A stretch of DNA of 64,000 nucleotides from IMG/VR virus record IMGVR_UViG_3300025684_000010; one strand, written 5' to 3'. The notes under the pieces were generated by a model, which worked only from the letters and a program-made list of their open reading frames with translations, did no database searches and had not been told where the DNA came from. Shown here piece after piece: positions 1-64,000 of the stretch. Each line of letters opens with the position of its first letter. The stretch's first letter is position 1. Both the position numbers and the translations under genes were made by a program. The stretch is from a virus.

Positions 1-107
1 GATTAACAAAGGAACTAAATGATAAGTTCTCTGTAGGTTTTTATGTTGGCCAAGATTTAGTGGCTGACAGTAATTACTATGCCTTTAGCGTAAGCGCAAG
101 TCTGTAA
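1..107 (+). CDS. C-terminal fragment of a probable outer-membrane beta-barrel/porin-like protein (runs off left edge)
   Basis: Frame 3 reads LTKELNDKFSVGFYVGQDLVADSNYYAFSVSASL* with an alternating amphipathic beta pattern; stop at 105-107 followed by a terminator. Confidence 0.45.
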   Translation, partial: LTKELNDKFSVGFYVGQDLVADSNYYAFSVSASL

Positions 108-124
108 TTATAACCAAACAAATC

Positions 125-148
125 GGGGACCGAAAGGTCCCCTTTTTT
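125..148 (+). terminator. Rho-independent terminator, probably bidirectional
   Basis: GGGGAC-CGAAAG-GTCCCC then T6; A-rich run on the other side; lies between convergent genes. Confidence 0.85.
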
Positions 149-155
149 GTCTCTT

Positions 156-476
156 TTATTTCTTGGAGTAAGCCTGTGCACCAAAGAAGGCAGCAACAAT
201 ACCAGCAACAGCAACAAAGTAAGTAGGAGCCATTGAACCCAAAGTCTTTTGAGCTTCATCAAGTCCAACCAACGACGCAAGTACTACTGCAAACGGATAT
301 AACAATAATCCACCTAAAGCAAACCATGTCATTTTACGTTGTGCATCTCGCATAGCATCTGCATCATCGAGTTCTTTTCGTTTAAACTCTAAGTACATTG
401 CTTGTTCTTCTTTAGATACCTTACCGTCTCCGTTAGTATCAGCAGGATGATGGATCTTTTCTAATTCGTCACTCAT
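156..476 (-). CDS. Small membrane protein with an N-terminal EF-hand-like loop and two TM helices
   Basis: DTNGDGKVSKEE matches the DxDxDGxIxxxE loop; true start likely ATG at 476 (overlaps upstream stop, TAATG). Confidence 0.65.
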   Translation of the reverse strand: MSDELEKIHHPADTNGDGKVSKEEQAMYLEFKRKELDDADAMRDAQRKMTWFALGGLLLYPFAVVLASLVGLDEAQKTLGSMAPTYFVAVAGIVAAFFGAQAYSKK

Positions 477-631
477 TAGTCTTCCTTCTTCCATATAGTC
501 CATGCACCGTATGCAATAAGACCCCAACCAATTAAACTCGTTGGTATTAATATCATAACAATACCACCGCCAATAGCTACCACTCCATCTAATGAAGTTC
601 TTTCCTTCAATCTATCTTTAATAAAATCCAC
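476..631 (-). CDS. 51-aa two-TM membrane protein (not in ORF track)
   Basis: GTG start preceded by strong SD GGAGGTGA; MDFIKDRLKERTSLDGVVAIGGGIVMILIPTSLIGWGLIAYGAWTIWKKED. Confidence 0.7.
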   Translation of the reverse strand: MDFIKDRLKERTSLDGVVAIGGGIVMILIPTSLIGWGLIAYGAWTIWKKED

Positions 632-655
632 TTGATCACCTCCTTTTCTTTTTGT

Positions 656-982
656 TTATAATTCTTTTTTGAAACCGACAGAAACACCACAACCGCATTG
701 AGTTTCCTCTAATGGATTAATAATTTTAAACTGTTCGGTTAAACCAACCTTTATAAAATCTAATGTGGCATTTTTAAAGTAAGGTTGACTTTCCTTATCT
801 ATTACAATACTGAAATTAGAAAATTCTTTTATATAATCTTCGACAGTAACTGTATCGTCCCAATCAAAAGTATACTCATAACCGTTACAGCCACTAGGCT
901 TAACACCAATTCGTATAAGTGTTTCGCCATCTGCCTCTGCTTTCTTAGTCGCTTGAGATATTGCTGCATCAGTTAAGTTCAC
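656..982 (-). CDS. iscA: IscA/HesB-family A-type Fe-S cluster carrier
   Basis: RIGVKPSGCNGYEY and C-terminal CGCGVS motifs. Confidence 0.9.
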   Translation of the reverse strand: MNLTDAAISQATKKAEADGETLIRIGVKPSGCNGYEYTFDWDDTVTVEDYIKEFSNFSIVIDKESQPYFKNATLDFIKVGLTEQFKIINPLEETQCGCGVSVGFKKEL

Positions 983-1350
983 TTCCGTTTCTTTTCAATT
1001 TTATCAAGTCTTTCATTGATACCATTGATTAATTCCTTAAGTTCAGTAGCACCACCTTCCGCAACTGGAGCATGAGCAATTGATTCTAGAAATGTGATTC
1101 TTGTTTCTAAACTATCAATCTTAGCAACAACCTTAGGGTATTTCTTTCTCCATAGATCTGGGTCAGTTTGTAACCATGTCCATCCCCAGCGAATTGCTAA
1201 CATCTCTAAAAAAGAATCAAACTTGGCAACTCCCCATTGAGCAGCTCTTGTATCTTTGAACCAGAATAGAAACGCAGCACCAGTTATTGACCCAAGGATT
1301 GCTGTATAGATCCATAGCGTATCGTCCGTTAGTCTCTCTAATATGTCCAT
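979..1350 (-). CDS. Hypothetical membrane protein with C-terminal coiled coil
   Basis: N-terminal TM helix; translationally coupled to neighbours. Confidence 0.6.
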   Translation of the reverse strand: MDILERLTDDTLWIYTAILGSITGAAFLFWFKDTRAAQWGVAKFDSFLEMLAIRWGWTWLQTDPDLWRKKYPKVVAKIDSLETRITFLESIAHAPVAEGGATELKELINGINERLDKIEKKRK

Positions 1351-2099
1351 TAGTTTTCCTTAGTATATTTTGTATAGTTATCCATTGAGTGGTCAGTAAG
1401 GCCGTCAAAAGGCTTTAGTTTAATCCACGAAGTAACGATACCTCTTAATTTGTCTTTCAGTTTTCTCCACCAAGCAAGGTTCTTAATAATACCATTATAA
1501 TTAAAATACATAACTTGCCCATGATGGCGGTATCCCATAAACCAAGGTGGTATAACAGTTACGAGGTCATTGTTATTTACAAAACGATAATGTTCAAGAT
1601 CAGCGCATTCTTTTACAAATTTTCCGTTACCGACTCTTGGTGATCCAAAAGTATATAGAACGGGTTTGTATTCCATTAATCGAGACCCAGCAATTGTTGC
1701 CATGGCTCCACCTAATGAATGTCCACATATACTTAATCTTTTGGTTTTGAGTTGTTTACCGATTACCTTTAATACGTCTTCCCAGATATCATCGATTTCT
1801 GTTTGGAATCCATTATGTACCCAACCACCAACCTGCGCTTTATCAGGCCAGATGTTAAGGTCTGCTTTGAGATCGTTGATTTCTGTTGGTTCGGTTCCTC
1901 TACAGCATAAAACAAATTCTTCTTTGTTCCATACACAATGAGCTTGTGCACCGTCGTGGTCAATAAAGATATGACCAGTATATCCAAGAGCTTTAAAATC
2001 TCTTTTTGCTATAGGTCCGTCTTCGTAGGCAATCTTTGCCATTTCTGCTTTAAGAATGGCTTCACTTTTTACATCACAAAATTGTACTTCTTTTTTCAT
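1350..2099 (-). CDS. Class 3 lipase (alpha/beta hydrolase)
   Basis: CRGTE, VHNGF, GHSLGG nucleophile elbow, TFGSPRVGN, NNNDLV, terminal H(SMDNY). Confidence 0.9.
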   Translation of the reverse strand: MKKEVQFCDVKSEAILKAEMAKIAYEDGPIAKRDFKALGYTGHIFIDHDGAQAHCVWNKEEFVLCCRGTEPTEINDLKADLNIWPDKAQVGGWVHNGFQTEIDDIWEDVLKVIGKQLKTKRLSICGHSLGGAMATIAGSRLMEYKPVLYTFGSPRVGNGKFVKECADLEHYRFVNNNDLVTVIPPWFMGYRHHGQVMYFNYNGIIKNLAWWRKLKDKLRGIVTSWIKLKPFDGLTDHSMDNYTKYTKEN

Positions 2100-2138
2100 A
2101 TGAGCTCCATGTGGATATATACAATTGAGTTATGCAAT

Positions 2139-2150
2139 TATTTATAAATA
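2139..2150. promoter_or_regulatory. Back-to-back T4-type late promoters (palindrome TATTTATAAATA)
   Basis: TATAAATA on both strands (2143-2150 +, 2139-2146 -) between divergent lipase and heme oxygenase genes. Confidence 0.7.
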
Positions 2151-2197
2151 GTTTCGTATACTACTAACAGATTTATTATTTAAACAAAGGTGAAAGA

Positions 2198-2815
2198 ATG
2201 TCAAACAACTTAAAAGAACTAACCCGCGCTCATCATGATAACGCAGAAAGAACAGAATTTGCAGATTTGTTATTAAGCGGTGAGATTAGTCCTAAACTAT
2301 ACCAAGAATACCTGCATGCTCAACTGCAGAACTATAGAGCTTTAGAAGGTGCGGTTTCTGTACCTATGGAACTAGAGCCTATCTTTAGATCAACCGCAAT
2401 AGAAGAAGATCTCCAAGAAATCGAATCTCTATATGATTTAGAAGAAATCGAAGATGATCTTCAGTCAACCAGAGAATACGTTAAACACATTCATACTTTA
2501 TCAGAAGACGGAAATAACGATGGCCTGATTGCCCATTTATATGTTCGTCATTTCGGTGATGCACATGGTGGTCAAATTATTAAACGTAATGTTCCTGGGT
2601 CAGGTCTTATGTATGAATTTGAAGATCGTAGAGAACTCATTGCATTAACGAGAGAACTGTTACACGACGGTATGGAAGCAGAAGCAAAGAACTGCTTTGA
2701 ATACGCAGAGAGATTGTTCCACGAATTAATTGAAAGGTTCCATAACAATCCAGAAGAATACGAATCAGAGAATTACGCTTTGGCTCGAAAGATGGGTACC
2801 TTCGAGGAAGAGTAA
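2198..2815 (+). CDS. hemO: Heme oxygenase (HemO/Ho1-like)
   Basis: LKELTRAHHDNAE proximal-His region and AHLYVRHFGDAHGGQII distal helix motif; adjacent to a bilin reductase. Confidence 0.88.
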   Translation: MSNNLKELTRAHHDNAERTEFADLLLSGEISPKLYQEYLHAQLQNYRALEGAVSVPMELEPIFRSTAIEEDLQEIESLYDLEEIEDDLQSTREYVKHIHTLSEDGNNDGLIAHLYVRHFGDAHGGQIIKRNVPGSGLMYEFEDRRELIALTRELLHDGMEAEAKNCFEYAERLFHELIERFHNNPEEYESENYALARKMGTFEEE

Positions 2816-3513
2816 TGATTGTTGATTCGGAACTATTCGACCAGTTAAGAAACCTTGCCGCAACGTTAATTAACGACTTTGACTCCTCAATGGATCGAGT
2901 TGAGAACAAAAACCATACGGCTGACCTTGAAGGCTGGAAAGATTACTTTTGGGAAAGCGATACGATTCGTAAAGCCCATCTTAAAACAATTGAACCTGTT
3001 GGAAAGAATAAGTTATGGTTAATGCATATCAATATCTTTCCAAGGGAACATGTTGATCTGCCTATCTTCGGATTAGATATTGTTGCGAATCCTAAAAAGA
3101 TTAGCGGTTGCTTTTGTGACTACTCTCCAATAGATGTTCTTCACAATGATAAACATCCGTATATGATTAAGTTTAGAACTGCGACCGAAGGCCTTGAATG
3201 GAAGAAAGAAAGAGTAATGCCAGATTGGGCGTTAGAGATCTTTTCGGAAAACATTGTAGGTGCTGGTGCAATTCGTTCTGGTGAAGAAACGGAACAACTT
3301 GTTAACATGGCTTTGGAACTATCAAGATTCTATACAATGGAGATGGACAATCCTCAATACACTAAGAGATGGATTAATACTCTTGAACGACAGAATAAGT
3401 ATTGTGAAAAACAAAAACTTAATAGAATGCTTCATAGTTCAATTTTGGCAATGGGAATAACCGAGGAACGTAAGAATCAATACGTAGAAAACGTACTCTT
3501 TCAGGAAGTCTAA
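2815..3513 (+). CDS. Ferredoxin-dependent bilin reductase, PcyA/PcyX-like
   Basis: RKAHL..., LMH(71), LPIFGLD(88)IVANP, CDYSP, PDWALEIFS align to PcyA His74/His88/Asp105 region; Q(N)KYC..QKLN C-terminal motif. Confidence 0.88.
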   Translation: MIVDSELFDQLRNLAATLINDFDSSMDRVENKNHTADLEGWKDYFWESDTIRKAHLKTIEPVGKNKLWLMHINIFPREHVDLPIFGLDIVANPKKISGCFCDYSPIDVLHNDKHPYMIKFRTATEGLEWKKERVMPDWALEIFSENIVGAGAIRSGEETEQLVNMALELSRFYTMEMDNPQYTKRWINTLERQNKYCEKQKLNRMLHSSILAMGITEERKNQYVENVLFQEV

Positions 3514-3651
3514 CCTATAACGAAATGTAATATAATCTATTACTAAATATAATATAAATTTATAGTGGTTTTTTCTTCAACTCTGTATATATATTTTCTG
3601 TTACAGACGGTAACATAAATTTGTTTAATATATACCTCAAGAAGGAGAGAA

Positions 3652-3801
3652 ATGACCACTTATGCATTGATTGCTGGTTACGAAAGATTAAAAGAAAATG
3701 AAAAAGTATGTAAATTTTGTGAGATCACAAAAGCCTTGTCGCTGATTACATTCCCCATCGTCCTACCGTTCTTCATCATTATAATGTCGACATATTCTTA
3801 A
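3652..3801 (+). CDS. 49-aa CxxC + single-TM protein (not in ORF track)
   Basis: SD AAGGAGA; MTTYALIAGYERLKENEKVCKFCEITKALSLITFPIVLPFFIIIMSTYS. Confidence 0.65.
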   Translation: MTTYALIAGYERLKENEKVCKFCEITKALSLITFPIVLPFFIIIMSTYS

Positions 3802-3809
3802 TAAATAGA

Positions 3810-3838
3810 TTGACATCTGACTAAAAACTTGTTATAAT
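3810..3838 (+). promoter_or_regulatory. sigma70 early promoter
   Basis: TTGACA-17-TATAAT. Confidence 0.85.
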
Positions 3839-3842
3839 AGAT

Positions 3843-3888
3843 CTGTTCAACAATAAAAGGGAAACCTTTGTGTTGAGCGGATTTATTT
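3843..3888 (+). terminator. Long GAAA-capped hairpin (terminator or short RNA)
   Basis: CTGTTCAAC..AAAGG-GAAA-CCTTT..GTTGAGCGG then ATTTATTT. Confidence 0.55.
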
Positions 3889-3908
3889 ACACAAAACAAA
3901 AATAACCA

Positions 3909-3937
3909 TTGACATACACAGCAAACTGTTGTATAAT
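3909..3937 (+). promoter_or_regulatory. sigma70 early promoter
   Basis: TTGACA-17-TATAAT. Confidence 0.85.
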
Positions 3938-3984
3938 AGTCTAACAAATCAAATACAACATTTTAAAAATTAACAAAAAAACTA

Positions 3985-4013
3985 TTGACATATCCTGGCA
4001 ACTAGTATATAAT
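3985..4013 (+). promoter_or_regulatory. sigma70 early promoter
   Basis: TTGACA-17-TATAAT immediately upstream of gp33. Confidence 0.85.
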
Positions 4014-4024
4014 ATAAGGTATAC

Positions 4025-4300
4025 ATGACTAAAAAAGAAACTAAGGAAAAACTTGATATGTCCGTTGTTGCTTTAACACCAGATAAAATCCACCACGAAA
4101 TAAGTATACACATCTCGAATGGCGTACCATATATTGATGCGCTTGTTGATTACTCTGAGAAGAATGGTATTGAAATTGAGACTATCGCACAAATCGTAAA
4201 GAAGAGTTCGGTGTTGAAAGAAAAGATACGGACTGAGGCAGTTAGTTTAAGAATGGTGAAGAAAGAAGATGAACAAGATATCACAGACTTTAGTAAGTGA
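4025..4300 (+). CDS. 33: Late-transcription coactivator gp33
   Basis: YIDALVDYSEKNGIEIETIAQIVKKSSVLKEKIRTEA; T4 synteny 33-59-32. Confidence 0.85.
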   Translation: MTKKETKEKLDMSVVALTPDKIHHEISIHISNGVPYIDALVDYSEKNGIEIETIAQIVKKSSVLKEKIRTEAVSLRMVKKEDEQDITDFSK

Positions 4301-4874
4301 TGATTCGTTTAACGCGTACGTTAAATTTCTGGCACTAAAGAAACATTTTACGACGGAGAGTTACGATTACTTTAAATATAATGGCAAAGTACGAGCAAAC
4401 CGCGAAACCTTTATGGCTCGCAACGATGCTTATTCTTTTGCTAAATTGGCAAAGAAAGATGATTACATTAATTTAATTATGAGTAATCTTTTAATAAATA
4501 AAAATATCTGGGTTCGAGATCTACTCGACAGTGAAGGAGAAGCCAGATACACGAATTGGAGGAAGAGGGTAGAATCGTTAGGTTATATCTTCAAATCCGA
4601 GCTTGCTCATCTTGATGATGAATACAAGCGAAACTTTATATCAAGAGATGGACAACATCCTTTGTTAATGACATTGTTGTTACAAAAGAAGATTAGTTTG
4701 GAAACATTTACTATTCTTGCTCACAGTGCGAATATATTTTCATACTGGCAAGAAAAAGTAGTTGACAAACACGTATCTTTTGATATAATAAACAAATCTA
4801 AAAAGTATAAACCCTTTTTGGATTTTAACGCAGATCGGTTTAAGAAAATAATCAAAGACCGTTTTGTATTGTAA
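4269..4874 (+). CDS. 59: Helicase loader gp59
   Basis: YVKFLALKKHFTTESYDYFKYNGKVRA N-terminus; synteny. Confidence 0.9.
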   Translation: MNKISQTLVSDDSFNAYVKFLALKKHFTTESYDYFKYNGKVRANRETFMARNDAYSFAKLAKKDDYINLIMSNLLINKNIWVRDLLDSEGEARYTNWRKRVESLGYIFKSELAHLDDEYKRNFISRDGQHPLLMTLLLQKKISLETFTILAHSANIFSYWQEKVVDKHVSFDIINKSKKYKPFLDFNADRFKKIIKDRFVL

Positions 4875-4914
4875 TATTACGCAAATAAATCGCTATATAA
4901 CAGGAGAACTAATT

Positions 4915-5841
4915 ATGGCACTAACAGACTTTTCTTCACTCAAGAAGAACCGCTCGAAGACTCTCGACAAGTTGAATTCACAACTCGAAAAGATTTCTTC
5001 AAAATCATACTCAGATCCGAACGCAGGAAAATTTTGGAAACCAACAAGAGATAAGGCAGGTAATGGCTTCGCAGTCATTAGATTCCTACCAGCCTCTAAA
5101 GGTGAAGAAATGCCTTTCGTACGAATTTGGGATCACGGTTTCCAAGGACCAACAGGCCTTTGGTATATCGAGAACTCGTTAACCACCTTAAATCAGGATG
5201 ACCCAGTATCAGAGTTTAACTCTAAGCTATGGAACTCTGGTGTTGAAGCTGATAAAGAACAAGCACGTAAACAGAAGCGCAGGCTGAAGTATACTGCTAA
5301 CGTCTATATCGTTAAAGACCCAGGCAATCCTGAGAACGAAGGTAAAGTATTCATGTATCAGTTCGGTAAGAAGATCTTTGATAAATTGAATGATCTAATG
5401 AATCCGACGTTTGAAGACGAAGAACCAACCAACCCGTTTGATTTATGGGAAGGTGCAAACTTTCGTCTAAAGATTCGTCAATTCGAAGGTTACCCGAACT
5501 ACGATAAATCTGAATTTGATCCATCCACTCCATTGTCAGACGATGATGAAGTATTGGAAAGAGTTTGGGGAGAACAACATTCTCTACAGGAATTAGTATC
5601 AGAAAGTAATTTCAAATCTTACACTGATCTAAGAACTAAATTGTATCGAGTACTTGATTTACAAAATGATGCACCGACTGCTTCGGCACCGGTTACTGAA
5701 ACGGCAGATGAATTGGATTTATCCAGTATGTCTAACGATACGTCTGAGCCAACAATGGCAACGGCAGAACCTTCAGTAGGCTCAACCGCTAGTGATGATG
5801 ATGATGACCTTAGTATTTTTAAGGAATTGGCACGTAGTTAA
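4915..5841 (+). CDS. 32: ssDNA-binding protein gp32
   Basis: FWKPTRDKAGNGFAVIRFLP, WYIENSLTTL, NYDKSEF, acidic tail; start moved to ATG 4915 after SD AGGAG. Confidence 0.97.
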   Translation: MALTDFSSLKKNRSKTLDKLNSQLEKISSKSYSDPNAGKFWKPTRDKAGNGFAVIRFLPASKGEEMPFVRIWDHGFQGPTGLWYIENSLTTLNQDDPVSEFNSKLWNSGVEADKEQARKQKRRLKYTANVYIVKDPGNPENEGKVFMYQFGKKIFDKLNDLMNPTFEDEEPTNPFDLWEGANFRLKIRQFEGYPNYDKSEFDPSTPLSDDDEVLERVWGEQHSLQELVSESNFKSYTDLRTKLYRVLDLQNDAPTASAPVTETADELDLSSMSNDTSEPTMATAEPSVGSTASDDDDDLSIFKELARS

Positions 5842-5850
5842 ACAACTGCC

Positions 5851-5875
5851 GGGGATCGCAAGGTCCCCTTTTTTT
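5851..5875 (+). terminator. Rho-independent terminator
   Basis: GGGGAT-CGCAAG-GTCCCC then T7. Confidence 0.9.
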
Positions 5876-5886
5876 AAGGAGGTCTT

Positions 5887-6171
5887 ATGACTATTGAAAA
5901 AGAAACTACAATCCTTGATTTCGATTTTGGTTTTACAGCTGTTGACGCCGATGAATTAGAAGTTGTTCAACAAGCAAAGGAAGCAGTTACTACAACCGCT
6001 GCGTCTGCTAATGCGAGCGCTGCTAAGGCCCAATTATTATATGATGCGGTAGTACCGCTATTGAATAACTTAAAAGCAAACCCCGAAAAGGATTACATCT
6101 ATTGGCCAAACCGATATGAGAAACTCGATGCGTTCGCCGATAAGTTATATACAATTCTAAGTGGAGAATAA
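5887..6171 (+). CDS. Conserved hypothetical protein
   Basis: Strong SD; DFDFGFTAVDADEL and LNNLKANPEKDYIYWPNR. Confidence 0.7.
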   Translation: MTIEKETTILDFDFGFTAVDADELEVVQQAKEAVTTTAASANASAAKAQLLYDAVVPLLNNLKANPEKDYIYWPNRYEKLDAFADKLYTILSGE

Positions 6172-6174
6172 AAT

Positions 6175-7245
6175 ATGAGTTTACTCGATAAAATGTTGAA
6201 GGCAGGTTCGGTCAAAGGATCTTCGGTTCTTTCCAAATCTAACTTCTTCCAAGCAAAGGATCCTATTAAAACAGATCTTCCTATCATTAATATTGCCTTT
6301 AGTGGTAGCCTTAACGGTGGTTTGATTCCTGGGTTAACAGTCCTAGCTGGTGTATCTAAAAGTTTCAAAACGCTTTTGGGTTTATATTGTATGAAGGCAT
6401 ACCTTGATAAGTATAAGGATGGCGTTGCTATTCTATATGATTCAGAATATGGTATTACGCCTGATTATTTAGAAAGTTTTGACATTGACATTGACCGTGT
6501 TATTCACGTGCCATTAGAAGATGTTGAGCAGTTAAAGTTTGATTTAACAAAACGTCTTGATGAAGTTAGTAAAGGCGATCATGTTATGATTCTGATTGAC
6601 TCAATTGGTAACCTTGCTTCGAAGAAAGAAGTCGAAGATGCCATGTCTGAGAAATCAGTTGCTGATATGTCGCGTGCAAAACAGATCAAGTCATTGTTCC
6701 GTATTGTTACACCTAAGCTGACTACACGTGATATTCCTTGTATCGCTATTAACCATGTATATCAGGAGATGGGATTATTTCCAAAAGCTGTTGTATCTGG
6801 TGGTACAGGTATTATGTATAGTGCAAACCAAGTATTCATTATTGGTAAAGCTCAGCAAAAGGATGGCAAAGATCTAGAAGGTTTCAAGTTTACTATTAAT
6901 ATTGAAAAGTCAAGATACGTTAAGGAAAAATCAAAACTTCCTTTCACTGTATTATTTGATAAAGGTATTCAGAAATGGTCATCGTTAATGGAATTGGCTT
7001 TGGAGTCAGGACATCTTGATTCTAAAACTCAAGGCTGGTATAACGAAATCAATATGGATACTGGTGAAGTACTTGAACCTAAACGCAGAGCTAAGGATAT
7101 TGAAAAGGACGATGCATTCTTTGAACGTCTAATTGCATGTCCAAAGTTTAATGAATACGTAGAACGCAAGTTTAAATTAAATGCAGCAGTAATGGGAGAT
7201 AATAATGTTAGAGAAGACGATCTTATCGAATCTGATACTGAATGA
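6175..7245 (+). CDS. uvsX: RecA-like recombinase UvsX
   Basis: AGVSKSFKT Walker A variant, YDSEYG, IDSIGNL, VVSGGTG. Confidence 0.96.
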   Translation: MSLLDKMLKAGSVKGSSVLSKSNFFQAKDPIKTDLPIINIAFSGSLNGGLIPGLTVLAGVSKSFKTLLGLYCMKAYLDKYKDGVAILYDSEYGITPDYLESFDIDIDRVIHVPLEDVEQLKFDLTKRLDEVSKGDHVMILIDSIGNLASKKEVEDAMSEKSVADMSRAKQIKSLFRIVTPKLTTRDIPCIAINHVYQEMGLFPKAVVSGGTGIMYSANQVFIIGKAQQKDGKDLEGFKFTINIEKSRYVKEKSKLPFTVLFDKGIQKWSSLMELALESGHLDSKTQGWYNEINMDTGEVLEPKRRAKDIEKDDAFFERLIACPKFNEYVERKFKLNAAVMGDNNVREDDLIESDTE

Positions 7246-8650
7246 GGATTTTTGCCGTAAGGTATTTCCATATTTAAAAGATGATTATTTCGATGATTTA
7301 GTTCTTCGTAGCGTATTTGAAACGGCTTCGGACTACTTGGAAAAGTACAAGGAGCCACCTTCATTAGAAGCTCTCAAGATTGCTGTTGATAAAAGAAAGG
7401 ATCTATCGGAAGATACGTATCAGGGTGTACACCAATTAGTTGACAGTATGTCAATTGATACGGACACTCAATTAGATTTCTTACTTGATGAAACTGAAAA
7501 GTTCTGTCAGGACAAAGATCTATATAATAGTATACGTAAATCCATTATGATCCTTGATGGCCAAGACTCTGAACTTGGCAAAGGAGAAATTCCAAAACTG
7601 TTATCCGATTCGTTGGGTATCAGTTTTGACTCTTCTGTCGGTCATGACTTCCTTGAAGATGTTGACGATCGTTATGAGCATTATCATCGCAAAGAAGAAC
7701 GCATTCCGTTCGATATAGAAATCTTAAACAAAATTACAAAAGGTGGCATACCTCGTAAATCTATGACTGTCTTGTTGGCAACAACAGGTGGTGGTAAGTC
7801 TTTACTTAAATGTCACATGGCAGCAAATCATTTGATGTTTGGTAAGAACGTATTATACATTACAATGGAAATGGCTGCAGAAGAAATCGGTCGTCGTATT
7901 GACGCAAACATTATGGATATTACACTCGACGAAGTTGCTGAAATACCTCGTGATGTATTTGAAAAACGAATGGCTCGATTAAAAGGCAAGACAACAGGCA
8001 AACTCATTGTGAAGGAGTTTCCAACAGGTTCTGCTCATAGCGGTCACTTCCGCCATCTGCTTAACGAATTGAAACTCAAAAAGAACTTTTCTCCTGATAT
8101 TATCTTTCTTGATTACTTGAACATCTGTTCATCTGCTCGAGTTAAAGGTGCAGCTGCAGCAAATAGTTATACTTTAGTAAAATCAATTGCAGAAGAAGTA
8201 CGTGGATTGGCAATGGAATACAATTGTGCAATCGTTACCTCTTCTCAGTATAATCGTGATGCGTATGGTAACTCTGACGTTGATCTAACAAATACATCTG
8301 AGTCAATGGGTATTACTCATACTGCTGACTGTATATTAGGTTTGGTCAGTTCTGAATATCTTGACGAAATGAATCAACTTATGATTAAACAGTTGAAGAA
8401 TCGTTGGGGAGACATCAGTTACTACCGTCGATTCCTTGTAGGTATTGAACGAGCAAAGATGAAGATCTATGAACTCGAAGAATCTGCCCAAGAGAATATT
8501 AATCTCGAGTCTCCATCTGGGGGTGGTGGGCAACATGCAAAAAAGAACTGGGATGATAGTTCGCCAGTCTTTGATAAGACCGACATTGGTATGAGACTGA
8601 ACAAACGCAAACCAGGCCAGAAAGTTTTTGGAGATGTTGCTTTAACTTAA
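7205..8650 (+). CDS. 41: Replicative helicase gp41
   Basis: ATTGGGKS Walker A, ITMEMAAE, DYLNIC, NTSESMG, QLKNRWG. Confidence 0.96.
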   Translation: MLEKTILSNLILNEDFCRKVFPYLKDDYFDDLVLRSVFETASDYLEKYKEPPSLEALKIAVDKRKDLSEDTYQGVHQLVDSMSIDTDTQLDFLLDETEKFCQDKDLYNSIRKSIMILDGQDSELGKGEIPKLLSDSLGISFDSSVGHDFLEDVDDRYEHYHRKEERIPFDIEILNKITKGGIPRKSMTVLLATTGGGKSLLKCHMAANHLMFGKNVLYITMEMAAEEIGRRIDANIMDITLDEVAEIPRDVFEKRMARLKGKTTGKLIVKEFPTGSAHSGHFRHLLNELKLKKNFSPDIIFLDYLNICSSARVKGAAAANSYTLVKSIAEEVRGLAMEYNCAIVTSSQYNRDAYGNSDVDLTNTSESMGITHTADCILGLVSSEYLDEMNQLMIKQLKNRWGDISYYRRFLVGIERAKMKIYELEESAQENINLESPSGGGGQHAKKNWDDSSPVFDKTDIGMRLNKRKPGQKVFGDVALT

Positions 8651-8657
8651 GTATCTG

Positions 8658-8665
8658 TATAAATA
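8658..8665 (+). promoter_or_regulatory. T4-type late promoter
   Basis: TATAAATA 30 bp upstream of ORF 8696. Confidence 0.7.
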
Positions 8666-8695
8666 ACTCTATAGATTAATTTTAATAGGTAACAG

Positions 8696-10123
8696 ATGAA
8701 GAGTTTCAATTCATATATAAAAGAAGCTAGTTTCTTAAAGCCTGACTACGTTATAGGACACAAAGTCGCTTTTAACGGAAAAGGCTTTAGGGAATTAGAT
8801 GCTTTAGGTTATAAACCCGGTGATCACTTTGAGATTATAGCACCAACCAAAGCTGACTATACTTATGGTGATGGTCCTGCAGAAAAGTATCTAAAAGCAC
8901 CAAACGGTAAAGTGATACATATGAAAGGAGCAACCGGTTTTAAATCGAGTTCCTTTACTCATGTTAAAGCTTCAGGTTCTCCACCAACAGGCGCGGAATG
9001 GGAAGATGTTATTGTTTACGCTTACAATAAACTCAACGGTAAATCAACAGACCCAGCAACAGTTGAAGTAGCAGAAAAGTTTAGTGACTATGCAGATGTT
9101 GCTAATAAAATCGCAACCAACTTCAATAACCAATTAAAAGCAAACCAGTTAGTGCAAACTGGTCGCGGCATGGGAGCTATTAGTTTAGGACCTATATGGA
9201 AAGAATCAGGTGCTAAGAACAAAACACCAAAGACTGATATTGCCTCCGCTGATTTCAAAGAAAAGATATCATTAAAGAAAGCAGGCGGATCTCAGCTTGC
9301 CTCACCAACCAAAGCAGAAGCTATCGCAATCGTTAAAGCAGCAATGTCGGAAATGGGCGAAGACAGAGCAATGGCAGCTAAACTTGTTAGTACAATGGAA
9401 ACTAATATGTCATCTCTAATATCGAGAGAGGCTGCTGGTGATTTGCGTAAACAATCAAAAGCTGGTGTAAAGACTGACGCAGTGATTGATTTTCAAGCAA
9501 AGGATAAAGGTAATAAAGAATTAACTAAAATGCTCGAAGGCCTTATTAATCAAGATACAGCAGTCAATGCTTTATTTAGTAAACATATTGTACTTGAGGC
9601 AGCAACCGGTAATCATAAGTTTGGTGGTGCAGGTTCTCCTGCCGCAGCTAACCTATTAGGTAAGTTCAGTCTAACAGGTGCTATTGAAGTTCAGCCTATC
9701 AATAGTATTAATGATCCTGTTATTGTTAAATATGCACAAACAGTCAAACCTGTCGTTTCATTTAAATCAGGTGGCGGGGGTGCTCCTGCCTATTCAGCAT
9801 TGCGTTTAGGTATTAAAGAATCAGAAACACTAAGAGGTATTGTGTTATCTGAAATGGAACAACTCGACGGTTTAATGTTAACCGAAGACTTTATTTCAGA
9901 AGGACCACTTGATATGTTAAAGAAAGCAGGTGATTGGGCAAAGGAAAAAGGTCAGGCGTTTGTAAATAAAGTTAAAGCCGCAGTTGCCAACGTTCTTGCT
10001 AAGATGAAAGCAATACTAACAAAGATCGCAAAGATGGGAAAGAAAATGTTTGCGAGTTTAATGAAGTTCTTCGGAGTAGAAGTAAGTTCAGCAACAGGCA
10101 TACCAGGAAATATTTCTTTATGA
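8696..10123 (+). CDS. Probable head-internal protein; possible PD-(D/E)XK-like nuclease domain
   Basis: CTS-like MKSFNSYIKE; TPKTDI...ISLKKAGGSQ motif. Confidence 0.55.
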   Translation: MKSFNSYIKEASFLKPDYVIGHKVAFNGKGFRELDALGYKPGDHFEIIAPTKADYTYGDGPAEKYLKAPNGKVIHMKGATGFKSSSFTHVKASGSPPTGAEWEDVIVYAYNKLNGKSTDPATVEVAEKFSDYADVANKIATNFNNQLKANQLVQTGRGMGAISLGPIWKESGAKNKTPKTDIASADFKEKISLKKAGGSQLASPTKAEAIAIVKAAMSEMGEDRAMAAKLVSTMETNMSSLISREAAGDLRKQSKAGVKTDAVIDFQAKDKGNKELTKMLEGLINQDTAVNALFSKHIVLEAATGNHKFGGAGSPAAANLLGKFSLTGAIEVQPINSINDPVIVKYAQTVKPVVSFKSGGGGAPAYSALRLGIKESETLRGIVLSEMEQLDGLMLTEDFISEGPLDMLKKAGDWAKEKGQAFVNKVKAAVANVLAKMKAILTKIAKMGKKMFASLMKFFGVEVSSATGIPGNISL

Positions 10124-10977
10124 AGGATTTTAAAACATTTGTTGACGAAGGTGCAAACGATCCTGCGATATTCAAAGCAATCTTTTTGGCAGGTGGCCCT
10201 GGCTCAGGTAAATCATATGTCGTTGGAAAAACTGCATTACCTATTCTTGGGTTCAAAGTTGTGAATTCAGATGATGCATTTGAAGCAGCAATGAATAAAG
10301 CTGGTTTAACAATGGATGCTGATACTATCTTTTCAACTCAAGGACAAGAGATTCGAGATAAAGCAAAGAAAGTAACAGACATGAGGATGACTGGTTATTT
10401 ACGTGGTCGTTTAGGATTAGTTATTGATGGAACAGGTAAGAACGCTGCTAAGATTCAAAAACAAGCAAAAGAGTTAAGAAGCTTGGGATATGATGTAGGG
10501 ATGATATATGTTAATACGGATTTAGATACTGCGATTGCTCGTAACGATGCAAGGCCAAGATCACTACCTATTCAACAAGTTACCGCATTATGGAAAGATG
10601 TTCAAAAGAACATTGGCGGATATCAGAAAATGTTTGGTCGTGACTTTATTATTATTGATAATTCAGAAGGCGCAAGTATCGAATCTAATATTACAGATGG
10701 TTATAAGTGGGCAACTAAATTTTCTAAGTCTGCTATTGAAAATCCTAAAGCAAAGAAATGGATTCAGTCTTACACAGAAGAATACCTGCCTGAAGCTGAT
10801 CTTGCTATGGCCTATGATGGCGTTATTGATTTAATACTTAAAGATCTTAAGAATAGGTTATCGCAAGATGTACGACGCAAAGACGTTAAGCTAGTTAACA
10901 ATATAGCAGGAATTGTAAAAAAGAAAGTAGAATTAGATTTTAAACATAAAGGTTACCTGAGGTTGAAAGACAAATGA
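10120..10977 (+). CDS. P-loop kinase (Pnk/zeta-toxin/AAA_33-like) with CTS-like N-terminus
   Basis: GGPGSGKS, NSDD, VIDGTG, ARNDARPR lid; MKDFKTFVDE. Confidence 0.75.
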   Translation: MKDFKTFVDEGANDPAIFKAIFLAGGPGSGKSYVVGKTALPILGFKVVNSDDAFEAAMNKAGLTMDADTIFSTQGQEIRDKAKKVTDMRMTGYLRGRLGLVIDGTGKNAAKIQKQAKELRSLGYDVGMIYVNTDLDTAIARNDARPRSLPIQQVTALWKDVQKNIGGYQKMFGRDFIIIDNSEGASIESNITDGYKWATKFSKSAIENPKAKKWIQSYTEEYLPEADLAMAYDGVIDLILKDLKNRLSQDVRRKDVKLVNNIAGIVKKKVELDFKHKGYLRLKDK

Positions 10978-12209
10978 AATCGTATAACCAATACCTTGCG
11001 GAAGCGGACGCAAACCTGCACATGACGCATCTTGAGGACGCTGTTCTCGATGGCGGTGTAAAAGGAACAAGAAACGTAATTAATTATATTCGTAATATTC
11101 GCGATATGCTATCAGGTAATACTAAGGCTCCTGTTAATATTACAACAAAGTGGGACGGAGCTCCTGCGATTTTTGCTGGTGTTGATCCTGCCGATGGTAA
11201 GTTCTTCGTAGCAAAGAAAGGAGTATTCAATAAAACTCCAAAGCTATATAAAACAGAAGCAGAAATAGATAATGATCTGAGCGGTGAACTCAATAGCAAA
11301 TTTAAAGTTGCTTTGAAAGAATTCGCTAAACTCGGAATAAGTGGAGTAGTACAAGGTGATTTCTTATATACGGATGACGATCTTAAAACGGAAGATATTG
11401 ATGGAGAATCGTGTGTTACTTTCCATCCTAATACCATTGTTTACGCGGTACCTAAAGCATCAGGACTCGGTAAGACAATTTCAGGATCAAAGATTGGTGT
11501 GGTCTGGCACACAACATACGCAGGATCAACTCTTGAAACAATGTCTGCAAGTTTTGGTATTGCGATCTCAACAAAACTTAACAAGGTTAAATCGGTCTGG
11601 CACGTAGACGCAACGTTTGAAGATAAGTCAGGTACAGCAACATTTACCGACGCAGAGAACAAAGCCCTAACTGCTCAGTTAAGTCAAGCAGGAGCATTGT
11701 TTAGAACAATAGATGCTAAGGTTCTAGGCGAACTCGGAACAAACGCAGATTTAAATCAAAAGGTAAATACTTTTATTAATACAAAGGTACGCGATGGTCA
11801 ACGTATTGGCGCGGTCAAACCTTTCGTTAAAGATTTACAAAAATACATACAAGAATATTATAAGAAAGAAGCAGATAAGCGTAAGACTCCTGCTGGCAAG
11901 AAAACTCAAATGGATAAAGCAACGTTAGCATTACAAATCTTTGCGGCTCCAGGTAATACGAAAAAACTCGAAGCTATATTTACTCTATATGATTTGATGG
12001 TCGATATGAAATATGTTATCATAGACAAATTAAATAAAGTTGGTGGTATTAAAACACTACTCAAAACAGCAAAAGGATTCGAAGTAACGGGTCAAGAAGG
12101 ATTTGTTGCGATTGACCATTATGGAAAGAATGCATTGAAGATTGTGGATCGTATGGGATTCAGTCTTGCTAACTTCTCAGATCAATATATCAAAGGTTGG
12201 CAGAAATAA
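10974..12209 (+). CDS. Conserved myophage protein with ligase/nucleotidyltransferase-like motifs and CTS-like N-terminus
   Basis: TTKWDGAP, VQGDFLY, QEGFVAID, LKIVDR; MKSYNQYLAE. Confidence 0.6.
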   Translation: MKSYNQYLAEADANLHMTHLEDAVLDGGVKGTRNVINYIRNIRDMLSGNTKAPVNITTKWDGAPAIFAGVDPADGKFFVAKKGVFNKTPKLYKTEAEIDNDLSGELNSKFKVALKEFAKLGISGVVQGDFLYTDDDLKTEDIDGESCVTFHPNTIVYAVPKASGLGKTISGSKIGVVWHTTYAGSTLETMSASFGIAISTKLNKVKSVWHVDATFEDKSGTATFTDAENKALTAQLSQAGALFRTIDAKVLGELGTNADLNQKVNTFINTKVRDGQRIGAVKPFVKDLQKYIQEYYKKEADKRKTPAGKKTQMDKATLALQIFAAPGNTKKLEAIFTLYDLMVDMKYVIIDKLNKVGGIKTLLKTAKGFEVTGQEGFVAIDHYGKNALKIVDRMGFSLANFSDQYIKGWQK

Positions 12210-12212
12210 GTA

Positions 12213-12241
12213 TTGACATTGCGTCTTAATTTTGTTATAAT
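12213..12241 (+). promoter_or_regulatory. sigma70 promoter for kinase/glyco cassette
   Basis: TTGACA-17-TATAAT. Confidence 0.85.
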
Positions 12242-12274
12242 ATAACTTCTATAATATGAATAAGGTGATCCTTA

Positions 12275-12814
12275 ATGAAAGACGTGACAGTCATAAACTT
12301 CTACGGCGGACCAGGCTCAGGTAAATCTACCGCTGCGGCCGGTTTATTCTATCAAATGAAAATCGCAGGCTATAATGTCGAACTGACAGATGAGTTTGCT
12401 AAAGAGTGCGTATGGGAAGGTAACATACCAATGTTGGCAGATCAACTTTGGGTACTCGGTCATCAACACAGAAAAATATTACGATTATCCGATAAGGTAG
12501 ATTATATCATTACCGATAGTCCTGTACTCTTAAGTCCAATATATCGTGAACGTTACGGCAAGGCAATCTATTCAGATCTAATTGACCAAATGGCATTTGA
12601 ATGTTATAAGCTATATAATCACAATATCAATTTTATGTTAACAAGACCTGAAGGTTTTGACCAACAAGGTAGAGCACAGGATATAGATGAGTGTATTTTA
12701 ATTGATGAAGCAATCATGGAACAATTTGACCGACTTGATATTGGATATATAAATTTAGATTCTAACGACAACGCATCGGCTGCAATGAGATATATTAAGA
12801 GACTATGGACATAA
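12275..12814 (+). CDS. NadR-type/AAA_28 P-loop kinase
   Basis: INFYGGPGSGKST, EFAKECVWE, IITDSP. Confidence 0.7.
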   Translation: MKDVTVINFYGGPGSGKSTAAAGLFYQMKIAGYNVELTDEFAKECVWEGNIPMLADQLWVLGHQHRKILRLSDKVDYIITDSPVLLSPIYRERYGKAIYSDLIDQMAFECYKLYNHNINFMLTRPEGFDQQGRAQDIDECILIDEAIMEQFDRLDIGYINLDSNDNASAAMRYIKRLWT

Positions 12815-13479
12815 GTATTGAAAAGAAGATGACCCACATTTGGATAGGACCTAATCCTGCTCCATTGAAGTGGATGAATACTTGGCCAGAGAAAATGCCT
12901 GACTGGGAGTATTCAGTATTCACAGACGATATGTTACATAAACGCAAATGGTATAACCAACATTTAATTGAAGAGTATTATAGACAAAAGTGTTGGGCAG
13001 GAGTTGCTGATTTAATTCGTTATGAGTTAATATACGAGAGAGGTGGCTTTTGGCCTGAAGCAGATTCAGAATGTTATCACGACGTTAGTGAACTATTCGT
13101 TGAAGATCCAAACTTAGCATATACTGTATTTGAAAAGGAAGATGTAATACCGAGATCTATATCTCCAATCATGGCAGCAAACCCAGGCAATAAATTCCTT
13201 GATGTTATATTGAGAAAACTCCATACATTAAGACCTGGTGATTTAGATCCAAAGCCACACGAATCAACAGGAAACTTCTTCTTAGCAAGATTACTTGATG
13301 GCACTCGTCACTTACTACATATCTTTCCTTCTTACACATTTATACCTCAATGGTTTCGTCCTGGGTATCCAAGGTATGATGGGCCAGGTAAAATATACGC
13401 AGAACAACATTGGGGTTCAACTGCAACTGATTTAGGTCTCCCAGACACAACAAAACAATATAATGAAGGCATAGAGTGA
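12805..13479 (+). CDS. GT32/OCH1-like glycosyltransferase
   Basis: HIWIG, ADLIRYELIYERGG(FWPEAD), MAANPGNKFL. Confidence 0.75.
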   Translation: MDISIEKKMTHIWIGPNPAPLKWMNTWPEKMPDWEYSVFTDDMLHKRKWYNQHLIEEYYRQKCWAGVADLIRYELIYERGGFWPEADSECYHDVSELFVEDPNLAYTVFEKEDVIPRSISPIMAANPGNKFLDVILRKLHTLRPGDLDPKPHESTGNFFLARLLDGTRHLLHIFPSYTFIPQWFRPGYPRYDGPGKIYAEQHWGSTATDLGLPDTTKQYNEGIE

Positions 13480-14144
13480 TTCACGTAGAAATATTAGGCT
13501 TAGGACATCCAAGGACAGGAACTGGTTATACAAGTAAAGTATTATCAGATTGGGGTTTCGATGTTGGCCATGAAGTAATGGGTAAGCAAGGTATTGTATC
13601 TTGGTTATTAGTTAAACCAAAAGGACCCTATTTGTGGCAGAAGGGATTTGATAGAAGACCAACATATGACCATTTAGTATATAATACACGAGACCCAAAA
13701 ACCTCTCTTGCTTCAATTGTATATACTGAAACACCACCCTGTGATAAAGATGGAACTAGTTGGTGTGGTACAAAGTATTACCAAAACTTCAACTATTCAA
13801 ATTTTGATTACGACTCGACATACTTTCGTAAACAATTTATTGGATTAAATAGTGACAACCCAATAGAAAACGCAATTGATAGTATATGTCAGTTCCATGA
13901 AATGATTCTACGCTGTCGCCCAAATGTACAATATAGAATTGAGAACGAAGAACAGAAATTATTTAATTACTTTAAATCTTTCTATCCAAGCATTGAATAT
14001 ATAGAACACCCAAATAAAGAAAACACTCGAAAGCATAAATCGTTTGAACAGATGGCAGAGGAATTTCCAACACCATCTAAACAACACATAGACAGAATTA
14101 ACCATTACGCAATGGCGTGTGGGTATGATAAGGTAGAATTTTGA
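13476..14144 (+). CDS. Sulfotransferase-like protein
   Basis: GHPRTGTGY PAPS-binding loop, RDP..SLAS, YRIE. Confidence 0.6.
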   Translation: MIHVEILGLGHPRTGTGYTSKVLSDWGFDVGHEVMGKQGIVSWLLVKPKGPYLWQKGFDRRPTYDHLVYNTRDPKTSLASIVYTETPPCDKDGTSWCGTKYYQNFNYSNFDYDSTYFRKQFIGLNSDNPIENAIDSICQFHEMILRCRPNVQYRIENEEQKLFNYFKSFYPSIEYIEHPNKENTRKHKSFEQMAEEFPTPSKQHIDRINHYAMACGYDKVEF

Positions 14145-14824
14145 AAGCTTATATATTAACACATGACCATCCAACATCTCGAGAATACGCAAAGACTTGT
14201 TCTGATTCTTGCGATCTTGTTGGTTTAGATTGGGAGTACTTTGAAGGTTGGTCTCATTGTACTGGTCGTATGGCGTGGTGTGAAACCGGAATCAAAATGA
14301 AATTCCACGAACCTATGCTTTACGTTCCTGAACCAAACATGCATCACAAAGCAAACACATGTTCTGCAGGTCACGCTGCTATTTGGAAAAAGATCGCCGA
14401 AGGTGAAGATAACGTTGGTATTGTATTAGAACACGATGCTATTATGTATTATAAACCAGACATCAAAATACCGGATAACTATTTAATTACGTTAGGATAT
14501 AAATTATCAGAATTACGTTATGATTATAAAGAAGGTAATAAACAACCACGGAAATTGATTAATATAGATGGTCATGAAGGTGCCCATGCTTATATGATGA
14601 CAAAAAGAACAGCCCAAAACTTAATTCACGAAATAGAAGAGCAAGGTATATTAGGAGCAGTTGATAACGCATACTTTATTCGTGGACAGAGAAGAACCAA
14701 GATACCACTTGTGATTATGTCTCCAACCCCTGCTGTAGGATATTTAAGAGATTCTACGATATGGGATGAGTCAGCGCACGTTAACTACGAATTTATAGAC
14801 AGCTTCGCTAATTATTATAAATAA
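14141..14824 (+). CDS. GT25-like glycosyltransferase
   Basis: CSAGHAAIWKKI, IVLEHDA, GAHAYMMT, VDNA. Confidence 0.7.
   Translation: MKAYILTHDHPTSREYAKTCSDSCDLVGLDWEYFEGWSHCTGRMAWCETGIKMKFHEPMLYVPEPNMHHKANTCSAGHAAIWKKIAEGEDNVGIVLEHDAIMYYKPDIKIPDNYLITLGYKLSELRYDYKEGNKQPRKLINIDGHEGAHAYMMTKRTAQNLIHEIEEQGILGAVDNAYFIRGQRRTKIPLVIMSPTPAVGYLRDSTIWDESAHVNYEFIDSFANYYK
14816..14823 (+). promoter_or_regulatory. T4-type late promoter
   Basis: TATAAATA. Confidence 0.65.
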
Positions 14825-14859
14825 AAACATTAGCAAACTAAAAATTAGGAAATACTTAC

Positions 14860-16635
14860 ATGGATCGCTTAAACGAAGCAGATGATACATCGATTGCGGC
14901 TGGATCTGTAAAGGATTACACAGATACCGACAAAATAAAAGATTCTTCTAATAAAGATATCAAGAAGCGTAAAGATAAGAAAAAAGATCAAGACGAAAAC
15001 GATATCATTCAGAAAGATACCAAACGTACTTTTGATGCAACAAAGTATATTGATACTGAACCGCGCATTAACGAAGCTGTTACAGCAACAGCAGTTGCCA
15101 CATTTGGTCGTATGAATCCGCCAACAGTCGGTCATGAAAAATTAGTTAATGCGATTATCAAAAAAGCAATCTCGGTTAAAGGTACTCCATTAGTATACCT
15201 ATCAAAAACGCAAGATGCCAAAAAGAATCCATTATCGTATGATGATAAGATTAAGTTTGGTCAAGCTCTATTCGGTAAAAGGATGATTGTTAAATCAAAC
15301 GCAAAAACAATTATACAAGTTGCACAAGAATTACAAAAGAAAGGCTATAAGGATTTAGTTTTAGTTGTTGGTTCAGATAGAGTTAAAGAATTTGATACAT
15401 TGCTAAACAAATATAACGGTAAAGATTATACGTTTGATAGTATTGAAGTTGTTTCTGCTGGTGAACGTGATCCTGACTCTGATGGTGTTGATGGAATGTC
15501 AGCAAGCAAGATGAGAGCATTGGCAGCAGATGGTAATTTTGACGAATTCGTTAAAGGAATTCCAACAAGAAACGATAAAATAAGGTTAGACTTATATACA
15601 GCGGTTCGTGATGGATTGGGTATTAACGAACAAACCAATTTTGCGGTAAGTCAGTTTCTTGCAGAAAGAGTTAAGGCAGGTAAGGTTGATCCTTTATCAG
15701 CAATGGGTAAACAAAAACTAACAGGCGCTGAAGTTGCCAGTTATTATAAATCAAACCCAACTGCAAAATCTGCGGCTAATCGAGACAAGAATGTTAAATT
15801 AGCAATTGAACTTGCGTTGGATTTATCAGGTAATATGAATTACGCAGTTAAAGAAATTGATAAACTCAAACGCAATCTATCAAAACATCCTGAAGTTCAA
15901 AAGGCTTTAAGATCTGCAAATGAATCCTCCAACATTGACTTATATCGAGCAGCTTCTATTCAAGAAAGAATGCAGAAAGAAGCCGATAAAGAATCCAAAC
16001 AACAAAAACAACAACCTGGGTATTATAAAGATCTAGGTGGTTCTACTAAAGATAAACGTCAAGCACATTTCAATAAAAAGTCAAAGATGGACGACGACAA
16101 TCCTGATGCTTATGATAAGGCACCTGGTGATGCAGAAGCTAAAACAAAACCATCTAAGCATTCAAACAAGTTTAAGAAAATGTTTGGCGAAGCAGTAGAT
16201 CGTAATATGGAACGTGCAGGTTTAAAAAGACCACATCAACTATTAAGACAAGACAACACTGTTAACTTCGATTATAGATTCAAGATGTATCGTTCTGCCA
16301 AAGAAGCAGAAGCATTAGAGAAACAACGAGCAGTGATTGAATCAGAGATTACAGACCAAAGAATAGACGAGTTAGAACAGTTGATTGAACAAGTAGAATT
16401 CGTATCAGAAAAATCAAACCCTGAAAAATCATTAAAGGATAAAGCTGAGAAATCAGGAATGCCTTATGGTATATTAAAGAAAGTATTTGATAGAGGTGTT
16501 GCTGCTTGGAGAACAGGCCATCGTCCTGGTACAACTCCAGTACAATGGGGATTGGCAAGAGTAAATAGTTTTGCTACAAAATCACCAGGTACATGGGGTA
16601 AAGCTGATAAAGATTTGGCCGACAAAGTTAAATAA
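14860..16635 (+). CDS. HxGH cytidylyltransferase-family domain fused to several small virion-type modules
   Basis: TFGRMNPPTVGH, VVGSDR, SAGERDPD, MSASKMR; C-terminal GILKKVFDRGVAAWRTGHRPGTTPVQWGLARVNSF module. Confidence 0.8.
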   Translation: MDRLNEADDTSIAAGSVKDYTDTDKIKDSSNKDIKKRKDKKKDQDENDIIQKDTKRTFDATKYIDTEPRINEAVTATAVATFGRMNPPTVGHEKLVNAIIKKAISVKGTPLVYLSKTQDAKKNPLSYDDKIKFGQALFGKRMIVKSNAKTIIQVAQELQKKGYKDLVLVVGSDRVKEFDTLLNKYNGKDYTFDSIEVVSAGERDPDSDGVDGMSASKMRALAADGNFDEFVKGIPTRNDKIRLDLYTAVRDGLGINEQTNFAVSQFLAERVKAGKVDPLSAMGKQKLTGAEVASYYKSNPTAKSAANRDKNVKLAIELALDLSGNMNYAVKEIDKLKRNLSKHPEVQKALRSANESSNIDLYRAASIQERMQKEADKESKQQKQQPGYYKDLGGSTKDKRQAHFNKKSKMDDDNPDAYDKAPGDAEAKTKPSKHSNKFKKMFGEAVDRNMERAGLKRPHQLLRQDNTVNFDYRFKMYRSAKEAEALEKQRAVIESEITDQRIDELEQLIEQVEFVSEKSNPEKSLKDKAEKSGMPYGILKKVFDRGVAAWRTGHRPGTTPVQWGLARVNSFATKSPGTWGKADKDLADKVK

Positions 16636-16793
16636 TGGATCGTATAAATAATATTAAAGAAGCCGGCGGAGCTGGTGATTGGGGAACCGATAAAGCTCGA
16701 GCAAGACTTCAAAAAGATACGCCTGGTCAAGAGATCGCGCGCAAAAAGAAATTAAAAACTTTTAAAGAATTTAAGGACCAGGAAACCAAATGA
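16635..16793 (+). CDS. 52-aa virion-type small protein (not in ORF track)
   Basis: TAATG coupling; MDRINNIKEAGGAGDWGTDKARARLQKDTPGQEIARKKKLKTFKEFKDQETK; overlaps next start. Confidence 0.7.
   Translation: MDRINNIKEAGGAGDWGTDKARARLQKDTPGQEIARKKKLKTFKEFKDQETK
16643..16650 (+). promoter_or_regulatory. T4-type late promoter (inside small ORF)
   Basis: TATAAATA. Confidence 0.5.
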
Positions 16794-17521
16794 AAAATTT
16801 TAGACAAGTATTGGAAGGCGTTGATGTAATCAGCGAGAACCTTTCTAAATCATCAAAGGAGTTGGCAAAAGAAATTGATACTGCTGCCAAGAAAGAATCA
16901 GGTGCAGATAAGGCAGATTATCAAACTGTTGCTAAACTTATATCCCAAAACAAACTTGACGACGCTAAAAAGATTATTGCTAAATTAGACACCGTCGTAC
17001 TTGAAGATTTGATTACCTTTATAATGGGCCATGAGGATGTATTCAAAGCAATGTATCCTAGAGCTCGTCCTGGTCAATACGCCGCTTCATTCGCAAGAAA
17101 GGAAAGTGTTGAGGAAGGTAAATTACCACCTGCTCTTCAAGCCTATCAAGATAAGAAGAATGGCAAGAAGCCTCAGGATGATGTTGAAGAAGCAATGTCA
17201 CCAGCTGATAAGGCAAAACGTCTTAAGATGATTAGGCAAGCTGTTGAAAAGATGAATAAGTCTAATATGGAAAGAGCAAAGAAAGATGCTCTCAAGATGA
17301 TGAAAGATTCTGGTATGTTTGACGAAGAACTTGAAGAAGCCGCACCTAAAATGAAGAAGCTTGGTTTCTACGGATCTGAGATCGGTGGTCTTAGACAAGG
17401 CAACAAATATTATTCAGCAAAACCTGTAGAAGTTCAAGGTAAAGTTGGATTCAGAGTAACCGATGAGTTTGGTGGTTTTGAAACAATTGATCTCAAAACA
17501 TTTGCGAAGAGATTCGGATAA
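16790..17521 (+). CDS. Hypothetical modular head-internal protein
   Basis: MKNFRQVLE N-terminus; repeated VEE/LEE junctions. Confidence 0.6.
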   Translation: MKNFRQVLEGVDVISENLSKSSKELAKEIDTAAKKESGADKADYQTVAKLISQNKLDDAKKIIAKLDTVVLEDLITFIMGHEDVFKAMYPRARPGQYAASFARKESVEEGKLPPALQAYQDKKNGKKPQDDVEEAMSPADKAKRLKMIRQAVEKMNKSNMERAKKDALKMMKDSGMFDEELEEAAPKMKKLGFYGSEIGGLRQGNKYYSAKPVEVQGKVGFRVTDEFGGFETIDLKTFAKRFG

Positions 17522-17997
17522 TGTCAAAATTATTTGAAGCAATGGCCGAGATCAAGTTAACTACTGAAAACATTCAGAAAGTTATTAAAATGTTTCCAAG
17601 AGATAACGATTGGAAGAACCTGATAACCAAACATCGTAGAGATATTGATGCTCTTCGAAGAGGTAAAGATTTACCAAAGAAAGTCGAAGACGAACTAATG
17701 CAATGGGCATTGGACAACGGCGAAATCAAAACTGACGACGTCGAAGAATTAGAAGATTTCATTGATAGTATTATGAATGAAGGTACCGATAAACAGATTG
17801 CTGAAGGTTTACCAAATCAAAAACAATTAGAAAAAGATATCATGGACTTTATGAAAGATGGTCGTTCTGATGGTATTACTGGTTTGATGGGTGTCTCTAA
17901 AAGTTTAGAACAGAAATATAAAGTTGGTCCTGCAGTCGCAAGAACAGCAGTTAAAAAATTATTAAGTGATATCGTCAACGGAACATACAAAGGTTAA
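17521..17997 (+). CDS. Hypothetical modular protein
   Basis: Coupled ORF; MSKLFEAMAE, IMNEG, IAEG junctions. Confidence 0.6.
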   Translation: MSKLFEAMAEIKLTTENIQKVIKMFPRDNDWKNLITKHRRDIDALRRGKDLPKKVEDELMQWALDNGEIKTDDVEELEDFIDSIMNEGTDKQIAEGLPNQKQLEKDIMDFMKDGRSDGITGLMGVSKSLEQKYKVGPAVARTAVKKLLSDIVNGTYKG

Positions 17998-17999
17998 TT

Positions 18000-18533
18000 A
18001 TGTTATCTTATAACCAATTCGTCACTGAAAAGTGCTGGGACGGATACAAACAAGTTGGAATGAAAAAGAAGAACGGCAAAGACGTTCCAAATTGTGTACC
18101 CGAATCCAAGGAGTTGGAAGAATTGACTACTTCACAGTTAATTAAGAAGTTAGCAGCTGATACGATATTCAAAAAGAAATACGGCCAAGCGGTCGCCAAA
18201 GTAAAAGAAATCATGTTTAAACATGGTGACAAACCTCGACATGGTAAAGAATATTACGCAGGCAAGATTGCGAATCAGTTTGGTCTTGATCCTCACGTCC
18301 TTGCTATAATGATTGATGAACAGTTATCAGAAGGTTCAGAATCATGGGATGACGGATATAAACGCCGAGTTGTTAAAACAACAAAACCAGAACACAAAGA
18401 ACAAGGTTATAATTGGCGCATCAAAGGCAAAGATAAAGATAACCTATCAATCAAACTATATAAAACTAAACCAGATCAAGCAGAATTTGAAAAACAAATG
18501 AAGCGGGTCGCTGGACATGAATTCGGAGGATAA
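18000..18533 (+). CDS. Hypothetical head-internal protein
   Basis: MLSYNQFVTE then KCWDGYKQVGMKKKNGKDVPNCVPE module. Confidence 0.65.
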   Translation: MLSYNQFVTEKCWDGYKQVGMKKKNGKDVPNCVPESKELEELTTSQLIKKLAADTIFKKKYGQAVAKVKEIMFKHGDKPRHGKEYYAGKIANQFGLDPHVLAIMIDEQLSEGSESWDDGYKRRVVKTTKPEHKEQGYNWRIKGKDKDNLSIKLYKTKPDQAEFEKQMKRVAGHEFGG

Positions 18534-18534
18534 A

Positions 18535-19284
18535 ATGTCAAAGGAATTAACAAGGCAAGAAAGATTAGATGCAGAGATCAAAAAAAGTCTTGATGCAAGA
18601 ACAAAAGAATTTAAAGAAAAAATCCAAAAGCTAACTTATGAAAAAATTAAGCAAGCTTTAGTGCCTTCAAAGGAACCATTAAAAGGTTATCCGCATAACG
18701 AAAGTATGCTCGAGGCTTCCGATCCTTGGCAGGATGATATAGATTACCTTAGCAAATTAGATAAGACTGATCCTAAAAAGGCAGCAGCGTTTAGAAAAAG
18801 AACTAAAGCACTTAAGAAGGGCGGTGGCTGGAATTTAGCAGGAAAGCCAACTCCTGAACAAAAGAAGATTATGCAACAAATGGATAGGGATGCCAAGAAA
18901 AAGCACCCCAATTTATATAGAGAAGAAGTTACTATTTCAATAGACGAATCCGTTAACGAAGCTCTTAAAGCTGGTAAAGGAAAAGGACTTGCTGATATTG
19001 ATTACGTAGGTGATAGAAAGTTAACTCAGAAAATCGAAAAGATGTTCAACATTAAGATCAAGCAGACAGGTAATACTACTGCTGATGTTACTGGAGAAAA
19101 GAAAGATATTTTAAACTTTTTACAGAAACATTACTATTACGATAATTTAGACGTTATGGAGCTACATCCTGAGATCGTTGAAGATATTGAAGAAGTAAAA
19201 GTTCCTGCTAACTATGCTGCTATGATGGCCAAGAAAAAGGCTGCTGCTGCAAAGGCTGCTGCTGCAGATAAGCGTAAAAAATAG
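18535..19284 (+). CDS. Hypothetical modular protein
   Basis: ATG 18535 after SD GGAGGA; KEPLKGYPHNE module; Lys/Ala tail. Confidence 0.6.
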   Translation: MSKELTRQERLDAEIKKSLDARTKEFKEKIQKLTYEKIKQALVPSKEPLKGYPHNESMLEASDPWQDDIDYLSKLDKTDPKKAAAFRKRTKALKKGGGWNLAGKPTPEQKKIMQQMDRDAKKKHPNLYREEVTISIDESVNEALKAGKGKGLADIDYVGDRKLTQKIEKMFNIKIKQTGNTTADVTGEKKDILNFLQKHYYYDNLDVMELHPEIVEDIEEVKVPANYAAMMAKKKAAAAKAAAADKRKK

Positions 19285-19313
19285 TTGACATTTAGTCACA
19301 GAGTTGATATAAT
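19285..19313 (+). promoter_or_regulatory. sigma70 promoter
   Basis: TTGACA-17-TATAAT. Confidence 0.8.
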
Positions 19314-19319
19314 AATATA

Positions 19320-20768
19320 ATGAAAACCATATCTGAATACAGAATATCCCCGCTCGAAGAGGAAGCAGAAATTGTTCCTTATAACGAGCTGCATATTGTT
19401 GTATTAGGTACAGGAGATGGTGACGGTACTTTTGCTGATATTGTTGAAGAAGTTTCTGTTAAGAGAGATATTAAATACGATTTCGTTGATATAACAAAAT
19501 CGTGGATTGCTGACTCTGATATTGACATCGGAACTGTAAAGCTTCGTAATGTTGATGGCAAAGATAAAGATATTGAGATTGAAACACATAACTCAATTGT
19601 ATTTGTAAGAGCAGGAGCAATCGGTACGCTTTCCTCTCAAGCGTTTGTATCCTCTTTACAAGATATTGGCTTTTTGCTTGTTAACGATTTAGAATCTATG
19701 TTAGTCTGTGATAACAAAATGTCCAACGCATTATTGTTAGGTCGTAACAATATACCGATTCCAAGAACATCATCTATACCCAACGAACAATCTATCGAAG
19801 ACGCTCATAAACGAGTAGGTGGAAAGTTCCCTGTTATTATTAAAACACTTAAAGGAACTCAAGGTGTTGGTGTAATGAAGATTGATAGTATGTCATCTTT
19901 AACAGGTGTATGTCAATCGTTATGGAAATACGATGCTGATTTGTTAATACAAGAATTCTTTGAAATGAAATCAGATGTACGTACTCTACTTGTAGGTGGT
20001 AAGATCATTGCTGCGGCAGAAAGAATACGAGCACCAGATAACAAAGACTTTAGAAACAATGTTCACCAAGGTGCAACAACAGAACCATACGATTTATCAA
20101 AGAAAGAGATCGCAGTAATTAAAGCAGCCGCAAGAGCAACAGGCGCAGTTTATTGTGGTGTAGATCATTTCGTTGACGATAAAGGCAATCCTTATATTAT
20201 CGAAGTAAACGGTTCTCCAGGAATTCGTTCTCACTTTGAAGGATACGATCCTTGGACAGAAGAAAAGACAGGTAAGATTTCTGATAAAGAAGTAGTTGAG
20301 CTCGTTATACAATTCTTTTCTAAAGATGTTAATAGGCGACCAATCTTTAGACAAGAAGCGGGATATCTTGAGACGATTATATTTACGGGAATGGAAAAGA
20401 ATCCTGTTCGTGCAAAGTTTGACACAGGTAACAGTGCAAAGGCAAGTATGTTACATGTTGATTCCATGGATGTTAAAAATGGAAAAGTTACTTGGACAAA
20501 GAACGGATATAAGTTCGAAGATAAATTATTGTATATCTCAAAACCAATGAGAGGTCAAAAACCATTTGATGAAAGACCTGTAATAGAACATGAGATACAC
20601 TTTAACAACAAAACTTATATTGCTGAAATTGCGTTATCAGTGAAAGATACTGCATCAGAAATGTTAGTGAATAGAAAGTTAATGACTAAGTTTAAAATTG
20701 CGGTGAATCCTAACAGACGATTCATACTGTCAAACAAAACAGAAAGAAACGACAAATCGGATCACTAA
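19320..20768 (+). CDS. RimK-family ATP-grasp ligase fused to a retropepsin-like (RimB-type) protease
   Basis: CDNKM, PVIIKTLKGTQGVGV, LIQEF, DVR, FRNNVHQGA, GVD, IIEVNGSPG; C-terminal AKFDTGN..ERPVI..LVNR. Confidence 0.88.
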   Translation: MKTISEYRISPLEEEAEIVPYNELHIVVLGTGDGDGTFADIVEEVSVKRDIKYDFVDITKSWIADSDIDIGTVKLRNVDGKDKDIEIETHNSIVFVRAGAIGTLSSQAFVSSLQDIGFLLVNDLESMLVCDNKMSNALLLGRNNIPIPRTSSIPNEQSIEDAHKRVGGKFPVIIKTLKGTQGVGVMKIDSMSSLTGVCQSLWKYDADLLIQEFFEMKSDVRTLLVGGKIIAAAERIRAPDNKDFRNNVHQGATTEPYDLSKKEIAVIKAAARATGAVYCGVDHFVDDKGNPYIIEVNGSPGIRSHFEGYDPWTEEKTGKISDKEVVELVIQFFSKDVNRRPIFRQEAGYLETIIFTGMEKNPVRAKFDTGNSAKASMLHVDSMDVKNGKVTWTKNGYKFEDKLLYISKPMRGQKPFDERPVIEHEIHFNNKTYIAEIALSVKDTASEMLVNRKLMTKFKIAVNPNRRFILSNKTERNDKSDH

Positions 20769-21139
20769 TGAAAAAATTTACAGAGTGGAAACATGAAGGT
20801 TTCGGATTATATGAAGGAGTTACTGTTCCTTTAGAAAGTCCTATGATTGAATTAGAAGAAGAACCAGAATTGAATTCACCTAAACGGTCAAGTGGAGATA
20901 AGAAGTATGTTGTCTATGTTAGAAACCCTGACACAGGTAATATCAAAAAGATTGAGTTCGGTGATGAGAAAGGCGGACTTACAGCTAAGATTAATGACAG
21001 AGAAGCCGCTAAGAATTTCGCAAGTCGACACAATTGCGATACTAAAACAGATAAAATGTCTGCAGGATACTGGGCCTGTAGATTACCTAAATATGCAAAA
21101 GGTCTTGGCCTCAAGGGAGGTGGTAGTTATTTCTGGTAA
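20768..21139 (+). CDS. Conserved hypothetical virion-type protein
   Basis: MKKFTEWKHE; KKYVVYVRNPDTGNIKKIEFG, SRHNCD, AGYWAC. Confidence 0.7.
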   Translation: MKKFTEWKHEGFGLYEGVTVPLESPMIELEEEPELNSPKRSSGDKKYVVYVRNPDTGNIKKIEFGDEKGGLTAKINDREAAKNFASRHNCDTKTDKMSAGYWACRLPKYAKGLGLKGGGSYFW

Positions 21140-21389
21140 ACCATATACGGATCTTGATGATATTCGTACATTTGATATTAATGAAGATCAGTCGGAGTTT
21201 GTTTGGCACAGAGATAAAGAAGACCGTTTAGTTGAAGTAATATCAGGAAATGGTTGGCAATTTCAACCAGAAAATTGTTTACCATTGTTATTACAACCAG
21301 GGATAAAGTTTAAGATCAAAGAAGGTGAATACCATCGTTTGATTAAAGGTATTGATAATTTACAGATTCGGATAACGAAACTGTTATAA
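21120..21389 (+). CDS. Small cupin-fold protein (start uncertain)
   Basis: FVWHRDKEDR, GNGWQFQ, EGEYHRLIKG; track start 20892 lies inside the previous gene. Confidence 0.65.
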   Translation: MVVISGKPYTDLDDIRTFDINEDQSEFVWHRDKEDRLVEVISGNGWQFQPENCLPLLLQPGIKFKIKEGEYHRLIKGIDNLQIRITKLL

Positions 21390-21392
21390 ATA
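21385..21392 (+). promoter_or_regulatory. T4-type late promoter
   Basis: TATAAATA. Confidence 0.65.
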
Positions 21393-21439
21393 AACATAGA
21401 ACATATAAATTAGCTTAAAAAGTTTTAAGGGAGAAAGAA

Positions 21440-21754
21440 ATGAGTTGGAAAGAAATTATCGAGAGTAAAATTGACACTAAGATGTCAGCTGCTATTCAAA
21501 AGAAAATTGGAGTGGTTAGTGAAAGAACTGTTGAAGAAGAAAACGAATATCAGAAATTCTTTCAAAAGGCGCTTAAAAAGTTTGGAATCGAATCACCAGC
21601 AGAGCTAGAAGACGACGCAGCGAAGAAGAAATTCTTTGATTACGTTGATGCAAACTGGAAAGGAGATGACGAAAAGGCAGAGGGTACTGAAGCTCAGGAT
21701 TCTATCAAGCCTTCAAAGAAAAAGGATTTGGCTGCTAGCAATTGCGGCGGTTAA
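21440..21754 (+). CDS. Conserved hypothetical late protein
   Basis: EYQKFFQKALKKFGIESPAEL..KKKFFDYVDANW module. Confidence 0.7.
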   Translation: MSWKEIIESKIDTKMSAAIQKKIGVVSERTVEEENEYQKFFQKALKKFGIESPAELEDDAAKKKFFDYVDANWKGDDEKAEGTEAQDSIKPSKKKDLAASNCGG

Positions 21755-21778
21755 TCCATTATATTATAGGAGTAAATT

Positions 21779-22021
21779 ATGTTTTTGATTGAATGGATTA
21801 AAGGCTTATTTTCTAAAGACGAAGTCACTCCTGCTAAAGTAGACCCAGTGAAGGAGCCAAAGAAGGCTGCTACTGCAAAAGGTCCTCAAGTTACTAAAGC
21901 TGCGTTAGGTAAACTAACAAAAGCTGGACTTGAAGAAGCTGGTCGTAAAGCAGGTATTGAACTCGATAAAAGAAAAAAGAAAGCCGATTTAGTTAATGAA
22001 CTTTATAAAGTTTTAAAATAA
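21779..22021 (+). CDS. Small basic protein with Rho-N-like helix pair
   Basis: LTKAGLEEAGRKAGIELDKRKKKADLVNEL. Confidence 0.6.
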   Translation: MFLIEWIKGLFSKDEVTPAKVDPVKEPKKAATAKGPQVTKAALGKLTKAGLEEAGRKAGIELDKRKKKADLVNELYKVLK

Positions 22022-22046
22022 TAAAAATAAAATTAGGAGAATAACA

Positions 22047-22343
22047 ATGGCACTATGGGGAAAAACAGACGCGGCAGCAAGCGTACCAAAGTGGCTCGAA
22101 ACCGCAGCAGGAAATACTAATAAGTCTAATGATGAAGACAACGCAGTCTTTGTTGACTTAACAGAAGCAGGTGTCGCAGCAAACAGAGCCAAAGGTCTTA
22201 CCGGTCCAGGTTGGTGGTTGTATCATACAGCAGGTGGAAGACACCACGCTGAGTGTTTAGTACCAATGAAAGTTACAGCAGTTGCTGCTGGTGACTTAGG
22301 TGTTGATGGTACAGGTGACGATGCAGTTGTAGCTGACGCTTAA
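22047..22343 (+). CDS. Probable virion structural protein
   Basis: MALWGKTD..PKW, GPGWWLY, ECLV motifs. Confidence 0.55.
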   Translation: MALWGKTDAAASVPKWLETAAGNTNKSNDEDNAVFVDLTEAGVAANRAKGLTGPGWWLYHTAGGRHHAECLVPMKVTAVAAGDLGVDGTGDDAVVADA

Positions 22344-22367
22344 TCTAAAAACATTGCCTTTATTGTT

Positions 22368-22742
22368 ATGAATTTGACTGAATCAACCTTTCTGCTATAC
22401 GCGATGAAACACTATGACAACCCTCAGTGTACTGAGATGTCAGAGTTCGAAGAGGATATTAAGAGATTTCAATATCTCCGTAAACTCTTTAGTCGATATA
22501 GACAAGATGGAGATCTGAAGGAAAGGTTAATTCTAAACCATCTCATTGTTATATTCAATGTGTTTGGTCCGCAGGCAACAAATATGTTATTCATGAGATT
22601 ACATGAGTATCACGAATATTTAAAACCATTCGTACTATATTTGAATTATATGCCAGAACTGTTAGTATACGATGATATGGCGGTAAACGCAGACTCCATT
22701 AATGGTGATCTGTTTATCGAAACAAGGCTTAGGGAAATTTAA
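22368..22742 (+). CDS. Conserved T4-like hypothetical protein
   Basis: YAMKHYDNPQC, ERLILNHLIVIFNVFG. Confidence 0.7.
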   Translation: MNLTESTFLLYAMKHYDNPQCTEMSEFEEDIKRFQYLRKLFSRYRQDGDLKERLILNHLIVIFNVFGPQATNMLFMRLHEYHEYLKPFVLYLNYMPELLVYDDMAVNADSINGDLFIETRLREI

Positions 22743-23501
22743 ATGGTAGTAGATTTATTCTTAGTGTACTCATTTATCAAAAGGCTAGTTATGCCCTTTG
22801 AAAAGTGGGAGGCATATAAGGAAGGAATTATTGATGAGAAGGGAAATCTCCTAATCAAACGTAAAGACTTCGTAAAGAATAGTCAGAAATCTGCGTTTGG
22901 TATTTTTGACCAAATGATATTGAATCTGAAGAAACTATTAGGTAAACTTCCTGGTGGGCAAACTAAACTTGCGTCTTACGCTTCAGCCTTATGGTTGATA
23001 CGTGAACAGCAAAGAATCGAAGCTACTAACTATTTAACAGAGGAATCTGTTGAAGAAGATTTAGAAATTGCGCTAGAAAGGTTTCTATCTGAAAACGAAA
23101 CGTTAATTGCTGAAGCAGCAAAACGCGAGATTGACGAAGAACCTGCTAATGCAGTCGGTGGTGGTAACATTGCCGGTTTAGGAATAGGACCTGATGGCGA
23201 ACCAGGTGTTTCTAAAAAGAATCAAAAGAAACATAAGAAACGTATTCGAGATATTATGGGTACGGTCAAAATGGAAGATGCGGTTGCTGCAGCTAATCTT
23301 AAAGCAAGACAGGCAGGCGAACTTGATACTATGAAAGATCGTCAAGATAAAGATAAAGAAAGAATTAAATTAAAACATGCTGCTGAAGTCGAAAGACAGA
23401 AGACTCAAGACGAAGTCGAAAAGGAGCGTGAGAAACGTAAACAAGAACGTGATAAAGAACGTGCAGCCGCTAAACAATCAATGGGATCTTCTGCAGGTTA
23501 A
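22743..23501 (+). CDS. Conserved T4-like hypothetical protein with charged C-terminal tail
   Basis: DLFLVYSFIKRLVMPFEKWEAYKEGIIDEKG; EEPANAVGGGNIAG. Confidence 0.7.
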   Translation: MVVDLFLVYSFIKRLVMPFEKWEAYKEGIIDEKGNLLIKRKDFVKNSQKSAFGIFDQMILNLKKLLGKLPGGQTKLASYASALWLIREQQRIEATNYLTEESVEEDLEIALERFLSENETLIAEAAKREIDEEPANAVGGGNIAGLGIGPDGEPGVSKKNQKKHKKRIRDIMGTVKMEDAVAAANLKARQAGELDTMKDRQDKDKERIKLKHAAEVERQKTQDEVEKEREKRKQERDKERAAAKQSMGSSAG

Positions 23502-23516
23502 CAAAGGAAAACAAAA

Positions 23517-24017
23517 ATGAAATCGTTTAACCAATACTCATCTGAACAAGAACAACTAGAAGAAGGCAAAGTTTCAATTGCCAAACTAAAAGTTGGCCTA
23601 GCTATGACTCCTATGTGGACAGGTCGTAGTGCAAAAAACTACGGTATCGCAGGACAGGCTGTTTATGACGGAAAAGTAAAGGTTCTAGGAATGGGAATTG
23701 TACCTTTTGGTAAAAAAGCAGAAAAGAGACATATAATCGCAAAAGATTACAAAGACGCTCAAACCAAGTATAATGATGTTTGGAATACAGAAGAAATTAA
23801 ATATGGTCGTTTTTGGAATGCTCAACACCGTATGAAAACTTTCTTTGGCAAAATTGCAGATTCTGATAAGAAAATTGAAAACGGTTTCGTATGTTGGATT
23901 TGGGAAGTAGTAGACGGACCATCTAAAGGTACAGTACATTATTGCTTTATTGACTCTGATGAGAAATGGGCAATTAGTTATTTAAATAAATCTGCTGAAT
24001 TTGAAATGATTACCTAA
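23517..24017 (+). CDS. Hypothetical head-internal protein
   Basis: MKSFNQYSSEQEQLEEG CTS-like start. Confidence 0.6.
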   Translation: MKSFNQYSSEQEQLEEGKVSIAKLKVGLAMTPMWTGRSAKNYGIAGQAVYDGKVKVLGMGIVPFGKKAEKRHIIAKDYKDAQTKYNDVWNTEEIKYGRFWNAQHRMKTFFGKIADSDKKIENGFVCWIWEVVDGPSKGTVHYCFIDSDEKWAISYLNKSAEFEMIT

Positions 24018-24367
24018 TGCCTACATACGATAAGCAATTAGAATTAGTTGAAGTATTAAAAATTGATACGGATAACACCGTTAAGAAAGTTACCATAAGC
24101 GTTAAAACTTATGATGAAGCCGTTGGAACTTCTGTATTTTCTAAACAGCCTATGATTGCTGTATTGAGTGCAGAAGATTATGCTAATAGCTCAGTAACAA
24201 AAGTTACAACAGCAAACACCGCGGTTGATATTACATTATGGGGATATGCATATGCAGGTGGTGATAATTACTATGCAAATAATATTCAGGGTTACGCAGA
24301 GAGTCAAGTTGAGTCCTTATTACAGTTTCAAGGAACAACTTCAGTAGATATATCTACGTTATCATAG
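24017..24367 (+). CDS. Hypothetical protein
   Basis: Coupled ORF (TAATG). Confidence 0.55.
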   Translation: MPTYDKQLELVEVLKIDTDNTVKKVTISVKTYDEAVGTSVFSKQPMIAVLSAEDYANSSVTKVTTANTAVDITLWGYAYAGGDNYYANNIQGYAESQVESLLQFQGTTSVDISTLS

Positions 24368-24379
24368 AGAGGAAAAGAA

Positions 24380-24847
24380 ATGTTTTTTAAAGATACGAAA
24401 TTAGACCGTGAAGCGGTATTTGAACAATTGAAGATTGATGAGGGTGTCGTATATGAAGTTTATAAAGACCATCTTGGGTATCCAACCTTCGGAGTGGGAC
24501 ACCTCGTTTTGGACTCAGATCCAGAATACGGCGCTGAAGTTGGAACTCCAGTTACGGAAGAACGAGTTAAAGAATGCTTCGATAGAGATATCGAGATTGC
24601 AGTCTCCGAGTGTGATCGCCTATACGAAGACGGGGTGTTTGGAGACTTACCCGACGAAGTCCAGCAGATACTGGTCAACATGATGTTTAACATGGGTCGT
24701 ACTCGTTTAAGCAAATTCAAGAAAATGCACGCAGCCATTCTCGAAGGAGATTGGAAAGAAGCCGCTGTTGAGGGTAGAGATTCTCAATGGCACAAACAAG
24801 TTACTAACCGAGCCGAGAGATTAATGGTTCGTTTAGAAAATGTATAA
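24380..24847 (+). CDS. Phage lysozyme (GH24, T4 e-like endolysin)
   Basis: LKIDEG..YKDHLGYPTFGVGH (E-D-T triad), VNMMFNMG, DSQWHKQV..RA. Confidence 0.93.
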   Translation: MFFKDTKLDREAVFEQLKIDEGVVYEVYKDHLGYPTFGVGHLVLDSDPEYGAEVGTPVTEERVKECFDRDIEIAVSECDRLYEDGVFGDLPDEVQQILVNMMFNMGRTRLSKFKKMHAAILEGDWKEAAVEGRDSQWHKQVTNRAERLMVRLENV

Positions 24848-24850
24848 ATA
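24843..24850 (+). promoter_or_regulatory. T4-type late promoter
   Basis: TATAAATA. Confidence 0.65.
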
Positions 24851-24883
24851 AATTTACTAACAATATAATATGGAGAATACAAC

Positions 24884-25105
24884 ATGCCAGTAAATGACAT
24901 CATCCAACAAGCGTTTGACAATAACCCGCTTAACCTTAAGAAAGCTTTTGACGACGAAATGACAAGTCGTGTAAGAGCAGCTTTAAATCAGAAATATCAA
25001 GATATGACTGATGAGCATCCTGAAGTTGCCGAAGTCGAAGCAATGGGTTCTGAAGATACTTTTGACGAAGTCGAAGAGTCAGTAGAAACACCAGAAGAAG
25101 ACTGA
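24884..25105 (+). CDS. Small acidic protein, prohead core gp67-like
   Basis: IIQQAFDNNPLNLKKAFDDEMTSRV then acidic tail. Confidence 0.5.
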   Translation: MPVNDIIQQAFDNNPLNLKKAFDDEMTSRVRAALNQKYQDMTDEHPEVAEVEAMGSEDTFDEVEESVETPEED

Positions 25106-25106
25106 T

Positions 25107-25490
25107 ATGTTTAACCAATTGTTCATAGGAATCATATTGGTACTCAGTCTTGGTGGCTATTGGTTATATTCAGAAAACCAAACTCTTAAAGCAAACAACG
25201 TTAAATTAGAAGGCGCAGTGGCAGAACAGAAAGCTGCCATTGAAGCCATCACTGAAAACTTTGAGAGACAAACAAAATCTTTAGTCAACCTTCAACGTAA
25301 TTATAATCAAATAGAACAAGAGAAAGATCAGTACCTTGCTATATTTGCTAAACATAACTTTGATAAACTTGCCATTGCTAAACCTGGTCTAATGGAAAAA
25401 AGATTCAACGACGGTACAGCAGCAGTATTTGGAGACATAGAGAATGACAGCAAAGCTATTAGCCAGCTTGACGCTCCTGACGTTCCTTAG
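25107..25490 (+). CDS. Inner-membrane spanin (Rz-like)
   Basis: N-terminal TM + coiled coil, near endolysin, overlapping a lipoprotein gene. Confidence 0.7.
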   Translation: MFNQLFIGIILVLSLGGYWLYSENQTLKANNVKLEGAVAEQKAAIEAITENFERQTKSLVNLQRNYNQIEQEKDQYLAIFAKHNFDKLAIAKPGLMEKRFNDGTAAVFGDIENDSKAISQLDAPDVP

Positions 25491-25971
25491 CGGTTGTAGT
25501 ACCCTTCAGAACGTCTTTGGCTCTAAAGAAATTGAGATCGTAACAAAACCAGTTAAGATTGAGATAATCCAACCTTCCTTACCACGTCCTATAGATCTAC
25601 AAGATCCAAAGTGGTATGTTGTCTCAGAAGCAATCATCACCAATCCATGTAAAGGACTACCTACGGGTGAGATAGATGACGATGGAAAACCTAAAACCAA
25701 AAGGCCGAAGGATTGTACCTTAGAAGAAAGAGACCATCCAGATTGGCCTGTGGGATACACCTACCTCGACAAGTTCTTAGATGAAATGAAAAAGAAAAAC
25801 AACGGAGACATAGTCTTTGTGGCAATGACCGTTGGTGACTATCAAATGATGGCTAAGAACACTCAAGAACTCCGTAGATACATTCGTGAATTGGGCGAAG
25901 TCATTGTATATTATAGAAATGTAACGATTGACGACGAACCTGCTGCTGGTCTTGCAGTAGAGAAAAAATAA
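25444..25971 (+). CDS. Outer-membrane lipoprotein spanin (Rz1-like)
   Basis: Lipobox FLSGC, Pro-rich segment QPSLPRP; overlaps i-spanin. Confidence 0.7.
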   Translation: MTAKLLASLTLLTFLSGCSTLQNVFGSKEIEIVTKPVKIEIIQPSLPRPIDLQDPKWYVVSEAIITNPCKGLPTGEIDDDGKPKTKRPKDCTLEERDHPDWPVGYTYLDKFLDEMKKKNNGDIVFVAMTVGDYQMMAKNTQELRRYIRELGEVIVYYRNVTIDDEPAAGLAVEKK

Positions 25972-26037
25972 ACTCTATTTAACTCTGAATAGTAGTGAAT
26001 AGTAGGATATCGACCCTAACCTATTGATAAATAACTA

Positions 26038-26066
26038 TTGACATAACATGCTTAATGTGTTATAAT
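26038..26066 (+). promoter_or_regulatory. sigma70 promoter
   Basis: TTGACA-17-TATAAT. Confidence 0.85.
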
Positions 26067-26086
26067 AACAATTAAGGAATAGACTG

Positions 26087-26581
26087 ATGGCCGATGAATT
26101 AAACGCTGTAAAGACTGACGTCGCGTTAATTAAAAAAGATATAAATCAGATCGGTCGATTTTTCGACAGGGTCGATAATGCAGTAGACGCAATGGCAGGC
26201 ATACAAAAGACATTGGCAGTTCAAAATCAGATCATTATGAACTTTAATGATAAGCTTGAAGATCAAGCAGAGTTGATTGAAGAGAATAAAAGACTAGACA
26301 AAGAACGTTCTGCTGTATTAGGCGATAGAATGGAAGTATATCGTAAGTCGTCAAAAGAAGATCATCAACGTATACATGATCAGAATCAACTTCATCGTAA
26401 AGAACGTAACGAAGAAATCATAAAAGAGTTAAAATCTATTGATAACAGGTTTAGTGAACGTCTTACGATAATTGAAACGAAGTTAGCTAGTGTTGAGAGG
26501 TGGAAGTATTACATGATGGGTATATCTGCTGCCATTATCTTCATCATATCAAAATTGGATATTACCTCATTTATTAGTTGA
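26087..26581 (+). CDS. Coiled-coil protein with C-terminal TM anchor
   Basis: Heptad pattern; WKYYMMGISAAIIFII tail. Confidence 0.65.
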   Translation: MADELNAVKTDVALIKKDINQIGRFFDRVDNAVDAMAGIQKTLAVQNQIIMNFNDKLEDQAELIEENKRLDKERSAVLGDRMEVYRKSSKEDHQRIHDQNQLHRKERNEEIIKELKSIDNRFSERLTIIETKLASVERWKYYMMGISAAIIFIISKLDITSFIS

Positions 26582-26606
26582 CAGCGTGCTAAAAATTTGT
26601 TATAAT
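26578..26606 (+). promoter_or_regulatory. sigma70 promoter
   Basis: TTGACA-17-TATAAT. Confidence 0.85.
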
Positions 26607-26642
26607 AGATTTTAATAACAGATATTTCGGATTTTATATATT

Positions 26643-27668
26643 ATGCTTGACTTTGTTGATATCCAGTACGCCCAACATTTGGCGGGGCGACTCGACCGAT
26701 ATCGTATCAAAAACACAAACCCTTACAAGATCAACTTTCGTTGTCCTTTATGCGGCGACTCGAAAAAGAACAAATCAAAAGCCCGTGGTTGGCTACTTGA
26801 ACGCGAGAACAAGTTGTTCTATTTCTGTCATAACTGTGGTGCAAGCCATATCTTCGGCAATTTCCTTAAGGTTGTCGACCCATTAGCTTATAATGATTAC
26901 GTTGCCGAAAAATTCATTGGCAAGGCAAATAATACTCCGGAAACAGCAACATCAACTCTAGAGTCAACCAAATTTACCCAACCAAATTTCTCTCATGGAG
27001 AACCATTAAAAAAGTTAAAAAAAATCAGCCAGCTTGAACATTCCCACCCAGTAAAGAAATATATAGATAAAAGGTCTATTCCTTCTAAGCACCATTACCG
27101 ACTCTACTTTGCACCTAAGTTTAAGGAATGGATAAATGGAATAGTACCAGGTAAGTTTGAGAACGTCAAGTATGATGAATCTCGACTCGTAATACCGTTC
27201 TTAGATAAAGACGGCAAATGTTTCGGTGTATCGGCAAGGTCAATGGATCCTAATGCGTTTCTTCGTTATATTACTATTATGTTTGATGAAGTACCTAAAC
27301 TGTATGGACTCGACAAAGTAAACTTTAACGAAAGGTATTATGTCGTTGAAGGCGCTCTTGATAGTATGTTTCTATCAAACGCAATCGCAATGAACGGAGC
27401 AGATGGAAATACTAATTCGCTCGAAAGGGTGGATAATGCAGTCTTCGTCTTTGATGCTGAACCTCGTAATTTAGAGATTCACAAAAGAATGGAGAAGATT
27501 ATCGATGCAGGGCACAGTGTGGTTATATGGCCACATAATATACCTGGCAAAGATATTAATGAAATGGTTCTCGATGGAAGTATATCCTGCGTTGAGAGTT
27601 TGATGAGAACAATTACATATAAAGGTTTAGAGGCTAAATTAAAATTTCAACAATGGAAAAGGACATAA
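26643..27668 (+). CDS. 61: DNA primase gp61
   Basis: CPLCGD..CHNC zinc finger; VVEGALDSMF and DAEPRN..GKDINEM TOPRIM motifs. Confidence 0.96.
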   Translation: MLDFVDIQYAQHLAGRLDRYRIKNTNPYKINFRCPLCGDSKKNKSKARGWLLERENKLFYFCHNCGASHIFGNFLKVVDPLAYNDYVAEKFIGKANNTPETATSTLESTKFTQPNFSHGEPLKKLKKISQLEHSHPVKKYIDKRSIPSKHHYRLYFAPKFKEWINGIVPGKFENVKYDESRLVIPFLDKDGKCFGVSARSMDPNAFLRYITIMFDEVPKLYGLDKVNFNERYYVVEGALDSMFLSNAIAMNGADGNTNSLERVDNAVFVFDAEPRNLEIHKRMEKIIDAGHSVVIWPHNIPGKDINEMVLDGSISCVESLMRTITYKGLEAKLKFQQWKRT

Positions 27669-27675
27669 GTATATA

Positions 27676-28374
27676 ATGAAAGTTAAATTGATTTCCCACA
27701 GTCAAGTACAAGATCTTGTTGGATCCCCAAAAGAAGATCTTAAAAATGATTCGTCACTGTTAGGTTTAGTGGCTTATTGCGCAAGAGTAAGTAATCCTAG
27801 TAATCAAAACAATACAGCAACAAACAGCAAGCTTGTCAATTATTTGGTAAAGCATAAACATTGGTCACCTTTAGAAATGGTTAGTGTTTGTTTAGAAATA
27901 GAAACGACAAGAGATATCGCTCGTCAATTGCTAAGGCACCGTAGTTTCTCCTTTCAAGAATTTAGTCAACGATACGCAAACCCTCTCGAAGATTTAGAGA
28001 TGGTAACTCGTGAGGCAAGATTCCAAGATCTAAAGAATCGTCAGAATAGTGTCGCAATTGATCCTACAGATGAAAAGCAAAGAAGAATAGCAGAAGATTG
28101 GAATATGAAACAAATGGCGTTCATTAAACAATCAAAAGATTTATACCAATGGGCAATTAACTCGGGTATAGCAAAAGAACAGGCAAGGGCTGTTTTACCA
28201 GAAGGTAATACAGTTTCAAGATTATATGTTAACGGTACATTGAGATCATGGATTCATTATATTGAATTACGATCTGGAAATGGAACTCAGCTTGAACACA
28301 TGGAAGTTGCACGCCGTGTTGGTGAAGTAATTACTAACGTCTTTCCCTTAGCAGAAAATTACATACAAGAATAA
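27676..28374 (+). CDS. thyX: Flavin-dependent thymidylate synthase
   Basis: HWSPLEM, RHRSFSFQEFSQRY, KEQARAVLP, LRSWIHY. Confidence 0.96.
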   Translation: MKVKLISHSQVQDLVGSPKEDLKNDSSLLGLVAYCARVSNPSNQNNTATNSKLVNYLVKHKHWSPLEMVSVCLEIETTRDIARQLLRHRSFSFQEFSQRYANPLEDLEMVTREARFQDLKNRQNSVAIDPTDEKQRRIAEDWNMKQMAFIKQSKDLYQWAINSGIAKEQARAVLPEGNTVSRLYVNGTLRSWIHYIELRSGNGTQLEHMEVARRVGEVITNVFPLAENYIQE

Positions 28375-28388
28375 TAACGGAGTAGAGA

Positions 28389-30179
28389 ATGCAACATTTA
28401 GGAATTGAAATCCAAACAAAGAGGGATAAGACATTATCAGAACAATCATTTAAATTGTTAAAAGATTATTATTGTCGTGATGAAGAGAAGTCTCCGCAGA
28501 TGGCTTTTGCCAGAGCTGCAGTTGCATTTTGTGGTGGTAACATGAAACTTGCCCAACGTATATATGATTATGTATCTCAAGGTTGGTTTATGTATTCATC
28601 TCCTGTACTGTCTAATGCAGTCTTAAAAGGAGAAAAAGTAAAATCGTTGCCAATTAGTTGTTTCTTAACTTATGTACCTGATACTTTAGACGGATTGATT
28701 GACCATACTGCAGAGTTGCGATGGTTGTCTGTTAAAGGTGGCGGAGTAGGTGGTCATTGGTCAGACGTACGAGCCGTATCAAAGAAAGCTCCAGGACCGA
28801 TGCCGTTTCTACATACAGTTGATGCTGATATGGTTGCGTACCGTCAAGGCAGAACAAGAAAAGGTTCTTATGCAGCTTATATGGATATTGACCATCCGGA
28901 TATTGTAGAATTTATTAATATGCGTATTCCAACAGGAGACGTAAATCGAAAGAATTTAAACCTTCATCATGCAGTGAATTGTACTGATGCGTTTATGGAA
29001 GCAGTAAAAGAAGGAAAGCAATGGGGTTTATTAGATCCTAATGACCAAACAGTTCGTGAAATGGTTGATGCTCGTAAGCTATGGGAATTAGTATTAGAAA
29101 CAAGATATCGTACAGGTGAACCGTATATTAACTTTATTGATACTGCCAATGCAGCATTACCTCAATCTCAAAAGGACTTAGGTTTATCAATCAAAGGATC
29201 TAACTTATGTAATGAGATACACCTTGTGACCAACGAAGAAAGAACAGCGGTATGTTGTTTGTCTTCAGTTAATTTAGAAACATATAATGAATGGAAAGAT
29301 ACCAATATGGTTAAAGACCTTATTGTGTTCTTGGACAATGTATTACAGTTCTTTATTGATAATGCAGGTGATGAAATTAGCAAAGCAAGATATAGTGCAA
29401 CACAGGAAAGATCTTTAGGTCTGGGTGCAATGGGATTACATTCCTATTTACAGAAAATGAATATTGCATTTAATAGTCAAGAAGCTGTTGATGCTAACGA
29501 AGAGATCTTTAGTACCATTAAACGAAAGGCAGATGAAGCAACATTAGAAATGGGCAAGAGACGTGGCGAGGCTCCTGATATGAAAGGAACTGGTCGTCGT
29601 AATGCTCATATGTTAGCAATTGCTCCTAATGCAAATAGTTCTATGATAGTTAATACATCGCCTTCTATTGAACCTTGGAAAGCAAATGCGTTTACTTCAA
29701 GAACAAGAGTGGGTAGTCACTTAAATAAAAATCCATACCTAGAAAAAGTATTGGCAGATTTAGGCAAGAATACAGATGCGGTATGGTCAACTATTATTAC
29801 AAGTGGTGGCTCAGTTCAACATCTAGACTTTCTAGATGATCATGTAAAGAACGTTTTTAGAACGGCAATAGAATTGGATCAACACTATTTAATTAAGCTA
29901 GCAGGAGATCGACAAAAGTATTTATGTCAAGGACAAAGCTTGAATATCTTTTTCCCAGCTGGCGCAGAAAAGAAATATTTGCATTCAGTCCATTTTCAAG
30001 CGTGGGCACAAGGATGTAAAGGATTATATTATTTAAGAACAGAGTCATCAAGCAAGGCAGAAAACGTTTCTCAGAAAGTAGAACGCGAAAAGTTAGATGA
30101 TATTATTAACCCAAACTCAATTAAGTTCAGTAATGGCTCGGAGGAACAACAAGATGAGTGTATCGCCTGTGAAGGATGA
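28389..30179 (+). CDS. nrdA: Class I ribonucleotide reductase alpha subunit (no ATP cone)
   Basis: ISCF, SNLCNEI, CCLSS, APNANSS, KGLYYLR, C-terminal CIACEG. Confidence 0.96.
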   Translation: MQHLGIEIQTKRDKTLSEQSFKLLKDYYCRDEEKSPQMAFARAAVAFCGGNMKLAQRIYDYVSQGWFMYSSPVLSNAVLKGEKVKSLPISCFLTYVPDTLDGLIDHTAELRWLSVKGGGVGGHWSDVRAVSKKAPGPMPFLHTVDADMVAYRQGRTRKGSYAAYMDIDHPDIVEFINMRIPTGDVNRKNLNLHHAVNCTDAFMEAVKEGKQWGLLDPNDQTVREMVDARKLWELVLETRYRTGEPYINFIDTANAALPQSQKDLGLSIKGSNLCNEIHLVTNEERTAVCCLSSVNLETYNEWKDTNMVKDLIVFLDNVLQFFIDNAGDEISKARYSATQERSLGLGAMGLHSYLQKMNIAFNSQEAVDANEEIFSTIKRKADEATLEMGKRRGEAPDMKGTGRRNAHMLAIAPNANSSMIVNTSPSIEPWKANAFTSRTRVGSHLNKNPYLEKVLADLGKNTDAVWSTIITSGGSVQHLDFLDDHVKNVFRTAIELDQHYLIKLAGDRQKYLCQGQSLNIFFPAGAEKKYLHSVHFQAWAQGCKGLYYLRTESSSKAENVSQKVEREKLDDIINPNSIKFSNGSEEQQDECIACEG

Positions 30180-30198
30180 TAGAAAAGTAGGAAGAAAA

Positions 30199-31407
30199 AT
30201 GGAAGTATTAATTTATACTAAATCAAATTGCCCATTTTGCGAAAAGGCAAAAGCATGGTTTACACAACATGGATTTGGATATACACAGGTTGTGTTAGAT
30301 GATGAAGAACAGAGACTCGCGTTTTATCAAAGAATCTCTAATGGTAAGGAAGTAAGATCCGTACCGCAAATCTTCATTGACGACAAACATATAGGTACGT
30401 ATAACGACCTTATGGCAATCTCTGATACGTTAATTAAAAAACAAGGTGGTCTAATGGAATTCAGTGAGACGTATAAACCGTTTCATTATCCTTGGGCTGT
30501 TGAAATTACAACAAGACATGAGAAAGCGCATTGGATCGAAGACGAATTGGATTTGTCTGAAGATGTTGCTGATTGGAAAGGCGGTAAGATTACGCAAATT
30601 GAGAAAGACTATATTACAAACATTCTAAGATTGTTTACACAGTCTGATGTTGCTGTTGGTCAGAACTATTTTGACCAGTTTATTCCTAAGTTTAAGAATA
30701 ACGAAATTCGTAATATGTTAGGATCGTTTGCAGCAAGAGAAGGCATTCATCAGCGTGCTTATGCGTTATTGAATGAAACGTTAGGTTTACCTGATAGTGA
30801 ATATCATGCATTCTTAGATTATTCTGAAATGGCTAATAAGATTGACTATATGCGTAAAGCAGATACCAATACTCTACGCGGCCTAGGGTTGTCAATTGCT
30901 AAATCTGTATTTAACGAAGGTGTTGCTTTATTTGCTTCTTTCGTTATGTTACTTAACTTTCAACGTTTCGGTAAAATGAAAGGTATGGGTAAAGTAGTAG
31001 AATGGTCAATTCGTGATGAATCAATTCACGTTGAAGGTAACTCTAAATTGTTCAAGGCGTTTATTAAAGAACATAGTCGTGTTGTAGATGATGAGTTCAA
31101 AAAAGAGATCTACGAAATGTCAAAAGATATTGTAGATCTCGAAGATAAGTTCATTGATCTTGCCTACGCAATGGGAAACATTGAAGGTCTGGAAAAATCA
31201 GAAGTAAAAGAATATATAAAATATATAACAGACAGAAGATTATTACAGCTAGGCATGAAACCGAACTTTAAGGTAAAAGACAATCCATTACCTTGGTTAG
31301 AATGGGTACTCAACGGAGCAGACCATACAAACTTCTTCGAAAATCGTGTAACCGAATATGAGGTTGCTGGTTTAGAAGGAACTTGGGACGATGCCTACGC
31401 AAGCTAA
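30199..31407 (+). CDS. nrdB: Glutaredoxin-NrdB fusion (RNR beta subunit)
   Basis: N-terminal YTKSNCPFC..SVPQIFIDD Grx; then EGIH, DESIH, NFFENRVTEY; start set at ATG 30199. Confidence 0.93.
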   Translation: MEVLIYTKSNCPFCEKAKAWFTQHGFGYTQVVLDDEEQRLAFYQRISNGKEVRSVPQIFIDDKHIGTYNDLMAISDTLIKKQGGLMEFSETYKPFHYPWAVEITTRHEKAHWIEDELDLSEDVADWKGGKITQIEKDYITNILRLFTQSDVAVGQNYFDQFIPKFKNNEIRNMLGSFAAREGIHQRAYALLNETLGLPDSEYHAFLDYSEMANKIDYMRKADTNTLRGLGLSIAKSVFNEGVALFASFVMLLNFQRFGKMKGMGKVVEWSIRDESIHVEGNSKLFKAFIKEHSRVVDDEFKKEIYEMSKDIVDLEDKFIDLAYAMGNIEGLEKSEVKEYIKYITDRRLLQLGMKPNFKVKDNPLPWLEWVLNGADHTNFFENRVTEYEVAGLEGTWDDAYAS

Positions 31408-31420
31408 CTAGGCGTAGAAT

Positions 31421-32623
31421 ATGATTAATAAACAACCTTTCCAAAATGTGGTTGACAAATTAAAGGAAGAAGGTAAGTACAGGGTATTTAACGATATCGT
31501 TCGTGATAAAGGAAACTTTCCTAAAGCGACTTGGTACTCACCTTATTCTCCAAAGACAATTGTCAATTGGTGCTCAAATGATTATTTGGGAATGGGACAA
31601 AACAAGTATGTAATTGACGCAATGCAAACCGCATTGTTAAAGACAGGAAGTGGTAGTGGTGGTACTCGCAATATTGGCGGTACCTCTCATTATCATGTTA
31701 CACTTGAAAATGTAATTGCGAAATTGCATCAAAAAGAAAGTGGTTTATTATTTACTTCTGCTTATGTAGCAAACGAATGGGCGTTAATTGCGCTATCTCG
31801 TATCATTCCTGATATATGTTTTGTTTCGGACAACAAGAATCATGCCTCAATGATTATGGGTATGAAACATAGTCGTGCTCCTAAACATGTATTTGAACAT
31901 AATGATATGGAATCGTTAGAAGAATGTTTACAAGTTACAGTTGAAGCTGGTTATGTACCATGTATTGTATTTGAATCAGTATATAGTATGGATGGAGATG
32001 TTGCTCCTATCGAAGAGATTTGCGATTTAGCAGATCAGTATGGTGCAATCACATATATCGACGAAGTACATGCAGTTGGTCTCTATGGAGATACAGGTGC
32101 AGGATATTGCGAAAAGGAAGGCTTACAAGACAGAGTTGATATTATCAATGGAACTTTAGGAAAGGCCTTTGGTTGTCACGGTGGTTATATTGCTGGTGAC
32201 AGTATTGTTCTTGATGCAATTAGATCTGTGGCAAGTGGATTTATATTTACAACAAGTATGAGTCCTGTAATGGCAGCAGGAGCAATTGCTTCTATTCGTT
32301 ATTTAATGGATCACAATGAATTAAGAGAACTACACCAAGAACGAGCTGCAACATTAAGACAACTATTTATAGAGAACAATATCGAAATACATCCAAACAG
32401 TTGCACTCATATATTACCAGTGATGGTTAGAGATGCAAAGAAATGCAAACTAATGTCAGACAGGTTATTGAACGAACATGGATTATATGTGCAACCAATT
32501 AATTATCCAACAGTCGATGTTGGTAAAGAGCGGCTTAGAATTACACCTACTCCCTTACATACTAATGGTATGATGGAAGACTTGGTCGCAGGACTACAGG
32601 AAACGTTTAAACACGTTCATTAA
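31421..32623 (+). CDS. hemA: 5-aminolevulinate synthase
   Basis: [47 protein letters not shown] (PLP Lys), INYPTV. Confidence 0.93.
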
Positions 32624-32627
32624 TATT

Positions 32628-33506
32628 ATGAAAATGAAATGGTTAACTCTCGGAACATCGCTTACTCTTGCTGCTACGGCTGCCTATTTTAGTATCGTTG
32701 GGTTAATGACGATCTTCAGTGGTGCTGTTGTTGGTATTGCGATTATGGCAACAGTGTTAGAGATTGGCAAACTTGTATCCGCAGCATGGTTACATTATGA
32801 ATGGGATCGTATTAATAATTTAGTACGAGGTTATTTTACAGCAGCTGTTATAGTCCTAATGTTAATTACAAGTATGGGTATATTTGGATTCCTTTCCAAA
32901 GCTCATATTGATTCTGCTTTAACTGGAGATACCTATTCTCTCGAAGCAAGTATCATTGATACAAGAATAGCCGCAGAACAATCCAAACTCAAAGCCGCAC
33001 AAGATCGAATCGAAGGATTGGATTATGTATTACAAACTTCACAACCTAAAGATCGTAACTATGTGAACGGCCGTCAAACAGAAGAAAGAAATAATTTAGC
33101 AATTACTATTGACAATGCAGTAGATAGTATTGTACAATATAACGAACAGAAGTTACCTATACAGAGACTTCAGTTAGAACAAGAATCAGAACTCGGTCCT
33201 GTTAAATATATCGCTGATATGATATACGGATCTGAGGCAAAAGAATATTATGACAATGCTGTCAGATGGATTATACTTATAATTATATTCGTATTTGATC
33301 CTTTGGCAATAATGTTATTAATTGTAAGTACGGCAGCATTTAAACGCGATCGTGAAACTCCTGCTAAACCATTAGTTGATAATAGTCAAGTAATGAACAT
33401 GGAGATAAAAGAAAAAGAAAGTGGCTTATCTGTTGAAATAGAAGAAAATAAAAGTGGCTTGGTTAAGACAGGTTTAACCACTACATTGAGAAGAAGGAAA
33501 ATATAA
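32628..33506 (+). CDS. Conserved multi-TM coiled-coil membrane protein
   Basis: Four N-terminal TM helices, ELGPVKYIA, IIFVFDPLAI. Confidence 0.7.
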   Translation: MKMKWLTLGTSLTLAATAAYFSIVGLMTIFSGAVVGIAIMATVLEIGKLVSAAWLHYEWDRINNLVRGYFTAAVIVLMLITSMGIFGFLSKAHIDSALTGDTYSLEASIIDTRIAAEQSKLKAAQDRIEGLDYVLQTSQPKDRNYVNGRQTEERNNLAITIDNAVDSIVQYNEQKLPIQRLQLEQESELGPVKYIADMIYGSEAKEYYDNAVRWIILIIIFVFDPLAIMLLIVSTAAFKRDRETPAKPLVDNSQVMNMEIKEKESGLSVEIEENKSGLVKTGLTTTLRRRKI

Positions 33507-33772
33507 TGAGTATTGAAATGTTAGGAGACCAAGTATTAATTGCTGCGGTCAAAAAAGAAGAAAAGACGGCAGGTGGTATTATTCTATCAGCTGATGTTAA
33601 AAAGAACGCATCAGAACCTGGTGTAGTTCTATCAGTAGGTTCGGAAGCAAACGGTAAACTAAAAACTGGTGATAAGGTATTCTTAGATTGGAATGAATCT
33701 TTACCAGTAGAAATTGAAGGTCAACAAGCCGTCATTATTAGTTCAGAACATATTAAGGCGATCCTATCGTGA
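33506..33772 (+). CDS. groES: Co-chaperonin GroES
   Basis: LGDQVLI..EEKTAGGIIL, GVVLSVG, LKTGDKV. Confidence 0.9.
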   Translation: MSIEMLGDQVLIAAVKKEEKTAGGIILSADVKKNASEPGVVLSVGSEANGKLKTGDKVFLDWNESLPVEIEGQQAVIISSEHIKAILS

Positions 33773-34185
33773 ATATGAAAAAATTAATGTGGGGTGGATT
33801 GGGTTTCCTTTCATTAGGTGTTGCTTATATTGGAGTTATCCTACCGGGTATTCCTTTTAGCATTCCTGCTGTATTTGCGGCTTATTGTTTCGCAAAGAGT
33901 TCAGACAGAATGCACAATTGGTTATACGGACATAAATTGTTTGGACCATTTTTAACTAACTGGGAAACAAAGAAAGTGTTTCCACAAAAGGCAAAGTATA
34001 TGATGTTAGGCATGATGGCTTTTGCTTTATTGTGTATGATTGTATTTACAGGAAATTGGAAAGCAGTTGCGTATTCTGGTACCTTTATGGCATTAGGCGC
34101 AGCGTGGGGTTGGAGATATCCTTCAACACCAGAAGAATATGATCGTCGTAAAAAAGCAGGCGAGAAAATTGGTTTATTTAAATAA
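33769..34185 (+). CDS. YbaN/DUF454-family inner-membrane protein
   Basis: GVILPGIP..AAYCFAKSS.RMHNWL..HKLFGPFL.NW. Confidence 0.85.
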   Translation: MNMKKLMWGGLGFLSLGVAYIGVILPGIPFSIPAVFAAYCFAKSSDRMHNWLYGHKLFGPFLTNWETKKVFPQKAKYMMLGMMAFALLCMIVFTGNWKAVAYSGTFMALGAAWGWRYPSTPEEYDRRKKAGEKIGLFK

Positions 34186-34193
34186 ATAGTATT

Positions 34194-34475
34194 ATGGACG
34201 ATCAAAAAGACAACCCTTTTAACGAAGACAGCAACGTTGACTACCACAAGTGGTTACGTATGAACGCATTCCTTAAAAAGTTGCATGATGAGTTTTATAT
34301 AGAGCAAGTTAAGAAACAACATCGTGAAGAAATAGCGTGGTTAGCAAGAAGAGATGAAATGCTCTGCGACTTAGCTATCATTGACGAAGTGATTGAAATG
34401 ATGGATGAATATCCAGAAGCTGACTATTTGATTAACAAAATTAACCGTAGGTTGGATAATGACAAAAAATATTAA
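34194..34475 (+). CDS. Hypothetical protein
   Basis: ORF in operon context. Confidence 0.55.
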   Translation: MDDQKDNPFNEDSNVDYHKWLRMNAFLKKLHDEFYIEQVKKQHREEIAWLARRDEMLCDLAIIDEVIEMMDEYPEADYLINKINRRLDNDKKY

Positions 34476-34644
34476 AGTTAATGAAGCAACTCCAGCTGAA
34501 TTAAAAGCATGGGCAGAGACCGATTACTTTATGTCAGGAAATTTTGATCCTATGACATTATTTGTCGTGATCCCTGCAGTAGTACAGATTGTAGTATTCG
34601 GTGGAATGCTATTATCTTTTTATATAATTGGGAAGGTATTCTAA
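34459..34644 (+). CDS. Small single-TM protein
   Basis: C-terminal hydrophobic helix; overlaps neighbours. Confidence 0.55.
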   Translation: MTKNIKVNEATPAELKAWAETDYFMSGNFDPMTLFVVIPAVVQIVVFGGMLLSFYIIGKVF

Positions 34645-34766
34645 TGGAAGAAACAAAAAAGTATATTTACGAAAGTCCTGATAAAGGCAAAACAGTTTAT
34701 GCAAGAGAACTTGGTCAACCAATCTCTGAACGTAAACTAATTAAGGAGACGAAAGATGAAAAGTGA
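34644..34766 (+). CDS. 40-aa hypothetical protein (not in ORF track)
   Basis: TAATG coupling; MEETKKYIYESPDKGKTVYARELGQPISERKLIKETKDEK. Confidence 0.6.
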   Translation: MEETKKYIYESPDKGKTVYARELGQPISERKLIKETKDEK

Positions 34767-35085
34767 TTATGTGGTAGTTGATACGATTTCTGTATTCAAA
34801 CAGAGATACATTATTCCACGTGAAGAAGTTCAACGCTTTAATGAAGAAGTGAAGTTAACAGATAAGCTCGCAAAGCTCTGGGCTCAAGAATCTGTAGAAT
34901 CAGAAGAAGTAAAAGAATTCAGTCAAAGATGGTTAGGCGAAACAGTAACTAATGTCGATTTTGCGGGTACAGAAAAAGTATTACAATTTTTTAAAGAAGA
35001 TAACGAACAGTTATCTGAAGAGTGGTCTCAGGCTCAACAGCTTGACTATATCAATGATTGGAAAGATAAAACACCGAAGAGATGA
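34756..35085 (+). CDS. Hypothetical protein
   Basis: SD AAGGAG; VVDTISVFKQRY, EFSQRWLGE. Confidence 0.65.
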   Translation: MKSDYVVVDTISVFKQRYIIPREEVQRFNEEVKLTDKLAKLWAQESVESEEVKEFSQRWLGETVTNVDFAGTEKVLQFFKEDNEQLSEEWSQAQQLDYINDWKDKTPKR

Positions 35086-35318
35086 TCTACATCTATGGTA
35101 CCAAAGGGTGCCAGTTTTGTGAGAAGGCAAAACATAAAGCAAATGATATGTATGGTGAGTATAAATTCCTTGACATTGGACTCACTTTATATTATAATAA
35201 ACTAAAAGAATTAAACGTAAGTACAAACGTATTACCTCAGATCTTTGAGGACGAACGATATGTTGGTACTTTTTACCATTTCGTAAAGGAATGTCAATTG
35301 AAAATGAGTGAGGAATAA
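35082..35318 (+). CDS. Glutaredoxin-like protein
   Basis: IYGTKGCQFC, LPQIF, YVGTF. Confidence 0.8.
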   Translation: MIYIYGTKGCQFCEKAKHKANDMYGEYKFLDIGLTLYYNKLKELNVSTNVLPQIFEDERYVGTFYHFVKECQLKMSEE

Positions 35319-35326
35319 ATTACACA

Positions 35327-36487
35327 ATGTTAGATGAAAGAATCAATAAGATTTACCAAAAAGAACTATCACGCCAAAAATTAACCGTCGAGTTAATTGC
35401 ATCAGAAAACTTTGCTTCTAAAGCCGTAATGAAAATGTGCGGTTCAGAGTTTACAAACAAATACGCAGAAGGATATCCTGGAGCCCGTTATTATAATGGT
35501 TGTGAATTCATGGATGAAGTTGAACAACTTGCTATTGACCAACTAAAAGAAATATACGGTTGCGGATTTGCTAATGTTCAGCCACACAGTGGAGCCAATG
35601 CAAACCTTGCGATTATGAAAGCCTTTCTAAATCCAGGTGATACTATTCTCGGTATGGATTTAGCAAGCGGTGGACATCTAACTCATGGAGCTCCTGTTAC
35701 TATTTCAGGTAAATGGTTTGATGCTCATACGTTTGGTGTTGGTGACGATGGTTTAATTAATTATGATGATGTTGCTTTAATGGCAGAAGCTCATAAACCT
35801 AAACTTATTATTGCCGGTGCAAGTGCATACCCAAGACAAATTGATTGGAAACGATTTAGAGAGATTGCTGATTCAGTAGGCGCAATGCTTATGGTTGACA
35901 TGGCTCACTATGCTGGTTTGATTGCTGGTCATGCATACGACAGTCCTATTCCTTATGCCGATGTAGTTACTTCTACAACTCATAAAACATTACGTGGTCC
36001 TCGTGGTGGAATTATATTGTGGAACAATCCTGATTATACAAGAAAGATTAATGGAGCCATATTCCCAGGTACTCAAGGCGGACCTTTAATGAATACGATT
36101 GCGGCAAAAGCTCAAGCATTCATTGAAGCCAATACAACAGAGTTTAAAGCATATGCTCATCAGGTTGTTATTAACGCACAGTCCTTTGCTGAAACATTAA
36201 ATAAAGCAAAAACATTAGATGTACTAACAGGTGGTACTGATTCTCATATTATTTTAATTAGTTTAGTTAATTCTGAATTGAGTGGAAGACAAGCAGCTGA
36301 TATCTTAGAGAAACATCGTATCACTGTAAACAAGAATGGTATTCCAAACGATCCTCGAAACTTTAAAGAAACATCTGGTATTCGATTAGGTACTGCAGCT
36401 GAAACAACTCGAGGTTGGAAACAACAAGACTTTGTTGAACTAGGTGAAAGAATTATTAATATATTAGAAGATCCTACCCAATGGTAG
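35327..36487 (+). CDS. glyA: Serine hydroxymethyltransferase
   Basis: ELIASENF, NKYAEGYPG.RYY.GC, NVQPHSG, GGHLTHG, TTHKTLRGPRGG, SGIRLGT. Confidence 0.97.
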   Translation: MLDERINKIYQKELSRQKLTVELIASENFASKAVMKMCGSEFTNKYAEGYPGARYYNGCEFMDEVEQLAIDQLKEIYGCGFANVQPHSGANANLAIMKAFLNPGDTILGMDLASGGHLTHGAPVTISGKWFDAHTFGVGDDGLINYDDVALMAEAHKPKLIIAGASAYPRQIDWKRFREIADSVGAMLMVDMAHYAGLIAGHAYDSPIPYADVVTSTTHKTLRGPRGGIILWNNPDYTRKINGAIFPGTQGGPLMNTIAAKAQAFIEANTTEFKAYAHQVVINAQSFAETLNKAKTLDVLTGGTDSHIILISLVNSELSGRQAADILEKHRITVNKNGIPNDPRNFKETSGIRLGTAAETTRGWKQQDFVELGERIINILEDPTQW

Positions 36488-37083
36488 CTCTTATATTAGG
36501 CAACGGAGAATCACGACTAGGTGTTAACTATCGTGAAGAATATCCAGGTGCCTTTGTGTATGGCTGTAATGGAGCTTATAAAGAAAGTCCTGATGCTTTA
36601 ATTTGCAGTGACATTTATATGCAGCATATTATTTACAAAACAGGATACTGCAAAGACAATCTTTGTTACTTTAGTGAATGGGCTCCAGTACCTTCTGGAG
36701 CTGCTGAACATATAATCATGGCTTTAAAAGAAAATGGTTTGCCAGTCATTGAGAATAGAAAAGATACGACATTCGGCCTAACAAGAACTCAGGCAGTCAT
36801 ATCTGGCTCTGCGAATGCAAATTATGTTACTTGGGTTGACGATAAAGATATGGTCAAGTCAATTGAACAAATGGAAGTAAGTTCTGGCTCAAGAGCGTTA
36901 TTAACAGCTTGCGAGTCAGGACAGTATAAAGAAATAGTTCTATTAGGATTTGATGGTATGAACGCTTCAAATGTATATCAGAACGATGAAGGATACGAAA
37001 GATCTACCCCTCGCAATGAGTGGGTTCAAGAAAGACAAGATATTATGGATAAGTTTCCAAATATAAAATTCAATGTTGTATAA
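36481..37083 (+). CDS. Hypothetical Rossmann-like protein
   Basis: LILGNGESR, YGCNGAY, SSGSRA, LLGFDG. Confidence 0.55.
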   Translation: MVALILGNGESRLGVNYREEYPGAFVYGCNGAYKESPDALICSDIYMQHIIYKTGYCKDNLCYFSEWAPVPSGAAEHIIMALKENGLPVIENRKDTTFGLTRTQAVISGSANANYVTWVDDKDMVKSIEQMEVSSGSRALLTACESGQYKEIVLLGFDGMNASNVYQNDEGYERSTPRNEWVQERQDIMDKFPNIKFNVV

Positions 37084-37100
37084 TAGGTTAGCATCAGCAT

Positions 37101-37126
37101 CTTACGGTGAAGGCCGTAGGTATTTT
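37101..37126 (+). terminator. Probable terminator hairpin
   Basis: CTTACGG-TGAAGG-CCGTAGG then TATTTT. Confidence 0.5.
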
Positions 37127-37155
37127 AAATGGTGGTTAAACGTATGGTGTAATCG

Positions 37156-37209
37156 TTAAGTATTTGTATAAATATACTTTATGGCTTATTCTAAAAAGTT
37201 TTAGACAGA
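37156..37209 (+). repeat. Direct repeat copy 1 (late promoter + truncated iscU start)
   Basis: 54 bp identical to 37510-37564 except for one missing A; reads ATG GCT TAT TCT AAA AAG TTT TAG. Confidence 0.92.
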
Positions 37210-37225
37210 AAGGATTTTATAAGAT

Positions 37226-37513
37226 ATGAAAAGTTTCAATGAATTCATGACAGAACAAAAAAAGGTTAAATGGAATAAAGTTCCAGATGGCTATGATGGC
37301 AAAAAGAAAGTGTTCAAACATGTTACCTCTGATGGTAAGTTTGAGATTCGTTTGTCAGGTATGGACTCTATGAAAATGAATAAAGACGGTAGTCAGAAAG
37401 TGATGCCGACGGTCTTCGATAAGAGTGGAAACACCCCAAAACACCCTGTAATTGCATATAGTAATGTTGATAAGGCCAAGGCAGAAGTCCAAAGATGGAT
37501 AGATGATCATTAA
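37226..37513 (+). CDS. Hypothetical protein with CTS-like N-terminus, bracketed by direct repeats
   Basis: MKSFNEFMTE; SD AAGGA. Confidence 0.7.
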   Translation: MKSFNEFMTEQKKVKWNKVPDGYDGKKKVFKHVTSDGKFEIRLSGMDSMKMNKDGSQKVMPTVFDKSGNTPKHPVIAYSNVDKAKAEVQRWIDDH

Positions 37514-37564
37514 GTATTTGTATAAATATACTTTATGGCTTATTCTAAAAAAGTTTTAGACAGA
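37510..37564 (+). repeat. Direct repeat copy 2 (late promoter TATAAATA 37521-37528 + intact iscU start)
   Basis: TTAAGTATTTGTATAAATATACTTTATGGCTTATTCTAAAAAAGTTTTAGACAGA. Confidence 0.92.
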
Positions 37565-37978
37565 TTCGAAGCAGTAACTAATAATCCTGCCGCGCATGGA
37601 GTTGGAAGGTTTGATCCTAACGACCCTAATGTTGCTACAGGAATGACAGGTGCACCTGCTTGTGGAGATGTAATGAAACTCGATCTCAAATTAAATCCTG
37701 AGACCGAAGAAATCGTTGATGTTAAATTTAAAACTTATGGTTGCGGTTCAGCAATCGCAAGTTCATCAATGTTCGTTGAGATGTTGGTTGGTAAAACAAT
37801 AGAAGAAGCAAAACTAATAAAAGATAGCGAAATCGCAGAAGCTTTAGAATTACCGTCAATCAAAATACATTGTTCTGTTTTAGCGGAAGATAGTATTAAG
37901 AAAGCAATTGAAGATTGGGAAGAGAAAAAAGCAGGTCGTAATGAATCGTGGATTGAGCGTCATACTAAAAGGACATAA
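37535..37978 (+). CDS. iscU: Fe-S scaffold IscU
   Basis: MAYSKKVLD, GAPACGDVM, FKTYGCGSAIASSS, ELPSIKIHCSVLAED. Confidence 0.95.
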   Translation: MAYSKKVLDRFEAVTNNPAAHGVGRFDPNDPNVATGMTGAPACGDVMKLDLKLNPETEEIVDVKFKTYGCGSAIASSSMFVEMLVGKTIEEAKLIKDSEIAEALELPSIKIHCSVLAEDSIKKAIEDWEEKKAGRNESWIERHTKRT

Positions 37979-37980
37979 CA

Positions 37981-38481
37981 ATGTACGAGTATAGAACAAA
38001 TTTAATTAAAGTCGTTGATGGTGATACAGTAGATGTAGACATCGATCTAGGCTTTGGAATCTGGTTGAGAAATGAAAGAGTCCGTATTATGGGCATCGAT
38101 ACACCAGAATCAAGAACAAGCGATAAAGTAGAAAAACTATTCGGTAAAGCTGCAAGTCGTCGATTAAAAGAACTCCTTGGTAAATCACCAACATTGAGAA
38201 CTCAGGTTGCTCGAAACGGCGAAGATATGAAAGGTAAGTTCGGTCGTATCCTTGGAGACTTTGATGTATATTGCGCAGTCACTGATGCTTGGAGACCAGT
38301 TACTTCGGTAATGTCAGAAGAAGGTCATTGTGTACCTTACTACGGTGGATCCAAAGAAGATACTCAAGCCCAACACATGGCAAATCGAGTTAAACTTCTA
38401 GAGAACGGTTACGTAGATCAAAAGGCATATAATAAAGAAATTGCCAAACAAGAAAAAGATGCAGCTAAAAATAAATCGTAA
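37981..38481 (+). CDS. Thermonuclease (SNase-like)
   Basis: VVDGDTVDV, RVRIMGIDTPE, GKFGRILG. Confidence 0.88.
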   Translation: MYEYRTNLIKVVDGDTVDVDIDLGFGIWLRNERVRIMGIDTPESRTSDKVEKLFGKAASRRLKELLGKSPTLRTQVARNGEDMKGKFGRILGDFDVYCAVTDAWRPVTSVMSEEGHCVPYYGGSKEDTQAQHMANRVKLLENGYVDQKAYNKEIAKQEKDAAKNKS

Positions 38482-38487
38482 AAACTA

Positions 38488-38516
38488 TTGACATCTTTAC
38501 CAAAACTTGATATAAT
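38488..38516 (+). promoter_or_regulatory. sigma70 promoter
   Basis: TTGACA-17-TATAAT. Confidence 0.8.
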
Positions 38517-38522
38517 ATACAA

Positions 38523-38813
38523 ATGAATTACAATAAAAAGAATGGCGGAAGATCAGTTGATCTAACCCCACAAAAAAGACATCCTAAAGATAAAAGACCA
38601 CCATCAGCAATGCCGTTTGATATTGGTCTAAGAAAGTTCAGAAAGAACGTCGAATCTGCAGGAATTATAAAAGAACTGAGAGCAAGAGAATTTTACGAAA
38701 AGCCAACAAGCAAACGTAAAAGGAAAAAAGCTGAAGCTATTAAAAGGCACCAAAAGAAAATTGCGATGGAGTTTCAAACAACCAACGCAAGAGGCCAAAG
38801 AAATTACAGATAA
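38523..38813 (+). CDS. rpsU: Ribosomal protein bS21
   Basis: [44 protein letters not shown]. Confidence 0.9.
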
Positions 38814-38826
38814 ACTTAAAAAACTA

Positions 38827-38855
38827 TTGACATTTGGAAAATAGTTTGTTATAAT
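38827..38855 (+). promoter_or_regulatory. sigma70 promoter for candidate ncRNA
   Basis: TTGACA-17-TATAAT; predicted +1 near 38861-38862. Confidence 0.85.
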
Positions 38856-38861
38856 TATATT

Positions 38862-39017
38862 TGAAACGGTGGGATAAACCACGACGGCGAGATGGAATCA
38901 CGGAGTTAATAGCTCTACCATTTAGGACCCATGACGGAGAACTGCCTTCGGGAGCAACACCTGAACTACCGACATACTGAGTAGGAACGGAACGCCAAAG
39001 AAGCAACCACTGTTTCA
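38862..39017 (+). ncRNA. Candidate structured ncRNA (~156 nt, GGA-rich)
   Basis: 11-bp closing stem TGAAACGGTGG/CCACTGTTTCA, internal helices, cUUCGg tetraloop, 8 GGA motifs, own promoter, 3' T-run, no credible ORF, GC-rich against AT-rich background. Confidence 0.75.
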
Positions 39018-39040
39018 CCCTTTTTGACGGAGTTTATATT

Positions 39041-39454
39041 ATGGCATTAGCAAGAGGTCTATCAACGATTTCCACTCGGAAACGTAAAGTTAAAATCACT
39101 AAAGCTAAAATGGCTCAATACGAGCTTAATCGGCGACTGCACAACAAAGCAATGAAACGTAGTGGTATGCATGATCTAAGGTACGACACTGTTGATGAAT
39201 ATATAAATTATTGTTTAGGTAAAGTAAAACCTAGCAAAGAGTTTAAACCATTTGTACCAACCGATACATTTCGTAGAGAAGTACCAGAATATCCTTCTTG
39301 TCATTCTACAGGTGGCGGTGGTCATGGAACTAAAAAGGAATCGCCCAAATACACGGGTACACTCGTAAAAGGTATTGCTACGATGCATAAATCAAATGCA
39401 GTTCCAATTATGAATCAAAAAGAAGCAACAGAAATAAGTGAGATGGCAAGATGA
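39041..39454 (+). CDS. Conserved hypothetical basic protein
   Basis: KESPKYTGTLVKGIATMHKSNAVPI. Confidence 0.7.
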   Translation: MALARGLSTISTRKRKVKITKAKMAQYELNRRLHNKAMKRSGMHDLRYDTVDEYINYCLGKVKPSKEFKPFVPTDTFRREVPEYPSCHSTGGGGHGTKKESPKYTGTLVKGIATMHKSNAVPIMNQKEATEISEMAR

Positions 39455-39651
39455 TGTATGTTGACTATAAATTTGAAATAACTCCACAGGGTTTAGTTAT
39501 GCTCGATAAACCAGACCCTGATGAGAAGTATATGATTCAACTAAAGAACACTCCATTTGAAGTTGGAGATAAATTCACGTTGGAAACAACAGAAGACGGT
39601 CGTATGTTTTTTAAGAAAGACGGACCAGCACAATTGAACCTGGAAATATAA
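39451..39651 (+). CDS. Hypothetical protein
   Basis: ATGA-coupled ORF. Confidence 0.55.
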   Translation: MMYVDYKFEITPQGLVMLDKPDPDEKYMIQLKNTPFEVGDKFTLETTEDGRMFFKKDGPAQLNLEI

Positions 39652-39893
39652 TGGCAACAAAGAACGACATAACTGGTGATTCTCTCAGAAGCAAAGCATC
39701 TACTAAATCGTATGATGATGGCTGGGATCGAATCTTTGGTAAAAAGGATGACGCTGATTTAGGTCTTGAAGGAGATACTCGAATGACTAGTAAAGAACGG
39801 CACGAAGCTGAATTTAATACCGTACATCCTGCGGAAACAAGGTATCCTCATTTGAAGGATAGTAACTTCAAGTACAAAAAGGAGGGTGAGTGA
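39651..39893 (+). CDS. Hypothetical protein
   Basis: MATKNDITGDSL..YDDGWDRIFG. Confidence 0.6.
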   Translation: MATKNDITGDSLRSKASTKSYDDGWDRIFGKKDDADLGLEGDTRMTSKERHEAEFNTVHPAETRYPHLKDSNFKYKKEGE

Positions 39894-40111
39894 TGAAAGA
39901 AATCACTGACGAAGAACATGAACTGTTCACCAAGCTGAAAAAGATTTGGTTTCATACTCAGCCGGATAAGACAGGCTCATTCTTTATATGTGGTGAAGCT
40001 GGTAACAGTGATGAGCATGGATTACCGGAGTTTATTTTAGTATGCCCGCAAATGGGCACAAACACCACAGCAGTGTATAAACGAGATCTTGTTGGGAGAA
40101 GTGGACAGTGA
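39890..40111 (+). CDS. Hypothetical protein
   Basis: SD GGAGG; FFICGE..GLPEFILVCP. Confidence 0.6.
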   Translation: MMKEITDEEHELFTKLKKIWFHTQPDKTGSFFICGEAGNSDEHGLPEFILVCPQMGTNTTAVYKRDLVGRSGQ

Positions 40112-40181
40112 AGAAACGATTGGTAGTTTGGTATGCTGTGGTGAAGATCTCACAAATAGCTGAAAAAAGTGAAAATAACCA

Positions 40182-40210
40182 TTGACATTCTTTATGATAC
40201 TGTATATAAT
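40182..40210 (+). promoter_or_regulatory. sigma70 early promoter (TTCTTTATGA class)
   Basis: TTGACA-TTCTTTATGATACTGTA-TATAAT. Confidence 0.85.
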
Positions 40211-40240
40211 GGTTGTATAAATTGAATAAAGGAATATATT

Positions 40241-40474
40241 ATGAGTACTGAATTGAGAAATGTTCCAAACACTGATTTGTCCCAAACACGATTTTACGGC
40301 GGTTCAAAGCGTGGAACGTGTGTACAGGTTACTAGCAGTGATGGCAAGCAATTCCTTCAATTAACTCGTGAACAGGCTGATCAGCTTTCTCGAGAATTAG
40401 CGTTGTTTGCTAATGCAGAAGAAGTTGTTTATGAAGCTGATGGTGAAGCTATCTGCGAGGCACTTTGTTCATGA
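40241..40474 (+). CDS. Hypothetical protein
   Basis: SD AAGGA; TRFYGGSKRGTCVQVT. Confidence 0.6.
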   Translation: MSTELRNVPNTDLSQTRFYGGSKRGTCVQVTSSDGKQFLQLTREQADQLSRELALFANAEEVVYEADGEAICEALCS

Positions 40475-41748
40475 ATATGGAACCATGGAAAATAATACAG
40501 TTACTTGAGAGAGATAACAGTCGACTATATAAAGAAGATATGTTGTCTCAATATATTGATGATGAAGGTCTAGTCAAAGGTTTATTATATTGTCTTAATA
40601 ATATGATTACCTTTGGTGTGGCTGATGTACCAACAAGTCAAAACGACGGTCCTGGTCTATTACCTGAGGATTTCTATATTCTCGCAGATCAATTAAAGAA
40701 TCGTGAATTAACAGGCCATGCTGCTCGAGACGCAATCGTAGTCGCAAGAGAAGCAGCAACATCAGAACAATGGAATGATTGGTACCGTAGAATCTTAATT
40801 AAAGACCTTAGATGCGGTGTATCTCTCAAGACAGTTAATAACGTTAAGAAAGGAACCATCCCTGTATTCACTTGTATGCTTGCCCACAGTGGTGACAACA
40901 ATCCTAAAAAGATTACAGGAGACTGCGTTGTAGAATATAAGTATGATGGTGTAAGAGCAATCATAATCGTTCAAAACGGTAATGCAGTCATCTATTCTAG
41001 AAATGGTAAACTACTTACCAACTTCCCACATATCGAAAAAGCGTTTAGTAAAAAGATCTTTGATGACTTAGTCTTTGATGGTGAAGTTATGTCGAAAGAT
41101 TTCCAATCATTAATGAAACAAGTTCATCGTAAAGAAGGAGCTCAGACTGAAGATGCATACTTTGCATTGTTTGACTTTTTACCTATTGACGAATTCCAAA
41201 CAGGTAGTGGTACATTACCTCTAATCAACAGAAAAGAATTATTAAAAGGATTTCAAAGTTCTGAGTACTTTGATGATTGTGTTGTTGTTACGAAATACGA
41301 TGTTCTTAATATCGAAGATGATGCTGATAAGTTCAAAGGAATTAATAATACAGCAATAGAAGAAGGTTATGAAGGTATCATGGTCAAACCTATCAACGGT
41401 CTTTATGAATGTAAACGATCTTACGGTTGGCTAAAAATGAAACCTTACATTGAAGTTACATTAAAGGTTATTGACATTGAAGAAGGAACAGGTAAAAATG
41501 AAGGAAGCACAGGAGCACTTGTATGCGAAGGCACCGACGAAGGTAAACATATCAAAGTTAATGTTGGGACAGGTCTTAGCGATGCTAACCGGGATGATAT
41601 TTGGAATAGTGTTGACACTGTCATTGGTCAGTTAGTTGAAATAAGAGCTGATGCAATTACTATCAGTCAAGACTCAGATGAACTGTACAGTTTAAGATTC
41701 CCACGATTTAAATGTTTTAGAGGTTTTGAACCAGGAGAGAAACTATGA
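40465..41748 (+). CDS. 30: ATP-dependent DNA ligase (gp30-like)
   Basis: EYKYDGVRA, SRNGK, FDGEV, EGYEGIMVK, WLKMKP, SLRFPRF. Confidence 0.95.
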   Translation: MFMNMEPWKIIQLLERDNSRLYKEDMLSQYIDDEGLVKGLLYCLNNMITFGVADVPTSQNDGPGLLPEDFYILADQLKNRELTGHAARDAIVVAREAATSEQWNDWYRRILIKDLRCGVSLKTVNNVKKGTIPVFTCMLAHSGDNNPKKITGDCVVEYKYDGVRAIIIVQNGNAVIYSRNGKLLTNFPHIEKAFSKKIFDDLVFDGEVMSKDFQSLMKQVHRKEGAQTEDAYFALFDFLPIDEFQTGSGTLPLINRKELLKGFQSSEYFDDCVVVTKYDVLNIEDDADKFKGINNTAIEEGYEGIMVKPINGLYECKRSYGWLKMKPYIEVTLKVIDIEEGTGKNEGSTGALVCEGTDEGKHIKVNVGTGLSDANRDDIWNSVDTVIGQLVEIRADAITISQDSDELYSLRFPRFKCFRGFEPGEKL

Positions 41749-42023
41749 CACAATATACTAAAATGGTTGAAGATTTTGCCATAATGGAAGAGGCTCTTGA
41801 ATGGTCTCGTGGTGTTGGTTGCATCCATTCACATTCTATGGATTCTATGTACTACGATGATCGTCCTGACGATACTGCTAATATGACTAAGAGTGTAACT
41901 GACATTGAATACAATGCTGGTTATATCGAACGTTTTCAGAATGGTAAACTTATTCATACGTTCGGAAAGAAAATGTCCGACGAAGAATTGCTTAATGCAT
42001 ATTGTGTTACGAGACAAGCATGA
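41745..42023 (+). CDS. Hypothetical protein
   Basis: ATGA-coupled ORF. Confidence 0.55.
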   Translation: MTQYTKMVEDFAIMEEALEWSRGVGCIHSHSMDSMYYDDRPDDTANMTKSVTDIEYNAGYIERFQNGKLIHTFGKKMSDEELLNAYCVTRQA

Positions 42024-42571
42024 GAACCTTTAATAAAATTGGGTTTTTAGCTCTAGCGTTAATGGTCGGAATGATTTTTGGTACGGCAAAGGTTCAAGGT
42101 ACTGCGATTGATTATGATATGCATGGAGATTCATTTCAAATGACTCGTGATACATATTGTATGGCATTAAACATTTACCACGAAAGTAGATCTGAGAATC
42201 TTGCTGGTAAATTTGCAGTTGCTGATGTAGTATTAAATCGTGTTAATGATCGTAGATACCCTGATGAGATATGTGGTGTAATCTACCAAGCAGAACTCAA
42301 ACCTTCTTGGAAGGATCCTACTATAGAGGTACCTGTAAGGAATCGTTGTCAGTTCAGTTGGTACTGTGATGGCAAGTCAGATGAACCTACAGAAATAGAT
42401 GCATGGAACGAATCTGTTTTAGTTGCACACCAAGCAATATACGAAGGTCGTATGAATGGATTAACGGAAGGTGCAACTCATTACCATACAGTTTACATTG
42501 AACCTTATTGGGCAAGTTCTTTAGATTTAATTGGACATGTAGGTTCTCATATCTTTTACCGAGAAAACTAA
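42020..42571 (+). CDS. SleB-type cell wall hydrolase
   Basis: CMALNIYHESR, VVLNRV..RYPD.ICGVIYQ, CQFSWYCDG, GATHYH, IGHVGSHIFY. Confidence 0.9.
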   Translation: MRTFNKIGFLALALMVGMIFGTAKVQGTAIDYDMHGDSFQMTRDTYCMALNIYHESRSENLAGKFAVADVVLNRVNDRRYPDEICGVIYQAELKPSWKDPTIEVPVRNRCQFSWYCDGKSDEPTEIDAWNESVLVAHQAIYEGRMNGLTEGATHYHTVYIEPYWASSLDLIGHVGSHIFYREN

Positions 42572-42606
42572 TAAATAATTCTATAATTTAAATTATGGAG
42601 TTAGGT

Positions 42607-43176
42607 ATGAGAGTCGCTGGTGTTGACTACAGTTTAAGTAGTCCAGCAATTTGTGTTCATGAAGGTGAAGAATGGAGTTACGATAACTGTACTTTTTATT
42701 ATTATGTAAAGCAAAAGAAATTGCTAATTGGAGAGAAAGGACAGTATCAAGCAACAATGTATCCTGACAATTGGTTTAACGATCAAGAACGATATGATAT
42801 CATTGGATCTTGGTCTCAGGAAAAATGTTTTGAATGTGACTTTGTTGGAATTGAAGGATACGCATTTGGAGCAGTCGGTAGAGTATTTCAGATAGCAGAG
42901 AACTGTGGTTTATTTAAACATAAACTATGGGAACGAAGAATACCTTACGATGTATATCCACCAACAATGATTAAAAAGTTTGGTTGCGGAAAAGGTAATG
43001 CTGGTAAAGATTTAATGATTGAAGCCTTTGAGAAAGAAACTTCTATTGACATTCGCGAAAAATGTGGTATAATAAACAAATCGTGGAATCCTATTACTGA
43101 TATTGTAGATGCCTACTATATTTGTAAATACGGTTTTACTCAACTTACAGAGAAGAAAGATGATAGTAATATTTAA
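42607..43176 (+). CDS. RuvC-like (RNase H fold) nuclease/resolvase
   Basis: VAGVDYSLSSPA, GIEGYAFG, PTMIKKFG.GKGNA.K, DIVDAYYI. Confidence 0.7.
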   Translation: MRVAGVDYSLSSPAICVHEGEEWSYDNCTFYYYVKQKKLLIGEKGQYQATMYPDNWFNDQERYDIIGSWSQEKCFECDFVGIEGYAFGAVGRVFQIAENCGLFKHKLWERRIPYDVYPPTMIKKFGCGKGNAGKDLMIEAFEKETSIDIREKCGIINKSWNPITDIVDAYYICKYGFTQLTEKKDDSNI

Positions 43177-43786
43177 CGGACCACCAGCTTCAGGTAAGGA
43201 TGAAGCAGCAAGTTTATATAAAGAAAAGTACGGATTTGGTAATCTGTCTTTCAAGTATCAATTATTTAAAGAAACGATTAAGCACTTTGATGTTGATGAA
43301 AGATGGTTCATGGAAGGCTATAACGATAGGACTCAAAAAGAAAAGTCAGAGTTTGCCTTACAAGGTATGTCAAGACGTGAAGCAATGATTCATGTATCAG
43401 AAGATATTATTAAGCCAAAGAAAGGTTTAGATTATTTTGGTAAATCAGTTGCTGAAGAAATCTTTGAAGATAAAAACTATGCGTTAGCAGATGGTGGATT
43501 TGTTGAAGAACTTGAACCTATTATTGAAAAGGTTGGAGCAGAGAATATTGTCATCGTTCAATTAACAAGAGAAGGTTGTGATTATTCTTCTGATAGTAGA
43601 AAATATTTTAATGGTCGACTAATTAACGAATGGACAGTCGGATCCAAAACAGCAATAGACAAAGCGTACGTTCTCAAAGAAGAGATGGATATTAAAACGT
43701 ATCGCGTACATAATAATGGTTCACTGCATAACTTACACGATGCGTTAGACCAAATACATAATGAAATTAATGGAGAACTAAAATGA
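43160..43786 (+). CDS. Deoxynucleoside monophosphate kinase-like
   Basis: IFNGPPASGKD, SFKYQL, ADGGFVEE, RVHNNG. Confidence 0.7.
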   Translation: MIVIFNGPPASGKDEAASLYKEKYGFGNLSFKYQLFKETIKHFDVDERWFMEGYNDRTQKEKSEFALQGMSRREAMIHVSEDIIKPKKGLDYFGKSVAEEIFEDKNYALADGGFVEELEPIIEKVGAENIVIVQLTREGCDYSSDSRKYFNGRLINEWTVGSKTAIDKAYVLKEEMDIKTYRVHNNGSLHNLHDALDQIHNEINGELK

Positions 43787-44751
43787 GTTGCATTTATAAA
43801 GGTGTAGTGATTGATTCAGAACTCTCTGCCAATTCAAAAGGCGGAAGTGAAATGATGAGACAACGATTGATTGATAACATGGATGCGGAAGTACTTGAAA
43901 AGGTTGCTATCCATTTATCGAGACCAAGAGAATTATATGATGATGTACCAAATATCTTTTGGTGTCATGATCTATCGGAAGATCCAGAAAATCAAGTTTT
44001 AAAAGATGAAGGTTGGCAGAAGTTTGCTCACTTTGTTTTTGTCACTTCATGGCAAAGAGATCAGTACATTATGCGATATGGTATTCCTTATGGTAGATGT
44101 TCTGTTATTCATAATGCTGTTGAAGTAAAGTATGACCCACAGGAAAAAGATATGGAAACAATTCGTTTCGTATATCATACAACTCCGCATCGTGGATTAG
44201 AACTACTTGTACCAATCTTTGCTTCATTGGCAAAAGAGTTTGATAATATTCATCTTGATGTCTATTCAGGATTTGAAATTTATGGATGGAAAAATCGAGA
44301 CGAAGCATATAAGCCATTATATGAACAGATTGAAGCGCATCCTAATATGACTTATCATGGAGTTAAATCAAATGATGAAGTATTAGCAGCATTAAAGAAA
44401 TCTCATATTTTCCTATATCCTAATATATGGAAAGAGACATCTTGTATTGCATTACTTGAAGCAATTAAATCTCAAATGATTTGTATTCATCCAAACTATG
44501 GAGCATTGCCTGAGACTGGTGCTAATGCAACCATTATGTATGATTGGAATGAAGATATGAATCATCACGCAAATTATGCGTATTCAGTAGCAAAACAAAT
44601 TCTAATTGCGATGAAGAACGATCCTAATTACTTTAATGGATTTACCTTCTCTGATAGATTTAATTTGGCAAGAAATAATATACAATCATTTACCACAATG
44701 TGGAACACTTTATTAAGGAATATTGGAGATGTCTACCAACTCGAAGGGTAA
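43783..44751 (+). CDS. GT-B (GT4-like) glycosyltransferase
   Basis: KGGSE, WCHD, TTPHRGLELL, FLYP..WKETSCIALLEA, YGALPET. Confidence 0.85.
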   Translation: MSCIYKGVVIDSELSANSKGGSEMMRQRLIDNMDAEVLEKVAIHLSRPRELYDDVPNIFWCHDLSEDPENQVLKDEGWQKFAHFVFVTSWQRDQYIMRYGIPYGRCSVIHNAVEVKYDPQEKDMETIRFVYHTTPHRGLELLVPIFASLAKEFDNIHLDVYSGFEIYGWKNRDEAYKPLYEQIEAHPNMTYHGVKSNDEVLAALKKSHIFLYPNIWKETSCIALLEAIKSQMICIHPNYGALPETGANATIMYDWNEDMNHHANYAYSVAKQILIAMKNDPNYFNGFTFSDRFNLARNNIQSFTTMWNTLLRNIGDVYQLEG

Positions 44752-45112
44752 ATTAATACCATTTCCAAAGATACATTCTAATCCTCCAATTGATGAGGTA
44801 AGTGTTGGCGAAAGGATTCGTGAATATAAGGAATCTTATTCAAGCGAACTTGCAGAAATTATTTGGGAAAACGTACTAGGTGAGATGGCAAGAGCAGGAT
44901 GTGATTTTGAAGATAACATGGAATTATACTTTCCATCTATGATACTTATCTTTGAATCTATTCGTTCTTTACATCTACAAACAATGAACGAAGAACATCA
45001 GTTACAAGCATATGCTGCAAATAATGTTATCGTGGATGCAGATGAAAATGCTATATCTGGTGGATTAAAAAAGAATTTAGAAGAAACCATTGACATTGAT
45101 GAAGATGTTTGA
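44729..45112 (+). CDS. Hypothetical protein
   Basis: KLIPFP motif; ORF in operon. Confidence 0.6.
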   Translation: MSTNSKGKLIPFPKIHSNPPIDEVSVGERIREYKESYSSELAEIIWENVLGEMARAGCDFEDNMELYFPSMILIFESIRSLHLQTMNEEHQLQAYAANNVIVDADENAISGGLKKNLEETIDIDEDV

Positions 45113-45118
45113 TATAAT
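45090..45118 (+). promoter_or_regulatory. sigma70 promoter embedded in the 3' end of a CDS
   Basis: TTGACA-17-TATAAT overlapping codons ETIDIDEDV*. Confidence 0.75.
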
Positions 45119-45149
45119 ATAATCTGTAAATTTAAATAATGGATAAATT

Positions 45150-46007
45150 ATGATATTAGTTGACTATAACCAAGTTATGCTCGCGAGTCTTTTCGCAGGT
45201 ATTGGTAATCACACAAACATGGAAGTTGATGAAAATCTTCTTCGTCACATGTTTCTCAATTCAATCAGATTCAATCGCAAAAAGTTTTCGAGAGAATACG
45301 GTGAGATTGTGATCTGCGCTGATAACACAAACGTATGGAGAAAGGATTACTATCCATACTATAAAGCAAATCGTAAAAAGAACAGAGATGATTCTGATCT
45401 TGATTGGAATGCGCTGTTTGATGTTATTCATCAGATCCGTAGAGAAATTGAAGAGTTCTTTCCTTACAAGGTAGTATATGTTGACCGCTGTGAAGCTGAC
45501 GATATTATCGCAACACTCTGTATGGAACATGGTACTGAATTAAATAATGGTTCTGAAAAGATTCTGATTCTATCTGGTGACAAGGACTTTATTCAATTAC
45601 AAAAATTCGCAAACGTTGACCAATACAATCCCGTCCTTAAGAAATGGGTGAGACATGCGAATCCTCAGCAATATATAACAGAACACGTTCTTCGCGGTGA
45701 TACTGGTGACGGTGTACCAAACATATTAAGTCCTGATAATTGTCTTGCTATTGGTGAAAGACAAAAGCCAATGACTAAGAAGCGTATTGAGTTGTTTAGC
45801 AAAGATCCAGACGCAATGGATGAAGAAACAAAATTAAGGTTTAATCGTAATAAACAAATGATTGATCTTACAATGATACCTCAGGAGTTTGTTGATAATA
45901 TTCTTGAGGCTTATAATAACCAAGAAGAGGTGGGAAGGTCTCACTTATTCAATTACTTCGTCAAACAAAAGTTGAAAAACTTGATTGGCGATTTACAGGA
46001 TTTTTAA
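45150..46007 (+). CDS. rnh: T4-type RNase H / 5'-3' exonuclease
   Basis: MILVDY, WRKDYYPYYKANRK, EADDIIA, SGDKDFIQL, GDTGDGVPNILS. Confidence 0.94.
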   Translation: MILVDYNQVMLASLFAGIGNHTNMEVDENLLRHMFLNSIRFNRKKFSREYGEIVICADNTNVWRKDYYPYYKANRKKNRDDSDLDWNALFDVIHQIRREIEEFFPYKVVYVDRCEADDIIATLCMEHGTELNNGSEKILILSGDKDFIQLQKFANVDQYNPVLKKWVRHANPQQYITEHVLRGDTGDGVPNILSPDNCLAIGERQKPMTKKRIELFSKDPDAMDEETKLRFNRNKQMIDLTMIPQEFVDNILEAYNNQEEVGRSHLFNYFVKQKLKNLIGDLQDF

Positions 46008-46008
46008 T

Positions 46009-46446
46009 ATGTTAAGAATATCAATAGCAGATATCATCAATGGTGCTGCAAAAGAAAAAAGTGTAAAAGGAAAAGTCGAGCACTTACAAAAACACGACAC
46101 CGTTCCATTAAGACAGGTTCTTCGTTTGATTTATGATGAAGATATCGAGTTCTTACTACCAGATACTCCACCTCCGTTTAAAGAGAACGAACTCGTTGAC
46201 CTTGATACTATGTTATATAGAGAAGCAAGACGTTTACGAATATTCTTTAAAGGTGGCGGATACGACAACCTCAATAAGAATAGAAGAGAAGCATTGTTTA
46301 TTCAGTTGCTTGAAGATTTGAATCCATCTGATTCAAGAATGCTTGCAGAGAATATGATTAGTCATACTCCTATTAAAGGAATAACTAAGAAAACATTAGA
46401 AGCAGCTTTTCCAACACTATTCACTGATCCACTCAACTTTAGATAA
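46009..46446 (+). CDS. Conserved T4-like hypothetical protein
   Basis: FLLPDTPPPF, LYREARRL, RREALFIQLLEDL. Confidence 0.7.
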   Translation: MLRISIADIINGAAKEKSVKGKVEHLQKHDTVPLRQVLRLIYDEDIEFLLPDTPPPFKENELVDLDTMLYREARRLRIFFKGGGYDNLNKNRREALFIQLLEDLNPSDSRMLAENMISHTPIKGITKKTLEAAFPTLFTDPLNFR

Positions 46447-46460
46447 TAAGGAAAATTGCT

Positions 46461-46607
46461 ATGCCTCGGCAGCGCAAATCAACCATTCATTCTGATGATT
46501 GGTATGAACCGAAGATACAAGATCGGAAACAAAAGAAAAAGAAAAATCAGGCAAGAAAAGACCTTCAAAAGCAGAAATTTTCTGATAAAAGAGCTTTTCT
46601 TTCATAA
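46461..46607 (+). CDS. 48-aa basic protein (not in ORF track)
   Basis: SD AAGGA; MPRQRKSTIHSDDWYEPKIQDRKQKKKKNQARKDLQKQKFSDKRAFLS. Confidence 0.5.
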   Translation: MPRQRKSTIHSDDWYEPKIQDRKQKKKKNQARKDLQKQKFSDKRAFLS

Positions 46608-46612
46608 AACTA

Positions 46613-46641
46613 TTGACAAGATCCTATAACTGTGTTATAAT
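46613..46641 (+). promoter_or_regulatory. sigma70 promoter
   Basis: TTGACA-17-TATAAT. Confidence 0.85.
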
Positions 46642-46673
46642 ATCTATATAAATTAATAATGAACAGGAATAAT

Positions 46674-47255
46674 ATGGATCACAGAGCAGAAAAGCTAATC
46701 CTTGTAGATTGCGATGGAGTACTCCTTGATTGGAAGTATGCATTCTATAAGTACATGAATGAAAACGGATATACCGTTATTGAAGAAGGTCATTACGACG
46801 TAGCACAAACCTTTGGTATTACAAAGGAACAATCAAGACAACTTGTAAGACAGTTTAACGAGTCTGCAAGAATCGGATTTTTACCAGGCCTCAGGGATGC
46901 AATTAAATATGTCAAGAAACTCCATAGTGAAGGTTATGTTTTTCATTGTATTACTAGTCTCAGTACTGATTACTATGCCGGTAAACTAAGAGAACAGAAT
47001 CTCGAAAGATTGTTTGGTAAAGATGTATTTGAGAGAGTGGTATGTTTGGATTGTGGAGCCGATAAGGACGACGGTCTATTACCTTATAAAGATAGTGGAT
47101 GTATTTGGGTTGAAGACAAACCTTCTAATGCTGAATGCGGACTCGATATGGGACTTAGATCTATTCTGATTGAACATGACTTTAACAAAGATTACGAAAA
47201 TAATAATTTGGTAAAAGTTAAGAATTGGAAAGAAATCTACGAATCTATCGTATAA
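46674..47255 (+). CDS. HAD-family nucleotidase/phosphatase
   Basis: ILVDCDGVLLDW, CITS, WVEDKPSN. Confidence 0.8.
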   Translation: MDHRAEKLILVDCDGVLLDWKYAFYKYMNENGYTVIEEGHYDVAQTFGITKEQSRQLVRQFNESARIGFLPGLRDAIKYVKKLHSEGYVFHCITSLSTDYYAGKLREQNLERLFGKDVFERVVCLDCGADKDDGLLPYKDSGCIWVEDKPSNAECGLDMGLRSILIEHDFNKDYENNNLVKVKNWKEIYESIV

Positions 47256-47258
47256 ATA
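47251..47258 (+). promoter_or_regulatory. T4-type late promoter
   Basis: TATAAATA. Confidence 0.6.
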
Positions 47259-47286
47259 CTATTATGGAATATAAGATTGGAAACTA

Positions 47287-47532
47287 ATGCCTACATATAC
47301 CTTTGAAGATACAAAAACTGGTGAGCAATTCGAGAAATTCATGTCGATGTCTGCGATAGACCAGTTCAAAAAAGACAACCCCCATTTAAAATCTATCATT
47401 CTTAGCGGACAGCCCGTGATTGAGTCTGCGCGTCTTGGACGGATGAAACCGGATCAAGGCTTTCGTGATATACTTACATCAATGAAAGAAAACAAATCAT
47501 ACACTGGAAACAAAATCAACGATTGGAAGTAA
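47287..47532 (+). CDS. FmdB-like small protein (no Cys ligands)
   Basis: MPTYTFEDTKTGE..FMSMS, GFRDIL. Confidence 0.6.
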   Translation: MPTYTFEDTKTGEQFEKFMSMSAIDQFKKDNPHLKSIILSGQPVIESARLGRMKPDQGFRDILTSMKENKSYTGNKINDWK

Positions 47533-47574
47533 TTTCAATTGCTTCTTACATCTGTTGATGCAAAGGAGAGTTTT

Positions 47575-48333
47575 ATGTCAAGAGCACGTCGTATAACAGC
47601 AAAGGATAAAAAAATGTCGCGGAGGGAAAAGGAAGGTTCAAGAATGGATACTAAATTCAGTATGAATCAGATTAGTCCTTTAACCGATAACCAAGCTCAT
47701 TTTTTCGATAGTTATAACGCAGGTTATAATATAGCTGCAATTGGTACAGCAGGAACGGGAAAAACAATGTGTGGTCTTTATCTAGGCTTATGTGATATAC
47801 TAAGCAACGATAATTATCATCAAGTTATTATTGTACGTTCTGCAGTCCAAACAAGAGAGCAAGGTTTTATGCCTGGGACTCTGCAGCAGAAAGAAGCAGT
47901 TTATTCTTTACCTTATGCTGATATAGTTAATGATTTATTTGGCCGAGGAGACGCATGGAGTATCTTATCTCAAAAGTCTTCAGTCAAATTTATGACGTCA
48001 TCGTTCGTTAGAGGTTTAACATTCGATAATTCTATTATTATTGTAGACGAATGCCAAAGTATGACTTATCACGAACTCGATAGTATTATTACTCGAGTCG
48101 GAGATTCGTCACGAATCATATTCTGTGGTGATACTGCCCAGGATGATCTTGCTGGAACTAGACACAAACATGACAACTCAGGACTTCAGGATTTTCTCAA
48201 AGTCCTATCTCGTATGGACCATTCCTTTAGGGTAGTTCAATTTGGAATTGAAGATATCGTAAGAAGTGGTTTAGTTAAAGAATACATTATAGCAAAGGAG
48301 AGAACCGAACTCAAGCCTCGTATGGTGGCTTAA
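47575..48333 (+). CDS. phoH: PhoH-family ATPase
   Basis: GTAGTGKT, VRSAV, GFMPG, RGLTF, DECQ, GDTAQDD, DIVRSGLVK. Confidence 0.95.
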   Translation: MSRARRITAKDKKMSRREKEGSRMDTKFSMNQISPLTDNQAHFFDSYNAGYNIAAIGTAGTGKTMCGLYLGLCDILSNDNYHQVIIVRSAVQTREQGFMPGTLQQKEAVYSLPYADIVNDLFGRGDAWSILSQKSSVKFMTSSFVRGLTFDNSIIIVDECQSMTYHELDSIITRVGDSSRIIFCGDTAQDDLAGTRHKHDNSGLQDFLKVLSRMDHSFRVVQFGIEDIVRSGLVKEYIIAKERTELKPRMVA

Positions 48334-48340
48334 ATCGAGG

Positions 48341-48363
48341 GGGTGGTCGCAAGGCCACCCTTT
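48341..48363 (+). terminator. Terminator hairpin
   Basis: GGGTGGTC-GCAA-GGCCACCC then TTT. Confidence 0.75.
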
Positions 48364-48387
48364 CAACTTAACTTATTGGATTATATT

Positions 48388-49083
48388 ATGAAATTATTTG
48401 AACACAACTCAGAGGCTCCCGTCCTCGAAAAATTAACAAGAGCTTCAGTGGATGGTAAACGTATTTACCAAACTCCATCAGGCAAAGGTTATCCATCAGT
48501 CACTACTGTATTAGGTATTCTTGGAAAAGAAGATATACAGAAATGGCGTGATCGCGTTGGCCATGCAGAAGCAAACAAAATATCTACTCAAGCCGCTCGA
48601 CGTGGTACCGCAGTTCATAAACTTTGTGAAGACTATTTGGATAACGATCCAGATTACGGCAAGAAGCATATGCCTGCTAATCTTCATATGTTTAATACAA
48701 TGAAACCCATTCTTGATGAACGAATAAATAATATTTGGTACCAGGAGTGTTTCTTATATTCCAATGAATTAGAAACAGCAGGTCAAGTTGACTGTATTGC
48801 TGAATGGGATGGAGAACTTGCGGTCGTTGATTTTAAAACATCAAAGAGACCAAAGAAAGAAGAATGGATTCTAAACTATTATATGCAAGTATCCTTCTAC
48901 GCAAAAGCATTTGAAGAAATGACTGGTCATAAAGTAAAGAAAGGAGTGATATTCATTGGAGTTGATGGCAGTGAACCTCAAGTGTTTGAGTTTGAGCCTG
49001 CTGATTACAATGATCATTTTAAAGCTGTAAGGTCAACATATAAAGAGCTCTATGAAAAAGATACGGTACATAATAACGGATGA
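48388..49083 (+). CDS. PD-(D/E)XK exonuclease
   Basis: YPSVTTVL, RGTAVH, AGQVDCIAE, VVDFKTS, QVSFYA. Confidence 0.88.
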   Translation: MKLFEHNSEAPVLEKLTRASVDGKRIYQTPSGKGYPSVTTVLGILGKEDIQKWRDRVGHAEANKISTQAARRGTAVHKLCEDYLDNDPDYGKKHMPANLHMFNTMKPILDERINNIWYQECFLYSNELETAGQVDCIAEWDGELAVVDFKTSKRPKKEEWILNYYMQVSFYAKAFEEMTGHKVKKGVIFIGVDGSEPQVFEFEPADYNDHFKAVRSTYKELYEKDTVHNNG

Positions 49084-49399
49084 AAACATGGGTGTATTCT
49101 TAGGAACCTATAATGGATATGACCTAGGAATGGAAGATGATGGTAGAGTATATGCATGTTTTGCGGCCAACAACCCATTTGGTTTAACTACGGCTTGTTC
49201 GTTTAAAACTGAAAGGACTGCTCAGAATTATATAACAGATCTATTCCCACCCAAGAAACAAAGACAGTTGTCTACACTGACAGTTGAAACAGAAACAGAA
49301 TTTCCGACCGTCGTTGATTTAATAAAGTCAGGACACGGCGACCAAACATTTGATATGATAGATGGGTTAGTTGCGGAAGGAAGTCAACTAATACATTAA
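49052..49399 (+). CDS. Hypothetical protein
   Basis: Overlapping ORF in operon. Confidence 0.55.
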   Translation: MKKIRYIITDENMGVFLGTYNGYDLGMEDDGRVYACFAANNPFGLTTACSFKTERTAQNYITDLFPPKKQRQLSTLTVETETEFPTVVDLIKSGHGDQTFDMIDGLVAEGSQLIH

Positions 49400-49405
49400 T
49401 AGGAT

Positions 49406-50128
49406 ATGATTATGAATTACAATACGCTAAACAAAAATATGGACATGGGTTTTCTCGACATGGATCATGTAGCAAACATGAGAAAAGAATTCTTTATTAA
49501 TAAGGATTATGAATGGTGGGGCCAAGTAAAAGAAGGTGATGTCGTAGTTGATGTTGGTACTTGTGTTGGTATGTTTAGTTGTCATGCTCTCGATTCTGGT
49601 GCAAGTAAAGTCTATATGATTGAACCAAATCAGCATCTATTAAAAACGGCAATAAACAATACTCTTCCTTATGTTATTAATGAAGTTGAATCTAAAGTAG
49701 TTCCATGCCATGCTGCTATTATGAATACTGACGATCATATTACTCATATCTATGATGGTGACAGTTCTGGAGATTTTAAACGTTTTCGCTTTAAAGAATT
49801 CATTGAACATTATGGTATCGAAAAAATCGACTTTCTCAAAATTGATTGTGAAGGTGGAGAGTACGATATCTTAACAGAAGAAAACTTTGATTGGATCTAC
49901 AATAACGTTGGTCATATTGCAGTTGAAGTACATCGTCGTCATGCGGATTCAGGTAATCGTGATATGATTAAGTTCCGTAATGAATTCCTTAAAAAGTATG
50001 AAGATGAAGGTCGTTTGAAATATCAAAACGAAGATCATCGTAAAGGAATGTGGAACGACGAACTTATTCTTGCTAGTGATTGGTGGAACTTACCATCAGA
50101 ATTCATGGCATATTTTATCAAAAAGTAG
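49406..50128 (+). CDS. FkbM-family SAM-dependent methyltransferase
   Basis: VVDVGTCVGMFS, IEPN, IDFLKIDCEGGEYDIL. Confidence 0.88.
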   Translation: MIMNYNTLNKNMDMGFLDMDHVANMRKEFFINKDYEWWGQVKEGDVVVDVGTCVGMFSCHALDSGASKVYMIEPNQHLLKTAINNTLPYVINEVESKVVPCHAAIMNTDDHITHIYDGDSSGDFKRFRFKEFIEHYGIEKIDFLKIDCEGGEYDILTEENFDWIYNNVGHIAVEVHRRHADSGNRDMIKFRNEFLKKYEDEGRLKYQNEDHRKGMWNDELILASDWWNLPSEFMAYFIKK

Positions 50129-50157
50129 TTGACAAGTCTTTCATAATGGTATATAAT
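50129..50157 (+). promoter_or_regulatory. sigma70 promoter
   Basis: TTGACA-17-TATAAT. Confidence 0.8.
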
Positions 50158-50163
50158 TAACTC

Positions 50164-50691
50164 ATGACAGATAAACAATTAATACAAGACGCGTTAATGT
50201 TAGCTATTAAAGCTCACGACGGTCAAAGACGAAAGTATACCGGAGAACCTTACTCTGCCCATCCTATTGGAGTTTCAAAGATAATTGAAACAATTCCCGA
50301 CCATACACCAGAGATGGTTGCAGCTGCGTTATTACATGACGTCGTTGAAGATACACCGGTAACGCTTTCAGAAATAAAAGAAGCATTTGGTACGACTGTT
50401 GCTGAGTACGTTCATTTCTGTTCTAACGTTTCTGAACAATCTGACGGCAATCGTGCGTTTCGTAAAAAGATGGATGCTGATCATTTTGCGATGGGACCTG
50501 CAGAAGCTCAGACAATAAAGGTTGCTGATTTAATACATAACAGTGAAACCATCATACCTCACGATCCTAAGTTCTTTCACAAAGCTTACAAGTACGAAAA
50601 ACAGTACCTATTGGATGTTTTAATTAAAGCAAACCCAATACTCAGAAGTCATGCTCAATCGATGCTTGACAAAACGTGGGATCCGTCTTAA
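50164..50691 (+). CDS. Stand-alone RelA/SpoT-type HD hydrolase (Mesh1/SAH-like)
   Basis: AHDGQRRKYTGEPYSAHP, AALLHDVVEDT, IKVADLIHN. Confidence 0.88.
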   Translation: MTDKQLIQDALMLAIKAHDGQRRKYTGEPYSAHPIGVSKIIETIPDHTPEMVAAALLHDVVEDTPVTLSEIKEAFGTTVAEYVHFCSNVSEQSDGNRAFRKKMDADHFAMGPAEAQTIKVADLIHNSETIIPHDPKFFHKAYKYEKQYLLDVLIKANPILRSHAQSMLDKTWDPS

Positions 50692-50706
50692 TCGGCGGAT
50701 TTCATT
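50681..50706 (+). terminator. Probable terminator
   Basis: ATCCGTC-TTAATC-GGCGGAT then TTCATT. Confidence 0.55.
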
Positions 50707-50764
50707 TCTATATTCCTTCCAGTTCTATCCATATTCCTATTTGATCTAAAAAAAGTTAGTTTAT

Positions 50765-50806
50765 TTTCATAAAACCATTGACATTCTTTATGAAACCGTT
50801 TATAAT
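50765..50806 (+). promoter_or_regulatory. sigma70 early promoter with inverted repeat around -35
   Basis: TTTCATAAA-N13(containing TTGACA)-TTTATGAAA; TATAAT 50801-50806. Confidence 0.85.
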
Positions 50807-50836
50807 AACTGTATAAATTAAACAAATGGATCAAAT

Positions 50837-51202
50837 ATGAAAAATACCTATATCGTTAAACAAGTTGCCATTCCTAAGGAAGAACGAGAACTGCCTAACC
50901 AAAAAGGATGGGATGGAGCAATTGCAGAGTCTGATCATTGGAGAGTCAAGATGGACTACATGCACGGTTTAAGAAAGGTAGGTTTCAAATCAGAAGATCT
51001 CAAATACTTTACCGATACTTACAAGGTTGAAGCTGACTGTTTGGAAAGTGTATTTAGAATCACTAACTTATGGGAAGAAGACGAATCTGTTGAGAGATTC
51101 AGAATGGGTCATTCTACTTCTGTTGGAGATCTTATCGAAGATACCTCTACAGGAAAAATTCATATGGTTGATAGCTTCGGCTTTCAGGAGGTAGTAGCAT
51201 AA
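50837..51202 (+). CDS. Hypothetical early protein
   Basis: LESVFRITN, STSVGDLI motifs. Confidence 0.65.
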   Translation: MKNTYIVKQVAIPKEERELPNQKGWDGAIAESDHWRVKMDYMHGLRKVGFKSEDLKYFTDTYKVEADCLESVFRITNLWEEDESVERFRMGHSTSVGDLIEDTSTGKIHMVDSFGFQEVVA

Positions 51203-51456
51203 TGGCATTTTATAACCACACGGTAGCACCAATAGGTTGTTTTACTGAAAAGGAAGTAGGTAACTACTTTGAATACAGTGTTAATGACACTGGCATGTTT
51301 CCTGAGTATCCACATAAGGTGTGGGTTGGCAACACACTCTGCGGAGATCAAGGTTTTCGTTTTGCTAAAGTAAAGAAGACCGTTGCGTATATCCTCACTG
51401 ATGAAGACACGCTTGAAAGATGGTTTTTAAAATCAAATATGGAGTATGCAGTATGA
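51202..51456 (+). CDS. Hypothetical early protein
   Basis: FTEKEVGNYFEY, HKVWVG, RFAKVKKTVAY. Confidence 0.65.
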   Translation: MAFYNHTVAPIGCFTEKEVGNYFEYSVNDTGMFPEYPHKVWVGNTLCGDQGFRFAKVKKTVAYILTDEDTLERWFLKSNMEYAV

Positions 51457-51740
51457 TTACTTGGGAAGATTACAAAGCGCCTTACTCATTCCCTAAAACG
51501 TGGGAAGACACATCATGGGGTAACGATGAGTTGCCTTCATTTGAGTTCAACGGATATCGCATCTGGGTCAATTCTCCAGATGAAGACGAAAGGTTAGAAA
51601 CTGGTACAGAAGATTGGATCTTTGCTGTCACATATTGCTCGGAAATGGGAGCTGATGAAGACCTACTGACCACCATGGACTTCGACGAAGTGGTAGTTTT
51701 TGTTAATAGTATGCATTCTACTCAATTAAAACGAAAATAA
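51453..51740 (+). CDS. Hypothetical early protein
   Basis: ATGA coupling; WEDTSWGNDELPSF. Confidence 0.6.
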   Translation: MITWEDYKAPYSFPKTWEDTSWGNDELPSFEFNGYRIWVNSPDEDERLETGTEDWIFAVTYCSEMGADEDLLTTMDFDEVVVFVNSMHSTQLKRK

Positions 51741-51750
51741 ATGAAATTTT

Positions 51751-51794
51751 TATCATAAAACTATTGACATTCTTTATGATATGGTTTATAATAT
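51751..51794 (+). promoter_or_regulatory. sigma70 early promoter with inverted repeat around -35; includes 36-bp repeat copy 51759-51794
   Basis: TATCATAAA-N13-TTTATGATA; TATAAT 51787-51792. Confidence 0.85.
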
Positions 51795-51827
51795 ATCTAT
51801 ATTAAACAATAAGGAAAGGAATTGATT

Positions 51828-52163
51828 ATGGCTACTAAATTTAACAAAGAAGATTTTACTTGGGATGGAATGTATCTAATGTATCGTGGAGATTTTAACG
51901 GATCTCGTAAGATGCTTGATGTCCACCCTGATGCTCATCCTTCATGGAAAGGTATGAACAAGCCTGCATTCGTTGCTAGGTTCAAGTACGGTTACAAGCC
52001 TTGGAAAGCTTGGGTTAATTTCTTAGTCAAAAATGCTACTGTTGAAAAATACATGGAACTTTCAAGTCATGACAATAAGTACTTTAACGAAAGGTACGGT
52101 TATGAAACTTGTGGTTCACCAGTTGCAGCAATGGAACAGTTAGGTTATAAGGGGAAGGTGTAA
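51828..52163 (+). CDS. Hypothetical early protein
   Basis: SD AAGGA; FTWDGMYLMY, FVARFKYG. Confidence 0.65.
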   Translation: MATKFNKEDFTWDGMYLMYRGDFNGSRKMLDVHPDAHPSWKGMNKPAFVARFKYGYKPWKAWVNFLVKNATVEKYMELSSHDNKYFNERYGYETCGSPVAAMEQLGYKGKV

Positions 52164-52486
52164 TGTCTAACACTTATTGGAATGGAAACGGAACTTATCA
52201 AGGTTTCATCGACAAGCTTTCAGAAGAGATCCCATTAGAAGGAGCTTGTGAAGACAAAGCAATAGATCGTTTACGTAGAGCAATCAATGCTTACTATGAC
52301 ATCTATAATAATGGTGGATGTAATTCTGTAAGTCGCAAGGTTTCTTACTTCTTTCCTGGAGTTATGAAACATCTGCAATATGGTAGAAGCTATCGAGATG
52401 ATTGGGAGTCAGTTGAGAAAATCACTGAGCCAAAGATGGATGCTATCATACTCAAAGTAGCTAAAGCTAAAGGTCTTATAGTATAG
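52163..52486 (+). CDS. Hypothetical early protein
   Basis: NTYWNGNGTYQ, AYYDIYNNGGCN. Confidence 0.65.
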   Translation: MSNTYWNGNGTYQGFIDKLSEEIPLEGACEDKAIDRLRRAINAYYDIYNNGGCNSVSRKVSYFFPGVMKHLQYGRSYRDDWESVEKITEPKMDAIILKVAKAKGLIV

Positions 52487-52510
52487 AACTTTATGAAAAT
52501 AAATGAAAAT

Positions 52511-52546
52511 AACTATTGACATTCTTTATGATATGGTTTATAATAT
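52511..52546 (+). repeat. 36-bp promoter-containing direct repeat (copy of 51759-51794)
   Basis: AACTATTGACATTCTTTATGATATGGTTTATAATAT identical in both places. Confidence 0.9.
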
Positions 52547-52580
52547 CTATATTAAATAATTAAATATCAGGAAATATATT

Positions 52581-52907
52581 ATGAAATTTGACTTAAACGG
52601 AAAACAACGTACTGACGCTTACCAAGGTACCTTTGATACTTTTTGTGCTGAAGATATGCTGAGTGTTGAGACTATCAAGACTTACGTGAAAAGCATGAAC
52701 AAAGAACTTAAATATGCTGGTGCTGTCGATAGACGTGGATCACCATTGAGATACAGAGTTTGTGTTAAAGCAAGAAAGCCAATCCACAAAGTTCTTAATA
52801 AGAGAACAGGAAATATGATTGGTCATACTTTCCATGGAGATGTTATCGGTGGAATGGGTAATGCTGCCGCTGTTGATGTTTATATCCAAAGAAGGTGTAT
52901 GCTGTAA
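52581..52907 (+). CDS. Hypothetical early protein
   Basis: SD CAGGA; RTDAY, RVCVKAR, VDVYI. Confidence 0.65.
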   Translation: MKFDLNGKQRTDAYQGTFDTFCAEDMLSVETIKTYVKSMNKELKYAGAVDRRGSPLRYRVCVKARKPIHKVLNKRTGNMIGHTFHGDVIGGMGNAAAVDVYIQRRCML

Positions 52908-52955
52908 TGTTGAAAGAATTTAAAATTAATTATGTAAAAACAGGAGATATAAATT

Positions 52956-53909
52956 ATGCATGAATTAGAAATAGTAAATGGTGAAGCGGCAATGGCTTAT
53001 CGTCAATCGTCAGGAGTACCATGGCATGGTCTTGGAGTTCCGGTTGAAGACAACATGACACCAATCGAAATGATGAAGGCTGCGAATCTGGATTGGAAAG
53101 TATCCAAGCAACCATCCTTTGTAGAAATTAATGGAGAAAAGGTACTTACAGGTCAAGAAGCATTGGTTAGAGAAACTGATGGTAAGATTTTGACTAACGT
53201 ATCTGGTAATTGGAAACCATGTCAAAACGAAGATGCATTTAACTTCTTCAACGATTTTGTTGGTGCAGGTGATATGCAGATGGATACAGCTGGTAGTCTT
53301 AAGGACGGTCAAATCGTTTTTGCTGCTGCTGATGTTAAAGACGGTTTTACCCTCGCAGGTGGAGATGAAGTAAAAGGTTACCTTCTATTTTCTAATCCTC
53401 ATGTATATGGTAAGTCCATCGATGTTAAATTCATTATGACAAGAGTTGTTTGTAATAATACATTGTCTATGGCTTTAACTGAACGTGGTCAACCTGCAGT
53501 TAGGTTATCACACAGAAACCACTTTAATCCAGAAATGGTTAAAGAGTTGTTAGGTATCTCTCACAATCGTGTAGAGCAATTCAAAGAAGCCGCAGAATTC
53601 CTTTCATCGAAAAGATACTCTGATAAAGCTTTCAAGTTATTCCTATCGCAAGTATTCGGTACTTCAAATCAAGAAGGCAAGATCCTCTCAAGGACTGCTG
53701 AACGTGCATTGGAAATCGTTGATACACAACCTGGAGCTGATATGGCAAGAGGAACGTGGTGGAATGCTTACAACGCAGTAACATATATGACTGACCATGA
53801 AATGGGAAGGTCCGCTGATACAAGAGCTACAGCTGCTTGGTTCGGACATAACGCAAAAAGAAAGCTTGATGCTCTCGATACGGCAGTTAAAATGGCGGAG
53901 GTGGCGTAA
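52956..53909 (+). CDS. DUF932 (phage/plasmid-like) protein
   Basis: PWHGLG, ANLDWKV, TAGSL..GQIVF, LLFSNPH, RVVCNNT, GTWWNAYNAVT..DH. Confidence 0.88.
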   Translation: MHELEIVNGEAAMAYRQSSGVPWHGLGVPVEDNMTPIEMMKAANLDWKVSKQPSFVEINGEKVLTGQEALVRETDGKILTNVSGNWKPCQNEDAFNFFNDFVGAGDMQMDTAGSLKDGQIVFAAADVKDGFTLAGGDEVKGYLLFSNPHVYGKSIDVKFIMTRVVCNNTLSMALTERGQPAVRLSHRNHFNPEMVKELLGISHNRVEQFKEAAEFLSSKRYSDKAFKLFLSQVFGTSNQEGKILSRTAERALEIVDTQPGADMARGTWWNAYNAVTYMTDHEMGRSADTRATAAWFGHNAKRKLDALDTAVKMAEVA

Positions 53910-53920
53910 GCCCCTCCTTT
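53897..53920 (+). terminator. Probable terminator
   Basis: GGAGG-TGGC-GTAA-GCC-CCTCC then TTT. Confidence 0.55.
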
Positions 53921-53931
53921 AAGGAAGAAGT

Positions 53932-54066
53932 ATGAAAATTAAAATTGAAATAGAACTTGATACGGAAAGAGATGCACAAGAAATCAGTGACTTGATGGAA
54001 ATTGCTAATCGTATTAGGAATAACGTTGACGAGGCGGATGACTACGAGGTGGGTGAGTATGAGTAA
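53932..54066 (+). CDS. 44-aa acidic protein (not in ORF track)
   Basis: SD AAGGA; MKIKIEIELDTERDAQEISDLMEIANRIRNNVDEADDYEVGEYE. Confidence 0.6.
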   Translation: MKIKIEIELDTERDAQEISDLMEIANRIRNNVDEADDYEVGEYE

Positions 54067-55072
54067 AGTTCTTATAACTGGTGGTTGCGGATTTGTAGGT
54101 ACAAATCTTCTTCCACTATTGAAAGCCGAAGGTCATGATGTAGTGATCGTCGATAATCTTTCGCAATCTGTATATGTATCAGAGTTCCATGATCGAGCCA
54201 AGTTCTACGAAGAAGACATACGTAATGCTAAAGAGTTACAAGATATCTTCAATATAGAAAAGCCTGATGTTGTATTCCATTTTGGTGGTTTAGTGTCTAT
54301 CTATGATTGCCACAATCATCCTGTAGAGGCTGCAACTAATAACATTGTTGGTTCTATTAACGTATTTGAAGCTGCCTTACAAGCAGGCTGTGAGAGAGTT
54401 ATCTTTTCTGAAACTTCTGCGGTATATGAAAACGTTGATTTACCTGAAGATGGTTATAAAGAAGATACTTCAGATCCTACAACATTCTATGCTGCTTCTA
54501 AAGCATCCGTTGCTTTGATTGCTGATAGCTTCGCAAGAACAAGAGGCTTGAAGTATACTGCATTGAGATACTTTAATATCGCAGGACCAATTCAAGACTA
54601 TAAGAGAACAGTGCCTCCATTATTTGCTGGTTTTGCTCTAAGGCTATTGGGTGGTAATAATCCAATCGTATTTGGAGACGGTACTCGAAGGCGTGATTTT
54701 ATTCATGTTGACGACGTAAACAGGTTTCACTTACAATGCTTAACAGACGATAGAACAGTCAATGAAACTTTCAATCTTGGTATGGCAAGTAGTCATTCAC
54801 TACATGAAATTGGTACGATCATCTTCGAATACTTAAGAGACGAGGTTACCTTGGATTACCTTGAGTATGACCAAATGGACGAAATCAATGGAGAAGCCCA
54901 TACGATATTTGCTAATATTGAAAAAGCTAAAGCCATCGGTTGGGTTCCTGAGAAGACGATACAGGATGCCATATTTGATACGATAGATTACCTGAAGAAG
55001 GAAATTGAGTCAGGCAACGTTAACCCTAGTGACTTTATGAAGGACCTAGACACATCAAAGGTAAAAATATAA
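54059..55072 (+). CDS. NAD-dependent nucleotide-sugar epimerase/dehydratase (GalE-like SDR)
   Basis: LITGGCGFVG, YAASK, LRYFNIAG, GDGTRRRDFIHVDD, FNLG. Confidence 0.92.
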   Translation: MSKVLITGGCGFVGTNLLPLLKAEGHDVVIVDNLSQSVYVSEFHDRAKFYEEDIRNAKELQDIFNIEKPDVVFHFGGLVSIYDCHNHPVEAATNNIVGSINVFEAALQAGCERVIFSETSAVYENVDLPEDGYKEDTSDPTTFYAASKASVALIADSFARTRGLKYTALRYFNIAGPIQDYKRTVPPLFAGFALRLLGGNNPIVFGDGTRRRDFIHVDDVNRFHLQCLTDDRTVNETFNLGMASSHSLHEIGTIIFEYLRDEVTLDYLEYDQMDEINGEAHTIFANIEKAKAIGWVPEKTIQDAIFDTIDYLKKEIESGNVNPSDFMKDLDTSKVKI

Positions 55073-55395
55073 TGAATAACAGATATGCAGAATCGGACGG
55101 AAGAAAGCGCGGTGGTAAAGGTGATAGGAACTTCGATAAAGAAGCTACTGAACTATTAAAAGGGTTATCAGAAAGACAACTCTATCAGCTATTTGAGATC
55201 GCTCACACTGAGTCAAAACGACCATGCTCTGACGAAAGAATGATGGAATTAGAGGCTGTTAAGAAAGCCATTAAGAAATCTCCTTTAGTTGAACTGTATA
55301 GGTTCAGTCGTATCATCGACGGTTATCAATCAGAGATGGCAAGAACTGGTAATCCAAAGGATGGTCAATATAAACCAATTAAGAAAAAGGCATAA
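55072..55395 (+). CDS. Hypothetical protein
   Basis: Coupled ORF. Confidence 0.55.
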   Translation: MNNRYAESDGRKRGGKGDRNFDKEATELLKGLSERQLYQLFEIAHTESKRPCSDERMMELEAVKKAIKKSPLVELYRFSRIIDGYQSEMARTGNPKDGQYKPIKKKA

Positions 55396-55439
55396 TCGTT
55401 ATAACCATATAACGAAAAGTTCTAAATAAAATGATTTAT

Positions 55440-55481
55440 TTTCATAAAACTATTGACATTCTTTATGAAACCATATATAAT
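55440..55481 (+). promoter_or_regulatory. sigma70 early promoter with inverted repeat around -35
   Basis: TTTCATAAA-N13-TTTATGAAA; TATAAT 55476-55481. Confidence 0.85.
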
Positions 55482-55512
55482 GGTTGTATAAATTGAAAAA
55501 AGGAACAAAGAT

Positions 55513-56034
55513 ATGAAATTAGTAATTCACACACAATATAAAGAAAACTACTCAGCTCACAATGATGACTGGACTGGTCCTTCTGAAAACGACCATTGGA
55601 AATTCAAAGGTGGTTCCACTTACGTGGTTGCTGACATTCAGTCTTCTGTTCTGTATACCGGCAGTGTATCTGCTAATGCTCTATATGAGATCGTTGATTC
55701 TGTTAGAGAATTGATCTGTTACTCAAATGGTGCTTCTGAGGAGTATATCATTGATTGGGAAGTAATGAATGACGGTGCTACCGTTTGTGAACATTGGGAA
55801 ACACCAGTTCAGTTATGCTTCAAAGATAATCAGTGGACAGCCATGAAGGTTTCTGATAATAGAGGAGAAAGTGGTCATATGAGAAAGGAGATTCTCGAAG
55901 CCACTGAGACTTGGGTTCTTGAAAAAGACAATGAAAGGACTGATTATAAGTCTGAGTATTTGATGGAAGATGGAGACATCGTTTCATACCAAGAGTTAAG
56001 CAAGTGGTTTGAAGATCATAAGGAGGTAGCGTAA
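55513..56034 (+). CDS. Hypothetical early protein
   Basis: MKLVIHTQYKENY, WKFKGGSTYVV, EEYIIDW. Confidence 0.7.
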   Translation: MKLVIHTQYKENYSAHNDDWTGPSENDHWKFKGGSTYVVADIQSSVLYTGSVSANALYEIVDSVRELICYSNGASEEYIIDWEVMNDGATVCEHWETPVQLCFKDNQWTAMKVSDNRGESGHMRKEILEATETWVLEKDNERTDYKSEYLMEDGDIVSYQELSKWFEDHKEVA

Positions 56035-56035
56035 T

Positions 56036-56251
56036 ATGAATAAGTTTCCTTTACAAGCAACTGCTGGGTATGTCATGGGTGTTATTGCACTCGTCGCTGT
56101 GTTCTTCGCTTTAACAACCGCTCTTGATATTCCTGATGTATACGTATCGCATTCTACTGATGAGTGTGTTACGGTCATTAACTATACCGACGAGGATATT
56201 TACTCTTGTGAGAATATGCCTACGAAGTATAACAAAGTTTGGGTGAAGTAA
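56036..56251 (+). CDS. Small membrane-anchored protein
   Basis: TM helix; LDIPDVYVSHSTDECV. Confidence 0.6.
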   Translation: MNKFPLQATAGYVMGVIALVAVFFALTTALDIPDVYVSHSTDECVTVINYTDEDIYSCENMPTKYNKVWVK

Positions 56252-56253
56252 TT

Positions 56254-56475
56254 ATGGAAATATTAGAAAACTTAGTTGGATTCATTTTTGTCTCTGTATT
56301 TTTTATATTCAGTTATATAGGAATACATATGTCGTTTGAGAAAGATGCAAAGAAAAGCATTCCTTTAATTTGGGAGAAAGGTGGAATCCTCCACAAGTTT
56401 CTAAAACCGCAAGAATATACGGACGGTGTTTTTGATAAGTCTAAAATTAAATATCGAGATGGAGACAATACATAA
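56254..56475 (+). CDS. Small membrane-anchored protein
   Basis: N-terminal TM; YRDGDNT tail. Confidence 0.55.
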   Translation: MEILENLVGFIFVSVFFIFSYIGIHMSFEKDAKKSIPLIWEKGGILHKFLKPQEYTDGVFDKSKIKYRDGDNT

Positions 56476-56691
56476 ATGAGACCATTAATTGAATACTATA
56501 ATTCTGCAGCAGACTCTGTTGTATCGTATTTTAAGTCGGTTGATTGGGTAAGAGTAGGTAAGTTAATAATTTGTGTTCCTATAGCAGTCGTTTGGACACC
56601 AACGTTCTTTGTAATAGAAAATGTATACAAAGGCTGTAGTTGGTTCAATGTATTTGGTGGTGAAATTATGGAGAGGTTTTTAAATGATTGA
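56476..56691 (+). CDS. Small membrane protein
   Basis: Central hydrophobic stretch. Confidence 0.5.
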   Translation: MRPLIEYYNSAADSVVSYFKSVDWVRVGKLIICVPIAVVWTPTFFVIENVYKGCSWFNVFGGEIMERFLND

Positions 56692-57010
56692 GATATTAAA
56701 AGAAGTTACCGATTGGGGCGATCACACGATCACTAATGGTTTCTATCACGTAAATGGTCAAACACAACTTGTGGCTTATCAAGCTCCAGGTGGAGAACTC
56801 AAAGTCTTTAATTCACCAATGAAACAATTCTCAAAATCAAGACGTAAGTTTGTAAAGGTCGGAGACTATCAAGAGAAAGGATCTCTCGGTGGTACGGCAG
56901 TAAAAGGAAGTAACGGTAGTACCTATTATATCACGAATGGTAAATGTTCTTGTAAAGGATTTACCTTCCGTGGTGACTGTAAACACATAAAACAATTAGA
57001 GGTGGCATAA
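56684..57010 (+). CDS. SWIM zinc-finger protein
   Basis: GSNGSTYYI..CSCKGFTFRGDCKH. Confidence 0.75.
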   Translation: MIEILKEVTDWGDHTITNGFYHVNGQTQLVAYQAPGGELKVFNSPMKQFSKSRRKFVKVGDYQEKGSLGGTAVKGSNGSTYYITNGKCSCKGFTFRGDCKHIKQLEVA

Positions 57011-57390
57011 TGGAACAGAAAGACGCGATCATTGAAAACAAAGTAAGGGATTACTTCGAAGCTTTTGGAAATAAGGATGAACAGACTCTATGTAAGATGT
57101 TTGACTCCGATATCCATTTAACCGATAGTCACGTTGACTGTAAAGGTATCGTAGAGGTACTTCAAGCCAACGAAACTATCTTTAATAACTGTTTAAGGAT
57201 TACTCCTATTATTGATGATATCATCATTGATGGTAATAATGTATGTGCAGTGATTGACATTGAAATCATGACTGAAGGTACTGATCCTATAAACGATTAT
57301 GCCGAGAATCATGTAACCTTAAAGGTAGTTGATCTTATTCAGTTTAATGATGAAGGATTAATTACACGAATATCTGCATATAAGCAGTAG
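57010..57390 (+). CDS. SnoaL/NTF2-like protein
   Basis: YFEAFGNKD..L, VVDLIQFNDEGLITRISAY. Confidence 0.75.
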   Translation: MEQKDAIIENKVRDYFEAFGNKDEQTLCKMFDSDIHLTDSHVDCKGIVEVLQANETIFNNCLRITPIIDDIIIDGNNVCAVIDIEIMTEGTDPINDYAENHVTLKVVDLIQFNDEGLITRISAYKQ

Positions 57391-57398
57391 GAGAAATT

Positions 57399-57569
57399 AT
57401 GGATGAAAGAGTCCTAAAAGAAATTCAGTTAGCACGTAATCTCGCAAGAGAGATTCAATGGGTTATAGATTCTGGTGGTGTAATGCCTGTTCAGATCCGT
57501 AAGCAATATGATCCTCTTAAAAAGTTTTACGACGAATGTTTGGCTGAAGAAAACTCGATCTTTTATTGA
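57399..57569 (+). CDS. 56-aa hypothetical protein (not in ORF track)
   Basis: SD AGGAG; MDERVLKEIQLARNLAREIQWVIDSGGVMPVQIRKQYDPLKKFYDECLAEENSIFY. Confidence 0.6.
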   Translation: MDERVLKEIQLARNLAREIQWVIDSGGVMPVQIRKQYDPLKKFYDECLAEENSIFY

Positions 57570-57582
57570 GAGTGAGTGTTTG

Positions 57583-57590
57583 TATAAATA
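57583..57590 (+). promoter_or_regulatory. T4-type late promoter
   Basis: TATAAATA upstream of 36-aa ORF. Confidence 0.6.
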
Positions 57591-57646
57591 GCTGTGGAAT
57601 CGTTTATCGGTTTCGTGAAAATAACTTCAAATGTAAGGAATCTTAA

Positions 57647-57757
57647 ATGAAAGCAATCATCAACCGATTGCGTTTCAGTAGTGACATTTGTATTGAGTGT
57701 ATTATATTTTCGGTCTTTATCGGAACGACATTATTTAGCTTGAGTACTATTGCCTAG
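57647..57757 (+). CDS. 36-aa CxxC + TM peptide (not in ORF track)
   Basis: SD TAAGGA; MKAIINRLRFSSDICIECIIFSVFIGTTLFSLSTIA; own late promoter and terminator. Confidence 0.55.
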   Translation: MKAIINRLRFSSDICIECIIFSVFIGTTLFSLSTIA

Positions 57758-57782
57758 CCTGGTGCAATCAAATAAGAACTTT

Positions 57783-57808
57783 AGGGATCCGCAAGGGTCC
57801 CTTTTTTT
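57783..57808 (+). terminator. Rho-independent terminator between convergent units
   Basis: AGGGATCC-GCAA-GGGTCCCT then T-run. Confidence 0.85.
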
Positions 57809-57815
57809 ATCTCCC

Positions 57816-59861
57816 TTATTTAGAAGTGGCAATGAACACACCATTCCAGTCTTTAGGTAGATCTTGAGTCTTCATATATTCACAACGCTCAATCCACATT
57901 GTATAATAACCTTTCATCTGTCCTTCGAAGCATTCCATTAAATCATTACATATTTTAATTGCTTTATCAAAGTTTTGTTTCTGATAATTCATATACATGG
58001 CTTCATGCATTTCAATAGGTTTAAGATACTTATCTTTATTTAAATCAAGTACAGTATGTATTCCTACACCAACCGTCTTACCTTTTACTGCAAGATCATC
58101 TACTTTTAAGAAAAGGAATTCTTCAGGATTACATCTGTTAACTGTTTCTTCTCCTACTAATAATAGGCATCCATATTCTTTACATTTAGATTCGATCCTT
58201 GCAGCAGTTGATACTGCATCTCCAAGTATATCGTAACTGTGTCGTGATGTACTTCCCATTTCACCAATATAACCAAGACCGCTATTAATGCCAGCACCCA
58301 TACCAATAGGTGGTCGTCCTTCTTTAACAATCTTATCATTAAACTTCTCCACTGCTCTTAACATACGTATACCTGTTCTTACCGCAGATTTTGCGTGGTC
58401 TTCGTCTTCCATTGGAGCATTATGTATATGCATACTTGCGTCTCCAATGTACTTGATTATCATTCCATTCGCATCTAAGACAGGTTGCGTGATAGCGTCC
58501 ATATAACCATTCATAAGATCAGTCAGTCCTCTAACATCATCTCCAAAGGATTCGCCTAATGGTGTAAACCCTCTCAGATCTGAAAAGACAATACTTACAT
58601 CTTTTTTCATTCCTTCCTTGACAAGTCCTGGGTTTTGTTGTAAAATAGTAACAACTTCAGGAGAACAGTAACCAGCGAATTGTTTCATGATTTCGCGTTT
58701 TTCTAAAAATGTTAAATAGTATTTGTTAAAAGAAGATTGTGCAAACACCACTAAGGATCCCAATGAAATCAAAGTTGCGTCAACAAATGTTAAAGAAGCA
58801 GTCCAAAGGTAATGACTCACTCCGTATGCAGAACCGACGAGAGCAAGAGACGTTACCACCCCAAGACCTATGGGTAAAATATAGACCGCTGCAAGGATAC
58901 CTAGACTCACTAAAACCAGAAAGGCAAGCTCGAATATTGCAGACCAGTCGGGAATGCGTATTTCGTATCCTGAAAGCAAGGTCTGAATCAACTGAGCTTG
59001 AACTTCGTGGGGATACATTGCACCCGTTGGGGTTGCGACTGGATTAGAATAGCCTTCGGCGGTTATTCCAAAGACAAGTACTTTTCCTGCTGGTAATGGA
59101 TCAGTGATACTTACTTGTTTGAATTGATTCCAAAAGGCAATAGGTACTTCAGCATTACTATTTGTTGTAATAGGATCTTGACGACCCATACGAATCCATT
59201 CCACTCCTTGTGGACCTACCTTCATTTGATAGGAAGACTCTCCAGAGAAGACCCGCAAAGTTTCAAGAGCGAGACTGGGATATTGATTTCCTGCTGCATT
59301 GACAACAAGTGGGCTTCTTCGCACAATCCCAGTTGGTTCGTCAGGTACTGCAAGTACACCGCCAATGCCAAAGGCAAAACTAGAAAGGTCATCAATGGGA
59401 TAAAGTAAGCCCGGAATATTGTAGAGCCAGTTTGCATCTTGGTCACCAAATGTAGCAACACCGACAAAGTTGCCTACACCTCCGCTTGTTTGTTGAGTTG
59501 GAGCAGAAGCCAATACAACAGCCTTGGTTGCCATTGCTTCCTGTAATAAATGATCTTCTTTGAATCTATCTGCTTCTGAATAAATTACATTGAGTATATA
59601 AAGAGAATCGTCAGGCCCAGACTCAATATACTTAGCCACAGAACCACGAGGCCAAGGATATTGACCTTCGGCGGAGATTGCGGCTTCGTCGATGTTGACG
59701 AGGACCACGTCTTCAATAATCTCTTTTTCTTTAGCCTGCTGTAACGAGTCATAGTAAGCGTATTCTATACTTTGTATAATGTCCGGGTTAGATACTGACA
59801 GAACTCCAAATCCTGCGATAGTAAGTAATACCGTCCACCATTGGGTTAACGTTTTAAACAT
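57816..59861 (-). CDS. CHASE2-domain class III adenylate/guanylate cyclase
   Basis: VNIDE..GQYPWPR (CHASE2), three TM helices, FSDLRGFT, KYIGDA, GAGINSG, YDILGDAVSTAARIES. Confidence 0.93.
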   Translation of the reverse strand: MFKTLTQWWTVLLTIAGFGVLSVSNPDIIQSIEYAYYDSLQQAKEKEIIEDVVLVNIDEAAISAEGQYPWPRGSVAKYIESGPDDSLYILNVIYSEADRFKEDHLLQEAMATKAVVLASAPTQQTSGGVGNFVGVATFGDQDANWLYNIPGLLYPIDDLSSFAFGIGGVLAVPDEPTGIVRRSPLVVNAAGNQYPSLALETLRVFSGESSYQMKVGPQGVEWIRMGRQDPITTNSNAEVPIAFWNQFKQVSITDPLPAGKVLVFGITAEGYSNPVATPTGAMYPHEVQAQLIQTLLSGYEIRIPDWSAIFELAFLVLVSLGILAAVYILPIGLGVVTSLALVGSAYGVSHYLWTASLTFVDATLISLGSLVVFAQSSFNKYYLTFLEKREIMKQFAGYCSPEVVTILQQNPGLVKEGMKKDVSIVFSDLRGFTPLGESFGDDVRGLTDLMNGYMDAITQPVLDANGMIIKYIGDASMHIHNAPMEDEDHAKSAVRTGIRMLRAVEKFNDKIVKEGRPPIGMGAGINSGLGYIGEMGSTSRHSYDILGDAVSTAARIESKCKEYGCLLLVGEETVNRCNPEEFLFLKVDDLAVKGKTVGVGIHTVLDLNKDKYLKPIEMHEAMYMNYQKQNFDKAIKICNDLMECFEGQMKGYYTMWIERCEYMKTQDLPKDWNGVFIATSK

Positions 59862-60798
59862 TCTTTCTGAATTCTTTTACTGTATTAATTAGATTCCTTA
59901 CATTCTCAACTGGAGTTGTTTTATCAATACCATGAGCAAGGTTTACAATGTAAGGTCTATCTTTCATCTTTTCGAGAACAGGAGTAATATCTTCTCCTTT
60001 AATTAATCTCTTAACAGATATGCCACCCTGAATTACTTCACCATTAATTTCGTCAACTGGTAAATCATCACTAATATTAATTGCATCAGGATTTACTTGT
60101 TCAATATAATCATTAATTAATGGACCTACTAATCGTGGGAATGCGATAATACATACTTCAGGATACCAAACTCTTACTACATCAACTATTGTTTTTGTTG
60201 GTGTAATTACAAATTCTTGAAAGTCCTCATTAGATATTTCACCTGCATGAGAATCAAAGATTTGTACTGTATCACAACCTGCTTCTATTTGGTGTAATAA
60301 GTGATTAATAATATATGGTATTAGTTTTTGTACGACATCTAATTTTTGTTCACCATCACACATGTATTTACATAATGTCCATGGAGCTGCCGCAAATCCA
60401 ATTAGAGATTTACTGTCGTCAAGTTCTTCTCTTACCTTTCTTATTGCTTCATAAACGGGTTCACACCTTTCTAAAAAAGTATCAAGTGGAGTATCGAAGA
60501 ATGATTCTTTATATGGACCTAAGTCAGGGGAAGGATTATAATCGAGTTCTTGGCCGAGTGCGTAATTAATTACAAGTATATCACTAAAGATAATTGCTGC
60601 ATCCATATCAAATTCTAATATAGGTTGCATTGTGATTTCAGCTGCCTTCCATGGAGTCATTGCCATGTCTAAGAAACCATTCGATTTTGCTTTCATTGCC
60701 ATATACTCTGGCATGTATCGACCTGCTTGTCTCATTAACCAAACTGGGTATAGGTTTGTTTCTTTATCTTGTATGACTCTTTGTAATAGTGTTTTCAT
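59854..60798 (-). CDS. hemE: Uroporphyrinogen decarboxylase
   Basis: PVWLMRQAGRYMPEY, AAIIFSDIL, LIGFAAAPWT, QIFDS, NLAHG. Confidence 0.93.
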   Translation of the reverse strand: MKTLLQRVIQDKETNLYPVWLMRQAGRYMPEYMAMKAKSNGFLDMAMTPWKAAEITMQPILEFDMDAAIIFSDILVINYALGQELDYNPSPDLGPYKESFFDTPLDTFLERCEPVYEAIRKVREELDDSKSLIGFAAAPWTLCKYMCDGEQKLDVVQKLIPYIINHLLHQIEAGCDTVQIFDSHAGEISNEDFQEFVITPTKTIVDVVRVWYPEVCIIAFPRLVGPLINDYIEQVNPDAINISDDLPVDEINGEVIQGGISVKRLIKGEDITPVLEKMKDRPYIVNLAHGIDKTTPVENVRNLINTVKEFRKNV

Positions 60799-60834
60799 AA
60801 TATACTCTTTGTTGAAATTAATTTAAGAAATCCA

Positions 60835-60863
60835 TTGACAGATTGCTATAGTTGTGTTATAAT
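60835..60863 (+). promoter_or_regulatory. sigma70 promoter oriented antisense to the curlin operon
   Basis: TTGACA-17-TATAAT on + strand between two minus-strand genes. Confidence 0.75.
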
Positions 60864-60895
60864 AGATTTATCAAATCGTTAATACTACAATAGAT

Positions 60896-61705
60896 TCAGT
60901 CTTGTGTTACCGATGTTGAGCAACCACCAACAGTCATACAGTTAACTGATACTGAATATGTTTGATTTGTATCACTCATTTGAATCAAAGTAAGATCCGT
61001 TCCATATAGACCATCAAGTGTTATCGTTGCGTTGTGAGTTGCACCAGTACCTTTCTGACGAACGAATACATCGTTATAGTCATTGTAAATTGTTAAATCA
61101 GTATTCTTTCTTCCATTACTTTGTTGTTTAATTTTAACTTCATTACTATCACCTGCTAAATGTAAATCAAAATTATGTCCATCGCTCGAACCTGTTTGGT
61201 TCGTTTGTTGAACTGCTAATTGATTGTTGTCTCCATACATTGTGATTCCAATATCATGTCCACCCGATTCATAAAGATCACCATACCAAGTTAAATCTGT
61301 ATCAGAATCTAATGTAGTCCACGCAACACCTTGTGCAAGTTTCATTTGATTACCTGAACCACTTACTTCGTCGAATATAATCGTATTCGTCATTGCAGAT
61401 GGATTGGTATTGTACTGAACCAAATACATATCTAAACTTGATGCTGTAATGTATGACTGAGTACCAAACATACTGACTTCATTAGCGTGACCATATTGAT
61501 CTATACCTAATTGAAAAGTATCACCAGTTTGTTCCATTGTAATTAAGTTATCGGCGTTAGCGGCTAATGGTAGCACAACAAGTACGCCTATGAAAAATCC
61601 AACACAGAACCATACCGCCAAATCCTTGCCTGTCCAGATATGTGGCCCAACTGATTTGCGGAACATCTCCCAAGCTCGTTCCTCATTTGTATCTTTATAT
61701 TTCAT
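60896..61705 (-). CDS. Curlin-repeat-like secreted protein (CsgA/CsgB-like)
   Basis: Hydrophobic leader ending ANA; QTGD..IDQYGHAN, GDNNQL, GDSNEV..QQ repeats; terminal Cys pair. Confidence 0.7.
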   Translation of the reverse strand: MKYKDTNEERAWEMFRKSVGPHIWTGKDLAVWFCVGFFIGVLVVLPLAANADNLITMEQTGDTFQLGIDQYGHANEVSMFGTQSYITASSLDMYLVQYNTNPSAMTNTIIFDEVSGSGNQMKLAQGVAWTTLDSDTDLTWYGDLYESGGHDIGITMYGDNNQLAVQQTNQTGSSDGHNFDLHLAGDSNEVKIKQQSNGRKNTDLTIYNDYNDVFVRQKGTGATHNATITLDGLYGTDLTLIQMSDTNQTYSVSVNCMTVGGCSTSVTQD

Positions 61706-61713
61706 ATTTTTAT

Positions 61714-62874
61714 TTATCCACCCTGTCTTAAATTAATAATGGTATCTTCACCACCGTTTAATATGATAGTTCCGATATATCCGTCTACCGACGTTGTTAT
61801 GGCAGCATTAGAATCAACACTTAATATGATCTGAATTGTTTCGTTTACACTACGATAAAAATAGATCTTCCCATCTGACTCATAAATGTTAAATTGTGAG
61901 TCCTGATTGAATCCAAGGGCAGCGCCTTTTAATTCAATTCCTAAAGAACTGCCATCTAATTTATTTGATAGAGAAGCGGTTGTTCTTACAAGTTCTTCGA
62001 CTACTGATAAGGCATCTGTTAAAAAATCAACGTCTAAATAATCTATATCAAGTTCAGTAAATTCTAATGCATCGTCTTCAAGATAATCATATTCTAATTC
62101 GTTAAATGCCAAAAAGTCAAAATCAAGTAATCCTTGATCCTGATTGGCTTCATCAAGTAATGTTTCGTCTAACGCTTCTTTTACCTCAGGAGGTGGAGAA
62201 ACGATAAACATATTATCAATCATTGGTGTTGTAATACCTCTTAATTCTATTTTCTTCGTTGGAGGAGTATCGAGTGATGAAACCATTGTAGCAGCGAATG
62301 CTTCGTTAAGTACAATTGTCCCACCCTTATTAGATACTGTTATTTCACCAGAAGAGTTTCCGAATTCATCAGGTAGTAATATAACGAGAGATCTTCCGAG
62401 TTCATCTATCGTTGTTGTAAAATCTGTTCCACGAACCGCGATTGAGGCCGTGGGAGTTTGAATGTCAATGTTATTCTTATTAACCATTCCTAATCGTCCA
62501 GACGCAAACCGTGCGGTGCCTAATGCCATACGCATTGCCATTTTTGATTTACTTGGATCTGGGTCGTAGTATACTTTGTCTATGTATACCTTCGTGTTTT
62601 CTGTGAGTGATAGTTCTGCCTCATCCAAGAACTGAATAAGCATACGACCATTGCCTGTCTCTGCCGTATCGTTTAGATTAACATCAGGAACGAAACCGAT
62701 TTCAACATCGACTTCGTTCCCAGCTTCTCTAACTAATTTAGTTTCACCCTTAAACTCGGTTATCTCTCCAATAGACGTAGCGCTAACATTAAGTGAGAAT
62801 ACTAATGCAACTCCTATTAGGAAAGTATTAACTGTCGCCTGGGCTATCTTTCTGATTGATTTGAATCGTAGCAT
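61714..62874 (-). CDS. FecR-domain periplasmic protein
   Basis: Signal peptide; DTAETGNG, LTENT.V.ID, GTARF, TPTASIAVRGTDF. Confidence 0.88.
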   Translation of the reverse strand: MLRFKSIRKIAQATVNTFLIGVALVFSLNVSATSIGEITEFKGETKLVREAGNEVDVEIGFVPDVNLNDTAETGNGRMLIQFLDEAELSLTENTKVYIDKVYYDPDPSKSKMAMRMALGTARFASGRLGMVNKNNIDIQTPTASIAVRGTDFTTTIDELGRSLVILLPDEFGNSSGEITVSNKGGTIVLNEAFAATMVSSLDTPPTKKIELRGITTPMIDNMFIVSPPPEVKEALDETLLDEANQDQGLLDFDFLAFNELEYDYLEDDALEFTELDIDYLDVDFLTDALSVVEELVRTTASLSNKLDGSSLGIELKGAALGFNQDSQFNIYESDGKIYFYRSVNETIQIILSVDSNAAITTSVDGYIGTIILNGGEDTIINLRQGG

Positions 62875-63559
62875 TGTCTGAAGTCACATCTAATGTTATG
62901 ATACCGTTACAAGTAGTAACACCCGTAGCACAAGTACCGCTCATTTGGTTAATATCAATGTCTGCAGAATCACCGGTCAAAGTCACGTTGATTTCCTGTT
63001 CTCCACCATCTTTTTGCATAGTGTTGATATTGTTTGATGCACCTGTAATATCGAAATTCCAAATGGCGTCATCTACGTCGATGTCAACATCAAAAATATT
63101 TGTGTTACCTAATACTGTTAAATCCAAATCTAATCTTTCAGCACTTGCGTTATAACCTTGGTCAAAGTCCATTACATTACTGTCACCAGTGATATCTACA
63201 TCTATTGCAGATGCATCACTTGATCCAATATATCCAATGTTCCAATCCCATGAATTACTATCTCCTGTGAAAAGAAGATTGTAAGTCGAGCTATCAGCAG
63301 CTATTGTACCAAAAAGTAAATTTTCATTACCTACTTGGTCAATATTAATGTTTAACGAAGTACCAGTAACAGACATAGGACTCGATGAACTTGAGAAGTC
63401 ATCTAATCCAATCTTGTTACCATAACCGTACTGGTCGATGAACAATGTTAATGTATCACCAGTTTGGTTAATGTTAATTTCGTTATCATCAGTTGCTTGC
63501 GCAGCTGCATTGAAAGAAAACATACATAACAAAGATATACCTATAATTTTATGTTTCAT
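62828..63559 (-). CDS. Curlin-repeat-like secreted protein
   Basis: Signal peptide; QTGD..IDQYGYGN, QVGNEN, TGDSN x2, GNTN, GASNN repeats; Cys pair. Confidence 0.75.
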   Translation of the reverse strand: MKHKIIGISLLCMFSFNAAAQATDDNEININQTGDTLTLFIDQYGYGNKIGLDDFSSSSSPMSVTGTSLNINIDQVGNENLLFGTIAADSSTYNLLFTGDSNSWDWNIGYIGSSDASAIDVDITGDSNVMDFDQGYNASAERLDLDLTVLGNTNIFDVDIDVDDAIWNFDITGASNNINTMQKDGGEQEINVTLTGDSADIDINQMSGTCATGVTTCNGIITLDVTSDNATIQINQKDSPGDS

Positions 63560-64000
63560 GTTTTTCCTTTTTTAATTTTTCATCGACGCTATGCTTTTCG
63601 TTTGTTCCCATATGATCTTTCTGATGGGGGTGACGATGCCCAGCTTCGATTTCCCAGAAGCCTCTATCATGGCCCTGGTATACCATCTCTAGTACCGCAG
63701 CTTCAATTGCTGTACGTACCGCGTAAGTCACTGATTCATTATTACCAACTCCGTCTTCATACTCTAACAACTGAGTCCCTGCTTCTATAAAGCGAAAGAC
63801 ATCTCCACCTGAACCGTAGCTCAGGATCGTTTTTCGAGTTTGAACATTCAATAATATTTCACCTGTTAATACAGAGACTGCGCGTATGGATACTGTCACT
63901 ACATCCTGTCTGTAACTCCTACTGAACCCGATACCCAAAGTACGAGCTCCGCGTCCACCTGTCTTTATATTACTATCATAACCAATTATACCACCTTCTA
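63549..64000 (-). CDS. csgG: Curli secretion channel CsgG (C-terminal part; starts beyond right edge)
   Basis: EGGIIGYDSNIKTGGRGARTLGIG..YRQDVVTVSIRAVSVLTGEILLNVQTRKTILS, AVRTAIEAAV. Confidence 0.93.
   Translation of the reverse strand, partial: EGGIIGYDSNIKTGGRGARTLGIGFSRSYRQDVVTVSIRAVSVLTGEILLNVQTRKTILSYGSGGDVFRFIEAGTQLLEYEDGVGNNESVTYAVRTAIEAAVLEMVYQGHDRGFWEIEAGHRHPHQKDHMGTNEKHSVDEKLKKEKHET

Follow-up and report, generated by a model that had tools for sequence, protein, structure and literature searches.

Scattered probable auxiliary genes for host tetrapyrrole metabolism, including a hemE gene, in a marine T4-like phage

Introduction

In one viral stretch of 64,000 nucleotides, here called the window (IMG/VR record IMGVR_UViG_3300025684_000010), genes for serine hydroxymethyltransferase (SHMT), 5-aminolevulinate synthase (ALAS), uroporphyrinogen decarboxylase, heme oxygenase and a bilin reductase are found together. 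Do these five genes form one route from glycine to a bilin, as the initial annotation proposed, or are they separate modules that act on the tetrapyrrole metabolism of the host?

Most of the heme-synthesis and bilin gene set was already published between 2020 and 2024. Pelagimyophages with hemC, hemF, ferrochelatase and heme oxygenase were described by Zaragoza-Solas et al. in 2020 (PMC7029224), and viral alaS with hemO and pcyX was reported from marine pelagimyophage-like contigs by Wegner et al. in 2024 (Nat Commun, PMC11480375). The latter work thus supersedes the initial statement that upstream supply genes were not known beside HemO/PcyX pairs. It also described split ("broken cassette") and stand-alone arrangements of alaS, and found a viral AlaS, HemO and ferredoxin-dependent bilin reductase (FDBR) to be biochemically active.

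A T4-like phage with five tetrapyrrole-related genes

The window is filled with T4-like genes (gp59, gp32, UvsX, gp41, primase, ThyX, NrdAB, ligase, RNase H and PhoH), and its GC content is uniform, at 34-40%. Photosystem, ferredoxin, GAF/phytochrome and bilin lyase families were found neither among its approximately 70 annotated ORFs nor in five related contigs. This agrees with the initial description of a genuine phage without photosynthesis genes. That the phage encodes the Shemin pathway's committed step, one step in the middle of heme synthesis and the two enzymes from heme to bilin is likewise supported, so that the initial interpretation holds in part. The ferredoxin and bilin-binding genes that were to be looked for did not appear. 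The gp41 helicase is approximately 49-54% identical to that of any cultured phage, with Melnitz, cyanomyophages and Caulobacter phage Cr30 equally distant. The window comes from an uncultured T4-like phage of marine origin, probably a relative of pelagimyophages and of the Methylophilales phage Melnitz, though distinct from both.

All five genes lie where they were first placed, match their families and keep their catalytic residues:

2198..2815, + strand: hemO, HO-1-type heme oxygenase, 205 aa (PF01126, 80 bits)
2815..3513, + strand: ferredoxin-dependent bilin reductase, PcyX-like, with Lys at the PcyA-Glu76 position (PF05996, 66.7 bits)
31421..32623, + strand: alaS (hemA), 5-aminolevulinate synthase, 400 aa (TIGR01821, 556 bits; cut-off 338)
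35327..36487, + strand: glyA, serine hydroxymethyltransferase, 386 aa (NF000586, 558 bits, cut-off 335; PF00464, 490 bits)
59854..60798, - strand: hemE, uroporphyrinogen decarboxylase, short phage form, 314 aa (PF01208, 236 bits)

Purifying selection acts on all five, with dN/dS values of 0.06-0.19, comparable to those of nrdB and gp32 (alaS, 0.08-0.13; glyA, 0.13-0.19; hemE, 0.10-0.15; FDBR, 0.07-0.14; hemO, 0.056 in the single comparison, of three, with unsaturated dS). Each gene also recurs in identical synteny in independent IMG/VR contigs. For instance, hemO, FDBR, alaS and glyA are arranged in G021 as in the window, while alaS and hemE are both present in G001, G011 and G007.

Host contamination, or a host-phage chimera, would make this co-occurrence an assembly artefact, and the cyclase/hemE stretch does have the highest GC of the window (0.40 versus approximately 0.36), with its genes on the opposite strand. 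Nevertheless, T4-like genes flank every one of the genes on both sides, the junctions are shared by many independent assemblies from different samples, and in G001 the hemE operon has replication genes on one side and the gp23 capsid gene on the other. Because of these flanks and of the same placement in many independent IMG/VR contigs, a chimera, which the initial annotation had named as fatal to its reading, is effectively refuted.

Heme oxygenase and a distinct bilin reductase clade

The heme-cleaving pair lies near an end of the window, together with the following features:

656..982, - strand: IscA-like Fe-S assembly gene (context; PF01521, 50 bits)
2143..2150, + strand: TATAAATA, T4 late-promoter-type motif, 48 nt before the hemO ATG

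The neighbourhood of the IscA-like gene, a lipase, hemO and FDBR is conserved in related loci, and hemO adjoins FDBR in every viral locus of the set that extends far enough; in the window, the FDBR ATG shares one base with the hemO stop codon. Alignment to human HO-2 indicates that HemO keeps the proximal His (TRAHHDNAE) and the distal helix GDAHGGQ (GDxxGGQ motif).

The best solved relative of the reductase is PcyX (5OWG, E 1e-25; PcyA, 1e-11), and equivalents of PcyA His88 and Asp105 are kept. A Lys (AHLKT) is invariant across 19 distinct members of its clade, down to 53% identity, at the position of PcyA Glu76 and of an Asp in PcyX; the roles of FDBR active-site residues are described in PMC13446030. 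Therefore, neither PEB nor PCB can be taken for granted as the product. The conserved Lys is a new feature of this bilin reductase clade, which is separate from the cassette clade of the alaS/hemO/pcyX loci and only 34-36% identical to it.

alaS in a nucleotide-synthesis unit

The ALAS gene follows genes of nucleotide metabolism:

26578..26606, + strand: perfect TTGACA-17-TATAAT promoter heading the primase-thyX-nrdA-nrdB-alaS unit (motif search)
27676..28374, + strand: thyX, methylene-THF-consuming thymidylate synthase (PF02511, 141 bits)
28389..31407, + strand: nrdA and glutaredoxin-nrdB, directly upstream of alaS (PF00268, PF00462)
32628..33506, + strand: orf292, conserved predicted membrane protein, located after alaS in the majority of close relatives (alignment shows a hydrophobic segment at the N-terminus and at the C-terminus)

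Only 13 bp separate the end of nrdB from the alaS ATG, a junction conserved in more than 30 loci. The best solved relative of the enzyme is the ALAS of C. crescentus (E 3e-131); the PLP lysine lies within TLGKAFG, and the C-terminus ends in ...FKHVH, with no Cys. The product of orf292 has no match in Pfam, NCBIfam or PHROG, and its gene accompanies alaS even in loci where identity falls to 49%.

glyA and a probable role in one-carbon metabolism

The SHMT gene lies in a separate unit, which is ended, after orf200, by a terminator-like hairpin at 37101-37120:

35170..35198, + strand: perfect sigma-70-type promoter approximately 130 nt before glyA (motif search)
37535..37978, + strand: iscU (NifU_N), Fe-S scaffold gene (context; PF01592, 141 bits), with TATAAATA just before it, at 37521-37528

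A role as dedicated glycine supplier, which had been proposed for this gene, is not borne out by its distribution. At least 132 IMG/VR stretches carry glyA, mostly without alaS within 10 kb; it adjoins thyX in other lineages (L180-182), and it occupies two alternative sites within the lineage of the window itself. T4-like Aeromonas phages (44RR2.8t and phage 31) have a full-length glyA, approximately 50% identical in product to the SHMT of the window, and searches of these phages for alaS and hemE gave no match, which supports a nucleotide or one-carbon role of phage SHMT. A consumer of methylene-THF, thyX, is present in the window, and a divergent PF00303 (dCMP-hydroxymethylase-like) gene in G001, G021 and G008. 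The proposed glycine-to-bilin route is therefore weak at glyA.

hemE as an insertion in a curli-type operon

The hemE gene was found in 17 IMG/VR contigs, and in 14 of these loci it is adjacent to a cyclase gene. In the window, its neighbours are:

57816..59861, - strand: CHASE2/class III nucleotidyl cyclase gene, its start overlapped 8 nt by hemE (PF05226, PF00211)
60896..63559, - strand: orf269, FecR-domain gene, gene with weak CsgA-like match; upstream of hemE, same operon (PF04773; weak CsgA match)

In the relative G001, csgG and csgF follow in that operon. Two otherwise collinear, alaS-positive relatives, G002 and G042, lack hemE, and there the curli/FecR/CHASE2-cyclase operon is intact without it. 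Consequently, hemE is an accessory gene inserted in this operon and not a core part of it.

It may be asked whether the product is a heme enzyme at all. A URO-D-family protein that acts on a different carboxylated substrate, as part of this operon or of other chemistry encoded in variable islands, would account for the overlap with the cyclase start and for the embedding in that operon in most loci. Its score against TIGR01464 (244) is below the HemE equivalog cut-off of 303, and it is shorter than canonical HemE; for the nearest long form, no relative of at least 50% identity was found in GTDB species genomes. Viral hemE occurs in three contexts, two of which, Asp/Asn hydroxylases with a halogenase and KdsA with radical-SAM genes, differ from the curli/FecR/cyclase one. 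By contrast, the motifs RQAGRY, FSD, PWT..Y, FDS and NLAHG are kept, with all the uroporphyrinogen-binding and catalytic residues (Arg37, Arg41, Asp86, Tyr164, Ser219 and His339 in human numbering), and the operon can do without hemE. The gene also travels with hemC, which is present in seven of the eight hemE loci with enough flank to span both sites; the hemE-positive contig G038 lacks hemC, and G002 lacks both genes. A non-heme function is therefore regarded as quite unlikely.

In collinear relatives, this full-length hemC lies 8.4 kb from hemE, at a site that here falls beyond the window; in G001 it encodes 280 aa (PF01379 and PF03900) and adjoins the gp23 gene. The wider search for hem genes that the initial annotation had called for was thus successful, as hemC was recovered. 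Only one distant contig has hemF and hemH, and the relatives searched yielded no hemB, hemD, plant-type ferredoxin (Fer2) or photosystem genes. The host would have to supply the steps missing from these phages, including hemB, hemD and ferredoxin.

Predicted timing of expression

Nineteen perfect sigma-70 sites, all on the + strand, were found in comparison with 0.02 expected. Such sites head the alaS and glyA units, and in G001 hemC is approximately 700 nt downstream of one. None of the 19 precedes hemO, which instead follows TATAAATA; in G001 this motif also stands before the operon containing hemE. Taken as consensus motifs only, these sites predict that alaS, glyA and hemC are early and that hemE, hemO and FDBR are late. 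In any event, hemO/FDBR and the synthesis genes are in different transcription units.

One route, two economies or scattered modules

The preferred explanation, held with moderate confidence, is that the phage carries scattered auxiliary genes acting on host tetrapyrrole metabolism, as mix-and-match modules and not as one operon-like pathway. The phage ALAS, without a C-terminal heme-ligand Cys and transcribed early with thyX and nrdAB, would open the committed step. HemC and HemE would draw the additional flux from ALA on through polymerisation and, beyond the branch point at uroporphyrinogen, towards heme, which would prevent phototoxic intermediates from accumulating. Late in infection, heme oxygenase and the bilin reductase would split heme into Fe2+, CO and a reduced bilin. 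The glyA product would chiefly be a source of methylene-THF for ThyX and the dCMP-hydroxymethylase-like enzyme. ALAS can use the glycine formed alongside, but this would be a side benefit and not the reason for glyA.

Some observations fit this explanation less well. Heme that is made and then destroyed is not obviously economical, and hemE combines a score below the equivalog cut-off with non-heme neighbours in its three viral contexts and absence from G002 and G042.

A single coordinated glycine-to-bilin route, in which the bilin (or CO) is wanted and glyA was recruited for its glycine, appears rather unlikely. Its predicted timing does follow pathway order, FDBR is strongly conserved, and in more distant phages (L078-L090 and L096) alaS is joined in a cassette with FDBR, and also with hemO according to PMC11480375, an argument for a functional link between ALA synthesis and bilin formation. 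Against it, the genes differ in transcription unit and predicted timing, hemB and hemD are missing from the relatives searched, and hemE and hemC can be dispensed with, as collinear relatives show. In addition, the distribution of glyA is independent of that of alaS, and neither the window nor its relatives yielded a gene for a bilin-binding protein, a lyase, a phytochrome/GAF protein or ferredoxin. In G003, a complete genome of 221 kb, alaS and FDBR are present, but hemE, hemC and glyA are not. Mosig carries a PcyX-like FDBR and, by the supplement of Wegner et al. 2024 (PMC11480375), hemO; searches for alaS and hemE gave no match in it.

It is possible, if less than probable, that two economies coexist with no intended flux from ALA to bilin. 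In that case, hemO and FDBR would take iron from host heme proteins late for the Fe-S and di-iron enzymes of the phage (IscA, IscU and NrdB), with FDBR merely clearing biliverdin, and alaS, hemC and hemE would separately supply heme for respiration. The iron-supply idea is discussed in PMC11480375, and it agrees with the IscA-like gene near hemO, with iscU and a di-iron NrdB with fused glutaredoxin in the window, and with the separate transcription units. The alaS-FDBR cassette of other phages, by contrast, ties synthesis to cleavage. Moreover, the four-electron-type active site of FDBR (His/Asp) is strictly conserved together with the clade-specific Lys, suggesting that the bilin chemistry matters. 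Finally, heme synthesis itself consumes iron.

Comparison with known systems

No paper reporting a viral hemE was found in the literature; a phage uroporphyrinogen decarboxylase gene and the size of the heme gene set in one lineage are new. Like cellular HemE (TIGR01464; human UROD, 1URO), the phage form belongs to the URO-D fold family and keeps every key residue of the active site, but it has 311-315 aa instead of approximately 340-365, with an internal deletion, and lacks approximately 17-25 residues of canonical HemE. It is approximately 40% identical to named cellular proteins and belongs to a group seen on viral-type contigs. The reductase resembles PcyX (EBK42635, PDB 5OWG), a phage phycoerythrobilin synthase whose gene likewise forms a pair with hemO in a marine phage that is not a cyanophage and which shares the His and Asp, with the Lys setting the two apart.

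With pelagimyophages and Melnitz (PMC7029224; Buchholz 2022, PMC9004378), this lineage shares a csgG/csgF operon between the replication and structural modules, as well as bS21, ThyX and NrdAB; hemE, alaS, glyA, FecR and the CHASE2 cyclase are unmentioned in the searched portions of both texts. A close parallel is offered by the aquatic-phage alaS/hemO/pcyA-X loci (PMC11480375), also from marine T4-like phages. They combine a heme oxygenase and a bilin reductase of the AX clade with a Shemin-pathway ALAS in which the PLP lysine is kept and the C-terminal heme-ligand Cys is absent. Within the searched portions of that source, hemE, hemC and glyA are not mentioned in text or supplements, and short peptide motifs of the ALAS and FDBR of the window have no match in the supplement text. 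Unlike in those loci, alaS here lies 28.6 kb from hemO-FDBR, within the nrdAB unit, and the lineage adds hemE, glyA and, in relatives, hemC.

The gene set and its phage context

The initial annotation had named five genes, namely hemO, a ferredoxin-dependent bilin reductase (FDBR), alaS (hemA; ALA synthase, ALAS), glyA (serine hydroxymethyltransferase, SHMT) and hemE. All of them are where it placed them and match the families assigned, and this observation is sound.

Pathway-related genes and orf292 in the window
2198-2815, HemO: PF01126, 80 bits (cut-off 23)
2815-3513, FDBR: PF05996, 66.7 bits; best solved relative PcyX 5OWG
31421-32623, ALAS: TIGR01821, 556 bits (cut-off 338)
32628-33506, + strand, orf292, the gene after alaS: predicted membrane protein, family search without match
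35327-36487, SHMT: NF000586, 558 bits (cut-off 335); PF00464, 490 bits; full-length
59854-60798, minus strand, HemE: PF01208, 236 bits

The window is AT-rich throughout (34-40% GC) and carries almost all genes on the + strand, with two short minus-strand blocks, one at each end. The T4-type replication genes gp59, gp32, UvsX-like RecA and gp41-like helicase, together with RNase H, mark a T4-like phage, and the collinear contig G001 supplies T4-type structural genes (gp23 and the scaffold protein). Also encoded in the window are a primase, ThyX, NrdA, a glutaredoxin-NrdB fusion, Cpn10, IscU, bS21, DNA ligase, PhoH and several glycosyltransferases. No cultured phage comes near the lineage: Melnitz, cyanomyophages and Caulobacter phage Cr30 are equally far from it, each sharing about 49-54% identity in the gp41-like helicase. 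Membership of the broad pelagimyophage-like group is indicated by the curli operon, by bS21 and by the DNA similarity of nrdB to Melnitz. No photosystem genes were found in five relatives. At 19320-20768 (+ strand), the window also encodes a 482-aa RimK-like ATP-grasp ligase fused to a putative ATP-dependent zinc protease domain, kept at 81-92% identity in relatives.

Nine related contigs were fetched whole and compared gene by gene. In G021 (89 kb), hemO, FDBR, alaS and glyA are laid out as in the window, and alaS and hemE occur together in G001 (156 kb), G011 and G007. In G001, the operon containing hemE has the replication block on one side and, on the other, the genes for the gp23 capsid and scaffold proteins. 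A host-phage chimera, which would make the co-occurrence an artifact, is excluded by this position and by the gene order that recurs across related contigs. Pairwise dN/dS against relatives is 0.06-0.19 across hemO, FDBR, alaS, glyA and hemE (in the same phages, 0.05-0.06 for nrdB and 0.08-0.09 for gp32); thus, all five genes encode proteins under selection.

ALA synthase and its neighbor

The ALAS match exceeds those of the paralogous KBL, BioF and SPT families; KBL, the next family, reaches 310 bits and stays under its own cut-off of 460. The PLP-binding lysine is kept in the alignment (TLGKAFG, against TLAKAFG in the Caulobacter crescentus ALAS 7X98). The C-terminus (...LQETFKHVH) is devoid of the Cys heme ligand that serves feedback inactivation in bacterial ALAS. 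Many published viral AlaS proteins lack the same C-terminal Cys (PMC11480375), and its absence is a regulatory trait rather than one that defines the family.

In IMG/VR, alaS was found in more than 85 viral stretches, and in the closest 30 or so loci it is placed exactly between nrdB and orf292. Among cultured phages, neither a true alaS nor a true hemE was found; matches to these genes at 35% identity or less were set aside as bacterial contamination or transduced bio genes. A complete related genome, G003 (IMGVR_UViG_3300022921_000002, 221 kb, CheckV 100%), has a gap of 28 kb between FDBR and alaS, as in the window. Neither hemE, hemC nor glyA was found in it, which makes it a useful minimal comparator.

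Directly 3′ of alaS, orf292 is present in nearly all loci that extend far enough and whose alaS is about 75% identical or more; longer forms occur at 49-53% identity (alignment A2). That it might be a hidden HemB or HemD was considered and rejected, as it matches no family and its hydrophobic N- and C-terminal segments resemble membrane spans. Its product may work together with the phage ALAS, or the gene may simply be a neighbor.

A probable, largely virus-borne HemE lineage

The HemE match is full-length, covering positions 4-346 of the 346 in PF01208. Against TIGR01464 the protein scores 243.8 bits, under the equivalog cut-off of 302.95, with the match split in two stretches; it carries an internal deletion and falls 25-50 residues short of the canonical length. 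The motifs RQAGRYMPEY, IIFSDIL, APWTLCKYM, IFDSHAG and NLAHGI can be aligned with HemE proteins of solved structure and are invariant in the hemE alignment (A1). We take them to correspond to human Arg37, Arg41, Asp86, Tyr164, Ser219 and His339. By this alignment, every residue expected to bind or protonate uroporphyrinogen is kept (RQAGRY, FSD, PWT..Y, FDS, NLAHG), and the phage protein is a predicted uroporphyrinogen III decarboxylase, with catalysis assigned by homology.

Seventeen viral contigs in IMG/VR carry hemE, at 63-83% identity. In 14 of the 17 loci, it lies between orf269 (the gene upstream of it in its operon) and a CHASE2 / class III cyclase gene, whose start it overlaps by 8 nt, within the order csgF-csgG-curlin-like-FecR-orf269-hemE-cyclase. 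Two relatives, G002 and G042, have this operon without hemE, orf269 there adjoining the cyclase gene, and both possess alaS and glyA. Thus, hemE is an accessory insertion in a curli/FecR/cyclase operon.

Homologs of hemE are also found in unrelated viral settings. In L016 (IMGVR_UViG_3300018420_004001, 5356-13632), a locus from a separate viral lineage, the homolog is surrounded by five Asp/Asn beta-hydroxylase-like cupin genes, with a gene for a tryptophan-halogenase-type flavoenzyme also nearby. In L268 (IMGVR_UViG_3300017751_003243, 8242-16490), hemE has as neighbors a KdsA-like (DAHP_synth_1) gene and a pair of radical-SAM genes, one with a SPASM domain, and no homologs of other window proteins are found in this neighborhood.

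Relatives of HemE were searched among 5.8 billion proteins and form three tiers: short-form proteins (311-315 aa) at 63-97% identity, long-form proteins (335-343 aa) at 49-56% and named cellular HemE at about 40%. A scan of genome contigs with the hemE alignment gave no match, and a pattern scan of 185,579 species genomes with the nearest long-form homolog (P0059) gave matches at about 35% identity or less, plus one weak partial match. On these tiers and the poor cellular matches, the family looks like an old, largely virus-borne lineage, the genome scan reaching close relatives only. PHROGs holds no HemE family, and a full-text literature search found no viral uroporphyrinogen decarboxylase; viral hemE is apparently unreported before.

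hemC and the remaining steps

The initial annotation had proposed a search for further heme genes, and this search was run on related viral contigs. In these, hemC was found; hemB (PF00490) was found in none of 43 contigs, and hemD and a plant-type ferredoxin in none of the five closest relatives. In G001, hemC encodes a full-length porphobilinogen deaminase (280 aa, both Pfam domains), adjoins gp23 and is 8.4 kb from hemE. It is present in 7 of 8 hemE loci with enough flank; three of the seven, L004, L005 and L015, are perhaps near-identical strains. One contig, G038, has hemE without hemC, and G002 has neither. By collinearity with these relatives, hemC should lie about 5-6 kb past the end of the window.

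Among the 43 related contigs, hemF and a ferrochelatase fragment occur only in the distant G017 (IMGVR_UViG_3300023174_003114, a putative virus; alaS 65% identical; relevant coordinates 2-337, 30029-30907 and 36047-37237), where they are an oxygen-dependent coproporphyrinogen oxidase gene and a fragment at the contig end. With this gene set, the phage steps are 1 (ALAS), 3 (HemC) and 5 (HemE) plus two catabolic steps. All else, namely HemB, HemD and the steps that lead from coproporphyrinogen to heme, would have to come from the host.

glyA and one-carbon demand

In the initial annotation, glyA was the first gene of the tetrapyrrole route, a placement that its distribution does not support. 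At least 132 stretches in IMG/VR carry it, and among 80 loci fetched, alaS is within 10 kb only in a clade at 81-98% identity. In a clade at 72-78% identity, glyA is at another site, between homologs of the window genes at 12275 and 12805. Comparison of the window (35327-36487) with G002 (134360-135469), G020 and G012 places it, in one collinear lineage, either after a small glutaredoxin gene or between the 12275/12805 homologs; with two alternative insertion sites, glyA has evidently moved or been re-acquired. Elsewhere (L180-182), it is directly 3′ of thyX, and the large glyA-positive contigs G024 (155 kb) and G035 (131 kb) lack alaS, FDBR and hemE altogether. T4-like Aeromonas phages encode an SHMT 50% identical to that of the window, whereas searches for alaS and hemE in them gave no match.

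One methylene-THF is spent per dTMP and per hydroxymethyl-dCMP, and SHMT makes one glycine per turnover. A user of methylene-THF, thyX, is in the window, and three relatives (G001, G021 and G008) have a divergent, dCMP-hydroxymethylase-like PF00303 gene. We infer that glycine for ALAS is a by-product of a far larger one-carbon demand. The best reading is that SHMT serves chiefly nucleotide synthesis, which corrects the idea of phage SHMT as a member of a heme/bilin route.

Heme oxygenase and a Lys-variant bilin reductase

The PF01126 match of HemO spans residues 2-131 only; within it, the proximal His (AHHD) and the distal helix GDAHGGQ (GDxxGGQ) align to human HO-2. In the FDBR, LMH and FGLDIVA align to PcyA/PcyX, with the equivalents of His88 and Asp105 kept, and the score against the PcyA equivalog NF002760 is 99 bits, under the cut-off of 206. 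There are 25 FDBR loci in IMG/VR (one 99-100% identical to the window), and the order lipase (minus strand)/hemO/FDBR/gp59/gp32 is seen in each locus that is long enough.

Viral FDBRs split into two clades, that of the window being 34-36% identical to that of the cassette phages. At the position of PcyA Glu76, the alaS-adjacent cassette clade has Asp, as does PcyX, whereas Lys is invariant in the window clade (AHLKT/GHLKI; 19 distinct sequences). It is known that Glu76 of PcyA is essential for 18-vinyl reduction, that PcyX has Asp there and yields PEB, and that His88 marks the PcyA/PcyX group (PMC13446030). Since His88 and Asp105 are kept but no acidic residue is found at the Glu76 position, the window enzyme is classed as a putative PcyX-like reductase and not as PcyX.

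Promoters and predicted timing

The window contains 19 perfect TTGACA-17-TATAAT sites, every one on the + strand, against a chance expectation of 0.02, and several share an extended box (TTGACATTCTTTATGA...). These promoters appear to mark out the units that the phage transcribes early.

Examples of perfect promoter sites, and a hairpin
3810, 3909, 3985, + strand, perfect promoters
12213, 19285, 26038, + strand, perfect promoters
26578, + strand, perfect promoter heading the primase-thyX-nrdA-nrdB-alaS-orf292 unit
35170, + strand, perfect promoter about 130 nt before glyA
37101, hairpin closing the glyA unit
60835-60863, + strand, perfect promoter in the 97-bp hemE/orf269 gap, antisense into the minus-strand curli/FecR operon

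In the hemE/orf269 gap or just past it, no ORF of at least 80 aa starts on the + strand. For hemO, there is no perfect sigma-70 site ahead, and the T4 late-type motif TATAAATA is 48 nt before its ATG. Across the window, this motif occurs 12 times against 8 expected, which is not significant; only the copies just upstream of start codons are suggestive. In G001, TATAAATA heads the minus-strand operon containing hemE and likewise the structural genes next to this operon, and a perfect sigma-70 site stands about 700 nt ahead of hemC. These motifs predict that glyA, alaS and hemC would be expressed early, and hemE, hemO and FDBR late.

Interpretation and comparison with known systems

The gene set is best read as mix-and-match tetrapyrrole auxiliary genes, by which the host pathway is boosted at steps 1, 3 and 5 and heme is cleaved late. 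A more ambitious reading joins all of this in a staged programme, in which sigma-70-type promoters would turn on glyA, a feedback-insensitive alaS and hemC early, and late promoters would turn on hemE, hemO and the Lys-variant, PcyX-like reductase. The source of the late bilin and iron would then be phage-made flux and not prior host heme, and the bilin would possibly be a novel compound that serves a purpose in a non-photosynthetic host. We regard this reading as unlikely; within it, the role of the bilin could perhaps be tied to the FecR/CHASE2-cyclase module that holds hemE.

Tetrapyrrole genes in viruses are under active study. The purpose of hemO and FDBR in phages of non-photosynthetic hosts has been called enigmatic, and freshwater vAlaS, vHemO and vPcyA have been shown to be active (PMC11480375). 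The initial interpretation, in which the phage drives flux from amino acids through heme to a bilin with upstream supply genes not known beside hemO/pcyX, was half right, and its novelty is smaller than supposed, as alaS with hemO and pcyA/X was published in 2024 (PMC11480375). In the portions of PMC11480375, PMC7029224 and the supplements that were searched, there is no mention of hemE, uroporphyrinogen or glyA, and short peptides of the window ALAS and FDBR do not appear in the searched portion of the PMC11480375 supplement text. New here are a lineage of viral HemE, with its gene inserted in the curli/FecR/cyclase operon, the pairing of hemC with hemE, the reductase clade that carries Lys and, as a motif-based prediction, the early/late split. 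The tetrapyrrole set of this lineage (alaS, hemC, hemE, hemO and FDBR, plus glyA) is the largest that could be documented for one phage group; the lineage adds an FDBR clade in which a basic residue occupies a catalytic position and gives a testable prediction, that is, synthesis genes early and cleavage genes late.

In pelagimyophages, a curli cluster has been reported, and coproporphyrinogen oxidase, porphobilinogen deaminase, ferrochelatase and heme oxygenase are among the genes named (Zaragoza-Solas et al. 2020, PMC7029224). Viral alaS is known from phage contigs of marine and freshwater origin, either on its own or accompanied by hemO and pcyA/X in complete or broken cassettes; the marine contigs were assigned to pelagimyophage-like phages, and heme-regulatory residues are missing from their AlaS (PMC11480375). 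The three-gene viral cassette of Wegner 2024 has hemO, pcyA/X and alaS side by side, whereas alaS of the window is 28.6 kb from hemO-FDBR. The arrangement in the window thus corresponds to the 'broken' or stand-alone class of that work.

What the first reader, a model, noticed from the sequence alone, without database searches (positions are those of the whole stretch)
38827..39026. Stand-alone GGA-rich structured ncRNA next to phage bS21: candidate CsrA/Rsm sponge or anti-SD decoy
Seen: a perfect TTGACA-17-TATAAT promoter (38827-38855) whose predicted +1 coincides with the first base of an 11-bp stem (TGAAACGGTGG 38862-72 / CCACTGTTTCA 39007-17, one G-U), followed by CCC and T5. Inside are GGCG/CGCC, AGATGG/CCATTT, GGAGTT-AAT-AGCTCT, a cUUCGg tetraloop and CTAC/GTAG helices, with no credible ORF. 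It holds 8 GGA triplets (38872, 38894, 38902, 38925, 38936, 38951, 38984, 38989), against roughly 2-3 expected by chance, mostly as ACGGA/ATGGA/AGGA. Established: CsrB/RsmY/RsmZ sRNAs titrate CsrA through repeated A(N)GGA motifs. Inference: the phage either de-represses host CsrA targets or, given the adjacent bS21 gene, uses SD-like motifs to capture or redirect 30S subunits. I do not recognise it as a known family.
Basis: partly seen in the sequence, partly recalled or inferred. Interest (0 to 1): 0.85.

Follow-up and report, generated by a model that had tools for sequence, protein, structure and literature searches.

The report
New folded RNA of SAR11 phages
The gap after the phage's ribosomal-protein S21 gene encodes a real, strongly promoted, intricately folded small RNA of a family found in no catalogue searched. 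It is shared by many uncultured marine T4-like phages that probably infect SAR11, it does not look like a CsrA sponge, and its job is still unknown.

Summary
A perfect TTGACA-17-TATAAT promoter (38827-38855) fires about 7 nt before an 11-bp closing stem (38862-72 / 39007-17), followed by CCC and T5. There is no credible ORF and no Rfam match.

I collected 53 distinct homologues from IMG/VR and metagenomes. They support a three-way junction:
- Pairing: 96% of cells are paired, against 26-47% in slid controls, and 22 of 31 pairs show compensatory changes.
- Arm 1 carries a textbook kink-turn and a variable, often GNRA-capped tip.
- Arm 2 is a rod with invariant purine-rich internal loops.

'cUUCGg' is the 5' strand of a covarying long-range helix (CUUC/GAAG). 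GGCG/CGCC is not supported.

The CsrA reading is not supported. Only 3 of the 8 GGA sites are kept in more than 80% of homologues. None sits in a hairpin loop, and one is the kink-turn itself.

Context argues for an independent, trans-acting RNA gene. 42 of 52 copies have their own perfect promoter. The RNA also occurs away from S21, and S21, p137 and a 70-aa gene each occur without it.

Function is unknown. My best guess is an abundant early protein-binding RNA, possibly tied to bS21 and translation takeover.

This scan noted the same family earlier on other DNA.

The parts
38827..38855 (+). Sigma-70-type early promoter of the RNA (TTGACA-17-TATAAT, TG-extended)
   Evidence: A 12/12 match. 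A perfect 12/12 promoter ending 5-8 nt (14 nt in one clade) before P1 is present in 42 of 52 distinct homologues.
38862..39025 (+). The small RNA, from the predicted +1 to the U-run
   Evidence: CM R1 match at 38863-39018, 138 bits, E 5e-38, and the only copy in the window. nhmmer and CM matches in about 140 loci give 53 distinct sequences.
38862..38872 (+). P1, 5' strand (pairs with 39007-39017)
   Evidence: 8 of 10 pairs show changes on both sides, and 97.5% of cells are paired.
39007..39017 (+). P1, 3' strand
38873..38878 (+). J1/2, an A-rich junction strand (G-A-U-A-A-A) with an invariant U38875
   Evidence: Alignment A1.
38879..38881 (+). P2a 5' strand: C38879-G38937, C38880-G38936, A38881.C38935
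   Evidence: Column pair 21/94 reads CG 43, GC 3, UA 2. A.C becomes G.U in L303, L334 and L345.
38882..38885 (+). Conserved internal loop, 5' side (YGAC), facing 38931-38934 (AYGA)
   Evidence: Direct repeat CCAYGACGG at 38879-87 and 38929-37. G and A are invariant.
38886..38892 (+). Kink-turn, non-bulged strand: G-G (NC stem), C (3n), G38889 (2n), A38890 (1n), then G-A opening the C stem
   Evidence: C38885 to A38890 are invariant in 48 of 48 sequences. The consensus pattern is kept in every lineage, including L003/L004 and the L064 type.
38921..38930 (+). Kink-turn, bulged strand: U-U (C stem), loop U38923-A-G38925, G38926.A38890 and A38927.G38889 sheared pairs, C38928 (3b), C38929-C38930 (NC stem)
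Evidence: G-A-C-C is invariant or nearly so.
38891..38922 (+). P3 hairpin (38891-95 / 38918-22) with an optional tip (38902-06 / 38912-16, loop UAAUA)
   Evidence: 4 of 5 P3 pairs covary. In 21 or more homologues the tip is replaced by a short stem capped by GUAA, GCAA or GAAA.
38938..38945 (+). J2/4 junction strand (..A-C-Y-G.), with A38941, C38942 and G38944 invariant
38946..38949 (+). P4 5' strand (CUUC), pairing with 39000-39003 (GAAG)
   Evidence: All 4 pairs have changes on both sides (GC/UA/CG/AU) and 96-98% of cells are paired.
38950..38965 (+). Arm 2, 5' side: loop GGGA, P4b G38954-C38955, loop AAC-NNNN-GAA
   Evidence: P4b pairs with G38994-C38995 (CG 44, GC 5, UA 2). A-A-C and G-A-A are invariant.
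38966..38984 (+). P5 hairpin (38966-71 / 38978-84). An extra 21-35-nt GNRA-capped hairpin is inserted in its loop in 19 homologues.
   Evidence: 4 of 4 core pairs covary. Insertions are seen.
38985..39006 (+). Arm 2, 3' side: loop GAA-NNNN-AAC, P4b, loop CAAA, P4 3' strand, J4/1 (C-R-A)
39018..39025 (+). CCC spacer and U5 run. P1 plus this run is the probable, leaky intrinsic terminator.
   Evidence: 44 of 52 homologues have T4 or longer soon after P1.
38523..38813 (+). Phage bS21 gene, with its own perfect promoter at 38488-38516 and the ATG 6 nt after the -10 box
   Evidence: Pfam PF01165 at 1e-16. It lies 5-87 nt upstream of the RNA in most loci.
39041..39454 (+). p137, a conserved gene of unknown function directly downstream
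   Evidence: PHROG 27048, no Pfam family. It lies 18-71 nt after the RNA in most loci.

Best explanation
The stretch is an independent gene for an abundant early small RNA of about 155-160 nt. It is the founding type of a new family of pelagimyophage RNAs.

Shown:
- The RNA folds into a three-way junction. P1 joins the two ends.
- Arm 1 holds an irregular helix, a standard kink-turn and a variable tip that is often GNRA-capped.
- Arm 2 is a rod (P4, P4b, P5) interrupted by invariant purine-rich internal loops.
- The two arms are separable modules. One clade closes each arm with its own helix.

Inferred:
- Host RNA polymerase makes the RNA from a consensus promoter whose start site sits at the foot of P1. 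Most transcripts end at P1 plus the U-run. Read-through feeds p137.
- The RNA works in trans as a specific protein-binding RNA, either a scaffold or a decoy. It does not work through GGA repeats or base pairing.
- Its usual place directly behind the phage bS21 gene suggests the partner belongs to the translation apparatus. That could be phage or host bS21, or the 30S platform, as bS21 binds OLE RNA beside a kink-turn in Bacillota.
For: Real structured RNA:
- Homologues are 78-90% identical in nucleotides even where the flanking protein is 49% identical.
- On the MAFFT alignment A1, 94.3% of cells are paired against 31-43% in slid controls, 21 pairs have double changes, and 0 of 500 shuffles do as well.
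- On the CM alignment A4 the figures are 96.4% and 22 of 31 pairs.
- The kink-turn consensus is invariant in all lineages.
- Variable stems carry GNRA caps.

Modularity: L094 folds as two separately closed domains, z = -3.77.

Own gene:
- 42 of 52 copies have a perfect 12/12 promoter ending 5-8 nt before P1, and 44 of 52 have a U-run.

Trans rather than cis:
- 10 lineages have no promoter before the RNA but have one between the RNA and p137.
- Five or more lineages place the RNA before a 70-aa membrane-protein gene and one before a DUF262-like gene, with no S21 or p137 nearby.
- Two RNA-bearing records of 100-108 kb have no S21.
- p137 (L030-38), S21 (L028) and the 70-aa gene (L376-379) all occur without the RNA.

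Translation link:
- S21 lies 5-87 nt upstream in most loci.
- S21 and the RNA are missing together in L030-38.
- bS21 binds the ncRNA OLE next to a kink-turn (PMC12054373).
- Ribosomes carrying pelagiphage bS21 were about 5% active in vitro, and the authors suggested that further factors are needed (PMC6375957).
Against: - No expression or binding data could be obtained.
- The S21 adjacency is one inherited syntenic block, so it counts as roughly one observation.
- The RNA exists without S21 in at least three clades, and S21 exists without the RNA.
- The SD/anti-SD-like P3 tip is optional.
- There is no similarity or complementarity to 16S rRNA above chance.
- In 42 lineages p137 has no promoter of its own and depends on read-through of the RNA's terminator, so some cis effect exists.
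- Alphaproteobacteria are not known to have L7Ae-type kink-turn binders (from my own knowledge), so the kink-turn may be purely architectural.
Confidence: 0.4

Rival explanations
1. Cis-acting leader or attenuator. The fold is a sensor, either a riboswitch aptamer or the binding site of S21 or p137. Its P1, followed directly by the U-run, serves as the terminator stem. Stabilising P1 would shut off p137 and the downstream early genes.
For: - The RNA always lies upstream of, and in the same direction as, an ORF 18-71 nt away.
- In 42 of 52 lineages p137 has no other promoter.
- P1 closes a multi-stem junction with invariant junction and loop bases and variable peripheral stems, as in aptamers.
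- One downstream gene weakly resembles the PnuC transporter family (Pfam E = 0.049), which is often riboswitch-controlled (my own knowledge).
Against: - 10 lineages keep the RNA although a promoter lies between it and p137.
- Downstream genes differ: p137, a 70-aa membrane protein, and a DUF262-like gene.
- Each of these genes also occurs without the RNA.
- There is no alternative antiterminator pairing and no U-run in several clades.
- None of the 37 pattern matches in 185,579 species genomes is the RNA. A riboswitch class confined to phages would be unprecedented.
Confidence: 0.2
2. Decoy or mimic aimed at another host factor, for example an RNA-targeting defence system, an RNase, or an RNA chaperone. 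It would be made early and in bulk to neutralise that factor.
For: - Consensus early promoter, hence probably high abundance.
- The RNA lies in variable early-gene regions next to homing-endonuclease-type genes. An HNH gene occupies its slot in L378, and a TnsA-like gene lies nearby in L380.
- Patchy presence among related phages.
Against: - No resemblance to any host RNA family in Rfam, including tRNA, tmRNA, 6S, SRP, RNase P and Y RNA.
- No defence gene or target has been identified.
Confidence: 0.15
3. SD-like decoy that captures 30S subunits or the anti-SD tail.
For: - GGAG-containing words at 38902 and 38936, and GGGAGC at 38950.
- The P3 tip GGAGU/GCUCU resembles an SD:anti-SD duplex and is 100% conserved where present.
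- The OLE P6 precedent (PMC12054373).
Against: - The P3 tip is absent from about half of the family (25 of 48 have it).
- The GGAG at 38936 is kept in 7 of 48 sequences.
- The GGAG of the tip is base-paired.
- The longest complementarity to 16S is 12 nt, against a shuffle mean of 11.4.
Confidence: 0.05
4. CsrA/Rsm-type sponge that titrates CsrA through repeated A(N)GGA motifs.
For: - 8 GGA in the window copy against 3.05 +/- 1.47 expected.
- The family median is about 6 per 140-195 nt.
Against: - Only 3 of 8 sites are GGA in more than 80% of homologues, and one homologue has 2 GGA in all.
- No GGA lies in a hairpin loop.
- The conserved ones are structural: the P1 end, the kink-turn G.A pairs and an internal loop.
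- The architecture is a compact three-way junction, not a string of GGA hairpins.
- No CsrB, RsmX, RsmY or RsmZ match even at E <= 10.
- CsrA was found in only 60 of 301 sampled genomes of the class of a Hyphomicrobiaceae MAG (presumably Alphaproteobacteria, the presumed host's class), and not in the Caulobacter control. SAR11 itself was not resolved.
Confidence: 0.03
5. Self-processing RNA (a new ribozyme) that frees itself from the S21 transcript in lineages that lack an RNA promoter.
For: - In 10 lineages the RNA starts 5-61 nt after the S21 stop with no promoter or terminator between.
- About 40 invariant bases in loops and junctions.
Against: - No match to any self-cleaving class in Rfam.
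- Host RNases could do the processing.
- Most copies need no processing at all.
Confidence: 0.05

Closest known systems
Kink-turn-containing junction RNAs (SAM-I, lysine and c-di-GMP-II riboswitch aptamers, T-box stem I)
   Same: A closing P1, a multi-helix junction, a standard kink-turn in one arm that can fold its often GNRA-capped tip back on the core, invariant junction and loop bases, and peripheral stems of variable length.
   Different: No sequence or structure match to any of them (Rfam). It is found only in phages, has its own promoter and terminator, keeps no conserved downstream gene class, and shows no alternative expression platform.
OLE RNA region P5-P6, the bS21 binding site (Wencker, Lyon and Breaker 2025, PMC12054373)
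   Same: A structured ncRNA linked to bS21. In OLE, bS21 binds a helix beside a kink-turn-forming region. Here a kink-turn arm lies in an RNA encoded right after a bS21 gene, and some members carry an SD-like:anti-SD-like duplex (GGAGU/GCUCU) on that arm.
   Different: OLE is about 600 nt, from Bacillota, membrane-associated and has OapA-C partners. There is no homology. The SD-like duplex here is optional and imperfect, and bS21 binding was not tested.
Phage T4 stable RNAs species 1 and 2 (rnaC, rnaD)
   Same: Small stable RNAs of unknown function in a T4-type phage, in a region that also holds translation-related genes and homing endonucleases.
   Different: No CM match to the T4 rnaC/rnaD region (best 6.5 bits, E 0.9). 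rnaC ends in a tRNA-like T arm, which this RNA lacks. The T4 RNAs are processed from the tRNA precursor, whereas this RNA has its own promoter.
CsrB/RsmY/RsmZ sponges
   Same: A small untranslated RNA with more GGA than chance, a strong promoter and a terminator.
   Different: No repeated GGA-loop hairpins. GGA is poorly conserved and mostly structural. No model match.
manA, wcaG and glutamine-riboswitch RNAs of marine cyanophages
   Same: Conserved structured RNAs carried by marine T4-like phages, upstream of assorted genes.
   Different: Those families also occur in the hosts and are in Rfam. This one matches none of them, and none of the 37 pattern matches in 185,579 species genomes is the RNA.

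Membership tests
CsrB/Rsm sponge RNAs | Many GGA motifs displayed in hairpin loops or single strands of a repeated-hairpin array | tested here: not met
   The fold is a three-way junction. Hairpin loops are UAAUA or GNRA (P3) and CGACAUACUGA (P5), and neither holds a GGA.
CsrB/Rsm sponge RNAs | GGA motifs conserved among homologues | tested here: not met
   Per-site conservation is 41, 25, 25, 39, 7, 42, 29 and 16 of 48. Totals are 2-9 per homologue.
CsrB/Rsm sponge RNAs | Match to the Rfam CsrB, CsrC, RsmX, RsmY or RsmZ models | tested here: not met
   No such hit at E <= 10 or in homologues.
CsrB/Rsm sponge RNAs | Host encodes CsrA | tested here: inconclusive
   No host genome is held. CsrA was found in 60 of 301 genomes of the class of a Hyphomicrobiaceae MAG and was absent from the Caulobacter control. 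SAR11 could not be singled out.
Kink-turn motif | A three-nucleotide bulge followed by tandem sheared G.A/A.G pairs, with a Watson-Crick C stem on one side and an NC stem on the other | tested here: met
   The sequence pattern fits: 5'-GGCGAG-A... / ...UU-[UAG]-GACCC. G38889, A38890, G38926 and A38927 are invariant or nearly so. The -1 pair is G.U or G-C, L3 varies, and 4b-4n and 5b-5n are C-G in 53 of 53 sequences. The geometry itself cannot be tested here.
Riboswitch (cis-regulatory aptamer) | Always in the 5' UTR of the regulated gene, with an expression platform that competes with P1 | tested here: not met
   10 lineages have a promoter between the RNA and the next gene. No alternative pairing was found, and downstream genes vary and also occur without the RNA.
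Riboswitch (cis-regulatory aptamer) | Specific ligand binding | not testable with these tools
   This needs in-line probing or ITC with candidate metabolites.
T4 rnaC/rnaD | Sequence and structure homology to the T4 stable RNAs | tested here: not met
   CM R1 over T4 68.0-76.0 kb with filters off gives a best score of 6.5 bits.
bS21-binding RNA site of the OLE P6 type | An SD:anti-SD mimic duplex with conserved G-C pairs, bound by bS21 | tested here: inconclusive
   A GGAGU/GCUCU duplex exists in 25 of 48 members only. Binding cannot be tested here.
Any Rfam 15 family (tRNA, tmRNA, 6S, SRP, RNase P, Y RNA, known ribozymes and riboswitches) | Covariance-model match | tested here: not met
   Zero matches at gathering score in the 64-kb window. 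Only chance-level hits at E <= 10 on the locus and on 7 homologous loci. ARAGORN finds nothing.

The most novel reading that the evidence does not exclude
The RNA is the missing partner of phage bS21. In this reading a phage-made mini-RNP (RNA plus phage bS21, or RNA plus host bS21 as a decoy) drives the exchange of the loosely bound bS21 on SAR11 ribosomes and so reprograms initiation towards phage messages. This would be the first phage-encoded RNA cofactor of a ribosomal protein.
Probability: 0.15. Interest if true: 0.9.

Novelty: categorically new. Interest (0 to 1): 0.68.

Why it matters
Pelagimyophages are thought to infect SAR11, the most abundant heterotrophic bacteria in the ocean (PMC7029224). 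[quoted passage not shown] This work shows a conserved S21-RNA-p137 cassette. Its middle member is a complex, strongly expressed RNA with riboswitch- or ribozyme-grade conservation: a kink-turn, a three-way junction and about 40 invariant bases.

New complex-folded RNA classes are rare, and such classes have often turned out to have unusual biochemistry. This one gives a concrete, testable candidate for the 'additional factor' suggested when ribosomes carrying pelagiphage bS21 proved nearly inactive in vitro.

Even if the bS21 link is wrong, the family is a well-defined new target for structure determination and for RNA-protein capture in phage-host systems.

Tried and rejected
- Rfam searches: gathering score on the whole window, and E <= 10 on the locus, six homologous loci and the L094 variant. 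They gave only chance hits, such as S774 on the AT-rich promoter.
- ARAGORN found no tRNA or tmRNA.
- blastn of the locus against 50,697 phage records found no match. No cultured phage has the RNA. tblastn with S21 and with p137 found only distant hits.
- Two viral-contig scans were wasted on a mistyped pattern, NNNNTGAA instead of NNNNGAA.
- The genome-contig scan returned 37 hits. All are spurious high-GC coding matches by nhmmer.
- 16S-mimic idea. Words recalled from memory in h23/h24 looked similar, but local alignment of six members to E. coli rrsH falls inside the shuffle range. Complementarity does too. Rejected.
- 5S rRNA, RNase P, 4.5S and ykkC resemblances noticed by eye are not backed by any covariance-model hit. 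Dropped.
- Pseudoknot. I found no covarying or convincing pseudoknot among the unpaired conserved strands. The CC/GG contact in the arm-2 loop holds only in one subtype.
- Riboswitch for a PnuC-like gene. The 70-aa gene occurs without the RNA in 2 of 3 sampled lineages.
- p137 as an RNA-binding partner. The AF2 model is poor (pLDDT 64.6, conserved C-terminal motif unfolded), the ESM Atlas gave no hit, and Pfam found none. No fold search was run.
- Host csrA. Only a class-level tally was possible.
- No whole genome is held for the window.

Full report
**What is there**

Positions 38827-38855 hold a perfect extended sigma-70 promoter, TTGACA-17-TATAAT. Seven nucleotides later, an 11-bp helix begins. 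It runs from 38862-72 to 39007-17 and encloses about 135 nt, followed by CCC and U5. The interval is 44-51% G+C in a 31-39% background.

The gene upstream (38523-38813) is ribosomal protein bS21 (Pfam 1e-16). The gene downstream (39041-39454, 'p137') has no Pfam family and falls in PHROG 27048, of unknown function.

Rfam 15 gives nothing at gathering score for the 64-kb window. At E <= 10 on the locus it gives only chance hits. ARAGORN finds nothing.

**Homologues**

- A search of IMG/VR with p137 returned 62 loci. The intergenic element is present upstream in most of them, at 78-90% nucleotide identity even where p137 is only 49% identical. That is the signature of a functional RNA.
- Pattern scans of viral contigs and metagenomes added more. 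In all I hold about 140 loci and 53 distinct sequences.
- The same pattern hit 37 places in 185,579 species genomes, and all are spurious.
- No phage record in GenBank/INPHARED matches.
- The window carries the curli cluster, heme genes and S21, the gene set described for pelagimyophages of SAR11 (PMC7029224; earlier notes).

**Structure**

RNAalifold and manual analysis of a MAFFT alignment (A1) give a three-way junction.

- P1: 8 of 10 pairs have compensatory changes.
- Arm 1 base: C38879-G38937 (CG 43, GC 3, UA 2) and C38880-G38936. Next comes A38881.C38935, which becomes G.U in three lineages.
- Arm 1 loop: a 4x4 loop made by the direct repeat CCAYGACGG.
- Arm 1 kink-turn: the NC stem is G38886-G38887 / C38929-C38930, and 3b.3n is C.C. 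The sheared pairs are G38926.A38890 and A38927.G38889. The loop is U38923-A-G38925, and P3 forms the C stem. The G.A positions and flanking pairs are invariant in every lineage, while L3 varies among G, A and U.
- P3: variable. 25 of 48 members carry the long tip seen in the window. The others have 3-5 bp capped by GUAA, GCAA or GAAA.
- Arm 2: P4 (CUUC 38946-49 / GAAG 39000-03) has all four pairs covarying. Then come the loop GGGA/CAAA, P4b (GC/GC, GU/AC or GG/CC), the loop AAC-N4-GAA / GAA-N4-AAC, and P5 (CUAC/GUAG, all covarying). P5's loop accepts an extra GNRA-capped hairpin in 19 members.

On A1, 94.3% of cells pair against 31-43% when partners are slid. 21 pairs change on both sides, and 0 of 500 shuffles reach this. 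On the CM-built alignment A4 (55 sequences) the figures are 96.4% and 22 of 31 pairs.

In one clade (L094 type) an insertion gives each arm its own closing helix. The MFE shows two domains, z = -3.77. The arms are therefore separable modules.

- Right: P1, P3, the P3 tip and P5.
- Wrong: the 'UUCG tetraloop', which is really P4, and GGCG/CGCC. CGCC mutates to CACC or CACCC without compensation.

The eight GGA are real and enriched in this copy (8 against 3.05 +/- 1.47, P = 0.0025). Across 48 homologues the eight sites are GGA in 41, 25, 25, 39, 7, 42, 29 and 16 sequences, and totals range from 2 to 9. The three well-kept sites lie at the P1/J1-2 border, in the kink-turn and in the GGGA internal loop. 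No hairpin loop carries GGA. This is not the architecture of CsrB or Rsm RNAs, and no such model matches.

**Gene or leader?**

- 42 of 52 distinct copies have a perfect 12/12 promoter ending 5-8 nt before P1 (14 nt in one clade). 44 of 52 have a U-run soon after P1.
- The other ten copies start 5-61 nt after the S21 stop without a promoter, and carry a promoter between the RNA and p137. The S21-RNA-p137 interval therefore always has exactly one promoter, before or after the RNA. The RNA is conserved either way.
- Five or more lineages place the RNA, with its promoter, before a 70-aa membrane-protein gene (weak PnuC-like match, E = 0.049). One places it before a DUF262-like gene. None of these has S21 or p137 nearby.
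- Two such records of 100-108 kb, 45-50% complete, contain no S21.
- Conversely, p137 occurs without the RNA (L030-38, where S21 is missing too). S21 occurs without it (L028). The 70-aa gene occurs without it (L376-379, where an HNH endonuclease gene sits in its place).

No single cis role fits all of these contexts. An independent, trans-acting RNA does. In the window type, read-through of the P1/U-run terminator is still the only evident way to transcribe p137, so a side effect in cis is likely.

**Function**

Nothing computed here shows function.

- The form argues for a specific macromolecular or ligand partner rather than antisense pairing: about 40 invariant bases concentrated in internal loops and junction strands, a kink-turn, and GNRA-capped peripheral stems.
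- The consensus promoter argues for abundance and early timing.
- The commonest neighbour is bS21, and bS21 and the RNA are absent together in one clade.
- Two papers make a link plausible. bS21 binds the ncRNA OLE beside a kink-turn-forming region (PMC12054373). Ribosomes carrying pelagiphage bS21 were about 5% active in vitro, prompting the suggestion that further viral or host factors are needed (PMC6375957).

I therefore commit, at about 0.4 for the general claim and about 0.15 for the bS21-specific version, to an abundant early protein-binding RNA of the translation-takeover set.

Against the bS21 version:
- The synteny is a single inherited block.
- The RNA and S21 can each occur alone.
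- The SD-like duplex is optional.
- Similarity and complementarity to a 16S rRNA are at chance.

The rivals are an attenuator or riboswitch, a decoy for another host factor, an SD decoy, a CsrA sponge and a ribozyme. Each is listed with its own test.

**Comparison with known RNAs**

- The RNA works most like the kink-turn-bearing junction RNAs (riboswitch aptamers, RNP scaffolds). It is a member of none of them: it has no Rfam match, and T4 rnaC/rnaD do not match the family model.
- I found no description of it in the literature library.
- This scan noted the same family earlier on other DNA (e1-5326973, e1-5829969).
I could not confirm its 'pseudoknot'.

**Limits**

- No expression data.
- No host genome.
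- No RNA-protein prediction tool.
- Host csrA status is unresolved.
- The p137 model was too poor to use.

Noticed in passing
window 38488-38525: The bS21 gene has its own perfect TG-extended TTGACA-17-TATAAT promoter, and its ATG lies 6 nt after the -10 box. The mRNA is therefore probably leaderless. No terminator separates it from the RNA, so S21 transcripts should carry the RNA as a 3' end.
   Followed up: partly
window 35170, 38488, 38827, 40182, 43046 (+ strand): Five perfect 12/12 sigma-70 consensus promoters lie within 12 kb, all on the + strand. Those at 38488 and 38827 share the upstream word AAAACTA. Overall promoter-like counts do not exceed shuffles (47 against 47.3), but the perfect ones sit in intergenic gaps.
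   Followed up: no
window 39041-39454 and L001-L062: p137 has a basic N-terminus (RKRKVKITKAK) and an invariant C-terminal motif, YTG..(I/V)..GIATMHKSNAVP. The C-terminal domain alone recurs in other large myoviruses (Delftia PhiW-14, Acidovorax ACP17, Synechococcus BUCT-ZZ01). AF2 leaves the motif unfolded.
   Followed up: partly
L026:1-200: A tRNA-Thr(UGU) gene lies directly before the p137 homologue. It is preceded by a 33-nt remnant identical to the P3/kink-turn 3' half of the L004-type RNA. This looks like a lineage in which the RNA was disrupted or replaced by a tRNA gene.
   Followed up: partly
L378:2383-2910 versus L072:457-585: Between the same two neighbours (an NAD-dependent epimerase and the 70-aa membrane-protein gene), one lineage has the RNA and another has an HNH homing-endonuclease gene.
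   Followed up: partly
L243:590-802; L072:204-413: A conserved 69-70-aa three-helix membrane protein (MKWLAT...) follows the RNA in several lineages. It has a weak match to the N-terminal third of the PnuC/NMN transporter family (E = 0.049), and 34 clusters of close relatives are all unnamed. It may be a half-size PnuC/SemiSWEET-like protein.
   Followed up: partly
L094:368-574 (- strand): A variant of the RNA in a T4-like contig next to the gp43-type DNA polymerase region. A 26-nt insertion converts the single closing helix into two, giving tandem, separately closed modules that both begin with GGGAAUA.
   Followed up: yes
window 38896-38917: The long P3 tip (AAUCACGGAGUUAAUAGCUCUA) is 100% identical in all 25 members that have it, although the rest of the RNA varies. 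Its 5' part (GGAAUCAC-GGAG-UUA) resembles the 16S 3' end GGAUCAC-CUCC-UUA (the 16S sequence is from memory) with the anti-SD replaced by its complement. The word ACGGAGUU recurs at the p137 ribosome-binding site (39028-35) in this window only.
   Followed up: partly
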